The notes under the pieces are model-generated. The model did no database searches and was not told where the DNA came from. It was given only the letters and a program-made list of their open reading frames with translations. Of a stretch of DNA of 64,000 nucleotides, positions 1 to 64,000 are shown one piece after another. Source of the stretch: a virus; IMG/VR virus record IMGVR_UViG_3300029258_001212, positions 1-64,000 of that record; one strand, written 5' to 3'. A program made the position numbers and the translations under genes. Each line of letters begins with the position of its first letter. Positions within the stretch are counted from its first letter, which is position 1.

Positions 1-54
1 ACGAGCTTGAGGAGATGGGCTCCGAGGCGGCTGACGGTGAGGACATGACGTGGG

Positions 55-546
55 GTGACGACGATGCGCGATGAGTACGTGGGGCTCCCCTATGCCAGTG
101 GCTCGGAAACATCCATGGAGGCGGCTAAGAAGTCGGCTGGCAGCAAGAAGACGATGCGGGACCGTGTTGCGATCTTCGAGTTCATTTGCGGCAGCAATGG
201 TGTCTCTGATGATGACATTGACGTGGCGCTAGGGCTCGGCTTGAACACGATCCACGCAAGGCGCCGGGAGCTACAGCTTCACGGGCTGATCTTCCCCAGG
301 GGAAAAGGCTTCACGCGCAAGAACAAGCGGGCCGTACTGTGGCGTCCAACCGGAAAGCCATTTCCGGACCCATGGACAACACCCCCCAGGGCGAAAGCAC
401 AGCGGCCTGAAAGCAAGGCTTTCCGGGCGGCCGTGGCGGAGATCCGGGAGATGTACCTGCGAGACCGCGCAGCCACGGGCAACACGTTGAGCGACAACAC
501 AATCAAGGTTCTCCAGTGGATGGAGGGACCAAAAAAGGAACGGTGA
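55..546 (+). CDS. Winged helix-turn-helix DNA-binding protein (phage type)
   Basis: TSMEAA...IFEFI...GVSDDDIDVALGLGLNTIHARRRELQLHGLI...TRKNKRAVLW pattern typical of small phage wHTH proteins. Confidence 0.6.
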   Translation: MTTMRDEYVGLPYASGSETSMEAAKKSAGSKKTMRDRVAIFEFICGSNGVSDDDIDVALGLGLNTIHARRRELQLHGLIFPRGKGFTRKNKRAVLWRPTGKPFPDPWTTPPRAKAQRPESKAFRAAVAEIREMYLRDRAATGNTLSDNTIKVLQWMEGPKKER

Positions 547-1030
547 ACACGATGGCAGTAGCGAAGAACATCCCCGAAGAGTGCCCCCGGTGTCGGGAGC
601 AGATCCAGACTATGGCCACCATGACAACGGCCGGGGTGAACAGGACGACCGGCATGGTGACCCGCGCGCAACCCAGGTGGCTCTGCTCTGAGTGCGGCCA
701 CCAGTGGGAGGTGGACCCCGACCTGGCGCAGCTCTGGCTCGCCGGTCTCTTCGATGGGCCCAGGAGCGTGGCCCCCAAGCGACACGTGCGGCGCGCGGGC
801 GCAAGGTGACCCGAACGTGAGTGCGACCTGTTGGCGGTGCGGGAAAGCTCCACAGCGAGCTCGCGCCACATGCGACCGGAACGAGGACATGAACGATGCC
901 CTCGAGGGGTGCAGCATCTGGTGGAATTGCTGTGGGGCCTCCTGGCCGGTGGCCGAAGACGAGGTGCCCGATTGGTGCCGGACATACCAGGCGGCCCATG
1001 ACGGCGTACCCTATGACAGCGCGCACTGAC

Positions 1031-1100
1031 TTGGCATGGCTGTTGCTTCTGCTTAATTAACCTTATCTCCCTCTGTGGGAGATAAGAGTCAAGAGGGTGT
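1031..1100 (+). repeat. Conserved ~70 bp element copy 1 (sigma54 -24/-12 motif, TTAATTAA, hairpin)
   Basis: TTGGCATGGCTGTTGCT (GG-N10-GC), TTAATTAA, perfect stem CTTATCTCCC-tctgt-GGGAGATAAG (1062-1086), AGTCAAGAGGGT. Confidence 0.9.
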
Positions 1101-1103
1101 CCG

Positions 1104-1385
1104 ATGGCAGACTTTGAAAAACTGGGTCGCGAGATCGGGCGTCTCGTGGAGACAAAACAAAAATCGTATGGCGATGCGTTCGGGCGAAGTGGCCAGGTGA
1201 TGCGTACCCTGTATCCGGAGGGTGTCTCTCCGGACCAGATGGACGATGCCCTGGCAGTGGTGCGCGTGGTGGACAAGCTGTTCCGGATTGCCACGGACAG
1301 GGACGCCCTGGGCGAGTCTCCCTGGAGAGATATTGCAGGGTATGGACTGCTCGGGTGGGCCCGGGTGGAAAGCGAGCGAAGATGA
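1104..1385 (+). CDS. DUF1599/nucleotide-modification-associated-domain-like small helical protein
   Basis: KQKSYGDAF...VRVVDKLFRI...ESPWRDIAGYGLL resembles the K-x-x-x-YG...DK-x-x-R...D-x-A-x-Y family pattern. Confidence 0.55.
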   Translation: MADFEKLGREIGRLVETKQKSYGDAFGRSGQVMRTLYPEGVSPDQMDDALAVVRVVDKLFRIATDRDALGESPWRDIAGYGLLGWARVESERR

Positions 1386-3421
1386 AGTTCAAGATCACGA
1401 TGAAGGATCCGGATGGCGTCTACGAGTGCGTGGAGGATGCTGTCACGATGAGCCTCAAGGGACTTGAGCTCTCCGAAGACGAGCGCGAGGCCGTCATGGA
1501 GAAGCGCAGGGAAGCCGTCATGGAGGCCATCAGCAAGTGGTTCGAATACGGTGAGTGCCTGAACGTGGAAGTGGACACGGACGCTGGAACCATCGAAGTG
1601 CTGTCCAGGTAGGACCAGGGCGCGAGCGATGATAGGATCGATCCATGGCAGCTCTACCTCCAAGCCGGACGGTGGACTCGAGCCCCACGGCGCCCCACGA
1701 CTACCAGGTGGTCAGCTACACGTGGAACAGCGAGCCGGAGAGCTCCACCAGTTCCAACACGGTGACGTTCTACGCGGACAGCACGGGGACCACCGTGGAG
1801 CCAGAGCTGGAGCTGCGCCTACCGCCACCACGGCCGCCCGTGTGGGACATGATGCCCCTGGCTCCTCACGTGGAGCCATTGCGCCGTGGGCGGGGGCCAA
1901 TGGACGCACGGCCGGCTATCTGGGCGTGCCGGCCGCGCCATGGGCTTTCCGGAGGGTGACGTGAGCTGGGTTGCCTTACGCAAGCTCCTCGAGGTGTTCA
2001 TTCTCGAGGCGATCATGCTCTACAGGGCATTTTCAAGGATCGGTGAAGTGGTGAGAAACGAGCTGGAGTACCGGCGCAACCGGAGGGCCTGGGAGCGGGC
2101 GATCCGCGATGGAGGGCCGTGGCCATGGTGATCCTCGAGTGCCCCAGGTGCGGCGAGCGGATGCGTCCGGTGGTGGCGGAAGGTCGCCTCGGGTTCCAGC
2201 GGGCGCTGGTGCCTGCGTTCCGGTGCGACTGCCATCGGGCGGACTACCCCACCGGGAATGAGGACGAGCTCCGCGGGTGGTGGGCGCTGGTGTTGGCGGA
2301 TGGTTCCCCGGCGGACGTGCCCCCTCGAGCTCGCCGGCCAGGTGGGTCGGTGGTGGTGGGCGAGGGGCAGCCGGATGGCTCCGTGGTGGGCAATTTCGAC
2401 ATGATGATCGGCTCCACGATCCCGGTGTGCCGGGTGTGCCACGATCTCCTCGAGGAGACCTTGAACGTCCAGGAGGACGGCTGGTATTGCCGGCGGTGCG
2501 ACCGGTACGAGATGGACCCGATGACTAGGGCGGAGATTCCTGGTTTCGGGGTGGGCAGTTCCGAGCACATGGGTGCGTGGCCGGTGCCGAAGGCCACCTT
2601 GGAGCTGCGGTGCCTGGACGGCGGCAAGGACAAGGACGATGGCAAAGAAACGTAAGCCACCGAAGGCGCCAAAGCGCTACGCTCCCCCGAGGAAGCCGTG
2701 GCGCAAGATGAAGTGCCCCAAGTGCGGCAAGGTGATCTGGCGCAAGCCCTACGTGTCGGACGCAGCCAAGTGCCATGACTGCGGCTTTCAGGGGAACCTG
2801 GTGCTGGCATGAGAGTGGAGCGGATGCCAACGCCACAGGAGCGTGAGAAGCGGCTCAAGACGAGCATCCCGCGAGCTCTCAAGGCGTGGGGTCTCCAGGT
2901 GGACCGTGAGCGACTGGCAGAGCCCCGTGCTTTTGACCGGGCGGTGGCTCGGCTGGCGCGGGTGATCCGGATGATTGAGGAGGGCAAGTCCCATGATTGA
3001 CCCTGTAGTGACTGGATTCTGGAAGCGCCTCCTGGTTGGCGCTGTGCTCCTGGCCGTGGTGGTCGGGATCCTACTGATGGTTTCTTCGATGATTGGAGGA
3101 TGACACGATGAGCGAAGAGAACGAGAAAGACCCGAACGCGGACGTGGAGAACCCATGGGAGGTGCCCGTAGGCCACATGGTGCCCACCATCACGGCAGCG
3201 TGCCCCCACTGCAAGGCTACCCTCGGGGTGCCGATCCAGATTCAGCCCGTGGGCGTGAACCAGGAGAACCAGGTGGTGGCCCTCGAGTCCGAGGAGCAGA
3301 TCAAGGCCCTCAAGGGGGTGCTCCTGGTGCTCGCCAGCCCGGTGCAGACTTTCATTTGCCCGCAGTGCAGCGGCCAGGGCGCGCCAGAGGACAATGAGCC
3401 CAAGCGGATCATCACGCTGTC

Positions 3422-3766
3422 ATGAAACGCACCATCATGACAAAGGAAGAGTGGGAAGCCCGGGGCACCGAGCTGTTCGGGGAGAACCAGATGAAGTGGC
3501 GATTCGTCTGCCCGAGCTGCGGCTACGTCCAGTCCGTGGAGGACTTCAAGGAGCTCCACGATCAAGGGGTAGACGTGCAGCCCAGCACGGCCTACTTCTC
3601 CTGCATCGGGCGCTGGAACGGTCACATGGACAACGATGCGTTCGGCGGCAAGTCCCCATGTAACTACGCGGGCGGGGGCCTACTGCGGATCAACCCCGTG
3701 CTGGTGAAGGATGGCGAGCGTGAGCACCAGGTGTTCGCATTCGATGAGGGACAACATGACGGCTGA
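3422..3766 (+). CDS. VVA0879-like CxxC phage protein
   Basis: LFGE...WRFVCPSCG..QS..DF...SCIGR...CNYAGGGL...P pattern. Confidence 0.6.
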   Translation: MKRTIMTKEEWEARGTELFGENQMKWRFVCPSCGYVQSVEDFKELHDQGVDVQPSTAYFSCIGRWNGHMDNDAFGGKSPCNYAGGGLLRINPVLVKDGEREHQVFAFDEGQHDG

Positions 3767-6501
3767 ATACATGGGCTGGCTCAAGGCGGCCGGTCACGTG
3801 TCCAAGGCGGGGCTCTGGTTCGGTCTGGCCGTGGCGCTGTTCCCTGTGGCCCTGGCTCTCACCATGGCGGAGGAGGTGAAGCGGTGCAGATGAAAATGTC
3901 CATGCGGAAGATGACCACCCAGGAGCGGCGCGATGACGTGGTGGGGACCCTGGACGCCTACCTCAAGGGCGGCGCGGAGATCACCGAGGTGAAGGTCGAA
4001 ACCGAGGTGGTGGAGGAGCCACCGGAGGACGGCTCCCCATTCATGCGAAAGCGGCCCGGGCGCGGGCGCATGATCACGATCCAGCTCGAGGTGCCCAAGG
4101 ACGCCGTGGAGCCCACGCCATGATCGTCGCTGCGGTGCTGATCTTGGTGCTCGCTGCGATGGTGGCTGGCCTGTGGGTGTGGTCCGTGGCGGAGCGGCGC
4201 CGGGCAGAGGCGGTCAAGGACTACCTGGAGCGTGCCGAGAAGCGTGGCTACCAGGTGCTCCGCGTGGGGTCCGAGAGCCGGTACAAGGTGATTGCAGTTC
4301 CACCACCGGAGCCAGACAAGGAGCGATGGAATTGAAACCCAAGCGGCGCACCGTGAGGTGCTGGTTTTGCGGGAACAAGAAGCGGCGCGTGCCGTCCACC
4401 AGGGGGATCCCCCCGAGCTGGCTGGACGAGCGCGGGCGCGTGAAGGTGATCCTCCGCAAGCGGACCGTGGTGCCCTACGGTGCGTGCGGGGCGATGGGCC
4501 ACCCCTGGGAGCCAGATGGGTGCCGACAGCCGATGCTACTGCCCAAGGACGTGCGCTTTGTTCTGCGAGCGGCTCTCCAGTATGACCGGGGCGGCGGCAA
4601 TCACAGGAGCGAATACGATGTGTGCTGAGTACGTGATCGATGACCAGGCGCTGTTCGATGCGGCGCTGGCGCGGCTCGAGGGGAAGGAGCCGCCTTCGGT
4701 GCGCGCGGGACAGAGCGGGGCGGTGGGGTTTATCAACAACGTGGAACAGAGATTCGACCACGATGGCGCGGTGGAGTCTATGGACGTGACGATGCGCGTC
4801 CGGTTCACCGACAGGAACGTGATGGCCATTGGCCGGATGCTGGACGCCATGGCCACGGTGGAGATCATGGAGCGAAAGCGATGAAGTGCTCACAGTGCGG
4901 AGACGATGGCCTGGACACCAAGTGGGACGGCACGTGGGCGGGCGCGCCCGTGTGCGAGACCTGTGCCGGCGTGCTGAAAATGGTGAGCAAGGCCAATACC
5001 AGGTTCGCCAGCGGGGATCTGAGCTCACCCCTCATCGGGATGCCATTCAGCGCGGCCCAGGAGATTGCCGCGGAGGCCACGAAGCGGGCCAGGGAGTGGC
5101 ACGCGGAGAACCCGGGGCAAGGTGTTGGCCCTGGTGACTGGGTTGACGTGGCCCAGAGGGTGTGGGGCGTGGACCTGGTGGCTCACATGGAGCGAGGGAG
5201 GCAGGACGTGTTCACCCCAGGGAGGCGAGACGACGGATGCTGATCACCATTACAGAGGGCTGGAACGGCCGCGAGGTGGCGCGTGGGGAGATCCTGGAAG
5301 GCAACGTGGAGGTGGTGACGGCGACGGGCAGGGAGGACAGCTACAGCTCGCCAGAGGAGCTCCTGGTGGCCTATCCGCCGAGCATGTTCTGGATTCTATC
5401 GGCACCAGACCACTGGGAACTCGCCTTGGACCCGTTCCACCCTGATGCGTTCAAGGGGACCCCAGCGGAGGGTCTGGTGGCAGATCCCGAATCCTCGAGG
5501 AGCGTGGTGTGGCTGGCCACCGACAGCTACGGCAACGCGGTGGGCGTGGCCGGGGTCCAGGACCTACATCCGTCCCCGCCGGGCCACCCCTACGCCAAAG
5601 GTGAGCCCAGGGAGCTCGAGTGCGAGGTGTGCGAGCGGGGGTTCCTGAGTGACAGCTACCAGGAGGAGCCGGTCTGTCCGAAGTGCCAGCGGCCCGTGTC
5701 AAGGGTGATGCTGGCGGTGGAGGCCAAGGCGTGAGATCCGAGACCACAGCGGAGGGCCAGTGCTACCCGGCGTGGATCCCATGCAACAACTGCGAGGACT
5801 ACTGGTGCCGGATCCACGATGCCCACGTTTTCGAGTGCGGGTGCTCCCCAGTGGAGGACTGGGGCGACGTGGACCCGTACTGCCAGGGCGGGCCACCGTG
5901 TCCCGAAAGGAGGCCGTGATGGCCAAGCGAGGCGTTCACAAGACGCTACAGCGCGGAGGTGTGTGCTGGGACTGTGGGAGACCGGGCGCAAAGCCGGTCT
6001 ACAGCCTGAGCAAGAACAGGGACGTGGATCGCATCGGCTGGGAGTGCGAGTGCGGCCGGTGGTGGCCGGTGAAGGCGGAGGACTTCAAGGCGTGGCACCA
6101 GGCCATCGAAGGTAACCCCCTCGGGCTGCCACCGAGCGGAGGAAAGCCATGAACAGGAAGCTGCTATCCGTGAACATCGGGCCCCTTTCCGTGAACATCT
6201 ACCGCCTGGACGGGTACAACCATCGCCCGGCGCTGTGGTGGAGCCCACAGGTGACCCACCTCCGGCCGCTGCCCGGGGTGACGATCAACATCCCTCGCCG
6301 CTGGTGGCCCGGGCGCAAGGACGGCTACCGCCAGTGTGGGTTCTGTGGCCAGGTGCGCTGGATGGAGGGCCCGCCAAACGGGGCGTGTCCCGAGTGCAAG
6401 CGAACGCTGGACTGCATGGAGACCTACATGAAGGGGCCACCATGGTGGCCTGAGATGGTACACGAAGCCTACCAGCGGGCCACGGGAAGGATGTGGAAGC
6501 G

Positions 6502-8343
6502 ATGAGCAAGAAGTGGAGCGGCAAGCAAGCTGAGCCGAGCTGCCCGGAGTGCAGGGTTGAGCTCGAGATCGCCGGACACCTGGACTGGTGGCTGTGCCCC
6601 AAGTGCGGCAAGGAGTGGCGCCAGGCGGGTATGCGCCTTGAGGAGATCCCTCCGCCCCAAGATCACGGTGGCATCACTAGCTTGGCCGACATGGTTCACC
6701 GGGAGCTCTCCGCGGCCCTGAACAGCCCCGAGCTCCAGGCGGCCAGGGAGCACGTTGGCCTCAAGCCCACAGTGCCCGATGAGGAGATCTGGGAGGCGAT
6801 GAACGGGGCGCGCGAGCTGGTGGGCCTCGGGCCCATGGAAGGAATCGCCTACGATCCGCTCAAGGACACCGAAAGCCGATCACACTGCTACCCGGAGCAG
6901 TGCCCAGTGGGGTGTGGGACAACGCTGGCGCGGGTGAGCGAGCCGGGCAAGGAGATCGTGTGGAGGTGCCCGGAGTGTACCTGGAGCGGGACGGACCAGG
7001 ATCGCCTCGAGTACCTGGGCTCCGAGGTAGAGGACGCCGTGGTGGAGCGGCTACACCACAGCGGTGCCCAGGTCGAAACGGTGCGACTGAGCAGATCGGG
7101 CGCCCAGGTGCCTATCCAGGAGCACGGGTACTGCCCGGAGTGCGGCACTGGGATGAACCGCGACAAGTCCCCGCGCGGCTGGGAGTGCAAGTGCGGGTGG
7201 ACCGGCGGGACGCCGCTGGCTTACCAGGTGAGCTTCCCTGTGGACGGGGTGGATTTCGGCATGAAGTACGCACCACAGGAAGACAAAGAGATCCCGGTGG
7301 CGCGAGTGGGCCTCGGGGACGATGGCACCGTGACCCTCGAGGCCAGCAAGATGACCCTGGGAAGCCCGGACGGCGAGCCAGTGGTCAATGTGCCCCTCGC
7401 CATGGACGTAGCCCAGGCGGCGCGCGTGGCCCAGGGCGGCAAGGGTGGCCTGGTGGGCCACGTCGTCTTGGGTGACGGCGTTGTGCTCCCGGTGATCATC
7501 CCGGGTATGGAGCTGGGCATCATGTCGCCCATGACCCCATACACGCCGCTCCAGGCGAGCATCGTGAAGGTGCGGGACGATGGGGGCGCAGACGTGAACT
7601 GGGAGTCAGTGGACCACCTGGTGGGCTACGCCAAGGACCATGACACACTGGAGCTCCACACCCATTCGCGGGGCGGTGAACCCTTGTCCTTTGAGGATGT
7701 GAAGGATGTGGCTGTCCGCATCGTGGAGGAGATGGACCAGGCCACCCGGGACAAGCTCTACCTCACCCACGATGGCCAGCCGTGCCCAGGTACGTGCGTG
7801 ACGCTGGCCACCGAGCTCGAGGATGCCCGGGCCGAGCTCAGGGAAGCCAAGTCGGGCAAGGTGGACTGCCAGGTGTGCGGGGACAACGGCTCCAACGGGC
7901 TCTGTCCAGCGTGTGGCCGGTTCCAGACGCCGGACACGGCTGCCCAGGTGCGCGAGCGGCTGGTCAAGACTGTTGGCCGGCTGTACGAGGAGAACGGGCG
8001 CCTCCGGGATCAGCTCTACCCACCACCCGGAAAGCCGGTGCTGGACGGCGAGCTGGACCCGTACACCCTGGTGGACAGCGTGCTACGGAACGGCTGCCCG
8101 GAGTGCGGCAAGCCGGTGATGATAGAGGCCCAGGTGCCGGAGGGTGGCATTGACTTCGCCTGGGCATTCACGTGCGCGGGCCTGGGGCGCGGGATCGGAA
8201 CGTGCGGCTGGTGGGCCATCAGCGTGGTGAGCCTGGCGGACGCGGCAAGGGTGGCTCTCCGCCACCCGGCGGCAACCAAGGAGGACAGCGATGATCAAGC
8301 AGGCGACGAGCATCATGATGCGCCTGGCCCAGATTCAGATTGA
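6502..8343 (+). CDS. Large multi-zinc-ribbon hypothetical protein
   Basis: Repeated CxxC pairs (CPEC/CPKC, CPVGC/CPEC, CPEC/CKC, CQVC/CPAC, CPEC) separated by unrelated segments. Confidence 0.7.
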   Translation: MSKKWSGKQAEPSCPECRVELEIAGHLDWWLCPKCGKEWRQAGMRLEEIPPPQDHGGITSLADMVHRELSAALNSPELQAAREHVGLKPTVPDEEIWEAMNGARELVGLGPMEGIAYDPLKDTESRSHCYPEQCPVGCGTTLARVSEPGKEIVWRCPECTWSGTDQDRLEYLGSEVEDAVVERLHHSGAQVETVRLSRSGAQVPIQEHGYCPECGTGMNRDKSPRGWECKCGWTGGTPLAYQVSFPVDGVDFGMKYAPQEDKEIPVARVGLGDDGTVTLEASKMTLGSPDGEPVVNVPLAMDVAQAARVAQGGKGGLVGHVVLGDGVVLPVIIPGMELGIMSPMTPYTPLQASIVKVRDDGGADVNWESVDHLVGYAKDHDTLELHTHSRGGEPLSFEDVKDVAVRIVEEMDQATRDKLYLTHDGQPCPGTCVTLATELEDARAELREAKSGKVDCQVCGDNGSNGLCPACGRFQTPDTAAQVRERLVKTVGRLYEENGRLRDQLYPPPGKPVLDGELDPYTLVDSVLRNGCPECGKPVMIEAQVPEGGIDFAWAFTCAGLGRGIGTCGWWAISVVSLADAARVALRHPAATKEDSDDQAGDEHHDAPGPDSD

Positions 8344-8721
8344 GCTCATGGAGCTCTCACAGGACTACGCGCGGGACGGATCGAAGCATGGCTCCGAGGC
8401 GTGCGACACGGCTCGGCTGCACGTGAACGAGGCCCAGAGGACGATCCACATGAACCTCAAGCCCCCTGGGTTCCCAAAGCTCTCCACGCTGCCCAGCGTG
8501 GGCGATCCGTATCGGTTCCAGGCGCCGTGGCACACGGGCTACTTCGAGGGGCCGGAGAGCCCTTGCTCATGCCGCGGGATTGTTCACACGACTCCATCGG
8601 TGCAGTCCCAAGAAGTCCAGGTGCAGTGTGGGGCCTGCGGTGGTCGATGGACTTGGAATTCCGATGAGCATAGGTGGTATGTAGACTTGGCGATCATCGA
8701 AACATGGCCGGAGGAGTAGTG

Positions 8722-9150
8722 ATGGGACGCAAAGGAAGCAAGACACACAAGTGGACTGACGATGAGCTGAAGCTCCTGCTGGAGACGGTGCAGGAGGCTA
8801 CGCCGATGCTGGAGCACTACCAGCGCCAGGGCTACACGCAGGTGGACTGGTGGGCCTCGGTGAGCGGGATGCTGTTCCAGAGGGGTGGCCCTGTGGTGAC
8901 GGGCAAGGCGTGTGCTCGACAGTTCGAGCTATGGATGGAGAAGCAGGGACCTGAGCCGTTTGAGCCTTCTCCGGAAGAGGAGGACGTGGATAAGTGGACG
9001 CAGATCGCCGTGATGGTGGACGACTATGAACAGGGTCTACTGGAGTCACTGGATGAGCGGTTGGAGCACGTCGAGCGCGGGCTCAAGTATGTGGCGCGAG
9101 TGGTGGACGCGGTGGCCCGGGATCTCGGTGTGAAGGAGTCATGGGAATGA
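8722..9150 (+). CDS. Myb/SANT-like (RsfA-like) helical DNA-binding protein with C-terminal coiled coil
   Basis: KWTDDELKLLLETV...WWASVS...TGKACARQF. Confidence 0.45.
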   Translation: MGRKGSKTHKWTDDELKLLLETVQEATPMLEHYQRQGYTQVDWWASVSGMLFQRGGPVVTGKACARQFELWMEKQGPEPFEPSPEEEDVDKWTQIAVMVDDYEQGLLESLDERLEHVERGLKYVARVVDAVARDLGVKESWE

Positions 9151-9656
9151 TGATGACTTTTGATGAGTACCGGATCAAGTATCCGCATCTAACGAGACCA
9201 GTGGCGCAGAACCTACTCCGCGCTCCAGCATGGCAGCCGACTTGCCCGCAGTGTGGAGCCAGTGCAGAGTGGACGGCTGCACAGGACCTGATTGTGCGTT
9301 GCACGGTTTGTCCACACTGGGCACTTGGGGTGTATCCAGAAGACGGCGGCCACGAGCACATGGAAAAAAGATGGCGGCGAACAGGCGGTGACAATGCACA
9401 AAAAAGACTGGAAAGATGATGCATGGGTAATCGCACACATGCGCCAGTGGAGGGCGGCTGGCCTGTTCGATTGGCCCAGTGAAGCGTGCGGGGTGGAACA
9501 ACACAAGCGATTCGTGGAGTGGTGCTATAGGCATGGCCATGTGCCCACCGATGACCCAGAGGGTGTTGCCCATGAGTATGCCGACGCCCTGGAGCGAGGT
9601 GATGTTCCCATGTTCTGGGGAATCAGTAAAAATGGATTCCTAGTGAGGGTGCCGGA

Positions 9657-10148
9657 ATGAAACAAACCAAAACGAATGCCCATCCAATAAATGGCGAACG
9701 ATGCCAGGTGTGTCCGGATTGCGGGGGGAACAAGCGTCTTCCGTGTGAGTGTGTGCCGCGCGATGTTCCCGTGGAAGAGATGGTGAGTGACCCCGGGTGT
9801 CAGGTTTGCGGAGGGGAAGGCGACAATTGGTGTGCAAGGTGCGCTGGGACTGGTGCGGTTTTGTGTGATCAAGATGAGATCACTATTGATGAAGATCTGC
9901 TCAGGGAACAGATTGCCGCAATCAAGATCCCCGGCCTGGATGTGATGGAAAAAGACGTGGCCGATCCGGTGGACGTGGAGAAGTACATCCGCGAGCTCCC
10001 CATGGACTCCCTGAGCGACCGGGAGCGGACCCTGGTGGCCGGCAACATCCGCGGGTTCGCCATGGAGGTGCGCCAGGCGTGCAAGGACAACGGGCCCGGG
10101 AATCTTGAGCCGTGTCCTGAGTGCGGAAGGAGCTGCACCTGCCCATGA
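9657..10148 (+). CDS. Protein with DnaJ-type CxxCxGxG zinc-finger repeats
   Basis: CPDCGG, CQVCGGEG, CARCAGTG. Confidence 0.55.
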   Translation: MKQTKTNAHPINGERCQVCPDCGGNKRLPCECVPRDVPVEEMVSDPGCQVCGGEGDNWCARCAGTGAVLCDQDEITIDEDLLREQIAAIKIPGLDVMEKDVADPVDVEKYIRELPMDSLSDRERTLVAGNIRGFAMEVRQACKDNGPGNLEPCPECGRSCTCP

Positions 10149-10440
10149 AAACCATTTTCTGCTACCAGTGCGACAAGAACACGATCCACCTCGCTGCAAG
10201 CCTGGCTTTCATGCGGACAACCAACGTGCGGGACAACAACGGGCGCCCACGGTGGGACCGGGGCGGCCCGAGCTGGGTGTGCGCGGGGTGTGGTGGCGTG
10301 ATTCCGGCCTTGCCAGCAGAGCAAGCCGAGTGGATCAAGGATTGGTTCCTGGACCCAACAGGGGTGGACTCTTGGGGCAAGCTCCGGGAGCCCATGCCGC
10401 GGTTGAGGGAGCGCCCCGAACGCCACAAGGACAAGGAACC

Positions 10441-10833
10441 ATGAAGCGGCTCTGGTACATCGCCCACCAGGTGGGCGCGCAAACCCATGCGGGTGTGCAG
10501 GTGAACCTGAAGTCCGTGCTGGCCTACCAGCGCGAATTCGTGCGCTCTGGTGTCCATGCCGTGGCCCCTTGGTACGCCATGGCGGCGGGACTGAATGACC
10601 ACGATCCAGAAGACCGTGAGGTGTCTCTGGCCATCGGGCGGCGCTTGGTGGGCCTGTTCGGTGGCGTGATAGCCGTGGGGCCGAAGTGGTCCACCGGTAT
10701 GCGCGGCGAGGTGGACACGGCCTTGGCCAAGGGGCTCCCGGTGCTGGACCTGGTGGGCCTGAGCCCCAAGGACGCGGCGGACCACTTGGTGTTGGAGATC
10801 AGCTTGGTTGAGCCAGACGGAGGGAGCCAATGA
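10441..10833 (+). CDS. Nucleoside 2-deoxyribosyltransferase-like (DUF4406/DUF1937-type) protein
   Basis: YIAH...N......G..AVAPW...WSTGMRGEVDTA...GLPV motif set. Confidence 0.6.
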   Translation: MKRLWYIAHQVGAQTHAGVQVNLKSVLAYQREFVRSGVHAVAPWYAMAAGLNDHDPEDREVSLAIGRRLVGLFGGVIAVGPKWSTGMRGEVDTALAKGLPVLDLVGLSPKDAADHLVLEISLVEPDGGSQ

Positions 10834-11156
10834 GCAGAACAAGCGGAGCGGACCTGATCGCGGCGGAGCGCCAGCGCCAGGTGACTGCGGAGAACTGGAC
10901 CCCAGAGCACGATGACCGTCACCGGGGCGGACAGCTTGCCATGGCGGCCATCGCCTACGTGGCCAAGGCGGTTGGGGTGGAGGTGCGGGAGGTTCACCTG
11001 GGGCCGATGCGTCACATTTTCACCCAGGTGTGGCCGTGGGGCGACAAGTGGGACAAGCGGGAGAAGCACAGCGCGATGCGGTGCCTGGTGATCGGCGGGG
11101 CACTGATCGCAGCCGAGATTGACCGGCGTATTCGGGCCGGGGAAGGCGAGTCATGA
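10830..11156 (+). CDS. Conserved phage hypothetical protein (AERxRQ...WTPEHDD...WPW...ALIxAEIxR family)
   Basis: Widely seen phage motif string; function unknown. Confidence 0.6.
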   Translation: MSRTSGADLIAAERQRQVTAENWTPEHDDRHRGGQLAMAAIAYVAKAVGVEVREVHLGPMRHIFTQVWPWGDKWDKREKHSAMRCLVIGGALIAAEIDRRIRAGEGES

Positions 11157-14100
11157 GCAACGCAACCGAGATGAAGGTGGGACAGATCTGGGAAAACAAC
11201 GATCACAGGGATCACATTCGACTGAAGCGGGTGGTCCGGGTGGAGGGCACGCGAGCCTATATCACCCCCGTGGACGGTGGCCGGATGGTCCAGGTGGACT
11301 GCGAGAAATTTCTCGGGCGCCAGGGGACCAGGAGCGGCTACACGTTGGTGGGGGAATTCGATGAGTAAGGCAACCGAGATGCTGGCCGTAGAGGACGTGG
11401 TGGACGCTTTCCTGGACGGGATGCGCCGCGAGATCACCGAGTGGCTCCACACCGAGGCCGTGAACCAAGGGGACCTGATGCGAGAGCTTGGAAACCTCAA
11501 GCTGACGGTCATGTTTCGGCTGTGGGCCGGGGGATTCATGAACACGGTGCTCCTGTCCGACCGAACGGAGACCGTCTACTTGCACAAGGAGTATCCGCCG
11601 GAGACGGGTGGGAAGGAGTGAGGCGATGGACCGTCCGAGCTGGCCACTGTGGCCCGGGGCGATGAACGCGCCCCAGTGGGAGAAGCGGGAGACGACGTGG
11701 CACGGGCTCCGCCTAGAGCTCCTCAAGGACTACATCGGGTTCAACGTGAGTGTCTACCGTGGCCAGGAGCGGATCTACTTCGGCCACGGGATGAACATCC
11801 GGAGCGCGAAGTACCAAGCGGAGGGCGCGGCCAGGGATGCCCTCGAGGAAGGCAAGCCATGAGCGATCACAAGTGGACCGGACACCAGGGCAAGCCGTTG
11901 CCGAGCTCTCTTCGTGGGTTCAACTGGCTGGCTCCAGACAGCGCCCTGATGGCGCCAGGGGATGCGTGCTACGTCACAAAGATGGACCGCGTGGAAGCCA
12001 TGACGGCAAGCGGTGAGATCGTGCCAGTGGTGAGCGGCCAGGTGTGGAGCAGACACAAGAAGCGTTGCGGCGGCCAGGACGTGGTGGAGATCTGCTACGA
12101 CCGGGACACCGGGGAGCTACTCGCTACTGGGAGAGAGGCCAGCGACTACTACCTGAGACACGCCAGGGCGGCGAAGGAGCGGGGGCAGATCATTGCCTAC
12201 GCCAGCGGGGAGACGGACGGGTGGGACGCCATGCGGCTCCTCGAGGATCCGGACTACCGGGTGGCCTACGGCAGGTTCCGGCGCGGGACCGGAACGGGAG
12301 CGAAGCGATGAGCAACCGACCAAAGTGCGCGTTCACGGACTGCGACAACCCCGTGATGAAGGGCGAGACCACCGGGCGGCTCCTGTCCGTCTGCCGGGAG
12401 TGCTACGAGCGGGACCGGATGCTTGAATGGGAGCCATCTCGGGACACGCTGATCCTCTGCACGAAGCAGCGGGCCCATGGGGGCTATGCTCTGTGGTGGG
12501 GCCCGGAGGGCCGGGGCTACTACGCAGAACTCGAGGCGGCGGGGCGCTACACCATGGAGGAGGCGGAGTGGATCTGCCGCGGGATCGATGCCCACCCGGT
12601 TCCGCTTCGAGAGGCTATGGCCACGGCGGTGACCGTGGCCGACTACCCGATGCCACGCCAGGAAGGGAGCAACCGATAATGGCGATCAAGATGGTAGTGG
12701 TTTGCGACGTGTGCGGGGACGTGGGATGGAGCCAGGTGGTGACCCCGGGCCATCCGAGCCGGGCCTACGCGGCGGCCAGGGAGGCCATGGCCCTCGAGAT
12801 GAACGGCCGGCGCTGGGAGGTGGTGGACGGAAAGCTCTGTTGCTCCATCCGGTGCCGGCACGAAGCCCGGGAGCCACCCAGGTGCTCCTGCGAGCGGCCA
12901 GTGAACCCGGCGAACGACCGGCGCGGAGATGGACCCAAGTGCCTGGTGTGCGGCGGGGACATGCGGCCCCGGCTGGCCCGGGTGAAGCTGGTGGACAACA
13001 CGCTCCCAGTCGGCCACCAGAGCGAGACCAGGCGGGAAGCCTGGAAGCGGCTTCAGGAGGCCGAGCGGCTCTACAGGGCGGCCGTGGAGCGCAGCGAGGA
13101 GGCGAAGCATGGAGCGTGACAACCGAGTCCAGGAGCTCCTCGAGTCCATGCGAGGGAAGCCTTTGAACGGCATGTGCCGGGCGTGCTTCCTGGCCAATCC
13201 GGCCGTGGTGGAAGGAGATCCCCCCGTGGCCAGGTGGGAGCCCGGGGGCCAGCGGTGCCCGAGCTGCGGGGCCGAAGGGACACTCCACAGTGTGGCGGAC
13301 CCCACCTGGGAGTCCCCCACCAGCAAGATCATCCGGGAGTGCTTTACCGTCCAGCCCATGGCGGCCCCGGTGGACGGCGTGTTCTTCTACGAGCACAGGG
13401 AGCCAGAAGTCTGGGAGGATTGCATCCGGTGTCACGCCGTCAAGTCTGTAGATCCAATGACGAATCAGTGCCTCAAGTGCCTGAGACGAGACCCGAACAT
13501 GAAGGGTGGAACCGATGGGGCGAAGTAGCGGACCAGGGAGCCCTCTGAGCTTCAGGTGCTGGAAGTGCCGGCGGATGGCGGCGCGGTCCGGGAGAATCCC
13601 CGACTACCGCGGGCTGTACTCGGATGCGCGGGATAAAGGCTGGGCTGGCCGGGTGCTCCTCACCGGGAAGACTAGGCCCAACCCACCCAAGAAACATCAC
13701 GCGCGGGGAGCCCGAAGCAGCGAGCTACAGCGCGAGTACGTGTGCCTGGACTGCCAGCACGTCGGGTGGAGCGCCCACATCGACCTGGCCGGGGAGGCTA
13801 TGGCGCGGGGCGGCGCGCCAGGCGGACAGGGCAAGGAGCCATGATGAGGTACAACAGCCGAGAGGCGATTCCGAACATGGGAGTGACGGCGATGGATGCG
13901 AGGGTTGAGTGTGATTGGTGCAGCGCCTTCGTGTTGGGGGACCACGCTCCAGATGACTGGGAGGTGATACCGCCAACGCCGGGCGATTCGCTGCTCGGCA
14001 TCGCGAGCTCCCCAGGCGGCCACAAGTGCCCTGCGTGTATCAAGGCGAGCGCCGAGCGAGAGGTGCTGTCCGCTGCGAAGATGTACCCCTACGGGAGCGA

Positions 14101-17100
14101 ACTGGAACTCACCAAGGACGTGCGATGCGTCTACAGCGGGGGCGGCCTATCAGCAACTCCGGAGCGCCCCATCCGCGTCCAGACTTCGATGCGTGGGGTC
14201 AACCTGCGTGACGGGACGGCCTACCTGGAGTGGGTAGGCTTCACGTTCGGTGTGAAGCTCCTCGAGCTGTTCACCGGCGGGGTGATGGAGGTAGACCCAG
14301 ACGACCCAAGCAAGCTCACCGAGCTCAAGCTGGCGCCCAAGGAGTAGACCCATGGACTGGAGAACCGAACAGCACCAGCACCTGATGGCGGCATTCAAGC
14401 GGCTCCAGGAGGACCACCCAGCGTTCCACATGGAGCTCAAGGTGCGCCTCAAGTCCGAGTACGCAGACCCAAGGCCATCGGGGCCAGACGAGAGGGATGC
14501 GGTGTTCCGTGTCCTGGGGCATGAGCGGCGCGGTGGGCGCATCAGGGTGCGAGTGCCAGACCAGAGCCGCATTGACCAGGTGGGCCTAGTCTACATGCGG
14601 TTCTATGATGGCTGGCGAACCAGGGACCACGTGCGGATCGATGGTATCGGAGACAAGGATGGGGTCTACCGGGTGTTGGGAGCTGGGCCTCACGACGAAC
14701 TTCTACTCGAGGCCATTGACTCCACCGAGCCCACCCATGGGGACACCCCATGAGCAACCCTGACTACAGCCAGGAGACGTGCCTCGGGTGCGTCCACTAC
14801 AGCCCCGCCTGGCCCGAGTGGGCCCGGGCGCGGGTGGACAATCAACTATACCAGCCGTGCCAGGCGCCCCTTCCAGAGCGCCCCAGCACAGACCTGGAAG
14901 ACGAGGCGTTCGATGAGGCCATGGTGGCCTGGGATGACCAGGTGGAGGCCATCAGCGGGGCAGGCCCGGGCTACAAGTGCGACCGGTTCCAGCCTACCCT
15001 CGAGTGCCGTGCGGTCCGGGCATCAGAAGAACGGAACGAAGCCCTCGCCGGGATCCAATGGGAACTCCAGGTCCGGCGTGAAGAGTACAGGTGAACCATG
15101 AGAGAGCCACTACACGATGCGGTGCTCGGGGCCTTGGAGCGGATGCAGGGCTACGCCAGGAACTGGGGCGATGGCCACCTGCCCAGCCGGAGAACGATCC
15201 AGGGCTGGGCCGCGTTGCTCAGGGCTGGCCTGGAGCAGTCAACGCTACAAGAGGACGTGAGGCGCCTCGAGGCCGAAAGGGACAGGGCGCGGGCCGCGAA
15301 CGAGCGAGACCGATCCCTGGTAGCCGAAGCGGTATCAGCGGCGCGCAAGGTGATCAAGTCCTACGGCTGGGCAACCGAGAGCAGGGGGCCGTACTCCTGG
15401 GATGATGACGAGTACATGGCAGAATTCGGGCGCTGCCTCACGGCGCTCGAGGCCCCACTTTCGCGCCTGGACAGCGTGATCAAGGACCTATCCGACTGTC
15501 CGCAGACGCAAGCCGAAGTGATCGCAGCTCGGCTCGGAGAACAACCATGAGACGACACCCCAAGCGAGCCCGGTGCTGCCCGAAGGGCGGGGACTACATC
15601 CGATGGATGACCGCGGGCGAAGCTGATGACGACGTGGACGGCTACTACATCTCCCTCCACTGCGGCTACCCGGACCCGGTGTACGAGCTGGTGACAGTGT
15701 GCCCGTTTTGCGGCGCTTCAGTGGACGTGAAGGACACCGGGACCGTGCCATGCGAGGCGTGTGCCAGCAAGGACACCTACACCGAGGTGACTGTCCCCAG
15801 GCGCGTCGGGAACGCCCAGCTCAAGGGCGGGACCCTGGTGGCGTGCCGAGAGTGCGGCTACGTGCGCCACAGGCCCTGGGGATGGCCGGCGCGGGCCGGG
15901 GAGGCAGGCCAGTGACACCTACTGACACCAGGCCCCCATGGGAGCCCCCGACCCCAGTGATGTGCTGTCCGCATTGCTTCAAGCCGGTGGTCTGGCGCAC
16001 GGACTTGGCCACCTATGAGACCATCCTGGAGTGCTCTGAGGAGCCAGAGGAACACATGGTGATCCGGTTCAGTGCAGACCTACCGCGGGCGGCTCGGGCG
16101 GAGCTGTACCACCGGTGGGAGCTCGAGATGGTCCGCGTGGGCATGGCCTGGCTGGACCACCTGGTGGCCGAGCGGCGGGGTGCGGAGGAAGGAGAACCAT
16201 GCGAGTAGACAAGCCAACCAGGGACGCCATCAGGGAGCGCATCACGAAGCTCCGGCCGGGGACCAGGAGAGTCCGCATCAGCTTGGACACCATGCTGGCC
16301 ATGCTGGACGACCTGGACGACTACCAGGAGCGTAGCCGGTTCATGCGGCGCGAGCCGCCGGACGGAAGGCTACGGCCGATGGTGATCCAGGGCCCAATGG
16401 ACGGGCGAGGCCGTGGGAGCAAACCCCTGGCCACAGTCAGCACCAGCAGTCCCCGGGGGCCTGGCCGGCGCGGGGCCGGGGACTAGAACCCATGTTCAGG
16501 AGTACATTCTGCCGAGCCATCCTGGGTGACTTCCAGTGGTACAGGCGCTGGTACGGCGGGGTGTGGGAGCTCTGGTGGGTGGACTATCCGGTCTGCACAG
16601 CCGTCTGGCACGACGTACCAGAGCCCACCGGGCGGGGGCCAAGGCCAACTCCACTATGCCGGGGGACCCCGGTGGTGGAAGACTACAGGAGATGACCCAT
16701 GGAATGGGTAGACGAATCATCGTACAGCCGGGGGCAGCGTGGCGAGGTGGAGCCCAGCGTCTGGGAGCTCAAGGGAGCGCCAGGAAGGCTGACCGTTCAC
16801 CGCTACATCGGCCTGGAAGGCTGGTTTGTGACGTGCCGGGACCTGGATCTGGAGCGCCATGAGCTCAGGGCGCGGGGCGCGGAGGAAGCGAAGCAGGAGG
16901 CCCTGGACCTGGCCCTGGACACCATCACCAGGAAGGCAGCGGCATGGCAGCGATGCCTGGCCAGCGGGTGACCCATGGGACGAATCTACGCCACCAGGGA
17001 GGATACGGGGGAGCGGGTGCTCCTCGAGCTCGAGTGCGATGGGTGCGGGGCGACTATCAAGCCCCACCCGGAGATCTCTTCCTCGGGCTGGGTGAAGCAC

Positions 17101-17174
17101 GCGGTGGGCACCACGTCGGTGGGCACCATGGAGTGGTACTACTGCCCGGAGTGCGCCCGGGCGCGGGGGCTCGG

Positions 17175-17465
17175 ATGAGCAACGGACACCAGCCCAAGGG
17201 GCCGTCCACCACGCCGCCAAAGGGATGGTGCCCCAACCCGGGTGGGACCGGCGTGCTATCGCCGGGGGACCAGGTGGCCAAGGGGAAGCGCCCCAGGAAG
17301 GTCCGGGTGGCCGTGACGCTGGACCCGGAGCTCCTCGAGCTGGTGGACCGCTACCAGGTGACCCTACAGCGGGAGCTGCCCCCAGGCGTCCAGACCAGCC
17401 GTTCCCAGGCGTTCGGTGTGCTCATCTACAAGGGCCTCGAGGCGGCCGGGGAAGAGACCCCATGA
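17175..17465 (+). CDS. Ribbon-helix-helix DNA-binding protein
   Basis: KVRVAVTLDPELLELVDRY...SRSQAF. Confidence 0.6.
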   Translation: MSNGHQPKGPSTTPPKGWCPNPGGTGVLSPGDQVAKGKRPRKVRVAVTLDPELLELVDRYQVTLQRELPPGVQTSRSQAFGVLIYKGLEAAGEETP

Positions 17466-18294
17466 GCTATCGCACCAGCACCAGGAGCAACGGGGACGGA
17501 ACCGAGACCACGGCCACCAGGTGGGTCGGGTGGACTCCATGGGACACGGTGGCCACGGTGCTCTGGCTGGGCTACCTGGGGGCCGTCCTGGCCACGGTGC
17601 TTTGGTGACCGTGGTGGCCGTGGTGGAGCCCGAGTGGATCGGCGGGGGACTGATCGAAGTAACCGAAGAGGACGTGCTACAGGGGGCCGTCCAGGTGGAC
17701 TGCCCGGACTGCTACGGGTGCGGTCTGATCCCTTGGCTGCCATGGGGCGCGGTAGAGGAGTGCGTGGTGTGCAAGGGCACCGGGCGCGTCTACCTGGGCC
17801 TGTAGCCCACTGTGGCAACTGATATACACCCCACTGCTACACGTTGGCCGGGACACGAAGGAAACGTCCAGAGTAACCAGGGTGGCGCGGGCGAATCGGC
17901 GGGGACTAGATCCCAAGAACAATACCAGCTATCCTAGAACCATCATGCAGAGCACAGTAGGCACCACCAGCTACAGCTCCACCTTGAGCTCAAGCTCCAC
18001 CTCGAGCCCAGCTACGCCGCCCATGCTGCCCATGCCTACAGCTATGCCTACGCTCTCCCCTTGCCTACAGCTACACCTAACGCCTAACAACCTGCCGCAA
18101 CTGCTATCGTTTCCAGATGACCCCGAGCGTGTTTACAGGGTACGAGATCACCGTAAACCCCCGTTTTCACGTCCTACACCCCCTTTTTTTTACGCACGCT
18201 CTCCCGCGCGGGGCCCGGATTCGAATCCCAGATCTGGATCCAGAGGCGCACGTGCGTGCGGGCAGATTCGAATCAGATCCAGTAGGAGGCCCCC

Positions 18295-19125
18295 ATGGTG
18301 ACCATCAGCGACAGAGCGGACGAGGCCCCGAGGCGGCGCGGCCCGGAGCCGGGCCAGCGGATCCGCCAGCTACCGATCCTCCCGGACATTGTGGAGTGGA
18401 TCCGCGAGGGCTACCCGGCGGCGGAGGTGGCCAGGCGGATCCACGCTAACGGCTTCCTCGAGGACGTGGCCCATGACCTGCTACGCCAGGAGATCTCACG
18501 CTACGCCAAGGCGGCCCTCGCCCCCGCGGAGGTGATGAACCCCACCCAGATGAGCGCCATGCAGGTGCGCGCCGCGGGGGCCCTCGAGACGGCCCTGGGG
18601 GAGCTGGTGGAGCTCGGGGAGCTCTACCGCGTTGAAAAAGCTCTGCTATGCGAGGCCACCGGCGTGGCGCCCAGCCCGGGCACCGTGGGCGCGGAGGAGC
18701 TCAGGGACGCGCCCCAGGTGGCGCTACCCAGCCCAGGCGAGGGGGGCCTGGACGGGGACACCGAGCCCACCCAGGCGGGGACTACCAACCCCGGGGTGAG
18801 GCCCAAGACGTTCCGGGACGTGCGCGAGCTCATGGGCGAGATGCGCCAGACCCTGCGTGTCCACGGGGGCCTACGCGAGCGCCTCGGTGGGCTCGGGGGC
18901 GGCCCCGAGGAGCAGCGGGCCACCCTCGAGGAGCGCCTGGCCGGGGTAGTCAAGGGGCGCTTCGCCGGGCGCCAGGACGTTCAGGAGGCCCTCCTGGACC
19001 CCAGGCGGCGCACCAAGGTGCTCGGGGTGCTCCACCGGTTCCTCACCAGCCAGCGGAGCCAGGATGCAGCGGCGGCCAGCTTGGCCGGGGAGCTGGTGGC
19101 CTTCAGTGATGACGAGCCCGAGTAG
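18295..19125 (+). CDS. HTH-containing protein, possibly small terminase-like
   Basis: RBS AGGAGG; N-terminal IRQLP...IVEWIREGYPAAEVARRI helix-turn-helix followed by helical region; lies in a repeat-rich island. The terS role is inference only. Confidence 0.35.
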   Translation: MVTISDRADEAPRRRGPEPGQRIRQLPILPDIVEWIREGYPAAEVARRIHANGFLEDVAHDLLRQEISRYAKAALAPAEVMNPTQMSAMQVRAAGALETALGELVELGELYRVEKALLCEATGVAPSPGTVGAEELRDAPQVALPSPGEGGLDGDTEPTQAGTTNPGVRPKTFRDVRELMGEMRQTLRVHGGLRERLGGLGGGPEEQRATLEERLAGVVKGRFAGRQDVQEALLDPRRRTKVLGVLHRFLTSQRSQDAAAASLAGELVAFSDDEPE

Positions 19126-19130
19126 CCTTC

Positions 19131-19336
19131 CACGAAATCATTAAGGAAAGAACGAAAATCACGGGCCTGGGAGCGCCGGGGGCCGGAAGCGCCTGACGGA
19201 ATCATTGCGTTTTTCGGTGCAGCGGGACGCCTCGAGGGGGGCCACCGGGGGCCACCGGGGCCTCGAGGGGCCGAAACCGGGGGTAGCCCGTCACGGAATC
19301 ATTGACGAAAGAACGAAAATCACGGGCCTGGGAGCG
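19131..19336. repeat. 45 bp direct repeat pair (19131-19175, 19292-19336) plus partial copy 19196-19207
   Basis: CACGRAATCATTRASGAAAGAACGAAAATCACGGGCCTGGGAGCG, 42/45 identical. Confidence 0.9.
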
Positions 19337-19490
19337 ATGCTCTCCGGGTGCGACGGGGCTTGCCCAGGGGATCGCCCTGGTGTAGCCTGTAGGCCACCCT
19401 GGAGCCCGAAGCGGGGCGGCGGCGGGCCGGGGGAAGGGAGCTCAGGCGGGGCACCTACACAGGGCGCCAGACGCCAGGGAGGTTGAGCAG

Positions 19491-20039
19491 ATGGATTCGA
19501 TGAGACTCAAGGACGGAACCGAGGTGGGCTTGCCGGGGGGCCTGATAGGACTGGACGCAAAGGGGCAGCTCTGGGCGAGCCAGATGGAGGAGCCGTTGCC
19601 CTTGGCGGAGGGTGACCTGGAAGGGTTCCTCGGTGGCCAGGCGGCCCGGGTGGGCCAGGCGATGGCCTACCAGGCGGAGCGGGTAGCGGCGTTGGCGCGG
19701 GGGGCTCACCCGGACGTGGTGATGGACCCAGCGGTCTACCACCGGGGTGGCCAGATGATCATTCCCGCGGTCCAGGTGGGCCAGGTGCAGCTCCGGTTGG
19801 ACGTGCCCCACGGCGTGCTGGCCATCGGTCCCGAGCTGGACGTGTGGCGCCCCGTGGAGAGCCGGCTCCTGTGGAGCCCCACCGATGCGTCCCCCTACAC
19901 GGGTGGCCAGGCGGCTGAGCTGGTCATGGAGGCGGCCAGGCGGTGGCACGGCTTCGTGGAGGAGCAGCTCCGGCTGTGGTGCGCCCCGATGGCTCCCCGC
20001 AATCCGCCCCGGGTCCCCGGCGACTTCCCCGTGAGCTGA
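19491..20039 (+). CDS. Hypothetical protein
   Basis: RBS GGAGG, phage-like codon usage. Confidence 0.65.
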   Translation: MDSMRLKDGTEVGLPGGLIGLDAKGQLWASQMEEPLPLAEGDLEGFLGGQAARVGQAMAYQAERVAALARGAHPDVVMDPAVYHRGGQMIIPAVQVGQVQLRLDVPHGVLAIGPELDVWRPVESRLLWSPTDASPYTGGQAAELVMEAARRWHGFVEEQLRLWCAPMAPRNPPRVPGDFPVS

Positions 20040-20807
20040 CCGTTCCGGGCGCGCATCCCTCGCGCCCCTGTCCCGGCCCGGGCCCGCCCCGGGCGTCTCC
20101 ACCTCGAGTTCCCCGAACGTGAGTGCAGCGGGCCCCGGCCCGGGCGGCGCCTCGCCGTTGTGGATCTGGGTCCGGCCACCGGGGGGGGGAGTGGATCCGA
20201 CCGGGCTCTGCCCGGGGGCGCCTCGAGGCCACCGGCCCCGGCGGAGCGGAGCGCCTCGCCGTGTGGATCCGACTGTGGATCCGACCCCCGGGGGTGGAGG
20301 GGGGGGTATTCCGGAGGGATCCAGTCAAGAAAGTGGATTCGAATCCGGTTCCGGAGACCCCGTGCGGACCCCTCTCACATTGGGGGAGTGTTTTTTCCCC
20401 AGAGGGTGTGACGCACGTGCGTGCGGACGGGGTGAACGCGAGTGCGGGGCGCTGGTGCGATGCGCTGGTGCGGGGGAAGTGCGGGGGAAAGTCTTGGGAG
20501 TGCGGCGGAAGGTGCGGTGGAAGGTCTGGGGCGTTTCGGGGTTGCTTGTCCAGGTGAGGTGCGAGCGAAGCGAGCGGTAGGTTTCGGGGTACTGGGATGG
20601 GGTTGTGGGCGAGCGTTCTGGTGGAGCTGTGGAAAGCGTGGGGGTAAGCGTAGGAGAGCCGATGAGCGTGTCCAAGCGTGGGGGGAAGCGTGGGGGGGTA
20701 CGCCGGCCTGGTGGCCGGAGCTGTGGACGAGCCCCCGCGCCTCGCCGCGAAAAAATTGGACCGAAACGGCAACATCTGGTCTGTGGCGCCCATTAGGTAG
20801 GTAGGAG

Positions 20808-20993
20808 GTGAGCGACATGGGAGAGCTGGTGGTGCTGTCATGGGAGCGGCTGGCGCGGGAAGTGCGGCGGGAGATGGAGTTGGTGGAGCCGGTGGCCGGT
20901 CCGTTCGGGTGGAGTCCGCGGGCCCCGCGGCTGGACGAGTTGGACGGCGATACAGACTGGATACAGGACCCGTACAGTCTGGATACAGAGTGA
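20808..20993 (+). CDS. Small acidic hypothetical protein
   Basis: RBS AGGAGG upstream. Confidence 0.45.
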   Translation: MSDMGELVVLSWERLAREVRREMELVEPVAGPFGWSPRAPRLDELDGDTDWIQDPYSLDTE

Positions 20994-21167
20994 TGTGCTC
21001 CTGGCCGGAGGGGCGCTTCCCCGGGGACGGGGAGGAGGAGGGCCACACCTGGTCCCCCTGAGAGCGCCCCGGAGGCCCGCGCACAAAGTTGCCGGTGTGT
21101 CAGTGACCTTGGCGGTGCCCCGAGGTGCCCCTGGGCGCGCCCCCGAGGTTACCGGTGGGGTCACCTG

Positions 21168-21176
21168 TGCTATGGT
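21168..21176 (+). promoter_or_regulatory. Extended -10-like promoter (TGnTAnnnT)
   Basis: TGCTATGGT 18 nt before ATG 21194; similar motifs at 21951, 38739, 39269. Confidence 0.4.
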
Positions 21177-21193
21177 GGAGCCCGGAGGTGAGC

Positions 21194-21772
21194 ATGAGCA
21201 CCATGGACGAGCTCCTCGAGGGCATTCGGCGCGAGGCGGGGCTGGTGGAGGCCAAGGCCACGCGGGAGGAGAAGCTCGCGGCGTGGCGCGCGGGAGCGCG
21301 TGAGCGGGCGCCCGGGGTGGTGCGCGCCATCCGGAGGCACCTAGCTGGGATGGAGTCGTGGTCCGGCTCGCGGTCTCTGGGAAGCGCCATTGTGAGCAAG
21401 GCCGGGGCGAAGCCAGCATTCCAACTGGTGAGCGATGGCCGTGGGTGGGAGGCGGACCATCGTGGCGTGCAACAGCTCCGGCACCCGGCCGTGGCCCACC
21501 TCACGGACCTGGACCGCTACCTGCACCATCAGGACTTTGCCGAGAGCCCCACCGGTGGCGCGTTCGGTTACCTTCGGTTCAACCGGGACGGCGTGGTCTA
21601 CTACTCGGAGGCCATCGGTGGCCGTGGGGGGCCCCTGGTGGTGAGCGTGTGGGGCCCTGGTGACGCTGACCCGCCCACCGTGGCCCGGCGCCTCGGGGCA
21701 TCCGCGGGCTCGGTGGAGGACACCCTGAGAGCGTGGATTCCCGGGAGCAAGAAGCGGCCCTGGCGGACCTGA
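21194..21772 (+). CDS. Putative capsid-internal cargo protein with leader
   Basis: MSTMDELLEGIRREAGLVE|AKA. Confidence 0.7.
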   Translation: MSTMDELLEGIRREAGLVEAKATREEKLAAWRAGARERAPGVVRAIRRHLAGMESWSGSRSLGSAIVSKAGAKPAFQLVSDGRGWEADHRGVQQLRHPAVAHLTDLDRYLHHQDFAESPTGGAFGYLRFNRDGVVYYSEAIGGRGGPLVVSVWGPGDADPPTVARRLGASAGSVEDTLRAWIPGSKKRPWRT

Positions 21773-21985
21773 CACTCGCCCCCGCGAAAAATGCGGATCG
21801 AATGGCTCAGGTTTTTCCGGCGGCAAAAAATCGTAAACCGGGTCCAAGTGTGCGGGCGGCGGCTCGGCCTGCCAGGTGTCGAGTTGATTCGAATCCGTGG
21901 CCAGGTGTCCGTGATGTAGGACACGAAGGCTTCCCCGTTGGGATCGCCTCTGGTATGGTAATGGGCAATCCCGAGGAGGAAGTCC

Positions 21986-22591
21986 ATGAGCCAGAATCTG
22001 ATCGAATCCATCCGGAGCCAGGCGGGCTTGAGCGAAGCCAAGGGCCTCACCGAAAGCGCCGGCAGGAGCATTGCCAGGAAGCTGGCAACCATTGGCGCTG
22101 GCGCCCTGGACGGCGCAGCCAAGAAGATGGGCCTCAAGCTGTCCCCCGGGCAGCTTGGGAAAATCTTTCAGGCCACCATGGCTGCCGTGATGCAAGAGTT
22201 ACCAGCAGCGGCCGGGCGCTCAGTGGGGACATTCCGCGAGGGTGTGGACACCGAGCTCGAGGCGGACCTGGTGGAAGATGTGCGCCAGGCGGCGGGGCTC
22301 ATCGAGGCGATGGCCAGCCACAACAAGGAGGGCCTCAAGTTCACCATTCAGACCGCCAGCGGCAAGAAGTACACCGGCATGGTCCAGGGCTCCGGTGGCA
22401 CGATCAAGGAGCTCAAGCGCCTCAAGGCTGCCATCCGCATGGCCACCGATGGGCAGGACTTCGAGGACCGACTGAACATCTATTCGCCCAAACCGCTGCA
22501 CGTGAAGGTCTACCGCGGCTCGGACACCGGCTACGGTTCCAAGTTCGACGTGGTGAACCTCGCTGGCGCGAAGATCCTCGCCGCGAAGTAG
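21986..22591 (+). CDS. Putative capsid-internal cargo protein, two modules
   Basis: MSQNLIESIRSQAGLSE|AKGLTE|S and internal DLVEDVRQAAGLIE|A. Confidence 0.75.
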   Translation: MSQNLIESIRSQAGLSEAKGLTESAGRSIARKLATIGAGALDGAAKKMGLKLSPGQLGKIFQATMAAVMQELPAAAGRSVGTFREGVDTELEADLVEDVRQAAGLIEAMASHNKEGLKFTIQTASGKKYTGMVQGSGGTIKELKRLKAAIRMATDGQDFEDRLNIYSPKPLHVKVYRGSDTGYGSKFDVVNLAGAKILAAK

Positions 22592-22598
22592 GAGCGCC

Positions 22599-22898
22599 AT
22601 GAACATCACCGAGGAGATTCGCCGGGCAGCCGGACTCGAGGAGAGCGACTCGTTTCCGGACCAGCGCCGGGACCAGTGGGACGAGACGATCAACAAGCTG
22701 GTCACCGTCAACCTCCCCGCGGCCGTCAAGAACCTCACCGCAAGCCACAAGGCTCTCATGGCCAAGCTGGCGCAGTCCGGCTACGGCACCCCCGACTCGC
22801 AAAAGGCGATCAAGGACGTGTTCAACCAGGCAAACAACGCCATCAGGAAGCTGTCCAACACGGCGGCTCGGATGGAGGCCCTGGCGAAAAAGAAGTAG
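22599..22898 (+). CDS. Putative capsid-internal cargo protein
   Basis: MNITEEIRRAAGLEE|S followed by a basic helical domain. Confidence 0.75.
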   Translation: MNITEEIRRAAGLEESDSFPDQRRDQWDETINKLVTVNLPAAVKNLTASHKALMAKLAQSGYGTPDSQKAIKDVFNQANNAIRKLSNTAARMEALAKKK

Positions 22899-22908
22899 GA
22901 GCTCACCC

Positions 22909-24633
22909 ATGAACATCCTCGAGGACATTCGCTCCGCGGCCGGTCTCACCGAGTCCAAGCGCAAGCGCCGATTCGGAGACCTACAGCGGGACGCGAGCAA
23001 CGTGGCGGCCCTGCAAACCAAGCTGGCGCAGCTCAAGTCCAAGACGGGCGTGGACACCTCGAGCCGGGCGTTCAAGGCCGGCGTGGCCACGGCCAAGGTG
23101 GACATGCGGCGAGGCGGCGCCAAGCTCGCAGTCCAGGTGCCACAGAAGTCCGACAACAAGGACTGGCGTGATGGCTACCTGTCCGCGCTACCCCTCGAGG
23201 TGGCCATCCAGGCCAGGCGGCGCCTCGGGGAGTCCACCGAGCTCGAGGAGGCCAAGGCCAGGCGGTACACGGGTGACCTACAGGCGGCTTACAGCCGGCT
23301 CAAGCGGCACGCCCACATGCCCCCTCTGGTTATCCAGAAGTACGGCGGCAAGCTCTCTGGTGCTCCCATGTTCGGGCTCCAGGACAAGCAAGGCGAATGG
23401 GTGAGCGACGGGCGCACCAAGGTGCTGTTCAATGACCGCAAGGACGCGGAGCGTTTCCATGTCAGGGCCAACTCGCTGGCCATGCAGGCGTATGCTCCAC
23501 GCGAGTCCACCGAGCTCGAGGAGTCCAAAGGTGCCGACTTCGGTGAGAAGCTCAAGGAGAAGCTCAAGGGCACCGGTTCCTGGAAGTACCAGGACACCGC
23601 CGGCCCGATGAGCTACGCCCTCAAGTGCGACGACGTGGGCAACAAGGGCGACGAGGTGCGCCGCAAGGTCAAGCGGTTCCTCCTGAGCCAGGGCTTCAAG
23701 CTCGCCAAGACGACTGGCAAGCCGGACGGTTTCGAGTGGGGTGAGCCCTACCGTCAGATCTACAAGCGGGACCGGGACGAGGTGAGCATCGAATCGTCCA
23801 CCCCGTTCAAGGGGATTCGGATCATCTACTCTCGGAATACTCAACTCCGTGGGCCCGAAGGCCCCGGCAAGCCCCGCGCCCCCAGGCGCGAGTTCACCGG
23901 CCAAGGGGCACTGTTCGGGGAAAGCCGGCCCCTGGTGGAACCGGACGTGGCGTTCGCCATGGCGCTGGCCAAGGCGATCAAGCGGTACGGCCGGTTCAAG
24001 GTGGAGCCGGGCAAGGGCGGCCAAGGCATGGTGCTGTCCAAGGACGAGGTGGGGCGCCCCCACGAGTGCCGGAAGGCCATCATCGACTGGCTCAAGCGCA
24101 AGGGGTTCACCGAGGCGGCGTTCAAGCCGGGCGGCTGGGAGCATCGCAACCGGTGGATCTACCGCAAGGGCAATGCCCAGGTGGAGATCGCTCACCAGGC
24201 CATCTACGATTCCATGACGGTCACCATCAGCCCCGGGGCCGGCGGCTCCGAGGCCCGGCGGCCGGACCCGATCCAGACCGGCATGTTCGGAGAGTCCACC
24301 ACGAACCGGCTCGAGCGGCTCCTCGAGGCCGTCAAGCTGCACCTCCCCTCGGGGGCAGCCCACCAGATCAAAACCAACCCCCTCGAGTACATCACCACGG
24401 CGGCCATGGACGCCCAGGTGGACCTGCGTGGCGCGGACTCCCTGGCGGACCTACTCGGACGCATGGACCCCCCGCCCCCGCGGGCGGCGATGATCGATGC
24501 TCGGAACGCAGCCGAGCTGGTGGGCAAGGCCCGCGCGGGCGCATGGCGCGCGAAAGGGCTCCTCAAGGACCTGGTGCGCCAGCTCCAGAGCCGGCCATCA
24601 GCCCGGGCCATGGCCCTCGAGGACAGCGAGTAG
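22909..24633 (+). CDS. Putative cargo polyprotein (~5 modules)
   Basis: MNILEDIRSAAGLTE|S; internal linkers ESTELEE|A, ESTELEE|S, LFGESRPLVE, MFGESTTNRLERLLE|A. Confidence 0.75.
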   Translation: MNILEDIRSAAGLTESKRKRRFGDLQRDASNVAALQTKLAQLKSKTGVDTSSRAFKAGVATAKVDMRRGGAKLAVQVPQKSDNKDWRDGYLSALPLEVAIQARRRLGESTELEEAKARRYTGDLQAAYSRLKRHAHMPPLVIQKYGGKLSGAPMFGLQDKQGEWVSDGRTKVLFNDRKDAERFHVRANSLAMQAYAPRESTELEESKGADFGEKLKEKLKGTGSWKYQDTAGPMSYALKCDDVGNKGDEVRRKVKRFLLSQGFKLAKTTGKPDGFEWGEPYRQIYKRDRDEVSIESSTPFKGIRIIYSRNTQLRGPEGPGKPRAPRREFTGQGALFGESRPLVEPDVAFAMALAKAIKRYGRFKVEPGKGGQGMVLSKDEVGRPHECRKAIIDWLKRKGFTEAAFKPGGWEHRNRWIYRKGNAQVEIAHQAIYDSMTVTISPGAGGSEARRPDPIQTGMFGESTTNRLERLLEAVKLHLPSGAAHQIKTNPLEYITTAAMDAQVDLRGADSLADLLGRMDPPPPRAAMIDARNAAELVGKARAGAWRAKGLLKDLVRQLQSRPSARAMALEDSE

Positions 24634-24634
24634 C

Positions 24635-25870
24635 ATGAACAAGGCCGTCTACAAACAGCGATACCCGTTAATACTCCTCGAGGAGCTTGCAGAGCTGATG
24701 GAGGGGCTTGGCGGGCCAGACCCGCAAGACATGATGAAGTCCCTCAACTCCCTGGCGAAGTACAACGGGGGCAAATTCAAGTCCCCGGCCCAGGCAAAAT
24801 TTCTCTACCGCAAGCTCCAGGACCGATGGTTCAAACCGAATTCACTGGTGAAGCAGTGGGCCCGGCCGTACCTCAAGGGCCCAAACGACATGGCCGTCAT
24901 GGTGACGGACAGGATCCAAGGCTTTGGCACACGGACGGCAAGCAAGGTCCGCTATTACGGCTTTGCCTTCGTGGTGGACGGCGGAGGCGTGGTGGCCCGG
25001 GCCAAGCTCAAGGTGCGTGCCGGCCGGGGCAAGGAGGCGGACTCGCATCACGGCGGCGAGGTGATCGGTGTTACCCAGACCACCTTCGAGCGCGATGGTG
25101 ATGCGCCTACCCTGTACGATGCCCACGGTGAGCGGAAGGCCAAGGAGGCGCGAGCTCAAAAGAACGCTCCGCTGATTTCCAAGATCCAAGCGATTTCCAC
25201 CTACCAGGACGATGACTTCCTCCAGAGCATCGTGGCGCAGCTCCAGACTGGAGCCACGTTGTCCCCCGGCCAGGAGCGTGTGCTCGCGCAAAAGATGCCC
25301 TATCAGATGAGCTCCAGGGACAAGTACAAGGAGCTCTGGGCAGAGAGTGAAAAGATCCTGGCTCGCATCGCCAAGGAGGTAGCGCAAGGCATGGCTGTGG
25401 TGGCCAAGTCTGACAGCGTGCCCAAGCGGGACAAGGAATCCTCGCAGGTCTACGGGCAGGGCATCCTGGATGGGTGGAGGCTATTCAAAAAGCGGCCCAC
25501 CAAGACGGGGGAGATCGGTGAGACGAGCTCCCTGTCCGGGTTTGTAGGTGATCTGGCTGGATGGGATGAGCAGAAGCAAGGAAGGGCAGGCGGAGGGTAT
25601 TGGACCCTGGCCTATCTTGGGGCGCTTTTTCACCTGGCAACCAAGGGATCAAAGGCGCCAAAGTGGGCCACGAAAATGGCCCGCGGCGGGGAAATGCTGG
25701 CCAAGGAGCTCAAGAAGATCCCGGCCGGCGCCGCCAAACGCGATTACGTGAGCTTCTACTCAGGGGCAGATGACGATCCGTTCGCTGAATTCGAGGACGA
25801 TGATCAGCACCACGTAGGGCAAGGCGTGGACCATGATCGCCTGGTGTCCAAGGTGCTCAACAGGGACTGA
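24635..25870 (+). CDS. Putative cargo protein
   Basis: LLEELAELME|G leader, Lys-rich body. Confidence 0.7.
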   Translation: MNKAVYKQRYPLILLEELAELMEGLGGPDPQDMMKSLNSLAKYNGGKFKSPAQAKFLYRKLQDRWFKPNSLVKQWARPYLKGPNDMAVMVTDRIQGFGTRTASKVRYYGFAFVVDGGGVVARAKLKVRAGRGKEADSHHGGEVIGVTQTTFERDGDAPTLYDAHGERKAKEARAQKNAPLISKIQAISTYQDDDFLQSIVAQLQTGATLSPGQERVLAQKMPYQMSSRDKYKELWAESEKILARIAKEVAQGMAVVAKSDSVPKRDKESSQVYGQGILDGWRLFKKRPTKTGEIGETSSLSGFVGDLAGWDEQKQGRAGGGYWTLAYLGALFHLATKGSKAPKWATKMARGGEMLAKELKKIPAGAAKRDYVSFYSGADDDPFAEFEDDDQHHVGQGVDHDRLVSKVLNRD

Positions 25871-25873
25871 GCC

Positions 25874-27217
25874 ATGAAGCAACTTCTCGAGGAGCTCGCA
25901 GAGCTAGTGGAGGCGGCCAACGGGCTCATGAAGTACACCGGCCCCACGTGGGACGTGCAGCGCGCAGCGCGGGAGCTCCAGCGGTTCGATTTCATCGCCT
26001 CCTTCGTGGCTCGGATGACCAGGCGCAAGGCGGGCCGCGCCACCGTCAATGGGATGCAGGTGAAGCGGGTGAAGGGCAAGTGGGTCTACGGCTTCCCTCC
26101 CGAGCTGTGGAATCCCCCCGCCCGGGACGCGGCGGCCCTCTATGACACCATCCGGCGCAGCCCTCTCAACTACTACGTGCGCCAGGCAGAGGATCTCCGG
26201 GACGAGCTCCTGAGCGAGGGGCACCTGGTGGAGGCGCGCATCCGTCTCAACAAGACGGAGCAGAAGATCATGAAGCAGCTCCTGAACCCTGCCAGGGGCT
26301 ACTACACGGCGGAGGCGTGGTCTTACAATGGGCCACGGTCTGCCCACGGAACACGAGGTGGCAGCCGGGATTACAACGCTTGCAAGTCCTTGGTGGATAA
26401 AGGGCTGGCCGTTCTCAGGAGCGCGGACGGCTATCGCGTGCCCAGAGAACCAGGGTACATGGCGCACGTTCAAAGCATTGCGATTGAGCTCGCCCCTGGT
26501 GCCAAGGAGCTCCTGGGCGAAGCGAGCCAGATCGGTCTCGACTTCGCGGCCAGGACGAGCAAGCGCAAGCCGGCGAAACCCCGGCGCACCCGCGGGAAAG
26601 GCGGCCTGGACCCGGACACCATCGTCAAGATCTTGGACGTGGTGGACACTCGTGAGTACGAAGAGATCGATGACCGCTGGGTGCCGATCAAAGGCTCGGG
26701 CACCGAGAGCTGGTGCGCCAGGTGCGGGCGCCCCCACGAAGTCCACGCCACCGTGGAGCTCGCGGACAAGCGCACGGCCGTGGTGGGAACGAGCTGCATG
26801 AAGGGCAGCTCCCTGGAGCGCGAAGCCAAGGCAGGGGCCAGCGCGGCGAAGACCATCGCCAAGTGGGAGCGCGAGCTCGCGGTCAAGCGGGAACAGGCCA
26901 AGAAGTACGCCACGATCAAGGCCCAGGTGGACAAGATGCGCCCCCCGCCTGTGGAGGTGAAGCCCTCCGGCGGGAAGTACGGCACCAACTGGAAGGTGGT
27001 CTGCGGAGACGCCTACGTGTACTCGCGCCAGCGCACCCCAGAGGACGCCCTCAAGGATGGGAAGTTCGGGGTGGAGCGGGAGTGGAGGCGAGGCCGGATG
27101 AACGAGCGCGGAGCGACCCTGAAAATGGCGGCTGCCAAGGAGTGGGTGGACGTGCTCGAGCGCAAGCTCAAGGCCAAGAAAAAGGCCCTCGAGGCCCTCT
27201 TGGCCAAGCGCGCCTGA
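25874..27217 (+). CDS. Putative cargo polyprotein (wHTH-like and Zn-finger modules)
   Basis: MKQLLEELAELVE|A; DELLSEGHLVE|A; ELLGE|A; CARCGR...VGTSC. Confidence 0.7.
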   Translation: MKQLLEELAELVEAANGLMKYTGPTWDVQRAARELQRFDFIASFVARMTRRKAGRATVNGMQVKRVKGKWVYGFPPELWNPPARDAAALYDTIRRSPLNYYVRQAEDLRDELLSEGHLVEARIRLNKTEQKIMKQLLNPARGYYTAEAWSYNGPRSAHGTRGGSRDYNACKSLVDKGLAVLRSADGYRVPREPGYMAHVQSIAIELAPGAKELLGEASQIGLDFAARTSKRKPAKPRRTRGKGGLDPDTIVKILDVVDTREYEEIDDRWVPIKGSGTESWCARCGRPHEVHATVELADKRTAVVGTSCMKGSSLEREAKAGASAAKTIAKWERELAVKREQAKKYATIKAQVDKMRPPPVEVKPSGGKYGTNWKVVCGDAYVYSRQRTPEDALKDGKFGVEREWRRGRMNERGATLKMAAAKEWVDVLERKLKAKKKALEALLAKRA

Positions 27218-27398
27218 TCCCTACTTCCGGTTTTGGCGACCCGATTGAGGGTTTCATCACACGCCGAAAATCAGGCGTAACTTACTGAAAAGCACTGGAA
27301 AAACCACTGCGGCGTGGCCGGAGGTGGTGAAAATCGGCCGAAAATTATTCCGGGCCGGTCCCCGGGTGGGCTACCCTGGTCTGCACCGGAGGTGAATC

Positions 27399-27872
27399 AT
27401 GAACCGGACCCTGACCCTCATCCTGGTGGCGCTCCTGGCCATCGCCTGGCTCCTTACTGGCGGCGGCTGCAAGCGGTGTGACGTGTTCGGAGGCACCCAG
27501 GAATCCAAGGACAAACCCTACCGCGGGGACCCGGCCCAGGCGAAACCCCACCAAACCGTGGTCAAGAAGCTGTGGATCTTGCCCGGCCAGTGCGACAACA
27601 CCGGCTGCACCTACTTCGTGACCGTGACCGTCTGGCTCCACAACCCCACGGCCAAGGCCGTCACCGGGGACGTGACGTGCCACCTGAAGTTCGATGGCGG
27701 CAGCCACACGGACGGGGACACCACCGTGAGCTCGGAGTACACGGCTTCCACCAACTCCCGAAAGGGGGTGACCGTCAAGCCGGGGAGCTCCAAGGAAGTC
27801 AAGATCCAGCACAACGTCTCGGCCTCGAGGCCCACCGAGCTGGTGCCCGACTGCAACACCGTGTTCCGATGA
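27399..27872 (+). CDS. Exported/lipoprotein-like beta-rich protein
   Basis: Hydrophobic N-terminus ending LTGGGC. Confidence 0.6.
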   Translation: MNRTLTLILVALLAIAWLLTGGGCKRCDVFGGTQESKDKPYRGDPAQAKPHQTVVKKLWILPGQCDNTGCTYFVTVTVWLHNPTAKAVTGDVTCHLKFDGGSHTDGDTTVSSEYTASTNSRKGVTVKPGSSKEVKIQHNVSASRPTELVPDCNTVFR

Positions 27873-28462
27873 AGCGCCTCACCATGCTCCTGGCCGGGGC
27901 CGCGGTGGCCCTGGCGGCGTGCGGCTGCCCGAAGCTGGTCAAGCCCTACAGCGCCTTCCTGTCCAGCCCCACCAGCCACAAGATGCCCCCGTGCAAACAG
28001 TGGCGCGCCACCCCCAAGGGCACCCCCATCTGGACCCCCGCGGACCAGGACACCGAGGCGTTCCGGGCCCGGGTGGACACCCTGGTGGACCGCCTCGAGG
28101 CGTGCCTGGTGGCGGCCGGGGAGCTCAAGGAGATCCGACGCCGGAGCTTCGCCGTCATGGTGCCCTCTGACTGGTACGTGTCCAAGTGCTCCGGGGAGCA
28201 ACTCATCCCCTCGCTCGCCAGGTGTGAGCTCTGCCGGGCCAAGGGGCTCGAGATCAAGGACGAGTGCTGTGGGCTTCGCACGCCTACGCCCGCGTGCCCG
28301 TGCGTGTGTAACTTCCGGGCGACGGTCCAGTGGGGACGCATCGTGGTGACAGCTCCGAACCTCAAGCTGTTCAAGGCCGAGCTCGCCAGGATGGTGCTCT
28401 ACCCGAAGCACAACAACCCCTGGGTCACGCCGGCCGTTGCCGCGTGCGTGCGCCCCGAGTAG
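27869..28462 (+). CDS. Cys-rich putative lipoprotein
   Basis: MKRLTMLLAGAAVALAAC lipobox. Confidence 0.65.
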   Translation: MKRLTMLLAGAAVALAACGCPKLVKPYSAFLSSPTSHKMPPCKQWRATPKGTPIWTPADQDTEAFRARVDTLVDRLEACLVAAGELKEIRRRSFAVMVPSDWYVSKCSGEQLIPSLARCELCRAKGLEIKDECCGLRTPTPACPCVCNFRATVQWGRIVVTAPNLKLFKAELARMVLYPKHNNPWVTPAVAACVRPE

Positions 28463-28485
28463 AATCGGGGGCACAGGAGGAACCC

Positions 28486-28779
28486 ATGCCAGAAGAGACC
28501 GATCCTATTGTCGCAGCGAGAGCCCTACTCGGTGAGCCGGACGAGGCCACCCCGGGCGTCACCAGCATAGCGGACAAGACGATGGCCCAGCGCGAGCAAT
28601 GGATGATCGGGCGCCAGGCGGCCAAGGAGGCAATGCGCCAGGCGGTGCGCCCGGACGGCAACCCCGACGACGTGCTGGCGCTTCCCGCGGAGGGATGTGA
28701 CCAGGACTGGCTCGAGGGATACCTGAGCGTCCTGCCAATCTCCGCCGGTGAGCAGATCACCGAGCGCCTCAATTCCTGA
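28486..28779 (+). CDS. Small acidic protein paralogous to module 1 of 22909-24633
   Basis: DWLEGYLSVLP vs DWRDGYLSALP; RBS AGGAGG. Confidence 0.65.
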   Translation: MPEETDPIVAARALLGEPDEATPGVTSIADKTMAQREQWMIGRQAAKEAMRQAVRPDGNPDDVLALPAEGCDQDWLEGYLSVLPISAGEQITERLNS

Positions 28780-28907
28780 TGCCATGGTGGGGATGGCTTC
28801 TCGCAGGGACGGCCACCGTGGCTGTGGTGGGCGCCATGGTATGGCTCCTGTGGGCCGGCGCCAGGCGCGCCATGGCTCGCATCGGAAGCAGCTTCAAGCG
28901 CCGCTAG
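28779..28907 (+). CDS. 42-aa single-TM membrane protein (not in ORF track)
   Basis: TGATG coupling; MPWWGWLLAGTATVAVVGAMVWLLWAGARRAMARIGSSFKRR. Confidence 0.6.
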   Translation: MPWWGWLLAGTATVAVVGAMVWLLWAGARRAMARIGSSFKRR

Positions 28908-28914
28908 CCCATCG

Positions 28915-28985
28915 GACACCCTCTTGACTCTTACTCTCCAAAGGGAGAGATAAGGTTAATTAAGAAGAAGCAACAGGCGTGCCAA
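28915..28985 (-). repeat. Conserved ~70 bp element copy 2 (reverse orientation)
   Basis: Reverse complement TTGGCACGCCTGTTGCTTCTTCTTAATTAACCTTATCTCTCCCTTTGGAGAGTAAGAGTCAAGAGGGTGTCC. Confidence 0.9.
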
Positions 28986-29076
28986 AACCGGGGGGGTCCA
29001 AAAATCCGCGTGACTTGTCAGGTGTCCGCCATGTAGGATATGCAGGACACTATGCAGAACACACCAGGAGGCGACA

Positions 29077-29448
29077 ATGCCCACCGAGACCGGAAGAGAC
29101 CTGATCGAATCCATCCGCTCCCAGCTCGGACTCGAGCCCGAGGAGACCAATGAGCCCGCGGAGGGCTTCGATGCCTGGCTCCAGGAGTACGAGCCCGAGA
29201 TGTTCGGGGAGGACGAGGAGCTCGAGGAGGGGCGCAACCCCACGCGGGACAAGTTGAGCAGCCTGGCCCTTCGGTCTAGCTTCGTTGCCACCCAGGCCCA
29301 GGCTTTGAGCAAGTGGGCGGAGGAGTACATGCGGAAGGATCCGTCCCTGTACGCCGGCAAGGAAGCGGCCATCAAAAAGATGCTCAAGGCTGCCCAGGAT
29401 GCGTACAAGATCCTCGAGCCCGCCCTTGGCGAGCTCAAGCGCCGCTAG
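29077..29448 (+). CDS. Putative cargo protein with long acidic leader
   Basis: DLIESIRSQLGLE...EELEE|G. Confidence 0.7.
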   Translation: MPTETGRDLIESIRSQLGLEPEETNEPAEGFDAWLQEYEPEMFGEDEELEEGRNPTRDKLSSLALRSSFVATQAQALSKWAEEYMRKDPSLYAGKEAAIKKMLKAAQDAYKILEPALGELKRR

Positions 29449-29457
29449 GAGAACGCC

Positions 29458-30276
29458 ATGCCCCTCAAGCCCAAGGACAAGAAAGTCATTGCCGCGTTTG
29501 CGGACAAGAAGCCCCTCGAGGGCAAGCTCCTCACAAGTGACGGCAAGACCCTCGAGAAGCTCGGCATGGGCCGCCAGAAGATCGCCTGGTGGGAGGGCCA
29601 CTACGTCAAGGTGTTCCCCACCCTGCCCCACGTGAAGTCCGATGAGGTGATCCTCCGGGCGCTTCGCAGGGCCATTCCGAAAAACTGGCTCAAGGAAGGC
29701 TCCGAGAGTGGCATCGAAGAGAAGCTACGCAATCTCCTCGGTGAGCTCCGCGAGGGGCACGACGTGGAGATGGATCCAGCGGACGAGACCGAAGCCGTCC
29801 TGGACGAGGCCACGGCTGGCTCATTGCGTGCCAGGCGCGAAGCCATGATGGTGGACTTCCTCGAGGAGGCGGCGCGCCGGCTCCAGGGTCCGTTATCCAG
29901 TGCTGCGAAGCTCTCCCTGGCGAAGTACAAGTGGGGGGTGAAGGGGAAGATCCTCCGAGTGCGCGCGAGCGGGCGCTACGGTGGCAGCTACACCATGGCC
30001 GTGGAGCTCCAGTGGTGGGACCGTGAGCCGGTGCTCAAGTACCGTGCCACCGGGAAGACCATGAAGGGGAAAAGCATCTACACGACGGGCGAGCAAGCCA
30101 TGTCCGATGACAGCACCCCCGCGGACATTGCCGGGCAGATCGGCACCTTCGTGACCATCGTGGACACCGAGATGATCGAAGGCTACACCACCGGCGCCCT
30201 TCAGATGTACGGCGACAAGAAGACCGGCCGGGCGCCCAAGGACAGTTTTCAAATCCGCGGTGGCAAGTACCGGTAG
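29458..30276 (+). CDS. Putative cargo polyprotein
   Basis: Internal LKE|G...KLRNLLGELRE|G...VLDE|A linker between two basic modules. Confidence 0.7.
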   Translation: MPLKPKDKKVIAAFADKKPLEGKLLTSDGKTLEKLGMGRQKIAWWEGHYVKVFPTLPHVKSDEVILRALRRAIPKNWLKEGSESGIEEKLRNLLGELREGHDVEMDPADETEAVLDEATAGSLRARREAMMVDFLEEAARRLQGPLSSAAKLSLAKYKWGVKGKILRVRASGRYGGSYTMAVELQWWDREPVLKYRATGKTMKGKSIYTTGEQAMSDDSTPADIAGQIGTFVTIVDTEMIEGYTTGALQMYGDKKTGRAPKDSFQIRGGKYR

Positions 30277-30285
30277 GAGGACACC

Positions 30286-31308
30286 ATGAACACCGACAAG
30301 CTACGCAACCTCCTCGGTGAGCTCCGGAGTGGAGATCTCGAGGAAGGCATGGCCAAGTATTCCGCCTACTGGGTGAAGCAGCTCCCCACGGACCTGATGA
30401 CCCAGACCATGCGGACCATCACGGAGCTCGGCGGCGAGACGGATCGGTTCGGTGTGACGATGCGCGACGATGCGCCGATGACCACTGGGAAGATCCACAT
30501 CCATGAGGCCAGCCTGGCCTACCAGGTGCAGAAGAACCCGAACGCGAAGCTCCTCAAGGCGTTCATGCCCGAGCTCCGCAAGTGGGGGCTCAAGAAAACC
30601 GAATCCAAGGCCCGCGGCAAGCGCCGCGAGGTGCGATTCGAGGGGGCGAACAAGGAGCGCGTCAAGATCACTTTCGAGTACGAGCCCAAGCGCGAGTGGG
30701 GCTGGGTGAACGTGCAGAGCTACGATGCTCGCAGCCGGCTCACCGAGGACACTCTCGAGGAGCGTGCGCCCCTTCCGCGCCCCGGAGACCCCTTTGAGGC
30801 AGACGGGCAGACCTTCAAGATCGTCCGCGTCTATCCCACACGGGACTGGGCGCAAGGGCCGATTTCAGTGCGCCTATGGCGCCTCCTTTCGAGGAACGGC
30901 GCAGCGGCCATCGGGAAGCAGATCAAAGGCACCCAGGACAAGGGCCACTACCTCATCCTGTTCAACAAGCATGGCGACCTGGAGGGCCACCCCGTCTGGA
31001 TGAAGCCGGCCCAGGTGAAGCGTGCCATGAGGTATGAGTCCGTGGAGCTGGACAGCGAGCTCCTGGACGAGGCGAAGTACCCCACCACGGCGGCGGGAGA
31101 CCTACTCGAGAAGATGGCAAACCGGGTTATCCCCATGGTGGCCAGGAGTGTGGGCGCGGTGGATGATGTGCTCCCCTACTTGAGCGGCCAGAAGTCCAAG
31201 GAGATGGTGGCCAAAGCCAGGCAGGCGGCAACGCTGATCACCCAGGCGAACACCAAGCTCTACGAGGCACACGGGCTCCTGAACGAGATCAAGCGGGCAG
31301 GCAAGTAG
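30286..31308 (+). CDS. Putative cargo polyprotein (3 modules)
   Basis: KLRNLLGELRSGDLEE|G; LTEDTLEE|R; ESVELDSELLDE|A. Confidence 0.7.
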   Translation: MNTDKLRNLLGELRSGDLEEGMAKYSAYWVKQLPTDLMTQTMRTITELGGETDRFGVTMRDDAPMTTGKIHIHEASLAYQVQKNPNAKLLKAFMPELRKWGLKKTESKARGKRREVRFEGANKERVKITFEYEPKREWGWVNVQSYDARSRLTEDTLEERAPLPRPGDPFEADGQTFKIVRVYPTRDWAQGPISVRLWRLLSRNGAAAIGKQIKGTQDKGHYLILFNKHGDLEGHPVWMKPAQVKRAMRYESVELDSELLDEAKYPTTAAGDLLEKMANRVIPMVARSVGAVDDVLPYLSGQKSKEMVAKARQAATLITQANTKLYEAHGLLNEIKRAGK

Positions 31309-31317
31309 GAGAGCACC

Positions 31318-32244
31318 ATGAAACAGCGTTCGATCAAGGACAAGCTCAACAGCCTGCACGTATCCATTCAGCAAATGGAGACGGACCCGGACTACCGAAA
31401 GGGGCAGCCGGTAAGCGGGCGCATCGCCGGCAACTACGTGGACAACCTCCACGCTCACGTGCGCGAGCTCAAGGACGTGTCCAAGGAGGTTGGGCAGCTC
31501 GAGTGGGCGGCCGGGATGCTGGAAAAGGCGGCCAGCAAGGGCGATGTGTCCGCCCAGCACTTCGGCCAGGTGATCAAGATGCTCCGCGCCATCGAAAAAG
31601 GGATCAAGCGGGACGCGCGCAAGGTGCGCGAGGACACCGATGCTCTGGGCGAGCTCCTCGAGGGGCTCCAAGTGGAGGCCGGCCTGGTGGAAGCCAAGGC
31701 AGTCCGAGGCAAGGCGCAGAAGTTCGTGATGAAGGCTTTGCAGGACCTTGGCGGCGAGGCGGAGCTGACCAGCCTGGCTCGCCACCCCGGAGGACGCGGC
31801 ATTCACTTCGCCCAGATCATGAAGTCCGTGGAGGCCCTCGCCAAAGTCGGCCACGTGAGCTTCAATCCGCAAACCCAGATGATCAAGCTCCGCCAGGACG
31901 AGAGCATCACCGAGGCCCGAAAGGCCGTGAAGCGGTCCAAGTCCAGGGCCATCGTGGACGTGATGGACAAGGTGAAGGACTACCTTACCGGGGCCGGGTG
32001 GAAGCATCGCCAGATGGGCAACGCGGACACCTACACGCGCCGGGTGTCCGACAAGGAAAAGGCGATCAACTTCGTGACGGCGGCCCTCAAGGCCAACGGT
32101 CTGGTGGGCTACCACAACAAGGTGGAGCAAGACGGGCTCACCGAGTATCACTTCGAGCACCGGCGCTACCGCAAGCTGGTGGCCACGCTCGAGGACTGGC
32201 ACGACACCCCTGAGATGGTGCTGAGAGTACAGGACCTGGCGTAG
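31318..32244 (+). CDS. Putative cargo polyprotein (includes wHTH-like module)
   Basis: DALGELLEGLQVEAGLVE|AKA; ESITE|A. Confidence 0.7.
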   Translation: MKQRSIKDKLNSLHVSIQQMETDPDYRKGQPVSGRIAGNYVDNLHAHVRELKDVSKEVGQLEWAAGMLEKAASKGDVSAQHFGQVIKMLRAIEKGIKRDARKVREDTDALGELLEGLQVEAGLVEAKAVRGKAQKFVMKALQDLGGEAELTSLARHPGGRGIHFAQIMKSVEALAKVGHVSFNPQTQMIKLRQDESITEARKAVKRSKSRAIVDVMDKVKDYLTGAGWKHRQMGNADTYTRRVSDKEKAINFVTAALKANGLVGYHNKVEQDGLTEYHFEHRRYRKLVATLEDWHDTPEMVLRVQDLA

Positions 32245-32245
32245 C

Positions 32246-32608
32246 ATGAGCTGGTTTCTCGAGACATACCGCGAGCTCTCTGGCCTGATGGAGGCCACGG
32301 CGTTCCGCGGCCTGAGCAAGGCAGAGCTCAAGGAGCTCATGGCCGAGCTCAAGTCCAAGTTCGGTCCGCTCCGGGCCAAGTATTGGACCACACCGAAGCA
32401 CGCCACCGGACAGGTAACCCTGAAGCCCTACAGGCGGGACCAGGACGCCTGGGGCGAAGACCTGGACCGATGGGTGCGCCTGGTGGACCATCTCATCGCC
32501 TGGGGCGCATTCAGCCCCACGGTGAGCCTCGAGAAGCAACGCGGCGAGCCTGGCGTGTGGGGTAACCAGTTCCCCCTCGCTGGATTGACGTTCTATAGGA
32601 GAGCCTGA
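32246..32608 (+). CDS. Putative cargo protein
   Basis: MSWFLETYRELSGLME|A leader. Confidence 0.7.
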   Translation: MSWFLETYRELSGLMEATAFRGLSKAELKELMAELKSKFGPLRAKYWTTPKHATGQVTLKPYRRDQDAWGEDLDRWVRLVDHLIAWGAFSPTVSLEKQRGEPGVWGNQFPLAGLTFYRRA

Positions 32609-33519
32609 TGCGGAAAAATCATCCCTATCGTGCCACCATGCTGGCCATCAGCCGGCGGATGCAGCGCAGCGGCTACAGCGTGGCCTACACGAAGCATGGG
32701 GACCATGAGCTCGGGGTGCCGGACCCACCGGCCGGGGCGGCGTGGATCTCGTTCACCGAGAGCGAGGACTGCCAGGGCTTTGCCCATGCCCTCGGGTTGC
32801 TCGGGCTCGAGGAGTCCGTGAGCAAAAGCGGCCGGACATGCTTCGAGCTCCCGGACGGCGGCGCCGCGTGCGTGGTCGAGTCCGGTGACGGTACAGGGTA
32901 TCTGTACCTGAGCGAGCTGGGCCCGGTGGAGGAGACCAGGGCGGCCAAGCTGGGCACCCTCCTAGAGACCATCCGCGCGCCGCGCGTCAGCGAGCCAGAT
33001 CCGCTCACCGAGGCCCGCGCGAGCCGGCCAGGGATGACCCAATTCCGCGATCTGACCCTCCGCAAAAAGGTGGTGGACCAGATCATGAAGGCCGTCATGC
33101 AGGACATTCCGATCATCCTCACCGGCCAGCCCGGGTCCGGGCGGATCATGATCGCCCGACGTATTGCCCAGATGGTGAAGGGGCCCCTCCGCGCTCCGCA
33201 CTACACGGTGAGCATGAAGGGCCTGACCGGGACGGTGCGGAACGGCCGTTACGTGGAAGGCGATCTCACCATGGCCAACCAGGGGGTGCTCCTGTTGGAC
33301 GAGGGGGCGGAGATGCGGCGGCCGGCCCTCGAGGCCATCGGCCAGGCGGTGCGCTTGAAGCAGGTGCAGCTCCCTGGGATGCAGGAGCCCCGCCAGGCGG
33401 ACTTCCACCTGGTGATGACGGCTCCGGATGCCTCCGGGGCCAAGCGCGCATTGAAGTTCATGGGGCTCACCAAGGTGGCCACCATTCACATTGCCAAGGG
33501 TGACTTGGCGGTCAAGTAG
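32608..33519 (+). CDS. Putative cargo polyprotein with degenerate ComM/YifB-like AAA+ module
   Basis: LGTLLETIR...PLTE|A then GQPGSGRI...PLRAPHYTVS...GDLTMANQGVLLLDE. Confidence 0.65.
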   Translation: MRKNHPYRATMLAISRRMQRSGYSVAYTKHGDHELGVPDPPAGAAWISFTESEDCQGFAHALGLLGLEESVSKSGRTCFELPDGGAACVVESGDGTGYLYLSELGPVEETRAAKLGTLLETIRAPRVSEPDPLTEARASRPGMTQFRDLTLRKKVVDQIMKAVMQDIPIILTGQPGSGRIMIARRIAQMVKGPLRAPHYTVSMKGLTGTVRNGRYVEGDLTMANQGVLLLDEGAEMRRPALEAIGQAVRLKQVQLPGMQEPRQADFHLVMTAPDASGAKRALKFMGLTKVATIHIAKGDLAVK

Positions 33520-33531
33520 CAGGAGAACACG

Positions 33532-34155
33532 ATGAGCATCAGAACCCAGAAGCTGGCCCGGCTACTCGAGCAGATCCGCGGCGGCTCGGACGAGCCCCTG
33601 GACGAGACCATGTACGCCATCGGGTCCGGCGGTCTCCGCAAGCTCGGCGGGATGACCATCTTCCCGAACCAGGTGTATTTCATGGGCGCCTCGAGCTCGC
33701 CCAGTGGCATTTTCGTGACCCGGGTGACGGACGATGCGGTGACCTACAAACAGCTCTATTCGATGGGCAAGGAGCAGCGCATTCAGCGCCCCATCGCGGA
33801 CGACTTGGTTCGCCAGGGCACCGAGACCTGGCTCAAGTCCGGTTACCAGAAGTACCAGCCGGAGCGAGCTCGCAAGCTCAAGGCTCTCCTGGCGGGCAAG
33901 AAGCAGCCCCCGGAGAAAGAGGAGGACTACGTGCGGTGGCGCGTGGAGGTGAAGGCGGTGAACCCGCCCACCGGCAAGATGACCAGGGAGACGGATCCCT
34001 GGTATCGCGCGGAGGAGTACGGCAACGTCGGCTCGCGCGAGGACCCGAAGCACGGCACCGTCTACGAGATCACCAGCGTGACCGGGAAGGCTCTCAAGGA
34101 GCTTCGCAAGGACAAAGCATTCAAGGTGCTCAAAGCCACCCGCGAGAAACGGTAG
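33532..34155 (+). CDS. Putative cargo protein
   Basis: KLARLLEQIRGGSDEPLDE|T leader. Confidence 0.7.
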   Translation: MSIRTQKLARLLEQIRGGSDEPLDETMYAIGSGGLRKLGGMTIFPNQVYFMGASSSPSGIFVTRVTDDAVTYKQLYSMGKEQRIQRPIADDLVRQGTETWLKSGYQKYQPERARKLKALLAGKKQPPEKEEDYVRWRVEVKAVNPPTGKMTRETDPWYRAEEYGNVGSREDPKHGTVYEITSVTGKALKELRKDKAFKVLKATREKR

Positions 34156-34164
34156 GAGGACACG

Positions 34165-34824
34165 ATGACCCCGACCCAGTACATGCTCCCCGTCCCTTAC
34201 GAGACCATCGAAGTGGACGGCCAGGAGTGGGAGGTGGTGACCGCGGGAGCGGATGCCAAGTCCTACGTGGTGAGCCTCAAGAAGCCCGGCAAGGGTGGCA
34301 ACCTCTACTACCTCGAGCTGGACCTGGAGAGCGGGGAGCCGAAGGGGTCCCCGCGCAAGATTGGCAACATCGAAATGCTCGAGGGTGATGCCCTTGGTGG
34401 GCTCCTCGGGCAGCTCCGCGAGGAGTCCGGTTTGGCGGAGGCGCGCCCACGCCTTGCCGATCAGAGATCGGTGGTCAAGATCGGCCGCTCCGGGAAATCC
34501 TACAGCTACTTCTACCAGGGTTCCACGGCGGGGCGCTGGGATGAGCTCGAGGGGCTGGACGCCCAGGAGGTGTTTCGCAAGACGCTGGCCGTTCTCAAGA
34601 TGTACCCGCAGACCACGGTGCTCCTGCCCAACAGGTGGAGCTTCGGGCGGCGATCTGAAGCTGTGCGGAGCCAGCGCCTCCCCTTTGTGCTCCTGGCGAA
34701 GCAGGGGCAGGAGGTGGACGCCACCGACAGCCCAAAGGACTTCTGGACCGAATACGGGATGCAGCTCCTACGCGGCCAAGTGAAGCTCAAGCCGCGCGAG
34801 ACGCGCCCGGCGCCGGGGTGGTAG
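34165..34824 (+). CDS. Putative cargo polyprotein (2 modules)
   Basis: Internal DALGGLLGQLREESGLAE|A. Confidence 0.7.
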   Translation: MTPTQYMLPVPYETIEVDGQEWEVVTAGADAKSYVVSLKKPGKGGNLYYLELDLESGEPKGSPRKIGNIEMLEGDALGGLLGQLREESGLAEARPRLADQRSVVKIGRSGKSYSYFYQGSTAGRWDELEGLDAQEVFRKTLAVLKMYPQTTVLLPNRWSFGRRSEAVRSQRLPFVLLAKQGQEVDATDSPKDFWTEYGMQLLRGQVKLKPRETRPAPGW

Positions 34825-34826
34825 GG

Positions 34827-35726
34827 ATGAACCTCGAGGCGATCCAGGGGCTCCTCATGGAGCTCAGGTCCCAGGTGAGCCAGATCGGGCTCGACTTCAC
34901 TGGTGCGGCAGAGCGAAAGCGCGCCAGGCGCACCCGCACGCGCGTGCGACGTGTGCCCAACCCACGGAAGCCCCGGCGCCCGTCTCCGGCCCGGGCCGAA
35001 CCAGTGCCCCTCGAGCCCCCGCCAGAGCCAGCTACCCCACGGGTCAAGCTGGCTGACTTCCGGTTGCCACCTACGCGCAAGGAGGCCCACACCGGCGAGC
35101 TCCTGGGGCGCTGTATCGACTGCAAGCGCAAGCTGGCCAAGACGGCCGGCAAGGGCACGAAGTGGTGTCCACGGTGCAACAAGCTCCACCAGCAAAGCAT
35201 CCCGGTAGACCTGGGCAGCGGGGAGCGCAAGGTCAAGAAGCGGACCAGGTGCCCCACGTGCGGCGGTGTGAAGCGCAAGACGGACTACCAGTGCCAGAAG
35301 TGTTTTCAGGCCAGGCATACCCGGTTCGCCCAGATCGAACACATCGTCCAGGCGATCCGTGAGCTCGGCAGTCTGATCCTCGAGGCCAATGCCCAGCGGC
35401 GCGACCCGTGGGAGCTCATGCCGATCCTGGACCAGTGGCTCAAGGACAAGGGATGGCGCCGCAACACGAAGGCCCCTCACTGGGTGAAACGGGCCTGGTA
35501 TAAACCGGTCTACCGCGAGGCCAAGGGAGACCAGTGGGCGAACCTTCGGAGCGCCCTCCGCAAGCTCGCCCCGAAGCTGGGCGGCAAGTACATCGAACAG
35601 CCGGCGCTGGCGGACGAGGAGGACACCCTCCTGGTGACCGTGCCGGGCTACTTCACCATCACGGCCCAGGTGCCCAACGTCCAGTTCGGCGTGGCCAAGC
35701 TGTCCGTGACGACGCGCAAGAGGTGA
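34827..35726 (+). CDS. Putative cargo polyprotein with Zn-finger module
   Basis: LEAIQGLLMELRSQ leader; CIDC/CPRC/CPTC/CQKC; IRELGSLILE|A. Confidence 0.65.
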   Translation: MNLEAIQGLLMELRSQVSQIGLDFTGAAERKRARRTRTRVRRVPNPRKPRRPSPARAEPVPLEPPPEPATPRVKLADFRLPPTRKEAHTGELLGRCIDCKRKLAKTAGKGTKWCPRCNKLHQQSIPVDLGSGERKVKKRTRCPTCGGVKRKTDYQCQKCFQARHTRFAQIEHIVQAIRELGSLILEANAQRRDPWELMPILDQWLKDKGWRRNTKAPHWVKRAWYKPVYREAKGDQWANLRSALRKLAPKLGGKYIEQPALADEEDTLLVTVPGYFTITAQVPNVQFGVAKLSVTTRKR

Positions 35727-35730
35727 CAGG

Positions 35731-37983
35731 ATGAAAACGCTGGACAAGATCGCTCGCAACGACAAGACGGGGTTCATGAAGTGGTGGGGCGAGGTTGCCG
35801 GCCTACTGAACGGCACCATGGGCGCCAATCCGGGCTACTCCAAGATCAAGATGAGCGACACCATCGGGGTCAACGTGCCCACCGGTGTGATCTACGTTTC
35901 GCCCATGCGTAGCGGGAGCGACTTCCGCGCGGAGTCCTGGATCGACAGCGAGACCGAACAAGGACACAACGCCTTCAAGTGGCGTTCCAAGGGGCTCACT
36001 CCTCGCAAGGTGGCAGCCGACATTCAACGAAAGTGGGGAAAGCATCTCTGGGAGAACACGGACGAGCAACGGATGGGTGCCATCATGGGCGTGGTACTCG
36101 AGGAGTCGGACAATATTTTGTTCCACGCGGGGCTCCTCGGGGAGCGCCAGAAGCGGCCGGGGACGGGTGACTTCCCGGACGAGTCCAAGGTGCGTCAGGG
36201 TTCCTTCAAGATCGGCCAGGACTTCATGAAGCTGGTGAAGCAGGAGAAGCTCGACGGGCCTCACATGCTTCTGTTCAGGGAGGTGCGGGACCACATCAAC
36301 AAGATCCCCAGGGAGAAGCTCCCGGAGATCTGGGGCCTGGACAACATCCCGGATGCCCAGGACGAGATCGCCCGAGCTCCACGCAAGGCGTTCCAGGCGT
36401 TCCTGCGAAACGTCCACAAGGTGGACCGCAAGCTCGCCGGGTACATCCGGCGCATCGCGGACAACGTACCGCTGGTCTGGTACATGATCATGCAGAGGAT
36501 CAGCGGCAAGGACATGGCGGACATCATCCTGAACCGCTACTTCACAACCAAGAATTACTACGAGCCGTCGCAGCGTGTGAAGATGCGCGACAAGCGGCGC
36601 CGTAAGGCAAGCAAGATGCCCTCCGGCAGCCAGCCCGGACTGTTTCCCGAGGGGCAGGAGCTGGACGAGGGCATTATGAAAAAGCACGCGGGCCTCTACA
36701 AGGCGCCGGACCGGGGAAGCTCGCAGAGCTATGTGCTGGTGAAGCGTGGTTCCGAGGGCTATCTGAAAAAGTGGGCCGAGCGCCAAGGACTCGTGTTCCA
36801 CGGCGGCCACGGCCTGAGCGGGGAAAAGGGTTACTTCGAGGACCCGAACACCGGGAGCTACTACGTGCTGGGCACGGGCAACAAGCGCAGCCCGTTCGCC
36901 GCGAACGAGGATCAGGACTCCCTCGGTGAGCTCCTCGGTGAGCTCGAGGAGGCCAAGGGCAAGTGCGGCCGGAAGCCTCGAGGCGGTGGTGTCCAGGACG
37001 GCAAGGGCCCGCATGGGGCCGGGCGCGGGCGCGGGCGGATGGAGCTCGAGGACCAGGAGCTCGGGGAGGCGGCCAGCCCCGAGCAGCTCCACCAAGCCAA
37101 GATGATGATCATCAAGATGCTGGACCAGGCGGTCCGCAAGGCCATCGGTGGCAGCGTCAAGGGCTTCACCGGTGACAAGGGCGGTGCCGTCATGGGCCGG
37201 TGGGTCACGAAGTCCAAGCTCGGGGAGCACACAATGATCGTTCGCATCCCGCCCAGGATGACCGAATTCAGTGTGTCCACTTACACGAAGCACAAGAACG
37301 CCAACATCAAACCCAAGGTGCTGGACGAGACCATGGTGGACATGCGGAAGGTGTGGAAGGGGGACAAGAAGTACGATTGGCGCCCCATCACAGATCTGTT
37401 CAAGCAAGAGATCGCCACCGGCGGCAACCGCAACGTCGTGTCCGTGGAGGACCAGGACAACCTCGGTGAGCTCCTGGGCGAGCTCCGCCAGGCGTCCGGG
37501 CTCGAGGACCTGGACGAGGCGGCGCGCCCCAAGCTGATCAAGGGTGACACGGTGCCCAAGGACCTGGCGGCCCTGTGGCCAGTGCTCCGGCGGTTCGGCT
37601 TCAAGCGCCCCAAGCTCAAGCGGACGGTGGAGTACGAGGGCACGCCTCACCAGTACACCATGGTTATGCCGGCCAGCGGGATCTGGGAGCGCAGCGGGAG
37701 CCGCAAGAAGTCCGCGTTCACGTCCAAGGAACGCTGGGAACTCTCCAAGGCGATCAAGGAGTGGGCCGCGAAGCACGGATGGACCCACAAGATGGGTCCG
37801 CGGGGGTTCCACGGCAATGAAACGGACACCTTTGCGAAGATGCAGCCCAAGCTCCCGACCCACAAGGTGCCCAACGAAGCGCACCTCACCATGCGTACTT
37901 CCGGGCGCCTCAAGAGCGGTTACGCCCCCGGCGAGGACGTGCTCCAGAACGTCTACTTCAATCTCAGCTACGCCACCAGATAG
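35731..37983 (+). CDS. Large putative cargo polyprotein (~6 modules)
   Basis: Linkers VLEE|S...LLGE|R, QELDE|G, EDQDSLGELLGELEE|A, QELGE|A, EDQDNLGELLGELRQASGLEDLDE|A. Confidence 0.75.
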   Translation: MKTLDKIARNDKTGFMKWWGEVAGLLNGTMGANPGYSKIKMSDTIGVNVPTGVIYVSPMRSGSDFRAESWIDSETEQGHNAFKWRSKGLTPRKVAADIQRKWGKHLWENTDEQRMGAIMGVVLEESDNILFHAGLLGERQKRPGTGDFPDESKVRQGSFKIGQDFMKLVKQEKLDGPHMLLFREVRDHINKIPREKLPEIWGLDNIPDAQDEIARAPRKAFQAFLRNVHKVDRKLAGYIRRIADNVPLVWYMIMQRISGKDMADIILNRYFTTKNYYEPSQRVKMRDKRRRKASKMPSGSQPGLFPEGQELDEGIMKKHAGLYKAPDRGSSQSYVLVKRGSEGYLKKWAERQGLVFHGGHGLSGEKGYFEDPNTGSYYVLGTGNKRSPFAANEDQDSLGELLGELEEAKGKCGRKPRGGGVQDGKGPHGAGRGRGRMELEDQELGEAASPEQLHQAKMMIIKMLDQAVRKAIGGSVKGFTGDKGGAVMGRWVTKSKLGEHTMIVRIPPRMTEFSVSTYTKHKNANIKPKVLDETMVDMRKVWKGDKKYDWRPITDLFKQEIATGGNRNVVSVEDQDNLGELLGELRQASGLEDLDEAARPKLIKGDTVPKDLAALWPVLRRFGFKRPKLKRTVEYEGTPHQYTMVMPASGIWERSGSRKKSAFTSKERWELSKAIKEWAAKHGWTHKMGPRGFHGNETDTFAKMQPKLPTHKVPNEAHLTMRTSGRLKSGYAPGEDVLQNVYFNLSYATR

Positions 37984-38005
37984 CACTCCTCTGAGGCATA
38001 AGCCC

Positions 38006-38033
38006 TTGACAGGGCTTGTATCCCCTCCATATT
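38006..38033 (+). promoter_or_regulatory. Possible sigma70 promoter
   Basis: TTGACA-N16-CATATT upstream of 38093. Confidence 0.4.
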
Positions 38034-38092
38034 TCGGGCACGATAAGGGTAGTTAAGGGCAAGCAAGCGAAAGCGGCCCGACGAGGTGTACC

Positions 38093-38356
38093 ATGAGCTA
38101 CGCGGCGCAGTTGAAAGAGGAGGTTCGGATGCGGGCGGACGTGCCCACTGTCCGGCCGGCGGCCGGCGAGGACCGCGAGAGTGCCGTCTCGGCCCTCCGC
38201 GCCCTTGGGGCCCAGGCCACCCAGCTCGCAACTCAGCTCGAGCGAGGCCAGCTCTCCGAGGCCACGCTGGACGGCGTGTGGGAGCACATCAACGGTGCCA
38301 CCAGGGCGATGGTGGAGGCCACCCGTGCGGCCTTCGATGCCCAGCGGCGCAAGTAG
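38093..38356 (+). CDS. Small helical hypothetical protein
   Basis: RBS GAGGT, own promoter candidate. Confidence 0.6.
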   Translation: MSYAAQLKEEVRMRADVPTVRPAAGEDRESAVSALRALGAQATQLATQLERGQLSEATLDGVWEHINGATRAMVEATRAAFDAQRRK

Positions 38357-38366
38357 CACCTCAACC

Positions 38367-38435
38367 TTGGCACGGCTGTTGCTTCTTCTTAATTAACCTT
38401 ATCTCTCTCTGTTAGAGGAGAAGAGTCTTGAGGGT
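38367..38435 (+). repeat. Conserved ~70 bp element copy 3
   Basis: TTGGCACGGCTGTTGCTTCTTCTTAATTAACCTTATCTCTCTCTGTTAGAGGAGAAGAGTCTTGAGGGT (most diverged 3' half). Confidence 0.9.
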
Positions 38436-38474
38436 TTGATTTGCGGGCCGTGGTGGCCCGGGGAGATTGGAGCC

Positions 38475-38738
38475 ATGAAACAAGATCGGAAACCGAAGAT
38501 GATCGGGTGGGTGTTCCTGGTGTTCGGGGGCATGTTCCTGTTGGGGACGGTGCTGTTCGGAATCATGGACCGCACCATCATGGACAACATCGCTGCGGCC
38601 GTGTGCGCGTGCGGGATGGTGTTGTCGGTGGGGTTCTGGGCGCACGTGTGGGTGGCGCGCCAGCGGCTCCGCCAGAGCGAGCTCCTGGAGATCCGGCTGC
38701 AACAGCTCGGTGAGCACTGGAAGGCGAGCGCCCGGTAG
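38475..38738 (+). CDS. Two-TM membrane protein
   Basis: Two hydrophobic segments. Confidence 0.6.
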   Translation: MKQDRKPKMIGWVFLVFGGMFLLGTVLFGIMDRTIMDNIAAAVCACGMVLSVGFWAHVWVARQRLRQSELLEIRLQQLGEHWKASAR

Positions 38739-38803
38739 TGCTAGGATAGGGGCGCGAATCCAAGCAAGCCCCGGCCATCGTGCCGGCGAACAAGGAGGCA
38801 ACG

Positions 38804-39241
38804 ATGGATCGGCTAGACGCATTGCTCCAGGAGGAGCGGGGGCACCAGGGCCTGGTGGACCTTCCGGCCATTGGTGGTCCGGTGGTGGACGAGGGGGCAG
38901 ACCGGCACGCAGTCCATGAGCTGGAGCTCTATATCGACAACACTCACCAGCTCTACAAGGACAAGTGGGAAAACTTCTTCTCGAGTCTCACGCGCAAGGT
39001 GGCGGCCGGGAAGTATGATCGCAAGCGGGCGCTCAAGATGATGGGCTACCTGGTGGACCGCGCGGCCAAGGAGTACGCCAAGGAGTTCGGGGGCACTTGG
39101 AATCAGATCTTCTCGGTGCCCACCCGCAAGGCCGTGGCGGCGTCACAGGTGGAGGAGTTCGAAGATGTGGTGAAGGACTCTCCGGAGGACTTGGCCAAGT
39201 GGGTCCCCAAGAAGTACGCGAAGAACAAGCTCAAGATCTGA
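38804..39241 (+). CDS. Conserved phage protein (ELELYIDN...GKYD...YAKEF type) with acidic leader
   Basis: MDRLDALLQEE...VVDE|G followed by a motif common in phage proteins. Confidence 0.65.
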   Translation: MDRLDALLQEERGHQGLVDLPAIGGPVVDEGADRHAVHELELYIDNTHQLYKDKWENFFSSLTRKVAAGKYDRKRALKMMGYLVDRAAKEYAKEFGGTWNQIFSVPTRKAVAASQVEEFEDVVKDSPEDLAKWVPKKYAKNKLKI

Positions 39242-39305
39242 GCTCCCTTCCATCGTTCGATCTGTCCGTGGTAAGCTGCCCTCCTCGCTGTAGGAGGAAC
39301 GCAGC

Positions 39306-39581
39306 ATGGCAGACACCAGGACCTATACGGCCGTCACATCCGAGGTGATGGACGCCATCCGTGCCGGCCTCGAGGCGGCAGCCATCGACATGCCAGATAC
39401 GCCAGATGGGGAGGTGACGTTCTTCGGCACCCTCCGGTTCAAGTTCGGGTACACCTGGGATGACCAGGCAGAGACCCTCGAGCTCGAGATCCTGGACAAG
39501 CCGTTCTTCGCCCCGGCGGACAAGCTGTGGGAGTACGCAGACGCGGGGGTGAGTGCGTGCGGGGGGACGCCTCCGGCATAG
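39306..39581 (+). CDS. Hypothetical protein
   Basis: RBS AGGAGG. Confidence 0.65.
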   Translation: MADTRTYTAVTSEVMDAIRAGLEAAAIDMPDTPDGEVTFFGTLRFKFGYTWDDQAETLELEILDKPFFAPADKLWEYADAGVSACGGTPPA

Positions 39582-39619
39582 CAAGCGTGGCCCGGGGCTG
39601 GGCCACCAGGAGGGAGCCG

Positions 39620-39895
39620 ATGGCGAGCTCGTTTCGCGTTGGCGAAGCAGATCTGAATTCGTTGGCCAGGTTGGTATTCGAGAGCCCAACTCACTCCAGG
39701 CGCGTGTACGCGAAGCAAGGCGATGAGCTCAAGTACATCGAACGCAATGGGCGCGGAGGCCCGCGCGTGGGCGCGTGTACGGCGGAGGAGTTCCGGCTGT
39801 GGTGCTCGAGGCGCCAGGTGCGAAGCCGGCCAGCCACCAGGCGCGAGACGGCGCGGGACTGGAAGATCATCCGGGCGATGCCCGGCGAACCATGA
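39620..39895 (+). CDS. Hypothetical protein
   Basis: RBS AGGAGG. Confidence 0.55.
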   Translation: MASSFRVGEADLNSLARLVFESPTHSRRVYAKQGDELKYIERNGRGGPRVGACTAEEFRLWCSRRQVRSRPATRRETARDWKIIRAMPGEP

Positions 39896-39926
39896 ACGGC
39901 CCCGAGGGGGCCAGGAGGAGTCCAAG

Positions 39927-40541
39927 ATGAAACGGATGATGCGAGTGCTCCCGGCAGTGCTGGCGGTGATGCTGGTGACCGGATGCGCGGACAAGTTCTT
40001 CGCGGCCAAGGTGGCCGTCCAGTCGGGCCGGGCGGCCCTGAGCATGGCGAACATTGGCCTGACCACGGCGGATAAGGCAAAGCAGGATGCGTGCAAGATC
40101 CCGATATGCGAAAAGGTGGACAAGCCGGGGACGGTGAAGTACCGAGCCTGCATGGGGCAGGACCACAGCGCGGATCCGACCTGGGTGAGCTGCTATGCCA
40201 AGTTTAAGCACTTCATGACGGTCACGTGGCCCCAAGCCGAGAAGACGGCCAACGCCGGGTTCACCACTGCGGAGGCGAGTATCACCTTGGCGGAGGCCCA
40301 GAAGTCAGGTCTCCCCTTGGACGTGCTACCCGTGGTGAAGGCCAGCGCCTGTTTCGTGGCCCAGGCCCTCGAGTTCCTACCCGAGAAAGCGAAAAAGACC
40401 GTTCAGATGTTCCTGGACATGATGAAGGCGTTTGGCTGCCAGGCGCCCCCGGCCCCGGCGGCAGCTCCGCCGGCCCCGGCGCCAAGACCCCCGGCGGCCC
40501 CTCCGGCAACCGATTCACGTCCAGCCCCCGCGCGCCCGTGA
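39927..40541 (+). CDS. Putative lipoprotein with Pro-rich tail
   Basis: MKRMMRVLPAVLAVMLVTGC lipobox. Confidence 0.65.
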   Translation: MKRMMRVLPAVLAVMLVTGCADKFFAAKVAVQSGRAALSMANIGLTTADKAKQDACKIPICEKVDKPGTVKYRACMGQDHSADPTWVSCYAKFKHFMTVTWPQAEKTANAGFTTAEASITLAEAQKSGLPLDVLPVVKASACFVAQALEFLPEKAKKTVQMFLDMMKAFGCQAPPAPAAAPPAPAPRPPAAPPATDSRPAPARP

Positions 40542-40774
40542 CTGCGGCGCGGGATCCCTTCGATCTGGTGTTCCCCCTGGCGGGCCAGGAGGAGGAGCCA
40601 GAGGAGCTGGTGTGGCCCCAGGCGCCTCGGAATTGCCCCACCTGTGGAAGCGGTAGGCTTCGCTCTGGTGAGGACGGACAGGGGCGCTACTGGCGGTGCC
40701 TGACGTGCAAGCGGACGGGCGCCATCGAACCCCGCTCAGAGCAGCCGCGTCGGTATCGGATCCGCAAGCGATAG
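40538..40774 (+). CDS. Zinc-ribbon protein
   Basis: CPTCGS...CLTC. Confidence 0.55.
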   Translation: MTAARDPFDLVFPLAGQEEEPEELVWPQAPRNCPTCGSGRLRSGEDGQGRYWRCLTCKRTGAIEPRSEQPRRYRIRKR

Positions 40775-40823
40775 ATTTCTCACGCGATCCCGGCTAGTAT
40801 CTTGGGGTGAAAGCGACACCAGC

Positions 40824-40976
40824 ATGGCTCGCATCAGTGGAATACTGTGCCGGATCTTCGGCCATTCGTGGTACACGGCCCGGGGGCAGAAGTTCCGATA
40901 TTGCCGGAGGTGTCGGCGCGTTCAGACAAGATCCCAAGCCAGCGATGAGTGGCAATGGATGAAGCAGTACCCATGA
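40824..40976 (+). CDS. DUF1660-like small Zn-binding phage protein (not in ORF track)
   Basis: LCRIFGHSW...YCRRC. Confidence 0.5.
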   Translation: MARISGILCRIFGHSWYTARGQKFRYCRRCRRVQTRSQASDEWQWMKQYP

Positions 40977-41083
40977 TGCCCGTAGCGCCTAACTTCGTGT
41001 CCGGGGCCAGCCTTGGCTTCGTGATCGGTTTCATGCTCGGGCTTCTGGTGGGATTCAATGCAGGCCAGGGGCCGCGAGGATGA
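40973..41083 (+). CDS. Small TM peptide (not in ORF track)
   Basis: ATGA coupling; GASLGFVIGFMLGLLVGF. Confidence 0.45.
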   Translation: MMPVAPNFVSGASLGFVIGFMLGLLVGFNAGQGPRG

Positions 41084-41091
41084 GGTAACAG

Positions 41092-42804
41092 ATGGCGAAC
41101 CTGGGCAATCGGATCGTCAACTACGTTCGGGGGATTTTCAGCCGCGACACCGAGGAGCGGATTGAGGCAGCCGGAGGGGTGAACGTCGGGGACTTCCCGA
41201 TGGATCCATTCGGAAACCTGCAAGTCCAGCACATCGGGCAGAACGTGGTCCAGGACGCCCTGATGGTGTCCAATGCTCTGATGGCGCGGATGATCGACTA
41301 CGAGCGCATGGATGAGTATCCGGACTGCAATGCCGCGTTGAACATCTACGCGGACGATGCAACGGTTCCAGATCCGAGCACAAACCATGTGATGTGGTCC
41401 GTGTGTCGGGACGAGCAGATCCGCGGGATGCTCGACACCATGCTACACAGGCGGCTCCACGTGGACGATGAAGCGTGGGAAGCGATCCGGATGCTGGTGA
41501 AGTACGGAAACGACTTCGAGGAGATCCTGGTCAACTCCCGCGGTGTCCAAGGACTCAACTTTCTTCCAGCGCCTACGTGCCGACGCCTCGAGGGGAAACA
41601 GGGCGAGCTCAAGGGCTTCGTGCAGAGCTTCAGGGGCAACTTCACGGTGAACCCAGGCCAGCTCCAGGGGATGCAGTTCCGCCAGGGCGTGGGGCGTGAG
41701 CCACGCAGCGGCGTGGCCCTCTTCGAGCCGTGGCGTGTGGTTCACATGCGGCTCCGGAGCAACCGGCGCCGGGCGATGTACGGGATCGGGATCCTCGAGG
41801 CGTGCAGGTGGGTCTGGAAGCGCCTCATTCTCCTCGAGGACGCGGCGCTGATCAGCCGGCTGGCTCGAGCTCCCAGTCGCTTCGCGTTCTACGTGGACGT
41901 GGGCAAGCTGTCCACCGAGAACGCGGAGAAGTACCTGGACGAGATGCGCCGGAAGCTCAAGAAAAAGAAGTTCGTGAACCCACGGACCGGCCAGCTCGAT
42001 CTACGATTCAACCCTCTGTCCACGGATGAGGATTTCTTCCTCCCGGTGCGCGACAGCCGGGAGGTGGTCCGAGCGGACGTGCTCAACACGCCCACCTGGA
42101 CGGGCGTGGAAGATGTGGCCTACTTCCGCGACAAGCTCCACGCCAGTCTGATGATCCCGAAGGCGTACCTGGGCTACGATGAGAATCTCCCGAGCCGCGC
42201 TACGCTCTCCCAGGAGGACGTGCGGTTCGCCCGGACGGTGCTCCGGGTCCAGCGCGAGTACAAGGCGGGGATGCGGAAGGTGGCCAAGGTACACCTCGCC
42301 AGTCAGGGGATCGATCCGGCCTATGTGGACTTCGATCTGGCCATGACGGTGCCGAGCTCCATCTTCGAGCTCGCACGCCTCGAGATCCAGAACACCCGAG
42401 CCACGTTCGCTGCCCAGATGGGTGAGCTCGTTTCGAAGCACTGGCTTCTCGCCAACGTGTTCAACTTCTCGGACGCTGAGATCGAAAAAGTGATGGTGCA
42501 GCGGCGCGAGGAGCTCACCGAGGAAATGAAGATCCAGCAAGGGCAATTCGAATCCAGGGCCCTCCCCGTCAGAAGCCCGAACCGAATGCTCACGGACAAC
42601 CGTTCCGCGCCAGCGCGCACGCGCGAGCTGTACGGCGTGGAGCGGGATCTGTTCGCAGGAAGCCGCGAAGCGGAGAAACGCCTCGAGGGACGACTGGACC
42701 AGATGCTCACCGAGAACAGGCGTTTCGGAATGCAGCTCGCGCAGATCCAATCCTTCCTGGGCGAGGTGCGCGGAGCCATTCGCACCTCCCAGATGCCTCG
42801 CTGA
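41092..42804 (+). CDS. Portal protein (T4 gp20-like)
   Basis: YERMDEYPDCNAALNIYADDA; LILLEDAALISRLARAPSRFAFYVDVGKL; EDFFLPVR; DVAYFRDKL...IP; EDVRFARTVLRVQ. Confidence 0.92.
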   Translation: MANLGNRIVNYVRGIFSRDTEERIEAAGGVNVGDFPMDPFGNLQVQHIGQNVVQDALMVSNALMARMIDYERMDEYPDCNAALNIYADDATVPDPSTNHVMWSVCRDEQIRGMLDTMLHRRLHVDDEAWEAIRMLVKYGNDFEEILVNSRGVQGLNFLPAPTCRRLEGKQGELKGFVQSFRGNFTVNPGQLQGMQFRQGVGREPRSGVALFEPWRVVHMRLRSNRRRAMYGIGILEACRWVWKRLILLEDAALISRLARAPSRFAFYVDVGKLSTENAEKYLDEMRRKLKKKKFVNPRTGQLDLRFNPLSTDEDFFLPVRDSREVVRADVLNTPTWTGVEDVAYFRDKLHASLMIPKAYLGYDENLPSRATLSQEDVRFARTVLRVQREYKAGMRKVAKVHLASQGIDPAYVDFDLAMTVPSSIFELARLEIQNTRATFAAQMGELVSKHWLLANVFNFSDAEIEKVMVQRREELTEEMKIQQGQFESRALPVRSPNRMLTDNRSAPARTRELYGVERDLFAGSREAEKRLEGRLDQMLTENRRFGMQLAQIQSFLGEVRGAIRTSQMPR

Positions 42805-42863
42805 TTCGAATCAGATCCTACACAACACTTATATAAGTGTTCGACCCTCCTTGTTTTTTTCCC

Positions 42864-42893
42864 TTGACCCGTGTAGAACCGTGTATTGATAAT
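42864..42893 (+). promoter_or_regulatory. Possible sigma70-type promoter for head genes
   Basis: TTGACC-N18-GATAAT preceded by a T-tract in AT-rich intergenic DNA. Confidence 0.4.
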
Positions 42894-43014
42894 GACAAGG
42901 ATTCAGAGGCGATCCGATGCGAAAAGGTGATCTCTCCACAGAAGTGAGACTCTCCTGGTATTTCACCGGATCTCTCTGCCCTGAGCCCACCGTTACTGGG
43001 AGTGGACGGCCACG

Positions 43015-43947
43015 ATGAGCGGACTGATTCCGGCCAATGTGCTCGCAGGAGTGACCCGCGGATCTCTCGAGGATCACGTGGGTCGAGTGATCCAGGCGGT
43101 AGAGGACAGCCACGCAAGATTCGAATCCGAGACCGGGCAGGACCTGAACGTGATTGCGACGTTCAATGAGCATGTGGTGGTGGCCAACGGGGACGGCAAC
43201 GTCTACCGCGCCAGCTACCAGCCGGCCGGTGACGGGTTTTCCATCACGAAGGTGGAGCCAGTGGAGCTCCCGGTGATTCGCGGGCGCCAGGATGGCAGGC
43301 GCTTCGTGGAGCGCACTGCATCGGAGGCGGTGGAGGCTCTGGTGGCCGGGGACTTCTCATCGGCCCGTGATCAGATCCGCACCTTGATCGAAGCGGCTCC
43401 CATGGTGGCCCCGGCGGACCAGCTCCGCGAGCTCCGCGAGCACCTCTCCGGGATGTTCGATCCGGATCGCCCATGGCGCGCGTTCTACGCGGAGGACCAT
43501 GAGCGCATTCAGCGCCTGGTGTGGGGCACCACCGGCTCCGCCCTTTCCTACACCCCTCAACCCCGCTACCAGCCCCTGTACCGTGACGGTCTCCTCGAGG
43601 ACGCCAGCGAGTACGCTTCCGCCGTGGAGGCGGACGTGGGCGTGATGGCCGAGCGCCTGGAGAAGCTCTGGGAGCAGACCACCGAGGCGTGGGGCGAGTA
43701 CCAATCGACTGGTGCCTTCAAGGCTTCGGGCATCGCCCGGCCGGCCGAGCATTTCGAGACCATCGCTTCCGATTACCTGGTGGAGCTCAAAGCTCTCTGC
43801 CACCTGATGAGCGAGGCGGCCAAGGACAACGATCCGGATACTGTGGCGGCGCGCGGCTGGCTGTTTGACCAGGTGGCGCGGCAGTATCCCCAGGTGGAAG
43901 TGACGGCCCGGCTAGTGCGTCGGGTGGCCACTGAATTTGTGAGCTAA
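43015..43947 (+). CDS. Head-module hypothetical protein
   Basis: Lies between portal and protease; acidic, helical. Confidence 0.7.
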   Translation: MSGLIPANVLAGVTRGSLEDHVGRVIQAVEDSHARFESETGQDLNVIATFNEHVVVANGDGNVYRASYQPAGDGFSITKVEPVELPVIRGRQDGRRFVERTASEAVEALVAGDFSSARDQIRTLIEAAPMVAPADQLRELREHLSGMFDPDRPWRAFYAEDHERIQRLVWGTTGSALSYTPQPRYQPLYRDGLLEDASEYASAVEADVGVMAERLEKLWEQTTEAWGEYQSTGAFKASGIARPAEHFETIASDYLVELKALCHLMSEAAKDNDPDTVAARGWLFDQVARQYPQVEVTARLVRRVATEFVS

Positions 43948-43992
43948 AACGACGCCCCGGCTGGGGCTCAACGAATATCACGGAGGAGCACG

Positions 43993-45066
43993 ATGCAAAA
44001 CCGACCGATCCACACCCTGGCCGAGGACTTCCAGTACCTGGGTCTTCCGGTGGACGAGACGGACCACCTGGACGAGATGGACGCCCCGCCCGCGCCCGAC
44101 AAGAAGCAGGCGGCCATGCAGAAGAAGATGAACGTGGCCAAGACGAAGATGGCGGCGCTTCAGAAGAAAGCCCTCAAGGCCGGTGTGCCGGCGGAGGACG
44201 TGGAGCTGGCCATGCTGTCCGTCACCGAGGACGAGCTGGACGAGCTCCCCGAGGACATGGAGACGCTGGACGAGTTCAAGATCGTCAAGTTCTTCAAGAA
44301 CCTCCTCAAGAAAGGCAAGAAGAAGCCGTCCCGCGCCGAGCGGCTCAAGAAGGCCAAAAAGGCGAAGCAGTACCGCAAGGGCCGGGGCCGGTCCCAAGCC
44401 AAGCGGTATCGCAAGAGCTCCCGCTTCAAGAAGCTCAAGAAGCTCTACGCCAAGGCCAAGAAGATGGGCAAAAAGGCCGTGAAGGGCGCCCGGCGCAGCT
44501 TCGCGTCCATGCTCGGCTCGAGCACCGAGTACCCAGGTGGCCAGGAGCTGTCCGAGCTCGGGTCCATCATCAACGCCCTCGAGCACACCGAGGACAGCTC
44601 CCAGTACGCGGCCGGCTACGCCAACATCGCCAAGGCGGCAACGGCCACGGCCGGCGGTCTCCGCGAGCTGGACGAGAGCTACGTGGACATTCACTTCCCG
44701 CTGGACGAGGCGGCCGACTACTGCGAGCTCATCGCCGCGGAGGCCCGGGAGTTCCTGGGCGCCCTCGAGGAGCGCGACGGCACCATCAGCGTGGAGGACC
44801 AGCGGCTCCTGGACGAGCACCTCGCTGAGCTCCACGCGGAAGCCCTCGCCATGGCCAACTACGCCGACGACACCAACATCCTGGTGGCGCTGGACGAGGG
44901 GCGGATGCCCTTCGAGCAGGAGGTGGTGGAGAGCGAGGGTCTGTTCGGCGCGGAGCTGGACGAGGACGAGGACCTGTTCTTCGAGGACGAGGACGAGGAC
45001 GAGGAAGATCCCTTCGAGGGGATCCGCGGCGAAGTCGCCCTCATGTTCGGTATCCGTCACCGCTAG
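43993..45066 (+). CDS. Prohead core-like protein (acidic/basic blocks)
   Basis: Position before protease as for T4 gp67/gp68; very Lys-rich block flanked by acidic regions with LDE sites. Confidence 0.55.
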   Translation: MQNRPIHTLAEDFQYLGLPVDETDHLDEMDAPPAPDKKQAAMQKKMNVAKTKMAALQKKALKAGVPAEDVELAMLSVTEDELDELPEDMETLDEFKIVKFFKNLLKKGKKKPSRAERLKKAKKAKQYRKGRGRSQAKRYRKSSRFKKLKKLYAKAKKMGKKAVKGARRSFASMLGSSTEYPGGQELSELGSIINALEHTEDSSQYAAGYANIAKAATATAGGLRELDESYVDIHFPLDEAADYCELIAAEAREFLGALEERDGTISVEDQRLLDEHLAELHAEALAMANYADDTNILVALDEGRMPFEQEVVESEGLFGAELDEDEDLFFEDEDEDEEDPFEGIRGEVALMFGIRHR

Positions 45067-45075
45067 GAGGCCACC

Positions 45076-46644
45076 GTGGACCAGGTACTCACAGACTGCC
45101 AGCTATTCCGATTCGAGCTGGTGGAGGACCGGGAGGGCTCCGGGGGCATGGTAGCCCGCGGGCCCTTTGCCCGGGCAGGAGTGCCGACGGCCAACGGCCG
45201 GGTGTACTCCGGCAAGCTCTGGGAGCGAGAGCTGTCCCGGCTCCAGGACAAGATCAAGACGAGCAGCTTGTTCGGACTCCTGGACCACCCACAGGACGGC
45301 AAGACCACGCTCAAGGAAGCGTCTCACCTGATCACCAAGCTGACCTTCGATGGCACCAACGTCATCGGGGAGATGCGAGTGCTCGACACCCCCAACGGGC
45401 GCATCCTGAAGTCCATCATCGAAAGCGGAGGCGTTGTGGGCGTCTCCAGCCGTGGCGTGGGGACCACCCGCAAGAACCAACAGGGCATGAGCGAGGTTCA
45501 AGACGACTATCGGCTCCTGTCCTTTGACGCCGTGGCGGACCCGGCGAACGCTACGTCTTGGCCGAAGTTCACCACCGAGGCCGACGATCCGGAGGAGAAC
45601 ATGCCCCTCACCCTCGAGCAACTGAAGGAAACGCACCCCGAGCTGGTGCAGATGATCCAGGCGGAGGCCGTGGCAGACGTGGAGCCGGCCCCGGCGGCGC
45701 CCGACACCGAGGACATGCGCGAGAAGCTCTTGTCCATGGTGCAGGAGCAGCGCGCGGAGGTGGAGAGCCAGGTGCGGAGCGAGCTCCTGAGCGACCCGTC
45801 CGTGGGCGGCTCGCGGCTCGCCCTCGAGGGGGTGATCAAGCTCCTCCGGCCCCTGATGCTCACCGAGGATCAGCACGCCGTCCTGGAGAACAAGGAAGAG
45901 GAGCTGGCGGACACCCGGGCCAAGCTCGAGGAGGCACAGGAGCAGATCTCCCAGCTCGAGGCGGCCGTGGAGGAGCTGGTGGGCATCACCGAGGAGCTCT
46001 CCTGTCGCTACTACGCCGAGCGCGCCCTGGGTACACTCGAGGAGGTGGACACGAAGGAGCACATCCTCGGGATGCTCGGGGACCTGTCCCGCTTCGGATC
46101 CATCGAAGAGTTCAAGGAGGCCCTCGCTTCCACCGTGGAGTCGGTGCTCACCGAGACCACGCGCCAGGAGGAGGAGAACGCAGAGCTCGCGGCCATGAAG
46201 GCCGAGAACGAGAAGCTCCGCAAGGCCCTGGGCAAGTCTGTGGAGCTCGGCAAGGCCCTGGGCACCAAGGCGTACCTCGAGCAGCGCCTGAACGCTCATC
46301 CCCAGGCCAGCGCCATCCGCGAGCAAGCGGAGAACGTGCGTCTGGAGGGCAAGCGTGCCGTGGATCGCCTGATCGAATCCTTCGAGGCGGCCAACCCCTT
46401 GTCGGACGAGTTCGATCAGATCTCGTCCGAGTTCGGCGGCGGCCTGTCCCACCTCACCGAGGGGGACGAGGATCCGCAGGACTTCACCGAGGGGTTCACG
46501 GGCGCCATGCACATGCCGGAGGGTGGCGGCGGCCAGGTGCCCCTCACCGAGGACGGCTACGATCTGTTCGGTGTGGGCCAGAAAGAGCTCCGGAAGCTCT
46601 GCGGCCTGTCCGAGGGACGCGACGACGACAAGGGGCCCTACTAG
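45076..46644 (+). CDS. Prohead protease (T4 gp21-like) fused to coiled-coil scaffold
   Basis: NGRVY, GLLDHP, ASHLI, LDTPNGRIL, GVSSRGVG, FDAVADPA; C-terminal acidic coiled coil. Confidence 0.9.
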   Translation: MDQVLTDCQLFRFELVEDREGSGGMVARGPFARAGVPTANGRVYSGKLWERELSRLQDKIKTSSLFGLLDHPQDGKTTLKEASHLITKLTFDGTNVIGEMRVLDTPNGRILKSIIESGGVVGVSSRGVGTTRKNQQGMSEVQDDYRLLSFDAVADPANATSWPKFTTEADDPEENMPLTLEQLKETHPELVQMIQAEAVADVEPAPAAPDTEDMREKLLSMVQEQRAEVESQVRSELLSDPSVGGSRLALEGVIKLLRPLMLTEDQHAVLENKEEELADTRAKLEEAQEQISQLEAAVEELVGITEELSCRYYAERALGTLEEVDTKEHILGMLGDLSRFGSIEEFKEALASTVESVLTETTRQEEENAELAAMKAENEKLRKALGKSVELGKALGTKAYLEQRLNAHPQASAIREQAENVRLEGKRAVDRLIESFEAANPLSDEFDQISSEFGGGLSHLTEGDEDPQDFTEGFTGAMHMPEGGGGQVPLTEDGYDLFGVGQKELRKLCGLSEGRDDDKGPY

Positions 46645-46705
46645 GGGATCTCTTCCAGGAAAACCAACGCGCAATGAGCGCGTGAACCGGATTTAGGAGG
46701 CAGAA

Positions 46706-48205
46706 ATGCAGGCAAGAGACATGGTGAAGGCCCCGGGCGGCTTCGGAGGCCAGGACCGGGTGGACGAGATCCTCAAGCAGAAGTGGGCGTGGCTCCTCGA
46801 CGGAATCGAGGAGGACTGGGATCGGCGCAACCTGGCGCGCCTCTTCGAGAACCAGATGAACCACCTCCGCGACGAGGTGCGGAAGTCCGGGATCATCAGC
46901 GAAGCCACCACCAAGGCGGCCGTGCCGGACTACGTGAAGTTCATCTTCCCGCTGGTCCGCCGCGTCTGGGCGAGCCTGTTCGCCAACGGCCTGGTGAGCG
47001 TCCAGCCGATGAGCGCCCCCATCGGCGGGATCTTCTTCTTCGAGTACAAGTACGGCACCACCAAGGGATCGGTCACCGCGGGTCAGAACATGATCCAGAA
47101 CTTCGACCGGTTCTACAGCTCGGAGCGCGTGTACCACGAGCTGGTGGACACCGGAGACGGTGCCACGGCCAACTACACCGGGACCCTGGACTGGTTCCCG
47201 GTGGTGCCGAAGGACAACTTCGGCCGCGCGGGCCTCGAGTTCACCACGGTGGACGTGTCCGACAACGTGCTCCGGATCTACGATGCGGACGGATCCGGCA
47301 CCCTGGCCGGTGACACGGGCGGCGCGTCCACGGTCACCTACGCCAGCGGCGACTTCAACATCACGTTCTCCGCGAACGTGAAGAACCTCACCCCCATCTA
47401 CGCCAACTACTGGTTCAGCATGGAGGCGGCCAGTGCCAACGTGCCGGAGGTGAACGTCGAGATCTCCCTCGAGCCCGTCCAGGCGTGGAGCCGCAAGCTC
47501 AAGGCGCTGTGGAGCTCGGAGGCGGCCGACGACATGCGCGCCATGCTCGGGCTCGACATCGAATCCGAGCTGGTGGGCGGCCTGGCCAGCGAGATCGGGC
47601 TGGAGATCGACCGCGAGATCATCCAGGACCTGTACGTGGCGGCGGACGCCGGCACCAACAAGGACACCTTCGACGCGACGGTGCCCCCCGGCCGGAGCCC
47701 GGTGGAGCACTACTCCGGGATCCTCACCAAGCTGGACAAGATCGCCACGGAGATCCACACCCGCACCAAGCGCGGTCCGGGCAACTTCATCGTGTGCGCG
47801 CCCGACGTGTCCACGGTGATCTCGGCCCTGAGCCGCCACGGCGACTTCAAGGGCGTGTTCTCCCAGACCGATCCCGTCCAGGGCATCGGCACCGGCGGGC
47901 GCCCCGGCTTCCCGCTCCCGAACGCCCCGCAGGGCTACGGGATCTTCGAGGCCGGCACGCTCCAGAACCGCTGGCGCGTGATCGTGGATCCGTACTTCGA
48001 GTCGGGCAAGGCCGTGGTCGGGCTCAAGGGGAGCACCTTCCTCGACAGCGGCTACGCCTACGCCCCCTACGTGGGGCTCCAGATCACCAGCACCTGGCTG
48101 GATCCGGGCAACTTCCAGGCCCGCAAGGGCCTCCGGACCCGGTACGCCACGAAGCTGATGAACAGCAACTTCTACGGCGCCCTCGAGGTGAACAACACCC
48201 CGTAG
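46706..48205 (+). CDS. Major capsid protein (T4 gp23-like)
   Basis: LFENQ, PLVRRV, VSVQPMSAPIG, SRKLKALWS.EAADD, EIDREII, GNFIV, YAPYV, TRY; predicted maturation site IISE|A. Confidence 0.95.
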   Translation: MQARDMVKAPGGFGGQDRVDEILKQKWAWLLDGIEEDWDRRNLARLFENQMNHLRDEVRKSGIISEATTKAAVPDYVKFIFPLVRRVWASLFANGLVSVQPMSAPIGGIFFFEYKYGTTKGSVTAGQNMIQNFDRFYSSERVYHELVDTGDGATANYTGTLDWFPVVPKDNFGRAGLEFTTVDVSDNVLRIYDADGSGTLAGDTGGASTVTYASGDFNITFSANVKNLTPIYANYWFSMEAASANVPEVNVEISLEPVQAWSRKLKALWSSEAADDMRAMLGLDIESELVGGLASEIGLEIDREIIQDLYVAADAGTNKDTFDATVPPGRSPVEHYSGILTKLDKIATEIHTRTKRGPGNFIVCAPDVSTVISALSRHGDFKGVFSQTDPVQGIGTGGRPGFPLPNAPQGYGIFEAGTLQNRWRVIVDPYFESGKAVVGLKGSTFLDSGYAYAPYVGLQITSTWLDPGNFQARKGLRTRYATKLMNSNFYGALEVNNTP

Positions 48206-48221
48206 CGTGAGATCGTGTCAA

Positions 48222-48272
48222 GGATCCCAACGGGGGTGACCACCTCCCGCGGCAGTCACCCCCGTTGGATCC
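48222..48272 (+). terminator. Strong hairpin downstream of MCP (terminator/stabiliser)
   Basis: CCAACGGGGGTGAC-N14-GTCACCCCCGTTGG 14 bp perfect stem; no clear U-tract. Confidence 0.55.
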
Positions 48273-48311
48273 GACTTCAGGTTTCAGGCTACTGCGGAGG
48301 AGGATTCCAAG

Positions 48312-48872
48312 ATGAAAATCACCTGTGTGAATCGCAGTGCAGACCCCGTTCCGATGCCCGGAGCGGTGAGCTGTGCAGCGGGCACCACGAAGGCCCTCAC
48401 CGGTCGCACGGTGGACGAGGCGGCCCAGATGCAGGAGCTGTACGCCAGCTCCACCGTCCAGATCGTCTGCGAGCTCGAGGACGACGACTATCCGCCCATC
48501 GTCTGCGTGGCCAAAGCCCCGGCGGACCCGGCGGCGGACGCCACGGACCTGGCGGCCGTGGGGTTCGACCTTCAGGACCTGTACGGCAACGCCTACAGCA
48601 GCGACATGGCCATGTACTTCGGCGTGTTCGATGATGAGGACTGCCTCATCCCGTCCGAGGATGCCACGCTGGACACGGCGGCCACCGGCACCATCGACGC
48701 GGGCGCCGGGACGAATCTCCTGACGGTGACCCCCGACGCTGGCGTGCTTTCCGTGACGGTGAGCATCCCGGCGGCGGCCGATCAGGTGGTGTACCTGAAG
48801 GCGTGGGTTGTCGGCGGTCGCCGCATGGTGGACACGTCGGACCAGCACGCCGCGACGTTCAGCGTTTCCTAG
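48312..48872 (+). CDS. Putative head decoration/structural protein
   Basis: Directly after MCP; acidic, Ala/Thr/Val beta-rich. Confidence 0.5.
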   Translation: MKITCVNRSADPVPMPGAVSCAAGTTKALTGRTVDEAAQMQELYASSTVQIVCELEDDDYPPIVCVAKAPADPAADATDLAAVGFDLQDLYGNAYSSDMAMYFGVFDDEDCLIPSEDATLDTAATGTIDAGAGTNLLTVTPDAGVLSVTVSIPAAADQVVYLKAWVVGGRRMVDTSDQHAATFSVS

Positions 48873-48946
48873 CATCTGGCGGAACACGCCGGTGCCCGGC
48901 CTACCTCAGATTGGACATTCGATGAGAACGTAGGGAGGAGTATGCC

Positions 48947-49585
48947 ATGGCCACCCGAGCCAACGCACGGAAGTACAAACGCAACCCCGAGTACCCCGCG
49001 GAGCGGTTTAAGCTCAACGGGGTGCTGTTCACCGATGAGACCGTGGTGGAGGGAGACCACTGGGAGAAGTACACCACCCAGCTTTTCCCCAACATCCCCC
49101 CGCAGCTCGTCTACGCGCCCTCGGGTGACCAGGTGACCACCGGGGGCACGGCCCGGGCCGAGCGCCCCCAGCGCGACGTGGAGCCCCCCAAAGGCACCAC
49201 CACGGCAGCCTTCAAGCGCAGCGAGGAGGAGCCGGCGGCCGGGGACGGCAAGAAGACCCTGGTAGAGACCGGCTCCAAACCCAAGCCGGCTTCGAAGCAG
49301 GCCATCGTTCCCCCGGAACCGGAACCGGAACCGGAGCCCGAGCCCGAGCCCGAAGAGGAGCTCGAGGACGATGTGGAGCCGGAGGACCTGACGGTGATCA
49401 ATGGCGTGGGCGACAGCCGGGCCGAGTCCCTGGCGGAGGCAGGCTTCCCCACGGTGCAATCCGTGGCCAACGCGGACCCGGCGGTGCTCCTCCATGGTGT
49501 GCGTGAGACCGGGGCTCGCATGAACCTCGCCACGGCTCGCACCATCGTGCGCCAGGCCAAGGTGGCGGCCGGTCGGAAGGAATAA
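48947..49585 (+). CDS. Helix-hairpin-helix domain protein with (PE)n linker
   Basis: DLTVINGVGDSRAESLAEAGFPTVQSVANAD. Confidence 0.7.
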   Translation: MATRANARKYKRNPEYPAERFKLNGVLFTDETVVEGDHWEKYTTQLFPNIPPQLVYAPSGDQVTTGGTARAERPQRDVEPPKGTTTAAFKRSEEEPAAGDGKKTLVETGSKPKPASKQAIVPPEPEPEPEPEPEPEEELEDDVEPEDLTVINGVGDSRAESLAEAGFPTVQSVANADPAVLLHGVRETGARMNLATARTIVRQAKVAAGRKE

Positions 49586-49604
49586 AGCAAGAGGGGCAGC
49601 GAAT

Positions 49605-49672
49605 ACCCTCTTGATTCTTATCTCTGAAGGATAGAGATAAGGTTAATTAAGAAGAAGCAACACCCGTGCCAA
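49605..49672 (-). repeat. Conserved ~70 bp element copy 4 (reverse orientation)
   Basis: Reverse complement TTGGCACGGGTGTTGCTTCTTCTTAATTAACCTTATCTCTATCCTTCAGAGATAAGAATCAAGAGGGT. Confidence 0.9.
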
Positions 49673-49685
49673 AGTGGAGGCACCC

Positions 49686-50486
49686 ATGATCTGGCCGACT
49701 CGCCCCCGACTTTGGGGCACCTACCTGGACGAGGTTGCGGTCCACAGTGACCCGGCCAAGCGGTTCCCTCCGCCCAGGGACCTGAACAACATCATCCAGG
49801 CCCATGCCTTCAAGACCTACGGCCAGGACAACAACACCAAGCGGGTGGCGATCAAGGGCTTCCAACGGCTCCTCAAGGGGCTCCGCTACAAGTACCGGAA
49901 CGATCCCACCATGGACCTGCACAGCGAGGAGTTTTTCACTCGTCTGGCGCGGGCCTCGAGGCGCTGGTGGGAGTCCAAGGGCCAGGCGGAGTACGAGAAG
50001 CTCATGGGCTTCCGGAAGCGCAAGCGGCGCAACATCAGGGCCGGGCGCGCACGCAAGCGCGCGGAGCTCATGGCCAAGGCCGAAAAGGAAGCGGCAGCGG
50101 CGGCGGCGAACGAATGGAGAGATCCGCTGTTCGGTGTTGTCCAGGACGTGATCACCGGCAACACCTGGGAGGGCGAGTACGCTCGCACCGTGCTGGGCGA
50201 GAAGCGCAAGGCGCCGAAGGTCCGCGGCAAGGTGAAGCGCGGCTCCACGGTGGAAGTGGTGGCTGCCAGGGGCCAGGACAAGCCGTTCCACGGAATGCGT
50301 GGTGAGGTGGTAGGCACCCGCCCCCATTTCGTCACCGTCAACTTCCCGGCCCTCGGTGAGATCGATGTGTTCACCGACAGTGTGCGCCTGGTGGAGCACA
50401 CCGAGCTCGAGGGGTGGCCGGCATGGGTGGTACAGGAAGATCTCGACGCTGTGGAGCTCGAGGGGGACCTGGATACGGGGTACTAG
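49686..50486 (+). CDS. Basic protein with C-terminal KOW/SH3-like module, possible cargo
   Basis: YLDE|V near N-terminus; VLGE|K then KVKRGSTVEV...GMRGEVVG...VTVNF. Confidence 0.55.
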   Translation: MIWPTRPRLWGTYLDEVAVHSDPAKRFPPPRDLNNIIQAHAFKTYGQDNNTKRVAIKGFQRLLKGLRYKYRNDPTMDLHSEEFFTRLARASRRWWESKGQAEYEKLMGFRKRKRRNIRAGRARKRAELMAKAEKEAAAAAANEWRDPLFGVVQDVITGNTWEGEYARTVLGEKRKAPKVRGKVKRGSTVEVVAARGQDKPFHGMRGEVVGTRPHFVTVNFPALGEIDVFTDSVRLVEHTELEGWPAWVVQEDLDAVELEGDLDTGY

Positions 50487-51242
50487 ATGGCCACACTGGG
50501 CATCGAAAATATCCGCTCGTTCATTATGCGGAAGCTGGGTCACCCGGTGGTCTGCGTGGAGCTGGACGAGGAGCAGGTGGACCAGGCGATCACCGATGCG
50601 TTCATCTGGTGGAGCGCCTACAGGGGTTGGTACAAGGAGGCCGAGCTCCAACTGGTCATTGACCAGTCCGAGTACGATCTGAGCGCGGTAGATCCGCCCG
50701 TGGTGGGCATCATCGACATTTACTTCGTGGCGGACTACGGGTGGGACTTGGAGTACCTGTGGGAGGGGTTCCTGGACGTGAACGGTTACCCCTATGACTG
50801 GTATCTCCAGAATGAAGGCCAGGGTGGTTTCTACAGTGGGATCGTCCAGTGGCAACAGATGAGGGAGACGGGCGCGCGGGTGCTGTCCGTGGACGCGGAC
50901 TGGATTTTCAACTCGCAAACGAAGGTGCTCACCATCACACCGCGTCCGAGCGACAATATGGTGGCACAGAAGATCGTCTACAAGTACGAGACCCCGTTCG
51001 ATTCGAAGTACCTATCCATGGTGCCTCCCCAGGATGCGTTCCTGATCAGAGAGCGCGCACTGGCGGAGTCCAAGTACATCTTGGGGCGCATCCGAGGCAA
51101 GTACACCGGGGGCTTACCGGCGGCTCAAGGCAACGTGAGCCTGGACGGCGACAACCTACTCCAGGAGGCCCAGGCGGACTTTGACCGGCTGGACAGGGAG
51201 CTCATGGCCCTGATGCCTCCGCCGGCCATCATCACCGGGTAG
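50487..51242 (+). CDS. Neck/head-tail adaptor protein (T4 gp13-like)
   Basis: IMRKLGHPVVCVELDEEQV...A; KYILGRIRGKY...LP...VSLDGDNLLQEA. Confidence 0.8.
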   Translation: MATLGIENIRSFIMRKLGHPVVCVELDEEQVDQAITDAFIWWSAYRGWYKEAELQLVIDQSEYDLSAVDPPVVGIIDIYFVADYGWDLEYLWEGFLDVNGYPYDWYLQNEGQGGFYSGIVQWQQMRETGARVLSVDADWIFNSQTKVLTITPRPSDNMVAQKIVYKYETPFDSKYLSMVPPQDAFLIRERALAESKYILGRIRGKYTGGLPAAQGNVSLDGDNLLQEAQADFDRLDRELMALMPPPAIITG

Positions 51243-51253
51243 AGGAGACCCAC

Positions 51254-51568
51254 ATGGCGAAAAAGATCACCGAGGACTTCCAGGAGCTCCAGGAGATGGT
51301 GCTCGGGACCACGCAGCCCCAGCAAAGGGTCTACGGGGTGCAACCCTACGAGCATCCGACCTACAAGGGCATGAAGTGGAGCTGGGGCCACCTCGGGTTC
51401 CTGGATGGGCACGAATACTACCTCCGGAACGGCGCCCTGTATCGCGCCCCGGTGTACTCCGCTTTCGACTTCGAGACGGGGTGCCGGTGGGGCGAGCTGG
51501 TGGCCAAGGGCAAGGGCGTGAAGCCCTACATCGCGTCCCTGTGGGATCGCGGGATGGTGGAGGCGTAG
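51254..51568 (+). CDS. Possible cargo protein
   Basis: MAKKITEDFQELQE|M leader. Confidence 0.55.
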   Translation: MAKKITEDFQELQEMVLGTTQPQQRVYGVQPYEHPTYKGMKWSWGHLGFLDGHEYYLRNGALYRAPVYSAFDFETGCRWGELVAKGKGVKPYIASLWDRGMVEA

Positions 51569-51569
51569 C

Positions 51570-51977
51570 ATGTTCGCAATCACCCAGGTCATGGACGTTG
51601 GCGACAACTTCGATGGGGCCCTCCCGGGCACTGATCCGGTCACCACAAACGGTGTGAAGGTGTACCCCAAGGACGACGTGGACAGCCATGGTGGTCTGTT
51701 CGAATTCACCGGCTCGGAGAACCGGGCTGTGGACGTGCGGGGGTTCCAGTTCAAGGGCGCCGGGCAGTCCACCTGGACTCTCAACATCGTGGACCCGGTG
51801 GCCGGGGACATGGCGTGGCTCACGGGCACCTCGAGCGTGGTGTACGTGCTCCTTGCTGCGGATCGGATCACCCTCCTGCCCGGCCAGAAGCTCAAGCTGG
51901 TGACCACGGGCACGCCCAGCACCACCGAGCTCCGGGCCACCGTGATGTTCGCCCCGGCGGCCCTCGGGGAGACCTGA
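51570..51977 (+). CDS. Putative beta-rich virion structural protein
   Basis: Composition and position. Confidence 0.5.
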   Translation: MFAITQVMDVGDNFDGALPGTDPVTTNGVKVYPKDDVDSHGGLFEFTGSENRAVDVRGFQFKGAGQSTWTLNIVDPVAGDMAWLTGTSSVVYVLLAADRITLLPGQKLKLVTTGTPSTTELRATVMFAPAALGET

Positions 51978-52897
51978 TGCAGCTCCGCGAGCGTCTACAC
52001 GCGGCCGGCGCCTTGGTGACCGAAGCCAAGGCGCGGTTCATCGGCGGGAAGTACAGGGCCACGCTCAGGAAAGACCAGTACGATCCGGCAGACTACCGCT
52101 ACAGCCCTCCCCCGGAGGACATTGACTCGCTTCTCAAGCGGGCCGAAAGGCACCTCACCAGGTGGGGCTCCTGGGGAGATCTCAAGTACGGCTACGATGG
52201 GCCGATCCAGGACGATGGAAAGGCGTGGGAGACCCACGGCAAGGCCGAGCGCATGATCGACTCTTGGGCCCGGGCGGCGAAGTACCGGCGCGAGAGCTCA
52301 CCGAACGGTGTCGTGTGGGTGCGGGGTGCCACGGATCCCGTGATTCGGCTCACCAGGGAGCACTCGGACGAGACCGCGTGGCGCGACGATGAGCGCGCCT
52401 ACCGGATGTACCTGCGTGACGGTGGAGAGCCCGGCTACTACGCGCGGATGACTCTCCTCATGTACGATAGCCCCGAGGGGTCTCGCCTCCTAAGCCACAT
52501 CAGTGACCGACAGGACAAGACGGTCATGGACTGGGAAACGGACGCCAGCAAGCTCCGCGACTGGTTCAAGAAGCTCAGGATGCGTCACCAGAAGCGCGTG
52601 TCTATTTCGGGCATCCGGGACAAGGCCCATCGGTTCAACGCTGACATGGATACGGCGCAGCTCCAGAAGCTCCTGGGAGTGGTAACGCGGTTCGCCAGGC
52701 GCTACCCCCAGCTTCAGGACGCCACCGAGCAACAGCCAGGTGAGCGCGAATTCGTCAAGGCCGTGTTCAGGCGGTGGGAGATGCCAGACCGTTCGGCTGG
52801 CATCGTGGTGCGCGCGGACGAGTACAACCCCAAGAACAAGCAACGGCGGCGCAAGGATCACAACGTGACCATTCTCCTGTGGCCGTCTCTGGGATGA
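51977..52897 (+). CDS. Putative cargo protein
   Basis: MQLRERLHAAGALVTE|AKA leader. Confidence 0.65.
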   Translation: MQLRERLHAAGALVTEAKARFIGGKYRATLRKDQYDPADYRYSPPPEDIDSLLKRAERHLTRWGSWGDLKYGYDGPIQDDGKAWETHGKAERMIDSWARAAKYRRESSPNGVVWVRGATDPVIRLTREHSDETAWRDDERAYRMYLRDGGEPGYYARMTLLMYDSPEGSRLLSHISDRQDKTVMDWETDASKLRDWFKKLRMRHQKRVSISGIRDKAHRFNADMDTAQLQKLLGVVTRFARRYPQLQDATEQQPGEREFVKAVFRRWEMPDRSAGIVVRADEYNPKNKQRRRKDHNVTILLWPSLG

Positions 52898-52902
52898 GGA
52901 CC

Positions 52903-53358
52903 ATGAACGACACCATTGACAGAATTCGCCAAGTGGGAGCTCTCACCGAGGAGGCCGAGAACCTGTTTGAGGGGCGCCCGAAGCCCGGCCCGATGTGCCG
53001 GAAGATCGTCAAGGGTCTCCTGGCGGCCGGCTTCACCAAGTCCAAGTCCCGGATGGGGATGGGCGCCACCGGCGCCACCTACACCAACCCCCAGGGGGAC
53101 ATTTTCTCCAAGGATGTGCAGGTGCCACAGGATCCGGTTTCGGTGCTCGGCGGCTCGCGTCCACAGGCGGACCCGAAGCGCGTCCAGGCGGCCGAGAAAA
53201 CCGTCCGGAAGATCGCCGGCCAGGTGGGCGTCACCGAGAAACAGAACATCGGCAACCGGGTGGCCCTGAGCGAGCCAGGCGGCCACCCCAAGGTCTGGTA
53301 TCACACCACGCCGGGCGGCACGTTCTACGTGGACGTGGACTACACCACCGACTACTAG
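52903..53358 (+). CDS. Putative cargo protein
   Basis: MNDTIDRIRQVGALTEEAENLFE|G leader. Confidence 0.65.
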   Translation: MNDTIDRIRQVGALTEEAENLFEGRPKPGPMCRKIVKGLLAAGFTKSKSRMGMGATGATYTNPQGDIFSKDVQVPQDPVSVLGGSRPQADPKRVQAAEKTVRKIAGQVGVTEKQNIGNRVALSEPGGHPKVWYHTTPGGTFYVDVDYTTDY

Positions 53359-53360
53359 AC

Positions 53361-53428
53361 TTGGCACGGGTGTTGCTTCTGCTTAATTAACCTTATCTCT
53401 CCCTTTGGAGAGTAAGAGTCAAGAGGGT
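53361..53428 (+). repeat. Conserved ~70 bp element copy 5
   Basis: TTGGCACGGGTGTTGCTTCTGCTTAATTAACCTTATCTCTCCCTTTGGAGAGTAAGAGTCAAGAGGGT. Confidence 0.9.
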
Positions 53429-53442
53429 CTCCGGAGGACAGA

Positions 53443-54147
53443 ATGGAAATCAAGGACCGATTGCAGAGCGCAGTGGACCAGGTGAACGAGGCGGAGCACT
53501 TCGGGGAGATGGCCCAGTCAACGCGGGAGGCGCTTCCGGACAAGGACTTCGCCATCCCCGGTGAGCGGCTGTTCCCGATTCAAAGCGCGAAGCAGGCGAT
53601 GACCGCGCTGACCTACGCCACGTGGCCCGACAACAAGAAACACAAGGACCAGGTGTTCAAGGCCGTCAAGAAGCGGTGGCCCAAGGTCTGGGAGCGGTTC
53701 CGTGGCAAGGGGAAGCGCAAGGGGAAGCGGCGCGGGCGCACCGAGTCCATCGGCACCCTCGGGGATCGCGCGGACGTGCGCGAGCGACTGGGTGCGATGC
53801 GTGGTCTCCTGGCGGATGGCCAGCGCCTCGGTGGCGGGAAACCACAGGGCGTGCCTGGTGCCCCGGAGGATCCCAACAGCATCGCGGCCATGTTCGCCCA
53901 TGAGAGCGAGGATCTCACCGAGGCACGCAGGAAAGGAGACCCACGCCGTGCCCTCAAGGTGTGGAATGACTTTCTATCCAAGATCGCCATGAGCGACGAC
54001 TTCCCCAGGGAGAGGCGGAAGCACCTCAACCCGGCCCAGCAAGCCACGGTGGATCAATTCCATGGCTCTCTCCGCCAGGCCCATGCTGCACTGAACAACT
54101 GGGTACACCAGGTGTCCACTGGCTCCTGGGAGCGAGGCGACCGATGA
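53443..54147 (+). CDS. Putative cargo polyprotein with LPDxDFAxP..R.FPI module (DUF6582-like)
   Basis: REALPDKDFAIPGERLFPI; ESEDLTE|ARR. Confidence 0.6.
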   Translation: MEIKDRLQSAVDQVNEAEHFGEMAQSTREALPDKDFAIPGERLFPIQSAKQAMTALTYATWPDNKKHKDQVFKAVKKRWPKVWERFRGKGKRKGKRRGRTESIGTLGDRADVRERLGAMRGLLADGQRLGGGKPQGVPGAPEDPNSIAAMFAHESEDLTEARRKGDPRRALKVWNDFLSKIAMSDDFPRERRKHLNPAQQATVDQFHGSLRQAHAALNNWVHQVSTGSWERGDR

Positions 54148-54560
54148 GCATCCGCGAGCTCTATGAGGACTTGTCCCACCAGCTCGAGGACGAGGGGGAG
54201 TGGGAGCTCTGGACGCACCCGGAGCCGGAGATCACCGGGGAGCCGTCCTGGGTGTTCGATGGTGGCAAGCGCCTGGTGCCCATCCGCGAGAAGAAAGACG
54301 CGGAGGGTAAACTGGACAGCAAGAACCCCCGTGGGATCCGCCGGTGCGTGGTGGACGTGTACCAGAAAGGCGAAAAGGGCAAGGAGGGCCTATCCCGAGC
54401 GTTCGCCATCTGCACGGCGGCCATGCAAAAGGCTGGACAGGTACGCAAGGGCTCCCGCAAGCTGACAAGGAAGGGAACCGGCCGCGCTACCTACTTCGCT
54501 CGCCAGGGTGACGCGGCTGACAAGGATGCGGAGTACGAGAAGATCGTGAAAGGTGTGTAG
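54144..54560 (+). CDS. Possible cargo protein (RCV...AFAICTA motif)
   Basis: Acidic leader then basic domain. Confidence 0.55.
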   Translation: MSIRELYEDLSHQLEDEGEWELWTHPEPEITGEPSWVFDGGKRLVPIREKKDAEGKLDSKNPRGIRRCVVDVYQKGEKGKEGLSRAFAICTAAMQKAGQVRKGSRKLTRKGTGRATYFARQGDAADKDAEYEKIVKGV

Positions 54561-54563
54561 CCC

Positions 54564-55151
54564 ATGAGCGGCAAAAAAGGCCCCCACCACGCTACGGCCA
54601 AGACGGCCAAGCTCCCCAAGATGAGTCACAGGTATCTCACCTGGGGGGCCGTGAAGGGGGTCAAGCCGTCGAAAAAGGTGTCCGCTGCTACCAAGCTCGG
54701 GCACAGAAAGCGCGCCCTGGGAACAGCGGTGCAGAGAATCCGCGGTGAGTCCGCGGCGGAGGAAAGAACCATGTCCGATGCCCAGAAGTCCGTGATGAAG
54801 GGTGATTTGAAGGATCGTCTGAGCAACGTCCTGTCCCTGGTGAGTGAAGCCGGCGCGGCCGGAAAGAAGTGCTCCAAGGACAAGCCGGGGAGCAACGGCA
54901 GCTCCAAGCCGAAGAACGTGCCGGAGGCGGACAGCCTGGGCCTCGAGCTCGAGGACGATGGCAACGTGGCCCTCAACACCGAGCACTGGAAGCGCCTGGT
55001 GGGCGCGGCCGTGGGCGCGGTGAACGCGGAGCTCGCCACCATGGGTCTCCTCGAGGCCGGCGGCCAGGTGGATCTGTCCAGTGAGACGGCGGAGACGATG
55101 CTCGAGGCCGTGCGCCAGGTGGTGGACGACTCCGGGGTGCTCGAGGAGTAG
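54564..55151 (+). CDS. Hypothetical protein with LVSE|A, LLE|A sites
   Basis: Basic N-terminus, acidic C-terminus. Confidence 0.55.
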   Translation: MSGKKGPHHATAKTAKLPKMSHRYLTWGAVKGVKPSKKVSAATKLGHRKRALGTAVQRIRGESAAEERTMSDAQKSVMKGDLKDRLSNVLSLVSEAGAAGKKCSKDKPGSNGSSKPKNVPEADSLGLELEDDGNVALNTEHWKRLVGAAVGAVNAELATMGLLEAGGQVDLSSETAETMLEAVRQVVDDSGVLEE

Positions 55152-55152
55152 G

Positions 55153-56055
55153 ATGCTGGTTCCCCTTTCCAGGCCCAACCCCATCGCCTCGCGTGCGCGA
55201 GCGATGCGTGCCATGGCGGAGAGCTCTGCCCCGGTGCCAGTGGCCACCTACGGCCAGGAGGTGCTGGACGAGCGGCTCGGTGATGTGTTGCGGGGGGCCC
55301 GGAAGGTGGCCAGGTCGGCTATCCAGCGCGCCAGGGATCTCAAGTCCAAGGCGGCCCAGCGGCTCAAGGACCTGTTCAAGAAGCGCAAGGAAACCAAGAA
55401 GCCCACCACGAAGCCGGCGGCGGCTCGGCCACAGCCACCGAGCACCAGGGTGGGCATTCCCAAGAAGCAGCCCAAGGACGAGCCTGGTGGCCGGGTGAAG
55501 ATCCCGACCCAGCGCCATGCAGGTGGAGCTCCTCCGAAGCCAGGCAAGGAAGGCCCGCGATTCGATTCGAAGGGCATCCCGATTCCCGGCCCACCTGGTC
55601 CCGAGTACCCGGAGCCGTGGCCGGCGAACCTGGACACCACCTCGCGGAGCGCGGGGGGCAAGCCGGTCAAGCCGAAAAAGGGCCAGCCCCCAGAGGCGGT
55701 GCTCCGCCGCAAGGGGCCGAAGGGCAAGCCAGGGAAGTACAAGGCGGCCGTATCGCACGCCAATATGTATAAGCACATGGTTCGGGCGATCTACGTGCGT
55801 GGAAAGCGCACCGGGTACAAGTTCCACCACAGCCCGGCGAAGAGTTCTCAGATGATCGCCAGGCGCAAGATGGTCCAGTGGCAGTACGCCAAACGGCGGA
55901 AGTCCAAAGGTGGCGTTCCGGACCGGCGGATGATTGAGCTCACGGGGAAGGGACGCACCCGTGACTGGCAGCGGCACACCCAGGGCGAGCCCTACGCGGT
56001 GCGGGTGGCCAAGGATCGTGACTACTACGCGATCACGGGCCGAGACCCGTACTAG
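55153..56055 (+). CDS. Very basic Pro/Lys-rich protein, possible cargo
   Basis: EVLDE|R followed by a K/R/P-rich body. Confidence 0.55.
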   Translation: MLVPLSRPNPIASRARAMRAMAESSAPVPVATYGQEVLDERLGDVLRGARKVARSAIQRARDLKSKAAQRLKDLFKKRKETKKPTTKPAAARPQPPSTRVGIPKKQPKDEPGGRVKIPTQRHAGGAPPKPGKEGPRFDSKGIPIPGPPGPEYPEPWPANLDTTSRSAGGKPVKPKKGQPPEAVLRRKGPKGKPGKYKAAVSHANMYKHMVRAIYVRGKRTGYKFHHSPAKSSQMIARRKMVQWQYAKRRKSKGGVPDRRMIELTGKGRTRDWQRHTQGEPYAVRVAKDRDYYAITGRDPY

Positions 56056-56061
56056 GAGACT

Positions 56062-56652
56062 GTGATGGCAAAGCGGAGCGACACCGAGCACCTGATGAAC
56101 GAGCTGGCGCACCTGAGCGGCCTTACGCGCGAGGTGATCGGGGAAGAGGTGGACTGGTTTGGGGCCGAGCTCGCTAGTATCACCGGAGACGCGCCACAGC
56201 TCCAGGAGGGATCCAAGGCCAAGCTGGCGGCCCAGCGCGAGACGATCAAGGGAGAGCTCGAGACCCTGGCCAAGCGGATGGGCGGCGTGCTGGAGATGGT
56301 GGACAACGGCAAGGCGGACCAGGCGGCGGTGAGCCTCGAGAAGATTCTGGCCGATGGAGCCAAGATCCTCGAGCGGCTCCCCAAGGCCAAGGCCCCTGAG
56401 AAGCCGAAGCCGAAGCCACAGGCCCAGGTGACGCAGCCTGGCCAGGACCAGGGCGGAGAACCGAAGGGACCCGGGGCACCACAGCCAGATGAGCGCAAGG
56501 AAGTCGGAGCACCTTCGGCCAAGGCGAACGAGGCCCTTTTCGTGGACGGCTACCTGGTCACCGAGGAGGAGCAGCGTGACCCGTTCGGGTTCGGCCAGGG
56601 CCTCATCGACTCGGTGAAGGGTGCCCTGGGGCTCGGGAAGCGGGGGCGGTAG
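56062..56652 (+). CDS. Possible cargo/core protein
   Basis: LMNELAHLSGL...LQE|G; LVTE|E. Confidence 0.55.
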   Translation: MMAKRSDTEHLMNELAHLSGLTREVIGEEVDWFGAELASITGDAPQLQEGSKAKLAAQRETIKGELETLAKRMGGVLEMVDNGKADQAAVSLEKILADGAKILERLPKAKAPEKPKPKPQAQVTQPGQDQGGEPKGPGAPQPDERKEVGAPSAKANEALFVDGYLVTEEEQRDPFGFGQGLIDSVKGALGLGKRGR

Positions 56653-56655
56653 TTC

Positions 56656-57165
56656 ATGGGCCGGCTGATTCACACCAAGGACAAGCTGTTCATGCAGTGT
56701 ATCGCCCAGGAGGTGAATGACTTGGCCGGGATGATCGCCTACTACTTCCGCTTGGACAAGGCCAACAGCGACACCAGGAGCGGAACGTCGGCCCTGTACG
56801 ATGAGCCGGCGGCGCTGGTCTGGAAGGATCTGCCCAGTGGGCTCCGGATGCCATGCTTTGGCGTGAACCCACAGAGCTCTCTGACCACTGGTGAGGAGGG
56901 GCGCCGGAAGCAGTGGGACGGCGAGATCAACATCGCGGTGCGCGACTGGGAGGAGCAGACCCAGGGCACCGAGCGCCCGCGCGAGGGCGATGTGGTGTTC
57001 GCCTGGGATCAATACTACGATGTGACGAAGGTGAGCCGGGATGGGATCATTGACGACTCCCGGTTGGATCATACCGGATGGACCTTGACCCTCCGGCGGA
57101 ACACGAAATTCGAGGCGTGGCGGCGTGGAATCGTGGCGTCTCATGGCGGACCTGATACGGACTAG
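56656..57165 (+). CDS. Head completion/neck protein (T4 gp14-like)
   Basis: EVNDLAG...YY...ALYDE...PREGDVV motif order and position. Confidence 0.55.
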   Translation: MGRLIHTKDKLFMQCIAQEVNDLAGMIAYYFRLDKANSDTRSGTSALYDEPAALVWKDLPSGLRMPCFGVNPQSSLTTGEEGRRKQWDGEINIAVRDWEEQTQGTERPREGDVVFAWDQYYDVTKVSRDGIIDDSRLDHTGWTLTLRRNTKFEAWRRGIVASHGGPDTD

Positions 57166-57600
57166 ATGATGCGAACCGTCCATGATGAAAACGAGCCCAT
57201 GGCCGAGCCGGTGGAAGCTGACGGCCGGAAGATTTCGAGGGGCATCCTCGAGCTATTCGGAGAGCCGTCGCCGGAGGCGGTTGCCGAGCTCCGCCAGGTG
57301 GCGGAGGCGGTGGACCGCGCCCACATGAAGGAGCTCAAGCCAGATCTCAAGTTCTTCCCCAACCTCATGGACTGGCTGGTGATGCTGTTCATGGTGGGGA
57401 TTCGGCACGCGCTTCCGGATGCTACCGAGGAGAGCGCCAAGGACCTAGCGATGGTGCTGGCGCGCCAGTTCGCCGTGCCAGGCAACAAACACCTCTGGGT
57501 GACCACCGACTGGTTCCTCCGGCGCCATGGGATGAAGATGGCGATCAATCGGATCCAGCTCGAGCTACGAAGGGGGCTGATGCGTGAAAAGCTCAAGTAG
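57166..57600 (+). CDS. Hypothetical protein
   Basis: ORF in operon. Confidence 0.6.
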   Translation: MMRTVHDENEPMAEPVEADGRKISRGILELFGEPSPEAVAELRQVAEAVDRAHMKELKPDLKFFPNLMDWLVMLFMVGIRHALPDATEESAKDLAMVLARQFAVPGNKHLWVTTDWFLRRHGMKMAINRIQLELRRGLMREKLK

Positions 57601-58027
57601 ACCAGACGGCGCGTTCACCATCGGCCCCGAAGACGTGGCGGCGGCCATGAAGGCTGGATTCAGCTTCGTGTGCGCCATGTGCGTGAAGCTCCACGCTGGC
57701 AAGGAGGCCAGGGGCACCACGGACTGGCGCCTGGTTGAGTGCCTTGGCGAGGACTGCGGCGGACCCATGGGCGGGCGCGGTTACCCGGAGTACCGTGGCC
57801 CCCTGGGTTCCGTGAACCTCCCCCAGTATTGCTGGCGGTGTGGCCGTGATGCAGACGCGGCTGTGGAGTCAATCAAGGACAAGCGCATGGTGGGGAGCTG
57901 CGAGAAGCACCTCGAGCTCCTCAAGCCGGATTTGTACGAGCGGCGCCCGGCCGGGACACCACGGAAGCCGGCTCCACGCAACCCCATCGCGGAGCTGATC
58001 AACGGCCCAAGGGGAGACCAGGCATGA
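57584..58027 (+). CDS. Cys-rich hypothetical protein
   Basis: CAMC, CWRC...CEKH. Confidence 0.6.
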   Translation: MKSSSRPDGAFTIGPEDVAAAMKAGFSFVCAMCVKLHAGKEARGTTDWRLVECLGEDCGGPMGGRGYPEYRGPLGSVNLPQYCWRCGRDADAAVESIKDKRMVGSCEKHLELLKPDLYERRPAGTPRKPAPRNPIAELINGPRGDQA

Positions 58028-58614
58028 GCTACCTCAAGGAGAACCTCGCCCAACTCGAGGAGGCCGTGGCCGGTTTGGACGAGGGGGCGAAGTTCAAGAA
58101 CGTCACGTTCAAGGGCACCGATTTGAAGGTCAAGGGCGGCAAGCGCCCGGAGGTGAAGCTCCGAAGCGCGGCCAGGCGCGGGAAGGTGAAGCCGTCCACC
58201 ATCGAAAAGCATCTGGGCGACAAGGGCCAATGGGTCACGATCAACGGCGTCCACGTGCTGATCAACAAGGACACCGGTGAGCCCATCATCGGCCCGCGCG
58301 ATCTGACCAGCCAGCGCAAGGTCGGGCAGCGCAACCTGGACAAGGTGATGGGCGACAAGAAGCACGGTTTCGAGGTGCAGGAAAACGAGGGGAAGGGTCG
58401 AGACGAAAAAGGGCGCTTCACAATGAAGCACAAGCCCTCCGGCATGGATATTCCCCTGAGCGGCGTGGGACTCGGATCGGTTCTCCTGGGCCTCGCCATG
58501 TTCGTGGACGCAGCCAAGGCCATGGCCGTCAAGGCCGGGGCAGCCCTGGCAGACAAGCTCGAGGGCGCCATCCGCCAGGCGGACGAGGCCCTTGGGATGT
58601 GGACGATTGACTGA
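58024..58614 (+). CDS. Putative cargo protein with WVTING and RDEKGRF motifs
   Basis: MSYLKENLAQLEEAVAGLDE|G leader. Confidence 0.65.
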   Translation: MSYLKENLAQLEEAVAGLDEGAKFKNVTFKGTDLKVKGGKRPEVKLRSAARRGKVKPSTIEKHLGDKGQWVTINGVHVLINKDTGEPIIGPRDLTSQRKVGQRNLDKVMGDKKHGFEVQENEGKGRDEKGRFTMKHKPSGMDIPLSGVGLGSVLLGLAMFVDAAKAMAVKAGAALADKLEGAIRQADEALGMWTID

Positions 58615-59012
58615 TGGCCCTCTATCTACAGCGACAGTTTCGGCTCATCGTTTCGGCGGTGCAGAACATGGTCAACCCCCTGGTGGAACGCGGCGGCTCT
58701 GGTCTGGAGCTGATCAACAGCGTGGACGAACTCGCGGAGGCCAGTGGCAACAGCGTGCTGGTGCCAGCATCGCAGACAGACTACCAGCTCGCCATGCCAG
58801 CCAGCATCAGCACCGGGCGCCTCCTGTACCTCGAGACGGACCAGGACCTGGTGATCAAGCTCGGGGGCACCGAGGCGGATCGCGCCATCAGCTTGAAGGT
58901 GCCGAGCACCACGATCAAGGCGGTGCTCTACCTGGACGCGGAGGTGACCAGTATCTACGTCACCACTGGCGTTACGGCCACCAACGTCTACTACGCCGTG
59001 GTGGGGGACTAG
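58614..59012 (+). CDS. Putative beta-rich virion structural protein
   Basis: Composition and position. Confidence 0.5.
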   Translation: MALYLQRQFRLIVSAVQNMVNPLVERGGSGLELINSVDELAEASGNSVLVPASQTDYQLAMPASISTGRLLYLETDQDLVIKLGGTEADRAISLKVPSTTIKAVLYLDAEVTSIYVTTGVTATNVYYAVVGD

Positions 59013-59013
59013 C

Positions 59014-59820
59014 GTGAAGCTCGCGGTGAAGCCAGCGGGCCGGTGGAAGCGGCTCCGCAAGCTGACGGGCACCTGGGAGGAGCGCAACAAGCGCGTCCAG
59101 GAGGTGTTCCTCCGCACGTTCATGGACAAGTTCCGCGAGCTGGTGGTTTCACAGCTCCCCGAGGACAAGTGGGGTCGCGCTTACCGGGACGCAATCCAGG
59201 AGCGAGAGGTTGCCACCTCGCTGCGTCCAGGGCAGCACGCCTACGCCCTGATCGCCGTTCCGAAGGCTGTGAAGCTCGAGGACGAGCCGAACGAGACCAC
59301 GGCCGTCTACGTGGTCCAGGAGCGCGAGACCATCACGGTGCTGGGGACCCTCCTGGTACAGCACGGGCCGTGGACCATCGACCGGCTCCCGCGCGAGGCC
59401 AAGGGCGTGGAGGGGGTGAAGTACGTCCACCGGAAGGTCACCGAGGACGAGGTGGTGCGCCTCCGAAAGCGCAACGATGAGATCCTGGACGAGTACCGGG
59501 ACAACTTCAAGGTGGCCGGCGCGACCTACGATAAGGACCACCAAGACGACGTGGAGAAGCCGGCTTCGATTCCAGATCTACTTTTCACTGCACTGCGTCT
59601 CGAGTTCGGGATCAAGATGAAGCGCCTGGCACACTGGGGCTTCGCCTACCGACTCAAGGAGCAGACCATGAAGGGGATGGTGAGAGATCCGCAGTGGGAA
59701 AAGTACCTTGGGGATCCCAACTTCACCAAGTGGGTGAGCCCGTTGCCCAACCTGAAAAAGATCCCAGGGCAACAGGTGAAGGTGATGATCAAGGCATTTC
59801 AGGCTAAGATTGCACAATGA
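59014..59820 (+). CDS. Putative tail/neck assembly protein
   Basis: Position upstream of terminator-like and sheath genes. Confidence 0.45.
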   Translation: MKLAVKPAGRWKRLRKLTGTWEERNKRVQEVFLRTFMDKFRELVVSQLPEDKWGRAYRDAIQEREVATSLRPGQHAYALIAVPKAVKLEDEPNETTAVYVVQERETITVLGTLLVQHGPWTIDRLPREAKGVEGVKYVHRKVTEDEVVRLRKRNDEILDEYRDNFKVAGATYDKDHQDDVEKPASIPDLLFTALRLEFGIKMKRLAHWGFAYRLKEQTMKGMVRDPQWEKYLGDPNFTKWVSPLPNLKKIPGQQVKVMIKAFQAKIAQ

Positions 59821-60560
59821 GTCCGACCGTCACACCGTTTGTCCAAGCTGCGCCCACGGGGGACGTGTGGATCTCGGACTTCGATCTGGGCGTGGTGCGT
59901 CACCTGGGCGCGCAACAGATCGATGACGACTGGTGGGTAAACATCGACGGTGTGGATCCGCCCCCCTACCCTGGGTCCTACCGAGTGGCGGAGCTCCGTG
60001 GCCAGGCGATGCCTGGGATCCCAGTGATCTGGAACGCGCCAGACGACCGGTTCCAGAGCTTCGTTCTTCCCTGCATCGTGGTGCGCCGCGACAGTGTGGA
60101 TCCGGCCCCAGAGCGGTGGCCTAGCGTCCACCTGAAGTACAGGGCTGGCCAGGGTGAGCAGGTCACGTCCACATGGGGCAGGACCGAATTCACCGGCGGC
60201 TACGAGGAGTACGAGGAGCAGTACGGCAGTTTTCCGTATAATCTCATGTATATGTTCTCTGTGCTCACGGCCGGGGTGAAGGCGGAGTCCAATGCCCAGC
60301 GGATGCTGAAGCATGTGATGAAGCGTTACCCTCCCCAGGGGTTTACCCGGATCCCTGTCCTGGACAGCCTGGGGGATGAGCGCACCTACGATTGCACGGC
60401 AGAGGGGCCAACAGATCTGAAGGATGCGCTGGACATTGTGGATCGCCAAGGCGGATTCGCCTTGAACGTGACGGTGCAAGGTGAGATAGACTTGAACGAC
60501 CCGCTCCTGGTGAAGGCTGCGAGATCGCTTGCAATCGAAGATCATGTAGGTGTACCATAG
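59817..60560 (+). CDS. Putative tail terminator/completion protein
   Basis: LPCIVVRRDS...PER...PYNLMY pattern and position before sheath. Confidence 0.5.
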   Translation: MSPTVTPFVQAAPTGDVWISDFDLGVVRHLGAQQIDDDWWVNIDGVDPPPYPGSYRVAELRGQAMPGIPVIWNAPDDRFQSFVLPCIVVRRDSVDPAPERWPSVHLKYRAGQGEQVTSTWGRTEFTGGYEEYEEQYGSFPYNLMYMFSVLTAGVKAESNAQRMLKHVMKRYPPQGFTRIPVLDSLGDERTYDCTAEGPTDLKDALDIVDRQGGFALNVTVQGEIDLNDPLLVKAARSLAIEDHVGVP

Positions 60561-60582
60561 GGCGGATCCCGGAGCTGAATAG

Positions 60583-61089
60583 ATGGCCAGATTCCGCAAC
60601 ACTCAAAATCGTCCCCTACCCGTGGACTTCGCCAACGGCGATTCCATGTCCGTTGCCCCCCTGGCCGAGTTCCCTGTGGATCGGCAGACTGCGAACAGCA
60701 GTCCGTTCCGTGCGCTGAAAAGAAAGGGTCACGTGGTCGAGGTGGGAGTGGATCCAAAGCCTGTGAAGGTGCCGGCCGCTCCCGCTCCTCTGCCACCTCC
60801 CCCGAAGCATACCCCGGAGCCAGTGAAGGCCCCGGAGCCCAAGCCTGAGCCCCAACCCGAGCCCGAGCTCGAGGTGGAGCTAGAGGCGGAACCGGCTCCA
60901 GAGCCTCCGCCAGTTCCCTCCGATGACCCCGGGCAGCCTGTTACTGAGCCCGGAGCCGAGTCTTCTGATGCTCACGAGTCCGAGCCCCCCGCCGATGACG
61001 GCGAGGAGAGCGGCAAGGATGAGCCCCCGCCCGGGGAGACTCCGACTCCGAAGCGTACCTCCAAGCGCAGACGCAAGCGCAAGGGGTAG
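60583..61089 (+). CDS. Pro/Glu-rich protein preceding sheath
   Basis: Short globular N-terminus plus low-complexity tail. Confidence 0.6.
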   Translation: MARFRNTQNRPLPVDFANGDSMSVAPLAEFPVDRQTANSSPFRALKRKGHVVEVGVDPKPVKVPAAPAPLPPPPKHTPEPVKAPEPKPEPQPEPELEVELEAEPAPEPPPVPSDDPGQPVTEPGAESSDAHESEPPADDGEESGKDEPPPGETPTPKRTSKRRRKRKG

Positions 61090-61187
61090 CAGGATCGGTA
61101 ACATGCGGCTGCCCAGGCGGTAGCTGTTCAAAAGATTCATGAACGGATCGCCGCTCCGATGGAGTGGCACATCGGAGGAGAACCATC

Positions 61188-63353
61188 ATGGCGGAATACC
61201 TGAGCCCGGGCGTCTACATCGAGGAGCGAGCGGCGGGTCCCGCGGTGGTCAGCGGCGTGAGCACGTCCACGTGCGCCACCGTGGGCTGGCTCCAGCGCGG
61301 ACCGGTGGGGAAGGCCACCCTGGTCACGGGGTTCGATGACTTCGTGGACAAGTTCGGCTCCTACTGGAGCAACAGCTACGTGCCCTACGCCATGGCGGCG
61401 TTCTTCTCCAACGGTGGCTCCCGCGCGTACATCGTGCGCGAGGTGCCGGCCAACGCGGTGAAGGCGGACTGCGCCATCGAAGATGCGGACCAGGCGGCCT
61501 ACGTGCTGGGCTGGCGCATCCCGGCGGCGGGCATCACCATCACGGCCACCACCGATGACGGGCTCAAGGTCACGGACGAGGCGGCGGCCTACGATGACAT
61601 TGACCTGACCGCGGGCGGTGGCACCGGGACCTACACGGCCACCCAGATCGCCGCTGCGATCAACGCGGACATTTCCGCCACGTCCACGGCCTCGGTGGTC
61701 ACCGACACGGACGGCTACCAGCGGATCAAGATCACGTCGGACCAGACCGGCGGCACGGGCGCGAGCTCCTCGGTGGCGGTGGAGGCCCCCACCACCCTGG
61801 GCGATGGCACCCAGCTCATCTTCGGTGGCACCCCGAGTGCCACCGGGTCGGACCAGGCGGATCGCTGGTCGATCACGGCCGAGAACGAGGGCGCCTGGGG
61901 CAACCTGGTCAAGGCGTGCCTGATCGGCAACGATTCCTACCGGGACACCACCAACGGCGGCTACACCAAGTTCGACATGCTGGTGTACGAGGAGAGCTCC
62001 CTCGGGGCCGGCGACTACGTGGTGCAGGAGCAGCTCGGGCCGTTCAACCTCACCACGGCGGGTGATCCGGACTACTTCGTGGACGAGGTGAACGCCAAGT
62101 CGGACCTGGTGCGCGTGGCGGCCGGCGCCAGCCCGGGCGTACCCTGGGAGCTCCAGCCGGCCACCTGGACGGCCGAGCCGCTGTTCCTCGAGGACGGTGC
62201 CAGCTTGGCCTACACGCTCTATCTGGCGCACCCGGAGGTGCTCCGGAGCTCGGTGAGCATCACCGATGGCACCGAGACGTTCACCGACGACGGCAATGGC
62301 ACCCTCACGGGTGACCAGGGCGGCGACGGGACGATCAACTACACCACCGGGTACGTGACCCTCAACTTCAACGCCACGGGTACGGCGGTGGTGACGGCCA
62401 CCTACAAACAGGTGAGCCATGACACCGAGGCGTGCTGCACCCTGTCCGGCGGCTCGGACGGCACGGGCGGTCTGACCCGTTCCCTGGTGACGGACCCGGC
62501 GCTCCAGTCCAGCCGGCGCGGGATCTACGCCCTGGACCAGATCGAAGAGATCCTCCAGGTGTTCCTCCCGGACTTCGCGGGCTCGGTGATCGTGGCCAAC
62601 GACCTGATCGCCTGGGCGGAGGACGGCAAGGACCGGTTCATCCTCCTGGATCCGGCTTCGGATCTCACCCCCCAGGAGGTGCTCGAGTACCGGCAGTTCA
62701 CCGGGGCGTTCGCCAGCTCCTACGCGGCGCTGTACTACCCCTGGGTGACCATCGCCAACAGCCTGGCGAACAACCGGCCCATGAACATGCCCCCCTCGGG
62801 CTTCGTGGCCGGCGTGTTCGCCCGGACGGATCAGCAGCGGAACGTCGGAAAGGCCCCCGCGGGCATCAACGACGGGAAGCTCCTCCTGGCCATCGGGCTC
62901 GAGTACGACACGAGCAAGGGCGAGCGGGATCTGATCTACCCGGCGAACATCAACCCCCTGGTGGACAGCCCCCAGACGGGCCGGGCTGTATGGGGCGCTC
63001 GGACCATGAGCATCGACGCGGAGTGGAAGTACATCCAGGTCCGCAGGTTGTTCATGTTCCTGGAGAAGTCCACGTTCCTGGCCACCCACTGGGCGGTCTT
63101 CGAGTCCAACAACGCGGGGCTGTGGGCGCGGATCTCCGCGAGCCTCAACTCGTTCATGCTCAACCTCCACAACGAGGGCTACTTCGCCGGGCAGGATCCG
63201 GACGAGTCCTTCAAGGTGGTGTGCGACAGCACCAACAACCCCCAGGAGAACATCGACCTGGGCCTGGTGACGTGCGACATTTACGCCGCTCCGAACAAGC
63301 CCGGCGAATTCGTGCGGTTCCGGTTCCAGCAAAAGGTCAACCAGAGCGCCTAA
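61188..63353 (+). CDS. Contractile tail sheath protein
   Basis: MAEYLSPGVYIEE; FFSNGGSRAYIVR; GAWGN; AALYYPW; PPSGFVAG..ARTD; KAPAG; WGART; YIQVRRL; VFESN; PGEFV. Confidence 0.95.
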   Translation: MAEYLSPGVYIEERAAGPAVVSGVSTSTCATVGWLQRGPVGKATLVTGFDDFVDKFGSYWSNSYVPYAMAAFFSNGGSRAYIVREVPANAVKADCAIEDADQAAYVLGWRIPAAGITITATTDDGLKVTDEAAAYDDIDLTAGGGTGTYTATQIAAAINADISATSTASVVTDTDGYQRIKITSDQTGGTGASSSVAVEAPTTLGDGTQLIFGGTPSATGSDQADRWSITAENEGAWGNLVKACLIGNDSYRDTTNGGYTKFDMLVYEESSLGAGDYVVQEQLGPFNLTTAGDPDYFVDEVNAKSDLVRVAAGASPGVPWELQPATWTAEPLFLEDGASLAYTLYLAHPEVLRSSVSITDGTETFTDDGNGTLTGDQGGDGTINYTTGYVTLNFNATGTAVVTATYKQVSHDTEACCTLSGGSDGTGGLTRSLVTDPALQSSRRGIYALDQIEEILQVFLPDFAGSVIVANDLIAWAEDGKDRFILLDPASDLTPQEVLEYRQFTGAFASSYAALYYPWVTIANSLANNRPMNMPPSGFVAGVFARTDQQRNVGKAPAGINDGKLLLAIGLEYDTSKGERDLIYPANINPLVDSPQTGRAVWGARTMSIDAEWKYIQVRRLFMFLEKSTFLATHWAVFESNNAGLWARISASLNSFMLNLHNEGYFAGQDPDESFKVVCDSTNNPQENIDLGLVTCDIYAAPNKPGEFVRFRFQQKVNQSA

Positions 63354-63383
63354 TCGGCACTGGATCCGGAAAGGAGATAGAAC

Positions 63384-63857
63384 ATGGCGCGTTCCATTGC
63401 TCTCGACTACTACCAGGCGTTCCGGTTCGGTGCATCGTTCACCTGGAACGGCACGGCCTACGTCCAGGAAGGGACGGGGTTCAACAACATCACGATCCCG
63501 GAGACCAGCCAGGAGGCGGCCGAGTACCGCGAGGGGAAGGACACCTGGACCAAGAAGCAGCCGGGTCCCCCCACCGTCTCCGAAGTCACGCTCCAGCGTG
63601 GCGTCACCAAGGCGTTCACCGGGTTCTGGGACTGGATCATCGGATCCATCCGCGGTGCGGAGTACCGCGTGGATCTGATCATCCACCACTTTCACCGTGA
63701 GGACGACATTCAGGGCGCCGCCAGCTTCCGCGTGGAGCTCGGCCAGGCGTTCCCGAGCCGGGTGAAGCCCACGGGTGACCTGGACGCCACCAGCTCGGAG
63801 ATCTCGCTGGCGGAGCTGGAGCTCACCTGCGAGGAGATGGACATCGCCATCGCGTAG
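63384..63857 (+). CDS. Tail tube protein (T4 gp19/Afp1-like)
   Basis: FRF...GF...EYREG...K.PG...VTLQRGV...FWDWI...A.P......LDA.SSEI..EL. Confidence 0.9.
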   Translation: MARSIALDYYQAFRFGASFTWNGTAYVQEGTGFNNITIPETSQEAAEYREGKDTWTKKQPGPPTVSEVTLQRGVTKAFTGFWDWIIGSIRGAEYRVDLIIHHFHREDDIQGAASFRVELGQAFPSRVKPTGDLDATSSEISLAELELTCEEMDIAIA

Positions 63858-63896
63858 GCGGTGGACACCATGACCCCTCTTCGGTAGGATCGTCAC

Positions 63897-64000
63897 ATGC
63901 CCCGGCTCCGTTTACTGGACCGGCTCCAGGTGTACCAGTTTCACCTGATGGACGTGTCCTACAGCTTGGCGTTTCCCCCTTGGGCCCTGGACCCGCTCCT
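63897..64000 (+). CDS. Partial gene, probably second tube-like tail protein
   Basis: MPRLRLLDRLQVYQFHLMDVS parallels the tube N-terminus MARSIALDYYQAFRF; truncated by the window edge. Confidence 0.45.
   Translation, partial: MPRLRLLDRLQVYQFHLMDVSYSLAFPPWALDPL

Follow-up and report, generated by a model that had tools for sequence, protein, structure and literature searches.

A repeated cassette with a sigma-54-type promoter pattern lies both with and against the genes of an uncultured T4-like phage

The uncultured T4-like phage IMGVR_UViG_3300029258_001212 has a genome of 153.5 kb with ~175 genes, nearly all of them on the + strand across the whole genome, and most of its proteins have no family match. 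Here we describe a 64,000-nt window of this genome (positions 1–64,000), together with the remainder of the genome and that of a sister phage, 91% identical, which served for comparison. No cultured close relative of the phage was found, no tRNA genes were found in its genome, and its endolysin has no close homologue in bacterial genomes. Within the window lie a head block, with genes for the portal (41092–42804, +), the prohead protease (45076–46644, +) and the major capsid protein (46706–48205, +), and the beginning of a tail block, with the sheath gene (61164–63353, +); the tube and tape measure genes lie beyond the window.

Dispersed between these genes is a cassette of 68–69 bp. An earlier note on this DNA had described five copies in the window, and all five are borne out, at 1031–1098 (+), 28918–28985 (−), 38367–38435 (+), 49605–49672 (−) and 53361–53428 (+); four of the starts it gave were correct, while that of the second copy, placed at 28915, was off by 3 nt. 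The five-copy repeat is real and far above chance: the 20-nt head of the cassette, allowing ≤3 mismatches, has five matches in the window against 0.01 expected, and an 18-nt stretch made up of the AT-rich box and CCTTATCTC has five exact matches, again against 0.01 expected. As had been claimed, every window copy is intergenic, and each has one end 1–19 nt away from a + strand gene's stop codon. The suggested search of the remaining genome and of the relative brought the count to 12 copies per genome, all with the GG and GC dinucleotides kept; the sister genome carries the same 12 cassettes, matching in every position and orientation, and the alignments discussed below comprise 24 cassettes (12 copies in each of two genomes). 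Relative to the genes, four of the 12 are sense and precede gene blocks, those of head and tail among them, and eight are antisense, adjoining stop codons and the next start codons with no minus-strand ORF behind them. Two of the five window copies are among those oriented against the genes, a point that the earlier note had overlooked.

Copy 1 (1031–1098, +, sense) follows a + strand ORF whose stop is at 1029. It carries TGGCAT-N5-TTGCT, the TTAATTAA box and a perfect 10-bp dyad, and its tail, AAGAGGGT, lies 6 nt ahead of the ATG at 1104, where it is the predicted ribosome-binding site of the first ORF behind it (1104–1385, +, 93 aa), which has only a weak match in PHROGs, to a family of unknown function. 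Copy 3 (38367–38435, +, sense) lies 10 nt past the stop at 38356 and heads the block that reaches the portal, prohead protease and major capsid genes. Copy 5 (53361–53428, +, sense) lies 2 nt past the stop at 53358 and heads the tail block that includes the sheath gene, beginning with an ORF of 234 aa (53443–54147, +; ATG 53443).

The tail of copy 2 (28918–28985, −, antisense) ends 11 nt past the TAG (28904–28906) of a small + strand ORF, and behind the copy on the minus strand there is only ATG-GGC-TAG and no gene. Copy 2 is separated from the ATG at 29077 by a conserved non-coding stretch (28986–29076, +), in which a GGAGG ribosome site accompanies a sigma-70-like TTGTCA-N18-TATGCA; the stretch is 99% identical to the sister genome, against ~90% in the surroundings. 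It is probably the 29–38 kb block's own promoter, which would put copy 2 at the position expected of a terminator. Copy 4 (49605–49672, −, antisense) fills the gap between a stop at 49585 and the next + strand gene (GGAGG 49676–49680, ATG 49686). Just behind it lies a terminator-like hairpin with a T-rich tail (49586–49608, −), which would yield an antisense RNA of ~60–85 nt; no terminator was found behind any of the other 11 copies, and in the sister genome this one has been replaced.

Read along its own strand, the cassette carries TTGGCAC as its −24 box; after a spacer of five freely varying nucleotides come the −12 box TTGCTTCT and the AT-rich box CTTAATTAA, and then the invariant pyrimidine-rich CCTTATCTC, with which an imperfect dyad begins, and the purine tail. 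The match to the RpoN consensus reported previously holds, in that all five window copies fit TGGCA(C/T)-N5-TTGCT (four exact matches to the sigma-54 consensus in the window and a fifth with one mismatch), and genome-wide TGGCA[CT]-N5-TTGC[AT] has 12 matches, every one within a cassette. The 10-bp GG/GC spacing of TGGCAC-N5-TTGCW is found in 12 of 12 copies here and, in the sister, in 11 exact copies and one with a single mismatch; the boxes deviate as TGGCAT at 1031, CTGGCAC in the sister copy at 125863 and GTGC in the sister copy at 49672. Over the 24 copies GG, CA and TGCTTCT are invariant and columns 8–12 (N5) vary freely, with seven spacer forms among 12 copies, and the sole variable patch in the first 39 nt coincides with the N positions of the consensus. 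Such a variable N5 between fixed GG and GC boxes is what is expected of a sigma-54 (RpoN) promoter. Transcription from sigma-54 promoters starts ~12 nt past the GC, and counted from the −12 GC the predicted +1 falls inside TTAATTAA, where it had been placed before. By its consensus pattern the cassette reads as a textbook host-type sigma-54 promoter, and the earlier view of it as an RpoN promoter module is supported by fixed boxes and spacing, a variable spacer, an AT-rich predicted start, a core kept in two genomes and the failure to find a sigma factor or RNA polymerase of the phage that might read it instead.

In a comparison of orthologous copies, 7 of 397 sites of the core (boxes, AT box and 5′ arm) are changed, a divergence of 1.8% overall, 2.3% for sense copies and 1.5% for antisense ones, against ~9% in the flanks; N5 differs at 10 of 60. 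N5 and tail together show no change at 80 sites in sense copies, against 25% (N5) and 10% (tail) in antisense copies; N5 is GG[CG]TG at all four sense loci and at one of eight antisense loci (Fisher p = 0.01), and in two sense copies the tail sits 6–7 nt ahead of an ATG. By this pattern the sense copies look like working expression signals. The conserved span, from about −26 to +12, has the size of a polymerase footprint, unlike that of an RNA structure. Orthologous copies also have hairpin and tail variants and spacers swapped with other copies (e.g. 98485, 49672, 74074), and frequent gene conversion among copies could preserve the antisense ones without selection. Two of ~35 breakpoints between the genomes adjoin a copy (49561–49634 and 125362–125793), compared with ~0.6 expected. 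The cassette is entirely absent from relatives whose capsid protein is 51–72% identical, and is thus not essential to the clade.

The covarying hairpin that had been proposed did not stand up: over the 24 copies of the two genomes the paired share of cells is 77.8%, with 77.9% for shuffles, and compensatory cells number 1 of 230. The 5′ arm is invariant, drift is confined to the purine-rich 3′ arm and the loop, and folding energies of the dyad are mostly within ~1 sd of dinucleotide shuffles. A conserved tail, given previously as mostly AGTCAAGAGGGT, is real, although 10 of the 24 copies read AGTCTTGAG(G/T)GT. Rfam returned nothing at gathering score within the window, the best sub-threshold hit scoring 17.8 bits against the 37 required. 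The fold of the dyad is more stable on the gene strand, the reverse-complement RNA having a mean energy of −11.4 versus −9.0 kcal/mol (Wilcoxon p = 5e-5 for 24 copies; 0.002 for the 14 distinct ones), an asymmetry resting on about six independent sequence variants, with the largest gaps in antisense copies. An intrinsic (Rho-independent) terminator is a GC-rich hairpin followed directly by a U-rich tract. On the + strand, most inverted copies form a hairpin of −11 to −13 kcal/mol followed by UUAAUUAA, with four U in eight; this is not a canonical terminator and was not flagged by a terminator scan over copies 4 and 5. Canonical terminators are very few on the + strand.

As to what could read such a promoter, no Sigma54 domains were found in the phage proteins, and the phage yielded no sigma-70 regions 2 or 4, no gp55-type sigma (7-sequence profile) and no T7-type polymerase, the control for this last search also being silent. 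Sigma-54 transcription is strictly activator-gated, and its promoters need an AAA+ enhancer-binding activator with a GAFTGA loop, whose sites usually lie 80–150 bp upstream. A phage-encoded enhancer-binding protein, which the earlier note had proposed to look for, did not emerge: the lone AAA+ match is ComM/Mg-chelatase-like, with Walker A GSGR and no GAFTGA, and no motif is common to the copies within 300 nt upstream. Since the phage showed no recognizable sigma factor, RNA polymerase or sigma-54 activator of its own, it is the host sigma-54 holoenzyme that would bind the twelve sites; and with four copies running with the genes and eight against them, some of the phage's expression programme probably depends on the unusual sigma-54 transcription route of the host.

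We propose that the cassette is a host sigma-54 promoter whose sense copies act as block promoters and whose inverted copies act as block boundaries, and we put the chances of this proposal as a whole at about even. It draws on the sequence pattern, the layout of the copies, their conservation and the strand asymmetry of the fold. The holoenzyme would occupy the cassettes and an activator would fire them with no enhancer nearby, this activator being perhaps a host protein acting from solution or perhaps an unrecognized phage protein. DNA melting and RNA start would take place in CTTAATTAA, and CCTTATCTC would be the first stretch transcribed. Each of the four sense copies would supply promoter, leader and ribosome-binding site to a gene block (accessory, head, tail and a block from 139.4 kb), and the eight inverted copies, between a stop codon and the next start, would serve as boundaries. 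There the gene-strand dyad with UUAAUUAA may form a 3′ hairpin of the upstream mRNA, as a leaky terminator, a stabilizer or a processing site, and the inward-facing sigma-54 promoter may give rise to antisense or convergent transcription, or at the least keep holoenzyme bound there. Against the proposal, convergent sigma-54 promoters flanking the head and tail blocks would collide if fired together, and bound sigma-54 holoenzyme did not act as a roadblock in E. coli (PMC4591121). In its fullest form, which we advance tentatively and consider somewhat unlikely, a lytic T4-like phage without a gp55-type sigma would drive its head, tail and other blocks by host sigma-54, using a bifunctional cassette (promoter and transcript end or insulator) and an enhancer-independent activator of a new kind, possibly phage-encoded or virion-delivered, gp55 having been lost or never present.

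If true, morphogenesis genes behind sigma-54 promoters would make phage development depend on a signalling ATPase of the host or on a new activator from the phage, giving a new timing mode for phage expression and a new point at which host control or defence could act. With the inverted copies one could test whether a single short sequence doubles as a promoter on one strand and as a boundary on the opposite one, and the 68-bp modular cassette could, if proven active, become an orthogonal expression part.

Other readings of the same features have to be weighed. With most of the ~175 proteins lacking a family match, an unrecognized phage factor, either a novel sigma-like protein or a DNA-binding regulator, might read the site, the likeness to sigma-54 being coincidental or convergent. 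Conservation reaching beyond sigma-54's own needs would fit such a factor, as would the failure to find either activator gene or enhancer site. We nevertheless think it unlikely: at least ten fixed bases stand at the exact GG-N10-GC spacing, together with the extended TGGCACG and TTGCT, variation in the first 39 nt is limited to the consensus N positions, and sigma-like or polymerase domains were not detected.

Conservation of the AT box and of +1 to +12 as strong as that of the boxes also bears on whether the cassettes merely hold inactive, closed host sigma-54 holoenzyme, titrating it from stress responses, in line with the sequestration of RpoN that the earlier note had raised, or organizing the phage DNA. 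A decoy would have no need of the frozen spacer and ribosome-site tail that lead into ORFs in the sense copies, the copies occur at gene junctions only, and the E. coli data oppose a roadblock effect of bound holoenzyme (PMC4591121). There is precedent for it, however, in the stable promoter binding of sigma-54 holoenzyme without transcription (PMC4591121); with replication multiplying the twelve sites of each genome, they would exceed the scarce sigma factor, orientation would be irrelevant, which fits four sense and eight antisense copies, and neither activator nor enhancer was found. On balance we regard a decoy as quite improbable.

Much the same degree of doubt attaches to a self-propagating or recombination-maintained cassette, PeSL-like (see below), of which only the sense copies would be functional promoters and the inverted copies by-products that stay uniform through gene conversion and are tolerated at junctions. 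The identical 12 positions and orientations in the two genomes argue against any recent movement, and terminal inverted repeats and target duplications are absent. The swaps of variants and spacers between copies do suggest exchange, the cassette is lineage-specific, and antisense tails and spacers evolve at or above the background rate; but the antisense core is held while the tails drift, so that conversion is not simple whole-unit copying, and antisense dyad variants still pair on the gene strand. The two breakpoints that adjoin a copy point towards this reading, but as an enrichment they are weak.

Very improbable, in our judgement, is a face-to-face dual promoter, in which TTGACT-N21/22-TAAGGT on the opposite strand would be a sigma-70 promoter of the MerR style, with a long spacer and the dyad for its operator, and the eight antisense copies the true promoters of + strand genes. 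MerR-type promoters have −35 and −10 hexamers 19–20 bp apart and a dyad operator in the spacer. Here the hexamers are present, with TAAGGT kept in 22 of 24 copies, and several inverted copies have a start codon 1–13 nt beyond the cassette; but the spacer, at 21–23 nt, varies in length and lies outside the MerR-type range, the −35 is TTGACT in 14 of 24 copies, AAGACT in nine and TTGATT in one and is no better kept in inverted copies, a sigma-70 scan of the single cassette-bearing stretch scanned (copies 4 and 5) was negative, the leader would have no ribosome site at a usable distance, and the invariant GG and GC boxes are left unexplained. A family of small structured non-coding RNAs as the product of the cassettes, which the earlier note had also entertained, is scarcely credible: most copies carry the dyad and the hairpin behind the copy at 49672 could end a short RNA, but covariation is absent, folding is not above shuffles, 11 copies lack a terminator and the lone one is not conserved in the sister, Rfam has no family above threshold, and conservation within the cassette is lowest in the 3′ arm.

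The sigma-54 promoter cassette that we favour resembles bacterial sigma-54 promoters (glnAp2, pspA) in its TGGCAC-N5-TTGCT, where GG and GC stand exactly ten bases from each other, in its freely varying spacer and in its AT-rich start region. Unlike them, it is present as twelve near-identical copies in a lytic-type T4-like phage, no upstream activator site or activator gene was found for it, its conserved block extends to +12, and two thirds of its copies oppose all neighbouring genes. No paper describing natural phage promoters of the sigma-54 kind was found in the literature searched. The E. coli sigma-54 map places 62% of bound sites within genes, with some intergenic sites facing away from genes (PMC4591121), and the phage cassettes similarly occur in both sense and antisense orientation. 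PeSLs (promoter-early stem-loops) of T4-type phages combine strong sigma-70 early promoters with proven terminators; they point the same way as the genes, occur in hyperplastic regions and mark the breakpoints of indels (Arbiol et al. 2010, PMC2839356). Like them, the cassette is a short, repeated intergenic element of a T4-like genome that pairs a putative promoter with a stem-loop and undergoes recombinational exchange between copies. It differs in that its promoter is of sigma-54 type and its stem-loop lies past the start site, in that most copies (8/12) are inverted, between late structural and replication blocks, in that its hairpin has no U tract and no sigma-70 promoter accompanies it in the stretch scanned (copies 4 and 5), and in that breakpoints are not clearly enriched at its copies. 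Convergent or antisense phage promoters are known from P22 Pant/Psar and the T4 ‘anti-late’ RNA, which are single loci served by sigma-70. The inverted cassettes would, like these, face an upstream unit whose expression antisense RNA or polymerase collision can limit, but in this phage one cassette type would act genome-wide in both roles.

The virus record (153,540 bp, 64% G+C, 144-bp terminal repeats), whose first 64 kb form the window, is, as judged from its predicted proteins, a very distant T4-like myovirus. Pfam matches include a gp20-type portal, a prohead protease, a gp23-type capsid protein and a sheath protein, while PHROG matches comprise tube, tape measure and baseplate proteins at 64–98 kb and helicases, primase, a UvsX-like recombinase, topoisomerase, ParB and endolysin at 107–153 kb. 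No cultured phage has a capsid protein more than about 34% identical to this one. Codon-position G+C delineates about 175 genes, almost all on the + strand; host inference identified no host, and Terminase_6N was not found across the genome. Outside the window, two stretches (133936–135474, 1.5 kb, and 129535–129805, 0.27 kb) are free of ORFs and hold the genome's most AT-rich patches; they may represent an origin or early control region.

Dispersed through this genome is a 68–69-bp intergenic cassette consisting of a sigma-54 (RpoN)-type promoter sequence and an imperfect dyad. All five sites named in the earlier note are present in the window (1031–1098, 38367–38435 and 53361–53428 on the + strand; 28918–28985 and 49605–49672 on the − strand), where both the 20-nt cassette head (≤3 mismatches) and an 18-nt central block have five matches; shuffles predict 0.01. 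The whole-genome total is 12: sense copies at 1031, 38367, 53361 and 139349 on the + strand, and antisense copies at 28985, 49672, 74074, 81913, 90591, 98485, 117206 and 125863 on the − strand. No match to TGGCA[CT]-N5-TTGC[AT], N5 being the spacer between the −24 and −12 boxes, lies outside the copies anywhere in the genome. A sister genome (IMGVR_UViG_3300028920_000034), with about 91% identity in the flanks, carries its own twelve copies at matching positions and in matching orientations.

The 24 copies of the two genomes align to the consensus TTGGCAC - N5 - TTGCTTCT(G/T)CTTAATTAACCTTATCTC - variable loop and purine arm - AAGAGTC(AA/TT)GAGGGT, with G3, G4, C5, A6 and T14–T20 invariant and columns 8–12 highly variable. 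The GG and TGC boxes are unchanged across the alignment, so that the constancy of GG and GC extends to the added copies; when GC is taken as the −12 element, the predicted start lies inside TTAATTAA. Between orthologous copies the core (boxes, AT box and CCTTATCTC) has diverged by 7/397 (1.8%; sense 2.3%, antisense 1.5%), the N5 spacer by 10/60 (sense 0/20, antisense 25%) and the purine tail by 12/180 (sense 0/60, antisense 10%). This indicates that a promoter-sized core is kept in both orientations, and the spacer and ribosome-site-like tail only where a gene follows. The spacer reads GG[CG]TG at all four sense loci versus one of the eight antisense loci (Fisher p = 0.01).

Sense copies start 1–10 nt after a stop codon. 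The tails of copies 1031 and 139349 lie 6–7 nt upstream of the ATG of the ORFs at 1104 and 139424, and the ORFs at 38475 and 53443, behind copies 38367 (which heads the head block) and 53361 (which heads the tail block), carry their own ribosome site. Also behind copy 139349 is a 687-aa ORF (140996–143059 of the whole record; L018 8996–11056) for which Pfam, PHROGs and PDB gave no sequence match; its candidate identity as the large terminase found no confirmation. Within the head block, an AT-rich gap at 42805–43014 contains the palindrome CACTTATATAAGTG, a T7 run and TTGACC-N18-GATAAT just upstream of the gene at 43015, and possibly serves as a sigma-70 promoter or operator internal to the block.

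Antisense copies occupy the gaps between a stop codon and the next start. No minus-strand ORFs were found behind them, and the 28.5–28.9 kb region holds small + strand ORFs, not minus-strand genes; one of these (28783–28906), some 40 aa long and hydrophobic at its core, diverges between the genomes far faster than its neighbours. Three blocks (1.1–28.9, 38.4–49.6 and 53.4–74.0 kb) are each flanked by a sense copy at the left end and an antisense copy at the right. Canonical terminators on the + strand are very few, and of all the copies only 49672 has a terminator behind it, one that is not conserved in the sister genome. The order at 28.9–29.1 kb is stop codon, inverted cassette, a conserved 90-nt stretch and the next gene, so that the inverted cassette occupies the position expected of a terminator. 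This non-coding stretch (28986–29076, 99% identical to the sister genome) carries the sigma-70-like TTGTCA-N18-TATGCA and a GGAGG ribosome site, with an ATG at 29077, and probably supplies the 29–38 kb block with its sigma-70-type promoter.

On these sequence patterns we place about half of our confidence in the cassette being a host-type sigma-54 promoter used in two orientations, in which sense copies would act as expression signals for the genes that follow and inverted copies would mark block boundaries.

As to what would read such a promoter, searches of the phage revealed no sigma-54 domains, no sigma-70-family regions, no gp55-type sigma (seven-sequence profile, filters off) and no T7-type polymerase, the control for the last being silent too. 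The host sigma-54 holoenzyme would thus be the most economical reader, with the activator missing from the picture. A phage-encoded activator, which the earlier note proposed to look for, was not found: the sole PF00158 match (32608–33519, 303 aa) is an AAA+ protein of the ComM/Mg-chelatase kind in which Walker A is altered (GSGR, with Arg in place of Lys) and GAFTGA is missing, and no common enhancer motif lies within 300 nt upstream of the copies. A ribbon-helix-helix-like segment (RKVRVAVTLDPELLELVDRY..., about 17175–17465) in the C-terminal part of ORF 16944–17465 matches PHROG 4738, 'transcriptional repressor' (E = 1e-7), with no Pfam match, making this ORF a candidate small phage regulator. 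This protein, near 17.2–17.5 kb, and the AAA+ protein are candidates for activating the cassette or binding TTAATTAACCTTATCTC. Neither the T4 late promoter TATAAATA nor another repeated non-coding motif was found in the genome, whose remaining repeated words encode Glu-Leu-Glu linkers. A MotA-box or sigma-70 reading of the sense strand was discarded on inspection, the spacing to any TAnnnT being unsuitable.

That the cassettes serve as decoys for the sigma-54 holoenzyme is unlikely, since such a role leaves unexplained both the conserved +1 to +12 stretch and the frozen tail of sense copies. Data from E. coli speak against roadblocking by bound sigma-54 holoenzyme (PMC4591121). We regard as similarly improbable a recombination cassette resembling the PeSLs of T4-like phages: variants have been exchanged between copies, but no copy has moved since the genomes diverged, and breakpoints show hardly any enrichment at copies. 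A promoter on the opposite strand, TTGACT-N21-23-TAAGGT, is very doubtful given its unsuitable spacer length and a −35 retained in only 14 of 24 copies.

The covarying hairpin proposed earlier dissolved on alignment, with 77.8% of cells paired versus 77.9% in shuffles and one compensatory cell. Folding z-scores are mostly near −1, and one arm of the dyad is invariant while the other drifts; a pyrimidine tract and a purine tract can pair in many registers. The reverse-complement RNA folds better (mean −11.4 vs −9.0 kcal/mol; p = 5e-5 for 24 copies, 0.002 for 14 distinct sequences), C-A mismatches in the sigma-54-sense RNA becoming G-U on the opposite strand. The difference is greatest for antisense copies, whose better-folding strand is the gene strand. 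This asymmetry is only suggestive because there are roughly six independent variants. The related proposal of small structured RNAs is scarcely credible, as neither covariation, terminators (the only one, at 49672, not being conserved) nor known RNA families, of which none matched, lend it support.

Across IMG/VR and a metagenome scan, this genome and its sister were the only carriers found; apart from these there were chance matches in phages of high A+T content and in a single unrelated bacterial contig. Relatives with capsid proteins 51–72% identical lack the cassette. One of these, the 159-kb IMGVR_UViG_3300036715_001368 (G002, L068–L075; capsid 51% identical), has 18 copies of an unrelated 14-bp palindrome, CGCAAG-NNN-TTGCG, mostly within genes. 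An ERZ795054 contig (L063) from a bacterium of 50% G+C with multihaem cytochromes has a site at 1123–1153 that, between TGGCAC and TTAACC inclusive, shares 26 of 31 bases with the phage cassette; it faces the 3' end of an M30 peptidase gene convergent with it, pointing into that gene, and is probably a chance match. An unrelated viral contig (IMGVR_UViG_3300025121_000154, L158) carries three tandem TTGGCACG-N4-TTGCTT sites 26 bp apart at 7357–7426.

Our full-text literature search found no description of sigma-54 promoters occurring naturally in phage genomes. The cassette resembles the PeSLs of T4-like phages (PMC2839356) in the exchange of variants between copies of a phage cassette. The known kinds to which it relates are sigma-54 promoters and the repeated promoter/stem-loop cassettes of T4-like phages.

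Follow-up and report, generated by a model that had tools for sequence, protein, structure and literature searches.

An 18-kb block of about 17 genes, making up 12% of the genome of an uncultured, distant T4-like myophage, encodes proteins that share a short peptide segment, which probably acts as a T4-style capsid-targeting and protease-site tag and also joins the modules of cleavable cargo polyproteins. The existence of this shared-tag array at positions 21194–39241 of the window (the whole 64,000-nucleotide stretch analysed, positions 1 to 64,000 of IMG/VR record IMGVR_UViG_3300029258_001212) is confirmed. The segment is a 15–20-residue acidic amphipathic helix followed by Gly-Leu-x-Glu, with an Arg, the Gly-Leu pair and the Glu conserved. 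It occurs in 17 of the 19 non-lipoprotein ORFs of the interval, in agreement with the initial annotation, which had noted an acidic segment common to about 17 genes; all eight leader examples that it quoted are present in the genes to which it assigned them.

The motif is restricted to this block. A 17-residue profile detected ten copies in nine proteins, scoring 10–28 bits and all lying within 21–38 kb; elsewhere in the 153.5-kb phage genome the top match was below 3 bits, and the top score in shuffled-genome controls (n = 20) was 6.6 bits. When each protein was left out in turn and the helix half alone was scored, 12 of 19 copies were recovered at ≤0.7 expected decoy matches per genome. The copies in genes 24635, 34827 and 38804 (named by start position) and at residue 401 of 35731 are weak when scored alone, and that of 33532 is degenerate, being backed by orthologues with the canonical form. 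The proposed comparison with the ORFs of 1–17.8 kb gave the expected enrichment, the motif being absent from ORFs at 1–18 kb. In the array there are 34 occurrences of the tetrapeptide [LIVM]-x-E-[AS], versus 10.8 expected from composition; the rest of the genome has 67, versus 55 expected. Hydrophobic-x-Glu is itself a short, loose rule, frequent by chance. Because synonymous sites vary freely among the motif-coding DNA copies, the motif is selected as protein, and an explanation as a DNA repeat was rejected on the same ground. A scan of IMG/VR with a degenerate nucleotide pattern covering the core of the motif gave mostly single chance matches.

The array ORFs lie on the plus strand, and each of the 17 starts carrying a motif described below has an AGGAG-type ribosome site. 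Their dN/dS values of 0.11–0.37 indicate purifying selection and therefore that they are real genes; their GC3 (0.87) matches that of the most biased head genes. Predicted promoters and terminators were no more numerous than in shuffled sequence. In 11 ORFs the motif lies no more than about 15 residues from the N-terminus, and its end is L/V/I/M-x-E or a close variant of this. The first gene (21194–21772, 192 aa) has its tag at residues 4–19 with a predicted cut after Glu19, and N-terminal tags likewise open the products of 22599–22898 (99 aa, residues 1–15), 29077–29448 (123 aa, residues 7–23), 30286–31308 (340 aa, residues 6–20) and 32246–32608 (120 aa, residues 2–18). Less regular forms are found in 24635–25870 (411 aa, a variant of the L-L-E-E-L-A-E-L-x-E type at residues 14–23), 33532–34155 (207 aa, degenerate copy at residues 8–25), 34827–35726 (299 aa, residues 6–24, with a Cys-rich zinc-ribbon region and a recurrent small module) and 38804–39241 (145 aa, residues 4–20). 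The array is interrupted at 27399–28462 by two lipoprotein-like ORFs (27399 and 27869) that lie outside the system; these and ORFs 38093 and 38475 are the ones in the interval without the motif. Beyond the interval, inspection by eye suggested two possible additional members: a basic protein at 51977–52897 (+) whose N-terminus ends L-V-T-E↓A-K (the arrow marks a predicted cut), below profile significance, and an ORF at 56062–56652 (+) with a motif-like helix-S-G-L-T-R-E near its N-terminus.

The description of the segment as an N-terminal leader holds for those 11 ORFs but is incomplete, because the segment also forms internal joints in multi-module proteins, with eight internal copies in seven proteins. 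The 201-residue product of 21986–22591 has both an N-terminal tag (residues 3–17) and an internal copy (residues 93–107), and internal copies alone were seen in 29458–30276 (272 aa, at residue 93), 31318–32244 (308 aa, residues 111–127) and 34165–34824 (219 aa, residues 78–94). In 32608–33519 (303 aa) an internal variant at residue 118 precedes an AAA+ domain; its best matches are Mg-chelatase/ComM-like and its Walker A motif is degenerate, and the idea that it is an injected sigma-54 activator was dropped. Three longer proteins are built of several modules: that of 22909–24633 (574 aa) has a tag at residues 1–15 and acidic joints of the type G-E-S-T-E-L-E-E↓A/S, the three-module protein of 25874–27217 (447 aa) has a variant tag at residues 4–13 and a second site, L-V-E↓A, near residue 120, and that of 35731–37983 (750 aa) has joints at residues 401 and 581.

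The bodies attached to these tags are basic, in line with the mostly Lys/Arg-rich composition first described: their median pI is 9.6, versus 5.3–6.5 elsewhere in the genome, and 79% exceed pI 9, versus 26–32% of proteins elsewhere. The further claim that they are unrelated stands in part. In an all-against-all BLASTP comparison of the array bodies only the motif aligned, with no further similarity, but four or more bodies contain a recurrent small α+β module, so that not every body is unrelated. Searches of Pfam and PHROGs with all array ORFs gave no match except Mg-chelatase/AAA+ in 32608. For a recurrent W-L-x-x-x-G-W module, Pfam gave no match at E values as high as 10, a profile derived from the module retrieved its own seeds only, and its AF2 model (pLDDT 67) had no fold match; a HicA-like identity was considered for this module and rejected for lack of both Pfam and fold matches. 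An atlas search gave weak Alba-like leads only.

The head genes that the proposed tag function calls on are close by, with a T4-type portal, S77 protease and gp23 capsid protein 2–9 kb downstream of the array. The gp21-like protease reported at 45076 (45076–46644, +, 522 aa) matches PF03420 at E = 5e-20 and, when aligned to T4 gp21 (PDB 5JBL), keeps the catalytic His (D-H-P) and Ser (S-S-R-G). Equally, the I-I-S-E↓A reported in the major capsid protein (46706–48205, +) is at the predicted maturation site, after Glu66 (nt 46892–46903), and both here and in six relatives the site has the form hydrophobic-x-Glu↓Ala/Ser/Asp. The motif end, like this maturation site, fits the hydrophobic-x-Glu rule of gp21-type proteases. 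Between portal and protease lies a highly charged protein (43993–45066, +) whose position and composition suggest a scaffold and a candidate docking partner for the tag. A complex prediction with residues 1–200 of the protease (5-row alignment) and a 40-residue tag region (8 rows) gave a score of 0.00, which speaks neither for nor against an interaction. The looseness of the hydrophobic-x-Glu rule leaves room for the segment to be a tag for some non-capsid process, such as docking of a chaperone or modifying enzyme, or a helix for oligomerisation or linkage, its likeness to a protease site being incidental. We regard this as quite unlikely, since no partner other than the S77 protease was seen to fit the motif end, the motif resembles the processing sites of both the capsid protein and the protease itself (G-L-S-E↓G at residue 513, at its C-terminus), and tagged genes cluster by or within head modules both here and in the relative L008. 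A radical-SAM maturase (PF04055), which a RiPP-like recognition tag would call for, was absent from the complete genome, with controls positive. In a relative with 72% capsid identity, small tagged genes occur amid head and neck genes.

Comparison with metagenomic relatives showed that bodies have been exchanged, lost, reordered or fused at the motif. The sister phage G002 is 99% identical in capsid protein and protease and 96% in portal, and its array is broken into blocks that are 75–97% identical where alignable. Of 18 homology breakpoints, eight are no further than 30 nt from a copy of the motif, versus 2.3 expected (p = 0.0008). In G002, the 21194 gene is absent, the halves of 21986 are in separate genes, 22599 keeps the same tag on a different body, and 22909 lacks one module between joints and has its tag replaced. 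The 25874 counterpart lacks the module between the variant tag and the L-V-E↓A site, the C-terminal half of 29077 differs, the 29458 counterpart begins with tag and body, lacking the upstream module, 30286 has a 150-residue module upstream of its tag, and different genes stand in place of 31318. In a third relative, P0005, modules of the 750-residue protein of 35731 are deleted, permuted and replaced at the joints. Among orthologues of 33532 the tag is canonical, variant or missing: three carry a canonical tag and the most distant one is untagged. The tag is therefore portable, as proposed: relatives keep it while bodies are exchanged, one orthologue does without it, and a family widespread as a solo protein is found here behind it.

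The concentration of breakpoints at the motif, and the permutation of modules at the joints, might also be expected if the segment were kept mainly as a recombination joint for in-frame exchange of modules, with no targeting role. This seems very improbable. Because the copies differ freely at synonymous sites there is little DNA homology for recombination, yet the peptide is conserved; 11 copies lie no more than about 15 residues from the N-terminus, a position at which no joint is called for; and the conserved Arg, Gly-Leu and Glu point to peptide recognition.

The targeting reading takes its precedent from T4, in which propeptides of 10–19 residues target internal proteins to the core and gp21 cuts after L/I-x-E; these T4 proteins are basic and are ejected, and little of them beyond the tag is well conserved (PMC9026906, PMC3012670). 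T4 IPI, IPII, IPIII and Alt (described in the same two papers, and in Mullaney and Black 1996 as cited there) resemble the array proteins in bearing a common short N-terminal propeptide ending in hydrophobic-x-Glu on otherwise unrelated, mostly basic bodies. The two phages likewise share the S77 protease family and the gp20, gp21 and gp23 head set, and in both the cargo is poorly conserved between relatives. Scale sets them apart, since T4 has 3–4 small genes of this kind as against about 17. The tag of T4 is 10 residues long and has no evident likeness in sequence to the array tag, which is longer (15–20 residues, helix plus G-L-x-E) and also forms internal joints between modules, a use without direct T4 precedent. 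This phage is, moreover, only distantly related to T4, its capsid protein being about 30% identical to that of any listed phage. Internal-protein genes of T-even phages are themselves variable, relatives differing in which basic proteins carry a targeting-like leader (Repoila et al. 1994, as cited as ref. 69 in PMC9026906); relative to that account, exchange is here mapped to the tag and includes fusions, permutations and deletions within single ORFs. The principle is thus known from T4, and what is new here is how large the set is, that the tag also forms internal joints and that modules are shuffled at these.

The joints also invite comparison with polyvalent proteins, a class with two to fifteen unrelated domains per polypeptide that has been proposed to accompany invading DNA into the cell and to be divided into units by cleavage (Iyer et al. 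2017, PMC5512222). As in that class, several unrelated modules are joined in one polypeptide in 22909, 25874 and 35731. The C-terminal zinc-binding module of 25874 (residues 240–447) belongs to a family of more than 450 clusters that is widespread as a solo protein and also occurs, in phages and plasmids, inside proteins of 900–2600 residues with LPD1, Zeta-toxin, ParB, GNAT and 2H-ligase domains; it is homologous to a domain of such LPD1-bearing giant proteins. Its model is very confident (pLDDT 95.7), and Foldseek and VIA-align searches with it gave no convincing match, the best (Z 6.5) covering a helical hairpin only. Polyvalent proteins differ in containing an embedded processing peptidase (MPTase or similar), whereas Pfam and PHROGs searches found no peptidase family in any array ORF; here the head protease would cut at tag-like joints instead, and most of the cargo is encoded as separate tagged genes.

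Head-internal proteins are also processed in large numbers in phiKZ, 201phi2-1 and SPN3US, many being cut after Glu by a gp21-related protease, with several sites per propeptide (PMC5694885, PMC9026906). The processing predicted here from genes is similar in kind. In those phages, however, the sites are S/A/G-x-E or A-x-E, the propeptides exceed 100 residues and the proteins form paralogous families such as PF12699, whereas the array bodies are unrelated and their tag is short and common; no PF12699-like inner-body family was found among the array ORFs in Pfam or PHROGs. With targeting and cutting unchanged, the cargo might be structural head contents, such as extra core or scaffold proteins or DNA-condensing basic proteins of an inner-body-like kind, needed for assembly or DNA packing. 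The uniformly basic bodies would fit such contents, as would the large masses of processed internal proteins in phiKZ and SPN3US heads (PMC5694885), the effect of T4 IPIII on head assembly and its co-purification with the scaffold (PMC9026906), and the lack of any body matching a known enzyme or anti-defence family. We nevertheless consider a structural cargo unlikely: genes turn over between phages whose capsid protein and protease are 99% identical, as those for essential structural components seldom do, one module is common to polyvalent conflict proteins, and an AAA+ domain is among the cargo.

Under the preferred reading, of a capsid-targeting tag with a protease site, the 18-kb block would encode the head-internal cargo of the phage. 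Like the capsid-targeting sequence of T4, the acidic helix would dock each protein onto the scaffolding core during prohead building; the S77 protease would then cut at the hydrophobic-x-Glu end and free the basic mature modules, which would accompany the packaged DNA, both in the head and on its exit at infection. Where the segment lies between modules of longer proteins, the cargo pieces of one chain would be separated inside the head, so that one chain could carry several. Being common to all, the segment is also the site at which modules are exchanged, deleted, permuted and fused among relatives. We infer docking, cutting, packaging and ejection of the tagged proteins from their sequences. 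A role of the cargo in host takeover or counter-defence, which the initial annotation had suggested, is a guess, because the AAA+ domain is the only one among the bodies to match a family whose function is known. The interpretation in that annotation is partly supported, all of its predictions that could be tested in silico having held. More tentatively, the segment may be three things in one, namely capsid address, head-protease site and in-frame exchange point, of a large arsenal of ready-made proteins that this phage clade would put together, reshuffle and deliver singly or as cleavable chains; if so, solo proteins from other sources could be captured simply by placement behind the tag.

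Phage proteins injected along with the DNA are poorly known outside T4, P1, P22, N4 and the phiKZ group. If the reading is correct, a portable tag would make the injected proteome of uncultured T4-like phages readable from sequence, and would flag new candidate counter-defence and takeover proteins, which are here almost all orphans. Packaging of foreign proteins into capsids would gain a longer and more specific tag than that of T4, and chains built on joints would connect T4-style targeting with the polyvalent-protein idea.

The array at 21194-39241 comprises 21 ORFs, with gene starts set by AGGAG-type ribosome sites. Its proteins carry a short acidic tag with the consensus hydrophobic-hydrophobic-Glu-x-Ile/Leu-Arg-x-x-Ala/Ser-Gly-Leu-x-Glu, after which come Ala or Ser and, in many copies, Lys; all the examples listed in the initial annotation were found in the sequence. 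Searching the whole genome with a 17-residue profile gave 10 copies in nine proteins at 10-28 bits and otherwise nothing above 3 bits, while 20 shuffled genomes peaked at 6.6 bits. With the variant tags L-L-G-E-L-R and L-L-E-E-L-A-E-L included, the count is 19 copies in 17 ORFs, as first estimated. A leave-one-protein-out search using the helix half only recovered 12 of the 19; four copies are weak taken singly, and a degenerate one in ORF 33532 (ORFs are named by start coordinate) is backed by orthologues with the canonical form. The description of the tag as an N-terminal leader fits 11 copies, which lie within ~15 residues of the N-terminus, but not the other eight, which are internal (joints). 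Further downstream, past the head and neck genes, four basic proteins (51977-52897, 53443-54147, 54144-54560 and 56062-56652) have loosely tag-like N-termini, below profile significance, and may be additional array-type members.

The genome of this uncultured phage is complete (153,540 bp, direct terminal repeats, 64% G+C); the window covers its first 64 kb, and the real genes there lie on the + strand. Downstream of the array sits a T4-type head and tail module, all on the + strand: portal (41092-42804, PF07230), a 310-aa protein without assigned function, a highly charged scaffold-like protein recognized by composition and position (43993-45066), S77 prohead protease (45076-46644, PF03420), gp23-type capsid protein (46706-48205, PF07068) and tail sheath (61143-63353). 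No capsid protein of a listed phage shares more than ~33% identity with this one, which sets the phage in a distant T4-like lineage.

T4 gp21 cleaves after L/I-x-Glu, and the targeting propeptides of T4 internal proteins, 10-19 residues long, terminate in such a site (PMC9026906). The phage protease, rightly called gp21-like at the outset, aligns with T4 gp21 (5JBL), retains the catalytic His and Ser, and ends in a motif-like L-R-K-L-C-G-L-S-E|G, where the bar marks the predicted cut. The capsid protein has the anticipated I-I-S-E|A at the expected gp23 maturation site, after residue 66, and six relatives have hydrophobic-x-Glu then Ala, Ser or Asp at this position. The tetrapeptide [LIVM]-x-E-[AS] occurs 34 times in the array, about three times the 10.8 expected, and is barely over-represented elsewhere, which fits proteins made for cutting. 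That the tag serves a process other than capsid loading is quite unlikely, since the complete genome has no radical-SAM or other obvious partner.

Comparison with a sister phage, G002 from IMG/VR (99% identity in capsid, 99% in protease and 96% in portal), showed that the array aligns only in blocks, at 71-92% DNA identity versus 91-96% for structural genes. G002 lacks ORF 21194; the halves of 21986 are separated, each following a different partner; 22599 pairs its tag with a different body; 22909 keeps its body with a different tag and lacks one module between two acidic joints; and 25874 is missing the module flanked by its two cutting-type sites. Tag position differs too: 29458 has an internal tag in this phage and an N-terminal one in G002, and 30286 shows the reverse. 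Of the 18 homology breakpoints, eight fall no more than 30 nt from a copy of the motif (2.3 expected, p=0.0008). In a third relative (P0005), the homologue of the 750-aa protein (ORF 35731) differs by the loss of one module, the permutation of two and the replacement of another, every change being at a joint. The proposed portability of the tag is thus borne out, as it is also canonical, variant or absent among 33532 orthologues. A pure recombination joint is nevertheless highly improbable, because the DNA coding for the motif diverges at synonymous positions between copies, which also makes the peptide the conserved entity. dS against G002 is very uneven (0.05-0.09 in scaffold, protease and capsid genes; 0.48-0.69 in array genes 24635-25870 and 35731-37983) and points to a mosaic origin for parts of the array. 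Copies of a dispersed ~70-bp element (1028-1107, 28913-28985, 38355-38435, 49597-49680 and 53359-53437), which cross-match one another in blastn against G002, include two that bracket the array's second half. The array is interrupted by overlapping ORFs 27399-27872 and 27869-28462 (97% and 93% identity in G002), which have a signal peptide and lipobox-like Cys but no tag and could encode spanin-like or exclusion proteins.

The bodies were only partly as unrelated as first described: BLASTP aligns array proteins in the motif alone, but a small helix-plus-sheet module (helix end W/F-L-x-x-x-G-W/F), without a match in family and fold searches, recurs in four of them (23632-23883, 24043-24288, 31936-32181, 35394-35660 and 37717-37980) and in a metagenomic relative (P0007). 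Their Lys/Arg-rich character was confirmed (median pI 9.6; pI >9 in 79% versus 26-32% elsewhere), and GC3 is high, like that of head genes. The dN/dS ratios against G002 (0.11-0.37) mark them as functional genes. It is unlikely that the proteins are structural or DNA-condensing contents of the head and not effectors.

Nearly all bodies are orphans. One exception, the tagged ORF 32608-33519, carries a Mg-chelatase/ComM-type AAA+ domain that shows a weak Sigma54_activat match and a degenerate Walker A (Arg for the usual Lys, next Ser/Thr lost). The other is the zinc-binding module of 25874 (residues 240-447; 26591-27214), in which four Cys/His positions are invariant. Its family, which has no Pfam or PHROG model, comprises >450 sequence clusters, mostly solo 200-aa metagenomic proteins without the tag. 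The module's AF2 model is highly confident (pLDDT 95.7) but gave no convincing match to solved folds; among the top-scoring VIA rows are the CT398/HP0958 zinc-ribbon coiled-coil proteins, whose Z of 6.5 is below significance. Some members of the family sit inside 900-2600-aa proteins with LPD1, Zeta-toxin, ParB, GNAT or 2H-ligase domains, giants like the polyvalent proteins, for which entry alongside invading DNA and cleavage into units have been proposed (PMC5512222).

In L008, a relative whose capsid protein is 72% identical, ~9 small tagged genes lie among the head and neck genes, around the head-tail adaptor gene (at 6559-9073 and 9858-11368 in L008 coordinates), with two tag types (R-F-N-x-L-L-E-A-I...L-D-E and L-M-E-E-M-R-E-Q-A-G-L-x-E); another with 51% has two genes with a more diverged leader. 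In T4, the targeting sequence is the sole part shared by the internal proteins, which vary between T-even phages (PMC3012670, PMC9026906). The array would follow this published principle, differing in its ~17 genes and in using the tag as an internal joint; our literature search found no description of large arrays or joint-linked chains like these. The shared segment is probably a T4-style capsid-targeting and processing tag, expanded to ~17 genes, that doubles as a joint within cleavable multi-module proteins. The tag would dock each protein onto the core and be cut by the head protease; the proteins would be packaged in the head, ejected at infection and functional after entry.

Follow-up and report, generated by a model that had tools for sequence, protein, structure and literature searches.

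Organization of the putative polyprotein gene

The putative polyprotein ORF P0001 occupies 22909-24633 on the + strand of the window, the 64-kb stretch of DNA analyzed here, which forms the start of an uncultured virus record (153,540 bp, direct terminal repeats) and has a GC content of approximately 65%. It begins with ATG and encodes 574 amino acid residues with a molecular weight of 63.6 kDa and a pI of 9.9. The product starts with an acidic N-terminal leader, MNILEDIRSAAGLTE↓S (residues 1-15; 22909-22953, +; ↓ marks a putative cut), followed by five modules on the same strand. Four linkers separate the modules, at residues 107-114, 198-205, 337-344, and 461-473, where the preliminary description had placed them.

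Module 1 (residues 16-106; 22954-23226) is helical and basic, with AlphaFold2 helices of pLDDT 70-78 at residues 51-115, and its C-terminal part is paralogous to the ORF at 28486-28779 (z 9.2). Linker 1, GESTELEE↓A (residues 107-114; 23227-23250), holds both L-G-E↓S and L-E-E↓A and carries the 9-mer GAGTCCACC in frame. Module 2 (residues 115-197; 23251-23499) is a small alpha/beta module that is missing from the relative P0002. Linker 2, RESTELEE↓S (residues 198-205; 23500-23523), also has GAGTCCACC in frame and belongs to a 26-nt DNA repeat, in which 23503-23528 matches 23230-23255 at 25 of 26 nucleotides. Module 3 (residues 206-336; 23524-23916) is a paralogue of module 4, and a Gly/Pro-rich disordered stretch precedes linker 3, GESRPLVE↓P (residues 337-344; 23917-23940). 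Module 4 (residues 345-460; 23941-24288), which was also folded alone, has two helices on an antiparallel sheet. Linker 4, GESTTNRLERLLE↓A (residues 461-473; 24289-24327), is the site of a 174-nt insertion in P0002, and the helical module 5 (residues 474-574; 24328-24630) has a stand-alone homologue, P0004.

Modules 3 and 4 had been described as diverged tandem paralogues, and this was borne out by a local alignment score of 83 against 29 ± 5 for shuffled sequences (z 10.9), with none of 300 shuffles scoring as high. Pairwise local alignment revealed no similarity between any other module pair of P0001, and an HMM of both modules found no further copies of modules 3 and 4 in the genome. When cuts were computed after the leader and after L-x-E in the linkers, the predicted products were the acidic leader of 15 residues and five basic fragments of 10.9, 10.3, 15.7, 14.4, and 10.8 kDa, with pI values of 9.3-10.4. 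P0001 contains [LI]-x-E plus A, G, or S five times, where 1.2 occurrences are expected (P 0.007), which may be taken as modest support for cleavage linkers; of the eight L-x-E sites, seven lie outside the confidently folded cores and one lies inside. Firmer support comes from the borders given by the indels of the relative, by homology breakpoints, and by AlphaFold, which are described below.

Head genes and genomic setting

The virus encodes a T4-type head gene set with gp20, gp21 (S77), and gp23 homologues. These are a portal protein of the gp20 family (41092-42804, +; PF07230, E 1e-62), a prohead protease of the Peptidase_S77, T4 gp21 type (45076-46644, +; PF03420, E 5e-20), and a major capsid protein of the gp23 family (46706-48205, +; PF07068, E 7e-69). 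The head module also contains an acidic scaffold-like protein with 14 L-x-E sites (43993-45066), and the protease itself has a long acidic C-terminal extension that is scaffold-like. The array of leader-bearing genes to which P0001 belongs is located immediately 5' of the head genes and shares their strand. Cultured phages are all distant, with a capsid protein identity of 33% or less.

The head protease on which the idea of a cleaved polyprotein depends is thus encoded by this phage. The T4 gp21 structure 5jbl aligns to it with an E value of 3.6e-10, and in this alignment the catalytic residues are kept, His within GLLDHP and Ser within VSSRG. Sites cleaved by T4 gp21 end in L/I-x-E and are defined by few additional features (PMC9026906). 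In the capsid protein, I-S-E↓A is found at residues 64-67, 17 residues ahead of the conserved LVRR...VQPM block, and the gp23 core begins after it, at approximately residue 78. This candidate site is of the kind expected for a propeptide end, lying about 15 residues closer to the core than T4 Glu65↓Ala66 and not exactly aligned with it. Family membership together with this one candidate site suggests that the protease is specific for L/I-x-E.

Module borders in relatives and homologues

Close relatives were searched with a word index over 5.8 billion proteins, and P0002 was the sole match. P0002 has 547 amino acid residues and lies on a 153,114-bp contig from a second metagenome, in which the P0001-like architecture was assembled independently; its shared parts are 89-93% identical to P0001 in DNA. 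P0002 lacks exactly 23230-23502 (273 nt, 91 codons), corresponding to module 2 and one linker copy, and this segment lies between the 26-nt direct repeats, which are identical at 25 of 26 positions. It also carries 174 nt more inside linker 4, encoding a 58-residue coiled-coil module. Both indels preserve the reading frame. Linkers 1, 2, and 4 keep the canonical L-x-E with a following small residue in both proteins. At linker 3, F-G-E↓S is conserved in P0002, but L-V-E is changed to L-V-D. The dN/dS ratio between P0001 and P0002 was 0.29 overall and 0.17-0.38 for the single modules, and the low ratio in all modules indicates that the fused ORF is a working gene.

When 1.84 billion representatives were searched exhaustively with HMMER, only four further relatives were detected, each matching one module. 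P0003 (203 aa) and P0006 (177 aa) contain a module 2 homologue joined to other modules, P0005 (382 aa) contains a module 4 homologue together with the C-terminal domain of the neighbouring gene 25874-27217, and P0004 (106 aa) is module 5 by itself behind MLGETELSE↓G. The borders of the P0001 modules coincide with homology breakpoints in these four proteins. Thus, the search for stand-alone homologues proposed in the preliminary description showed that modules 2, 4, and 5 occur alone or in other combinations, and the independence of the modules is supported by the module-sized indel, by these stand-alone and recombined homologues, and by AlphaFold. A set of 50,697 phage records contained no match to P0001 by tblastn or blastn. 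Neither Pfam nor PHROG recognized P0001, its single modules, or the homologues, even at E values up to 5.

Structure prediction

AlphaFold2 was given a shallow alignment of six sequences. The model of the whole of P0001 had a pTM of 0.25. Confident cores were predicted at residues 51-115, 139-194, 208-311, and 345-443, and pLDDT was below 50 at residues 116-125, 195-207, 312-343, and from 444 onward, so that confidence was low around all four linkers. The N-terminus and module 5 were also poorly modelled. These predictions support the independent domains that had been anticipated. Disorder at the linker sites, anticipated as well, is only weakly indicated by the model, because the alignment was shallow and other regions also had low pLDDT.

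Module 4 folded by itself gave a pLDDT of 78 and a pTM of 0.69. Foldseek searches with the whole P0001 model and with module 4 returned no match at E ≤ 0.001. With VIA-align, the best PDB matches of module 4 were the lipoprotein folds of LppA, DcrB, and the PA1624-like type at Z 8.4; this value is within the range of common arrangements and not diagnostic, and no function was assigned on this basis. A HicA- or dsRBD-like identity of modules 3 and 4 was borne out by no search. The suggestion that module 2 is AP2/ERF-like came from a sub-threshold ESM Atlas lead (0.78, phage clusters) that was without Pfam support, and it was set aside.

A leader family in the 21-38 kb array

The leader of P0001 is shared with its neighbours. 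The 99-aa gene immediately upstream (22599-22898, +) has a leader of the P0001 type, MNITEEIRRAAGLEE↓S, and the DNA of the P0001 leader is 80% identical to the start of this ORF. The two downstream genes begin with the leaders LLEELAELME↓G (24635-25870, +) and LLEELAELVE↓A (25874-27217, +), and the relative's version of the latter gene lacks a module of approximately 105 residues between two L-x-E↓A sites. About 17 genes carry a leader; the leaders are acidic and the bodies basic. The contigs bearing P0003, P0005, and P0006 (GC 52-61%) are arrays of small genes, nearly all of which start with M-x-x-L-x-x-L-[LI]-E-x-[IL]-R-x-x-A-G-L-x-E and have A, G, or S as the next residue.

A leader HMM was built solely from foreign leaders (L003, L004, and L006) and searched against the six frames of the genome. 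Its top 13 matches were all on the + strand at 21.2-37.5 kb, some of them N-terminal and some internal. The start of P0001 ranked sixth, and the first match beyond the array ranked 14th. The N-terminus of P0001 therefore belongs to a leader family confined to the 21-38 kb array. [LI]xE[AGS] occurs 42 times in the array against 11.2 expected, a 3.75-fold excess, and is 1.32-fold in excess in the remaining genome.

Leaders and linkers are interchangeable among these phages, in that one sequence serves as the N-terminal leader in one phage and as an internal linker in the other, next to orthologous modules. Such swaps were seen between 29458-30276 (272 aa) and L002 16230 (188 aa), and between 30286-31308 (340 aa) and L002 16806 (454 aa). 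In L006, a leader stands ahead of a Tad6 domain (PF25188, E 1.6e-26). Tad6 binds ThsB and inhibits type I Thoeris (PMC13728456), and this leader-tagged anti-defence protein is the sole functional assignment across these arrays.

By analogy with T4, P0001 is probably targeted to the capsid and loses its leader there. A different view, to which we give a clearly minor share of the probability, is that the array encodes cytoplasmic proteins, such as host takeover or anti-defence factors synthesized after infection, that never enter the virion. The leader would then serve another purpose, as a translation-initiation or recombination DNA cassette or as a partner-binding helix, and L-x-E would be incidental to an acidic helix. 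Leader DNA and junctions are indeed conserved at the nucleotide level and mediate cassette gain, loss, and fusion; published Tad proteins work as expressed proteins, with no packaging known for Tad; and acidic Leu/Glu-rich helices readily yield L-x-E through their composition. However, leader ends of [LIVM]-x-E with A, G, or S are 3.75-fold above composition and specific to the array, and a signal in the DNA alone would not preserve the peptide across phages of 52-65% GC. The position of the array just ahead of the head genes and in their orientation, the presence in the phage of a protease family that uses the L-x-E rule, and the combination of basic bodies with acidic leaders, as in T4 internal proteins, also argue for capsid targeting.

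Linkers as translated gene junctions

In these phages, the sequence at gene starts is (T)AGGAG-NN-CACC-ATG, in which a TAG stop codon frequently overlaps with the Shine-Dalgarno sequence. A cassette in the related phages consists of a Shine-Dalgarno sequence, a spacer, ATG, the leader, a small basic module, and a stop codon, and adjacent cassettes are often in frame over a junction of 9 nt. In the present genome, the 9-nt in-frame junction TAG GAG NNC ACN ATG was found at 29448/29458, 30276/30286, 31308/31318, and 34155/34165. Adjacent array genes were in frame at six of 13 short junctions against approximately 4.3 expected, which was not significant, and only the recurrence of the 9-nt form stood out.

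The linkers of P0001 resemble such junctions in their DNA. Linker 1 reads GGG GAG TCC ACC GAG, linker 2 reads CGC GAG TCC ACC GAG, and linker 4 reads GGA GAG TCC ACC ACG AAC CGG CTC. Linker 4 comprises a Shine-Dalgarno-like GGAG, the spacer TCCACC, ACG replacing ATG, and a short leader, so that the start of the next cassette is kept as ACG followed by N-R-L-E-R-L-L-E↓A. Linkers 1 and 2 have a short leader remnant only (ELEE). In all three, sense codons stand in place of the stop and start codons, and the junction is read as G/R-E-S-T with a leader remnant. On the + strand of the window, GAGTCCACC occurs in three places only, which are linkers 1, 2, and 4, each time in frame; both strands together hold six copies against 1.2 expected, a number reached in none of 100 shuffles. 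In related phages, the same 9-mer is the ribosome-binding spacer that separates stop and start codons. L006 has it, followed by ATG, at a true junction behind a TAG stop (position 4988); in two other genes (3489 and 5354) it comes after a sense codon and is read through in frame as an internal linker.

Because the 9-mer is a junction spacer in the relatives, we conclude that P0001 is very likely a fusion of leader-tagged cistrons in which stop and start codons were replaced. The repeated linker, judged from its DNA, is a translated Shine-Dalgarno junction, a point that the preliminary description had missed. The E-S-T of the linkers can accordingly be put down to the history of the DNA and needs no recognition by a protease, which leaves the following L-x-E as the relevant feature. 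The peptide also appears to matter, since linker 3 encodes G-E-S with the other Ser codon family (GGG GAA AGC) and P0004, from a distant phage, retains LGETELSE at its N-terminus. No ATG, GTG, or TTG follows the Shine-Dalgarno-like sequence in the P0001 linkers, so internal translation initiation cannot free the modules and was ruled out for P0001; it is possible at the L006 linkers that retain ATG.

Whether the internal linkers are also cut is a closer question than the loss of the leader, and we favour cutting only slightly. Linkers 1, 2, and 4 fit the L-x-E rule that had been proposed for all four, but linker 3 is a poor site, having Pro at P1' and L-V-D in P0002, and a cut between modules 3 and 4 would require the non-canonical F-G-E↓S. 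P0001 could instead be capsid cargo from which only the N-terminal leader is removed, to be ejected as one multi-domain protein of approximately 62 kDa with the linkers as neutral junction fossils. We regard this as unlikely, and slightly more so than the cytoplasmic explanation. Linkers that come from Shine-Dalgarno junctions require no function of their own, the poor linker 3 with its E to D change in P0002 would pose no difficulty, and nearly all cleavages in SPN3US take off N-terminal propeptides (PMC10052503). Both phages nevertheless keep the canonical L-x-E and small residue in linkers 1, 2, and 4, as fossils would hardly be expected to do, and the different Ser codon family of G-E-S in linker 3 suggests constraint at the peptide level. 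Moreover, orthologous modules in relatives use the linker sequence as their N-terminal leader, and T4 gp21 requires little besides an accessible L/I-x-E (PMC9026906).

Proposed pathway

The reading we favour, with somewhat better than even confidence, is that P0001 consists of five formerly separate cargo cassettes, which would be loaded into the prohead by the leader, cut by the S77 protease, and ejected as modules. The genes of the ~21-38 kb array share an acidic amphipathic leader that ends in [LIVM]-x-E and a small residue. By analogy with the T4 capsid targeting sequence, this leader would take the entire P0001 chain into the scaffolding core of the prohead, where the gp21-type S77 protease would cut the chain after Glu, both at its leader and at its linkers. 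Five basic proteins of 10-16 kDa would be freed, stay with the DNA, and be ejected into the next host, and at least some members of the array would act there against host defence. If the protease restores the separate products, fused and split states would be nearly equivalent, and this near-equivalence would account for the whole-module and leader-versus-linker differences among close relatives. Release by the head protease, packaging, and an effector role of the P0001 modules are what we infer from this analogy.

A component of the prohead core or scaffold, comparable to T4 gp22, gp67, and gp68, could also be cut repeatedly, with fragments that leave the head or neutralize DNA charge and do not act as effectors. 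T4 core proteins are cut into several fragments at L/I-x-E (PMC9026906), basic modules could bind DNA, and no module has a recognized effector domain. We consider this improbable, as the head module already has the scaffold-like protein at 43993-45066 and a protease whose tail resembles a scaffold, and the P0001 modules are folded alpha/beta domains subject to purifying selection. In addition, module content varies between phages that are 90% identical, as would be expected of accessory cargo more than of an essential core. A decaying fusion or assembly artefact without function, which the origin of the ORF through stop and start codon loss might bring to mind, is hardly credible given dN/dS of 0.17-0.38 in every module, frame-preserving indels of 273 and 174 nt, and independent assembly of the architecture in another metagenome.

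Comparison with known systems

The closest known system is that of the T4 internal proteins and their capsid targeting sequence; P0001 would work similarly, by analogy and without membership by sequence. T4 internal proteins have only a capsid targeting sequence of about 10 residues in common, which directs their entry into the scaffolding core and is cleaved off afterwards (PMC9026906, PMC3012670). As for T4 IPI, IPII, IPIII, and Alt, the head here is built from gp20, gp21, and gp23 homologues. Both systems have a short acidic amphipathic propeptide ending in L/I-x-E on otherwise unrelated small basic proteins, both gene sets are hypervariable among relatives, and, as with T4 IPI*, at least one array member of a relative is an anti-defence domain (Tad6). 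However, the proteins lack sequence similarity to the T4 internal proteins, and no homology to IPI, IPII, IPIII, or Alt was detected by PHROG and Pfam matching or by tblastn in 50,697 phage records. The leader here is also longer (approximately 15-20 residues) with another consensus, and leader-bearing genes number about 17, compared to three or four in T4. Also unlike T4, several cassettes are chained in a single ORF, in which remnants of leaders form the internal linkers.

Cleavage at several sites by one protease has precedents. T4 core proteins (gp22, gp67, and gp68) are cut at several sites (PMC9026906), and gp21 homologues of giant phages make many cuts per head, with some propeptides cut repeatedly (PMC9026906, PMC10052503). 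As in the T4 core and in the head and ejection proteins of phiKZ, 201phi2-1, and SPN3US, one S77-type protease would cut several Glu sites per substrate, guided by very few determinants. In T4 cores and giant phages, the extra cuts fragment a discarded propeptide or scaffold, whereas here the pieces are folded, conserved modules that are separate genes elsewhere.

Polyvalent proteins (Iyer et al. 2017, PMC5512222) also combine unrelated modules in one chain, with the modules shuffled among relatives, and are predicted to be packaged along with the DNA and delivered together with it. They have recognizable enzyme domains and, where processing has been proposed, depend for it on their own peptidase domains (PMC5512222). 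Here, in contrast, the modules are small and without known family, and the proposed protease would act in trans at head-maturation sites; Pfam scans at E values up to 5 found no conflict-related enzyme or binding domain and no peptidase domain, the hallmarks of polyvalent proteins, in any P0001 module. The resemblance to eukaryotic RNA virus polyproteins, in which a viral protease makes several mature products from one ORF, is an analogy only, as P0001 differs in the protease family, in having no replication role, and in its visible cistron fusion across Shine-Dalgarno junctions.

The preliminary description considered the polyprotein strategy little described in tailed phages. That holds for the particular arrangement and not for its elements, given that T4 internal proteins with capsid targeting sequences, multi-site cleavage, and polyvalent proteins have all been published. 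Our literature searches turned up neither leader-tagged cargo polyproteins whose linkers contain L-x-E nor protein linkers derived from Shine-Dalgarno junctions.

Biological significance

Proteins injected with the DNA act ahead of any phage gene expression and are suited to disarming host immunity. In T4, such disarming before expression rests on three or four internal proteins. If the proposed pathway is true, distant T4-like phages would have expanded this address-and-cut mechanism to arrays of about 17 genes and to polyproteins, and the conversion of junctions to linkers would show how such arrays evolve. A more general version, which we put forward tentatively and think somewhat less likely than not to be correct, is that phages of the T4 superfamily toggle cassettes between genes and polyproteins by single-codon changes across a 9-nt junction while the head protease equalizes the two states. 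Dozens of pre-made anti-defence proteins of the Tad6 type might in this way be reshuffled and co-loaded and act before transcription. The pathway, if true, would also suggest natural leader and linker parts with which one tag could bring several foreign proteins into T4-type capsids. It would likewise provide a rule by which virion cargo and candidate anti-defence proteins could be recognized in uncultured phages.

Fused cassettes in the putative cargo array

Analysis of the gene array surrounding P0001, the proposed 574-aa head-cargo polyprotein, revealed further cassette fusions. The 750-aa ORF at 35731-37983 contains two near-identical internal linkers of the leader type (EDQD[SN]LGELLGEL...) at aa 394-408 and 574-597, and is another putative polyprotein of the same array. 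The gene at 21986-22591 (201 aa) starts with a full N-terminal leader (MSQNLIESIRSQAGLSE, putative cut before A) and carries a second, internal copy near aa 103-119 (DLVEDVRQAAGLIE, likewise before A); it is a fusion of two cassettes in which the internal leader is intact. The 97-aa product of 28486-28779 has a C-terminus (DWLEGYLSVLP...) paralogous to the end of P0001 module 1 (DWRDGYLSALP...), with a z of 9.2 versus shuffles.

The 303-aa protein encoded at 32608-33519 matched an AAA+ domain in its C-terminal part only (Mg_chelatase at E 7e-14, with MCM and Sigma-54 as weaker matches below threshold). This domain is preceded by a small module at the N-terminus and by a linker that resembles the leaders (KLGTLLETIR...DPLTE, then A), so the ATPase may be a cargo cassette in its own right. 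On L006, the contig of a distant relative, the array gene at 6158-6679 joins a leader (MSLTLLIEDLRVE, putative cut before A) to a domain of the type I Thoeris inhibitor Tad6 (PF25188, E 1.6e-26); this gene lies 1.8 kb from that for P0006, the module 2 homologue.

Two lipoprotein-like genes, 27399-27872 and 27869-28462, also lie inside the array; each encodes a signal peptide with Cys at its end, and neither has a leader. The pair is kept in the same place in the close relative L002 (14095-15158) and in L006 (9408-10450), and may serve in superinfection exclusion or at the envelope.

Head protease and gene junctions

The S77 protease (45076-46644) has an acidic coiled-coil C-terminal extension of ~350 residues with 17 L-x-E sites, resembling a protease-scaffold fusion. 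Its gene adjoins a highly charged 357-aa ORF (43993-45066) with 14 such sites. Both proteins end in an [LM]FG motif, which also occurs before P0001 linkers 3 and 4 and before the linker of ORF 29077-29448.

Array genes were separated by a recurrent in-frame 9-nt junction, TAG GAG NNC ACN ATG (29448-29458, 30276-30286, 31308-31318, and 34155-34165). Conversion of the stop to a sense codon at such a junction would fuse neighboring array genes into a polyprotein.
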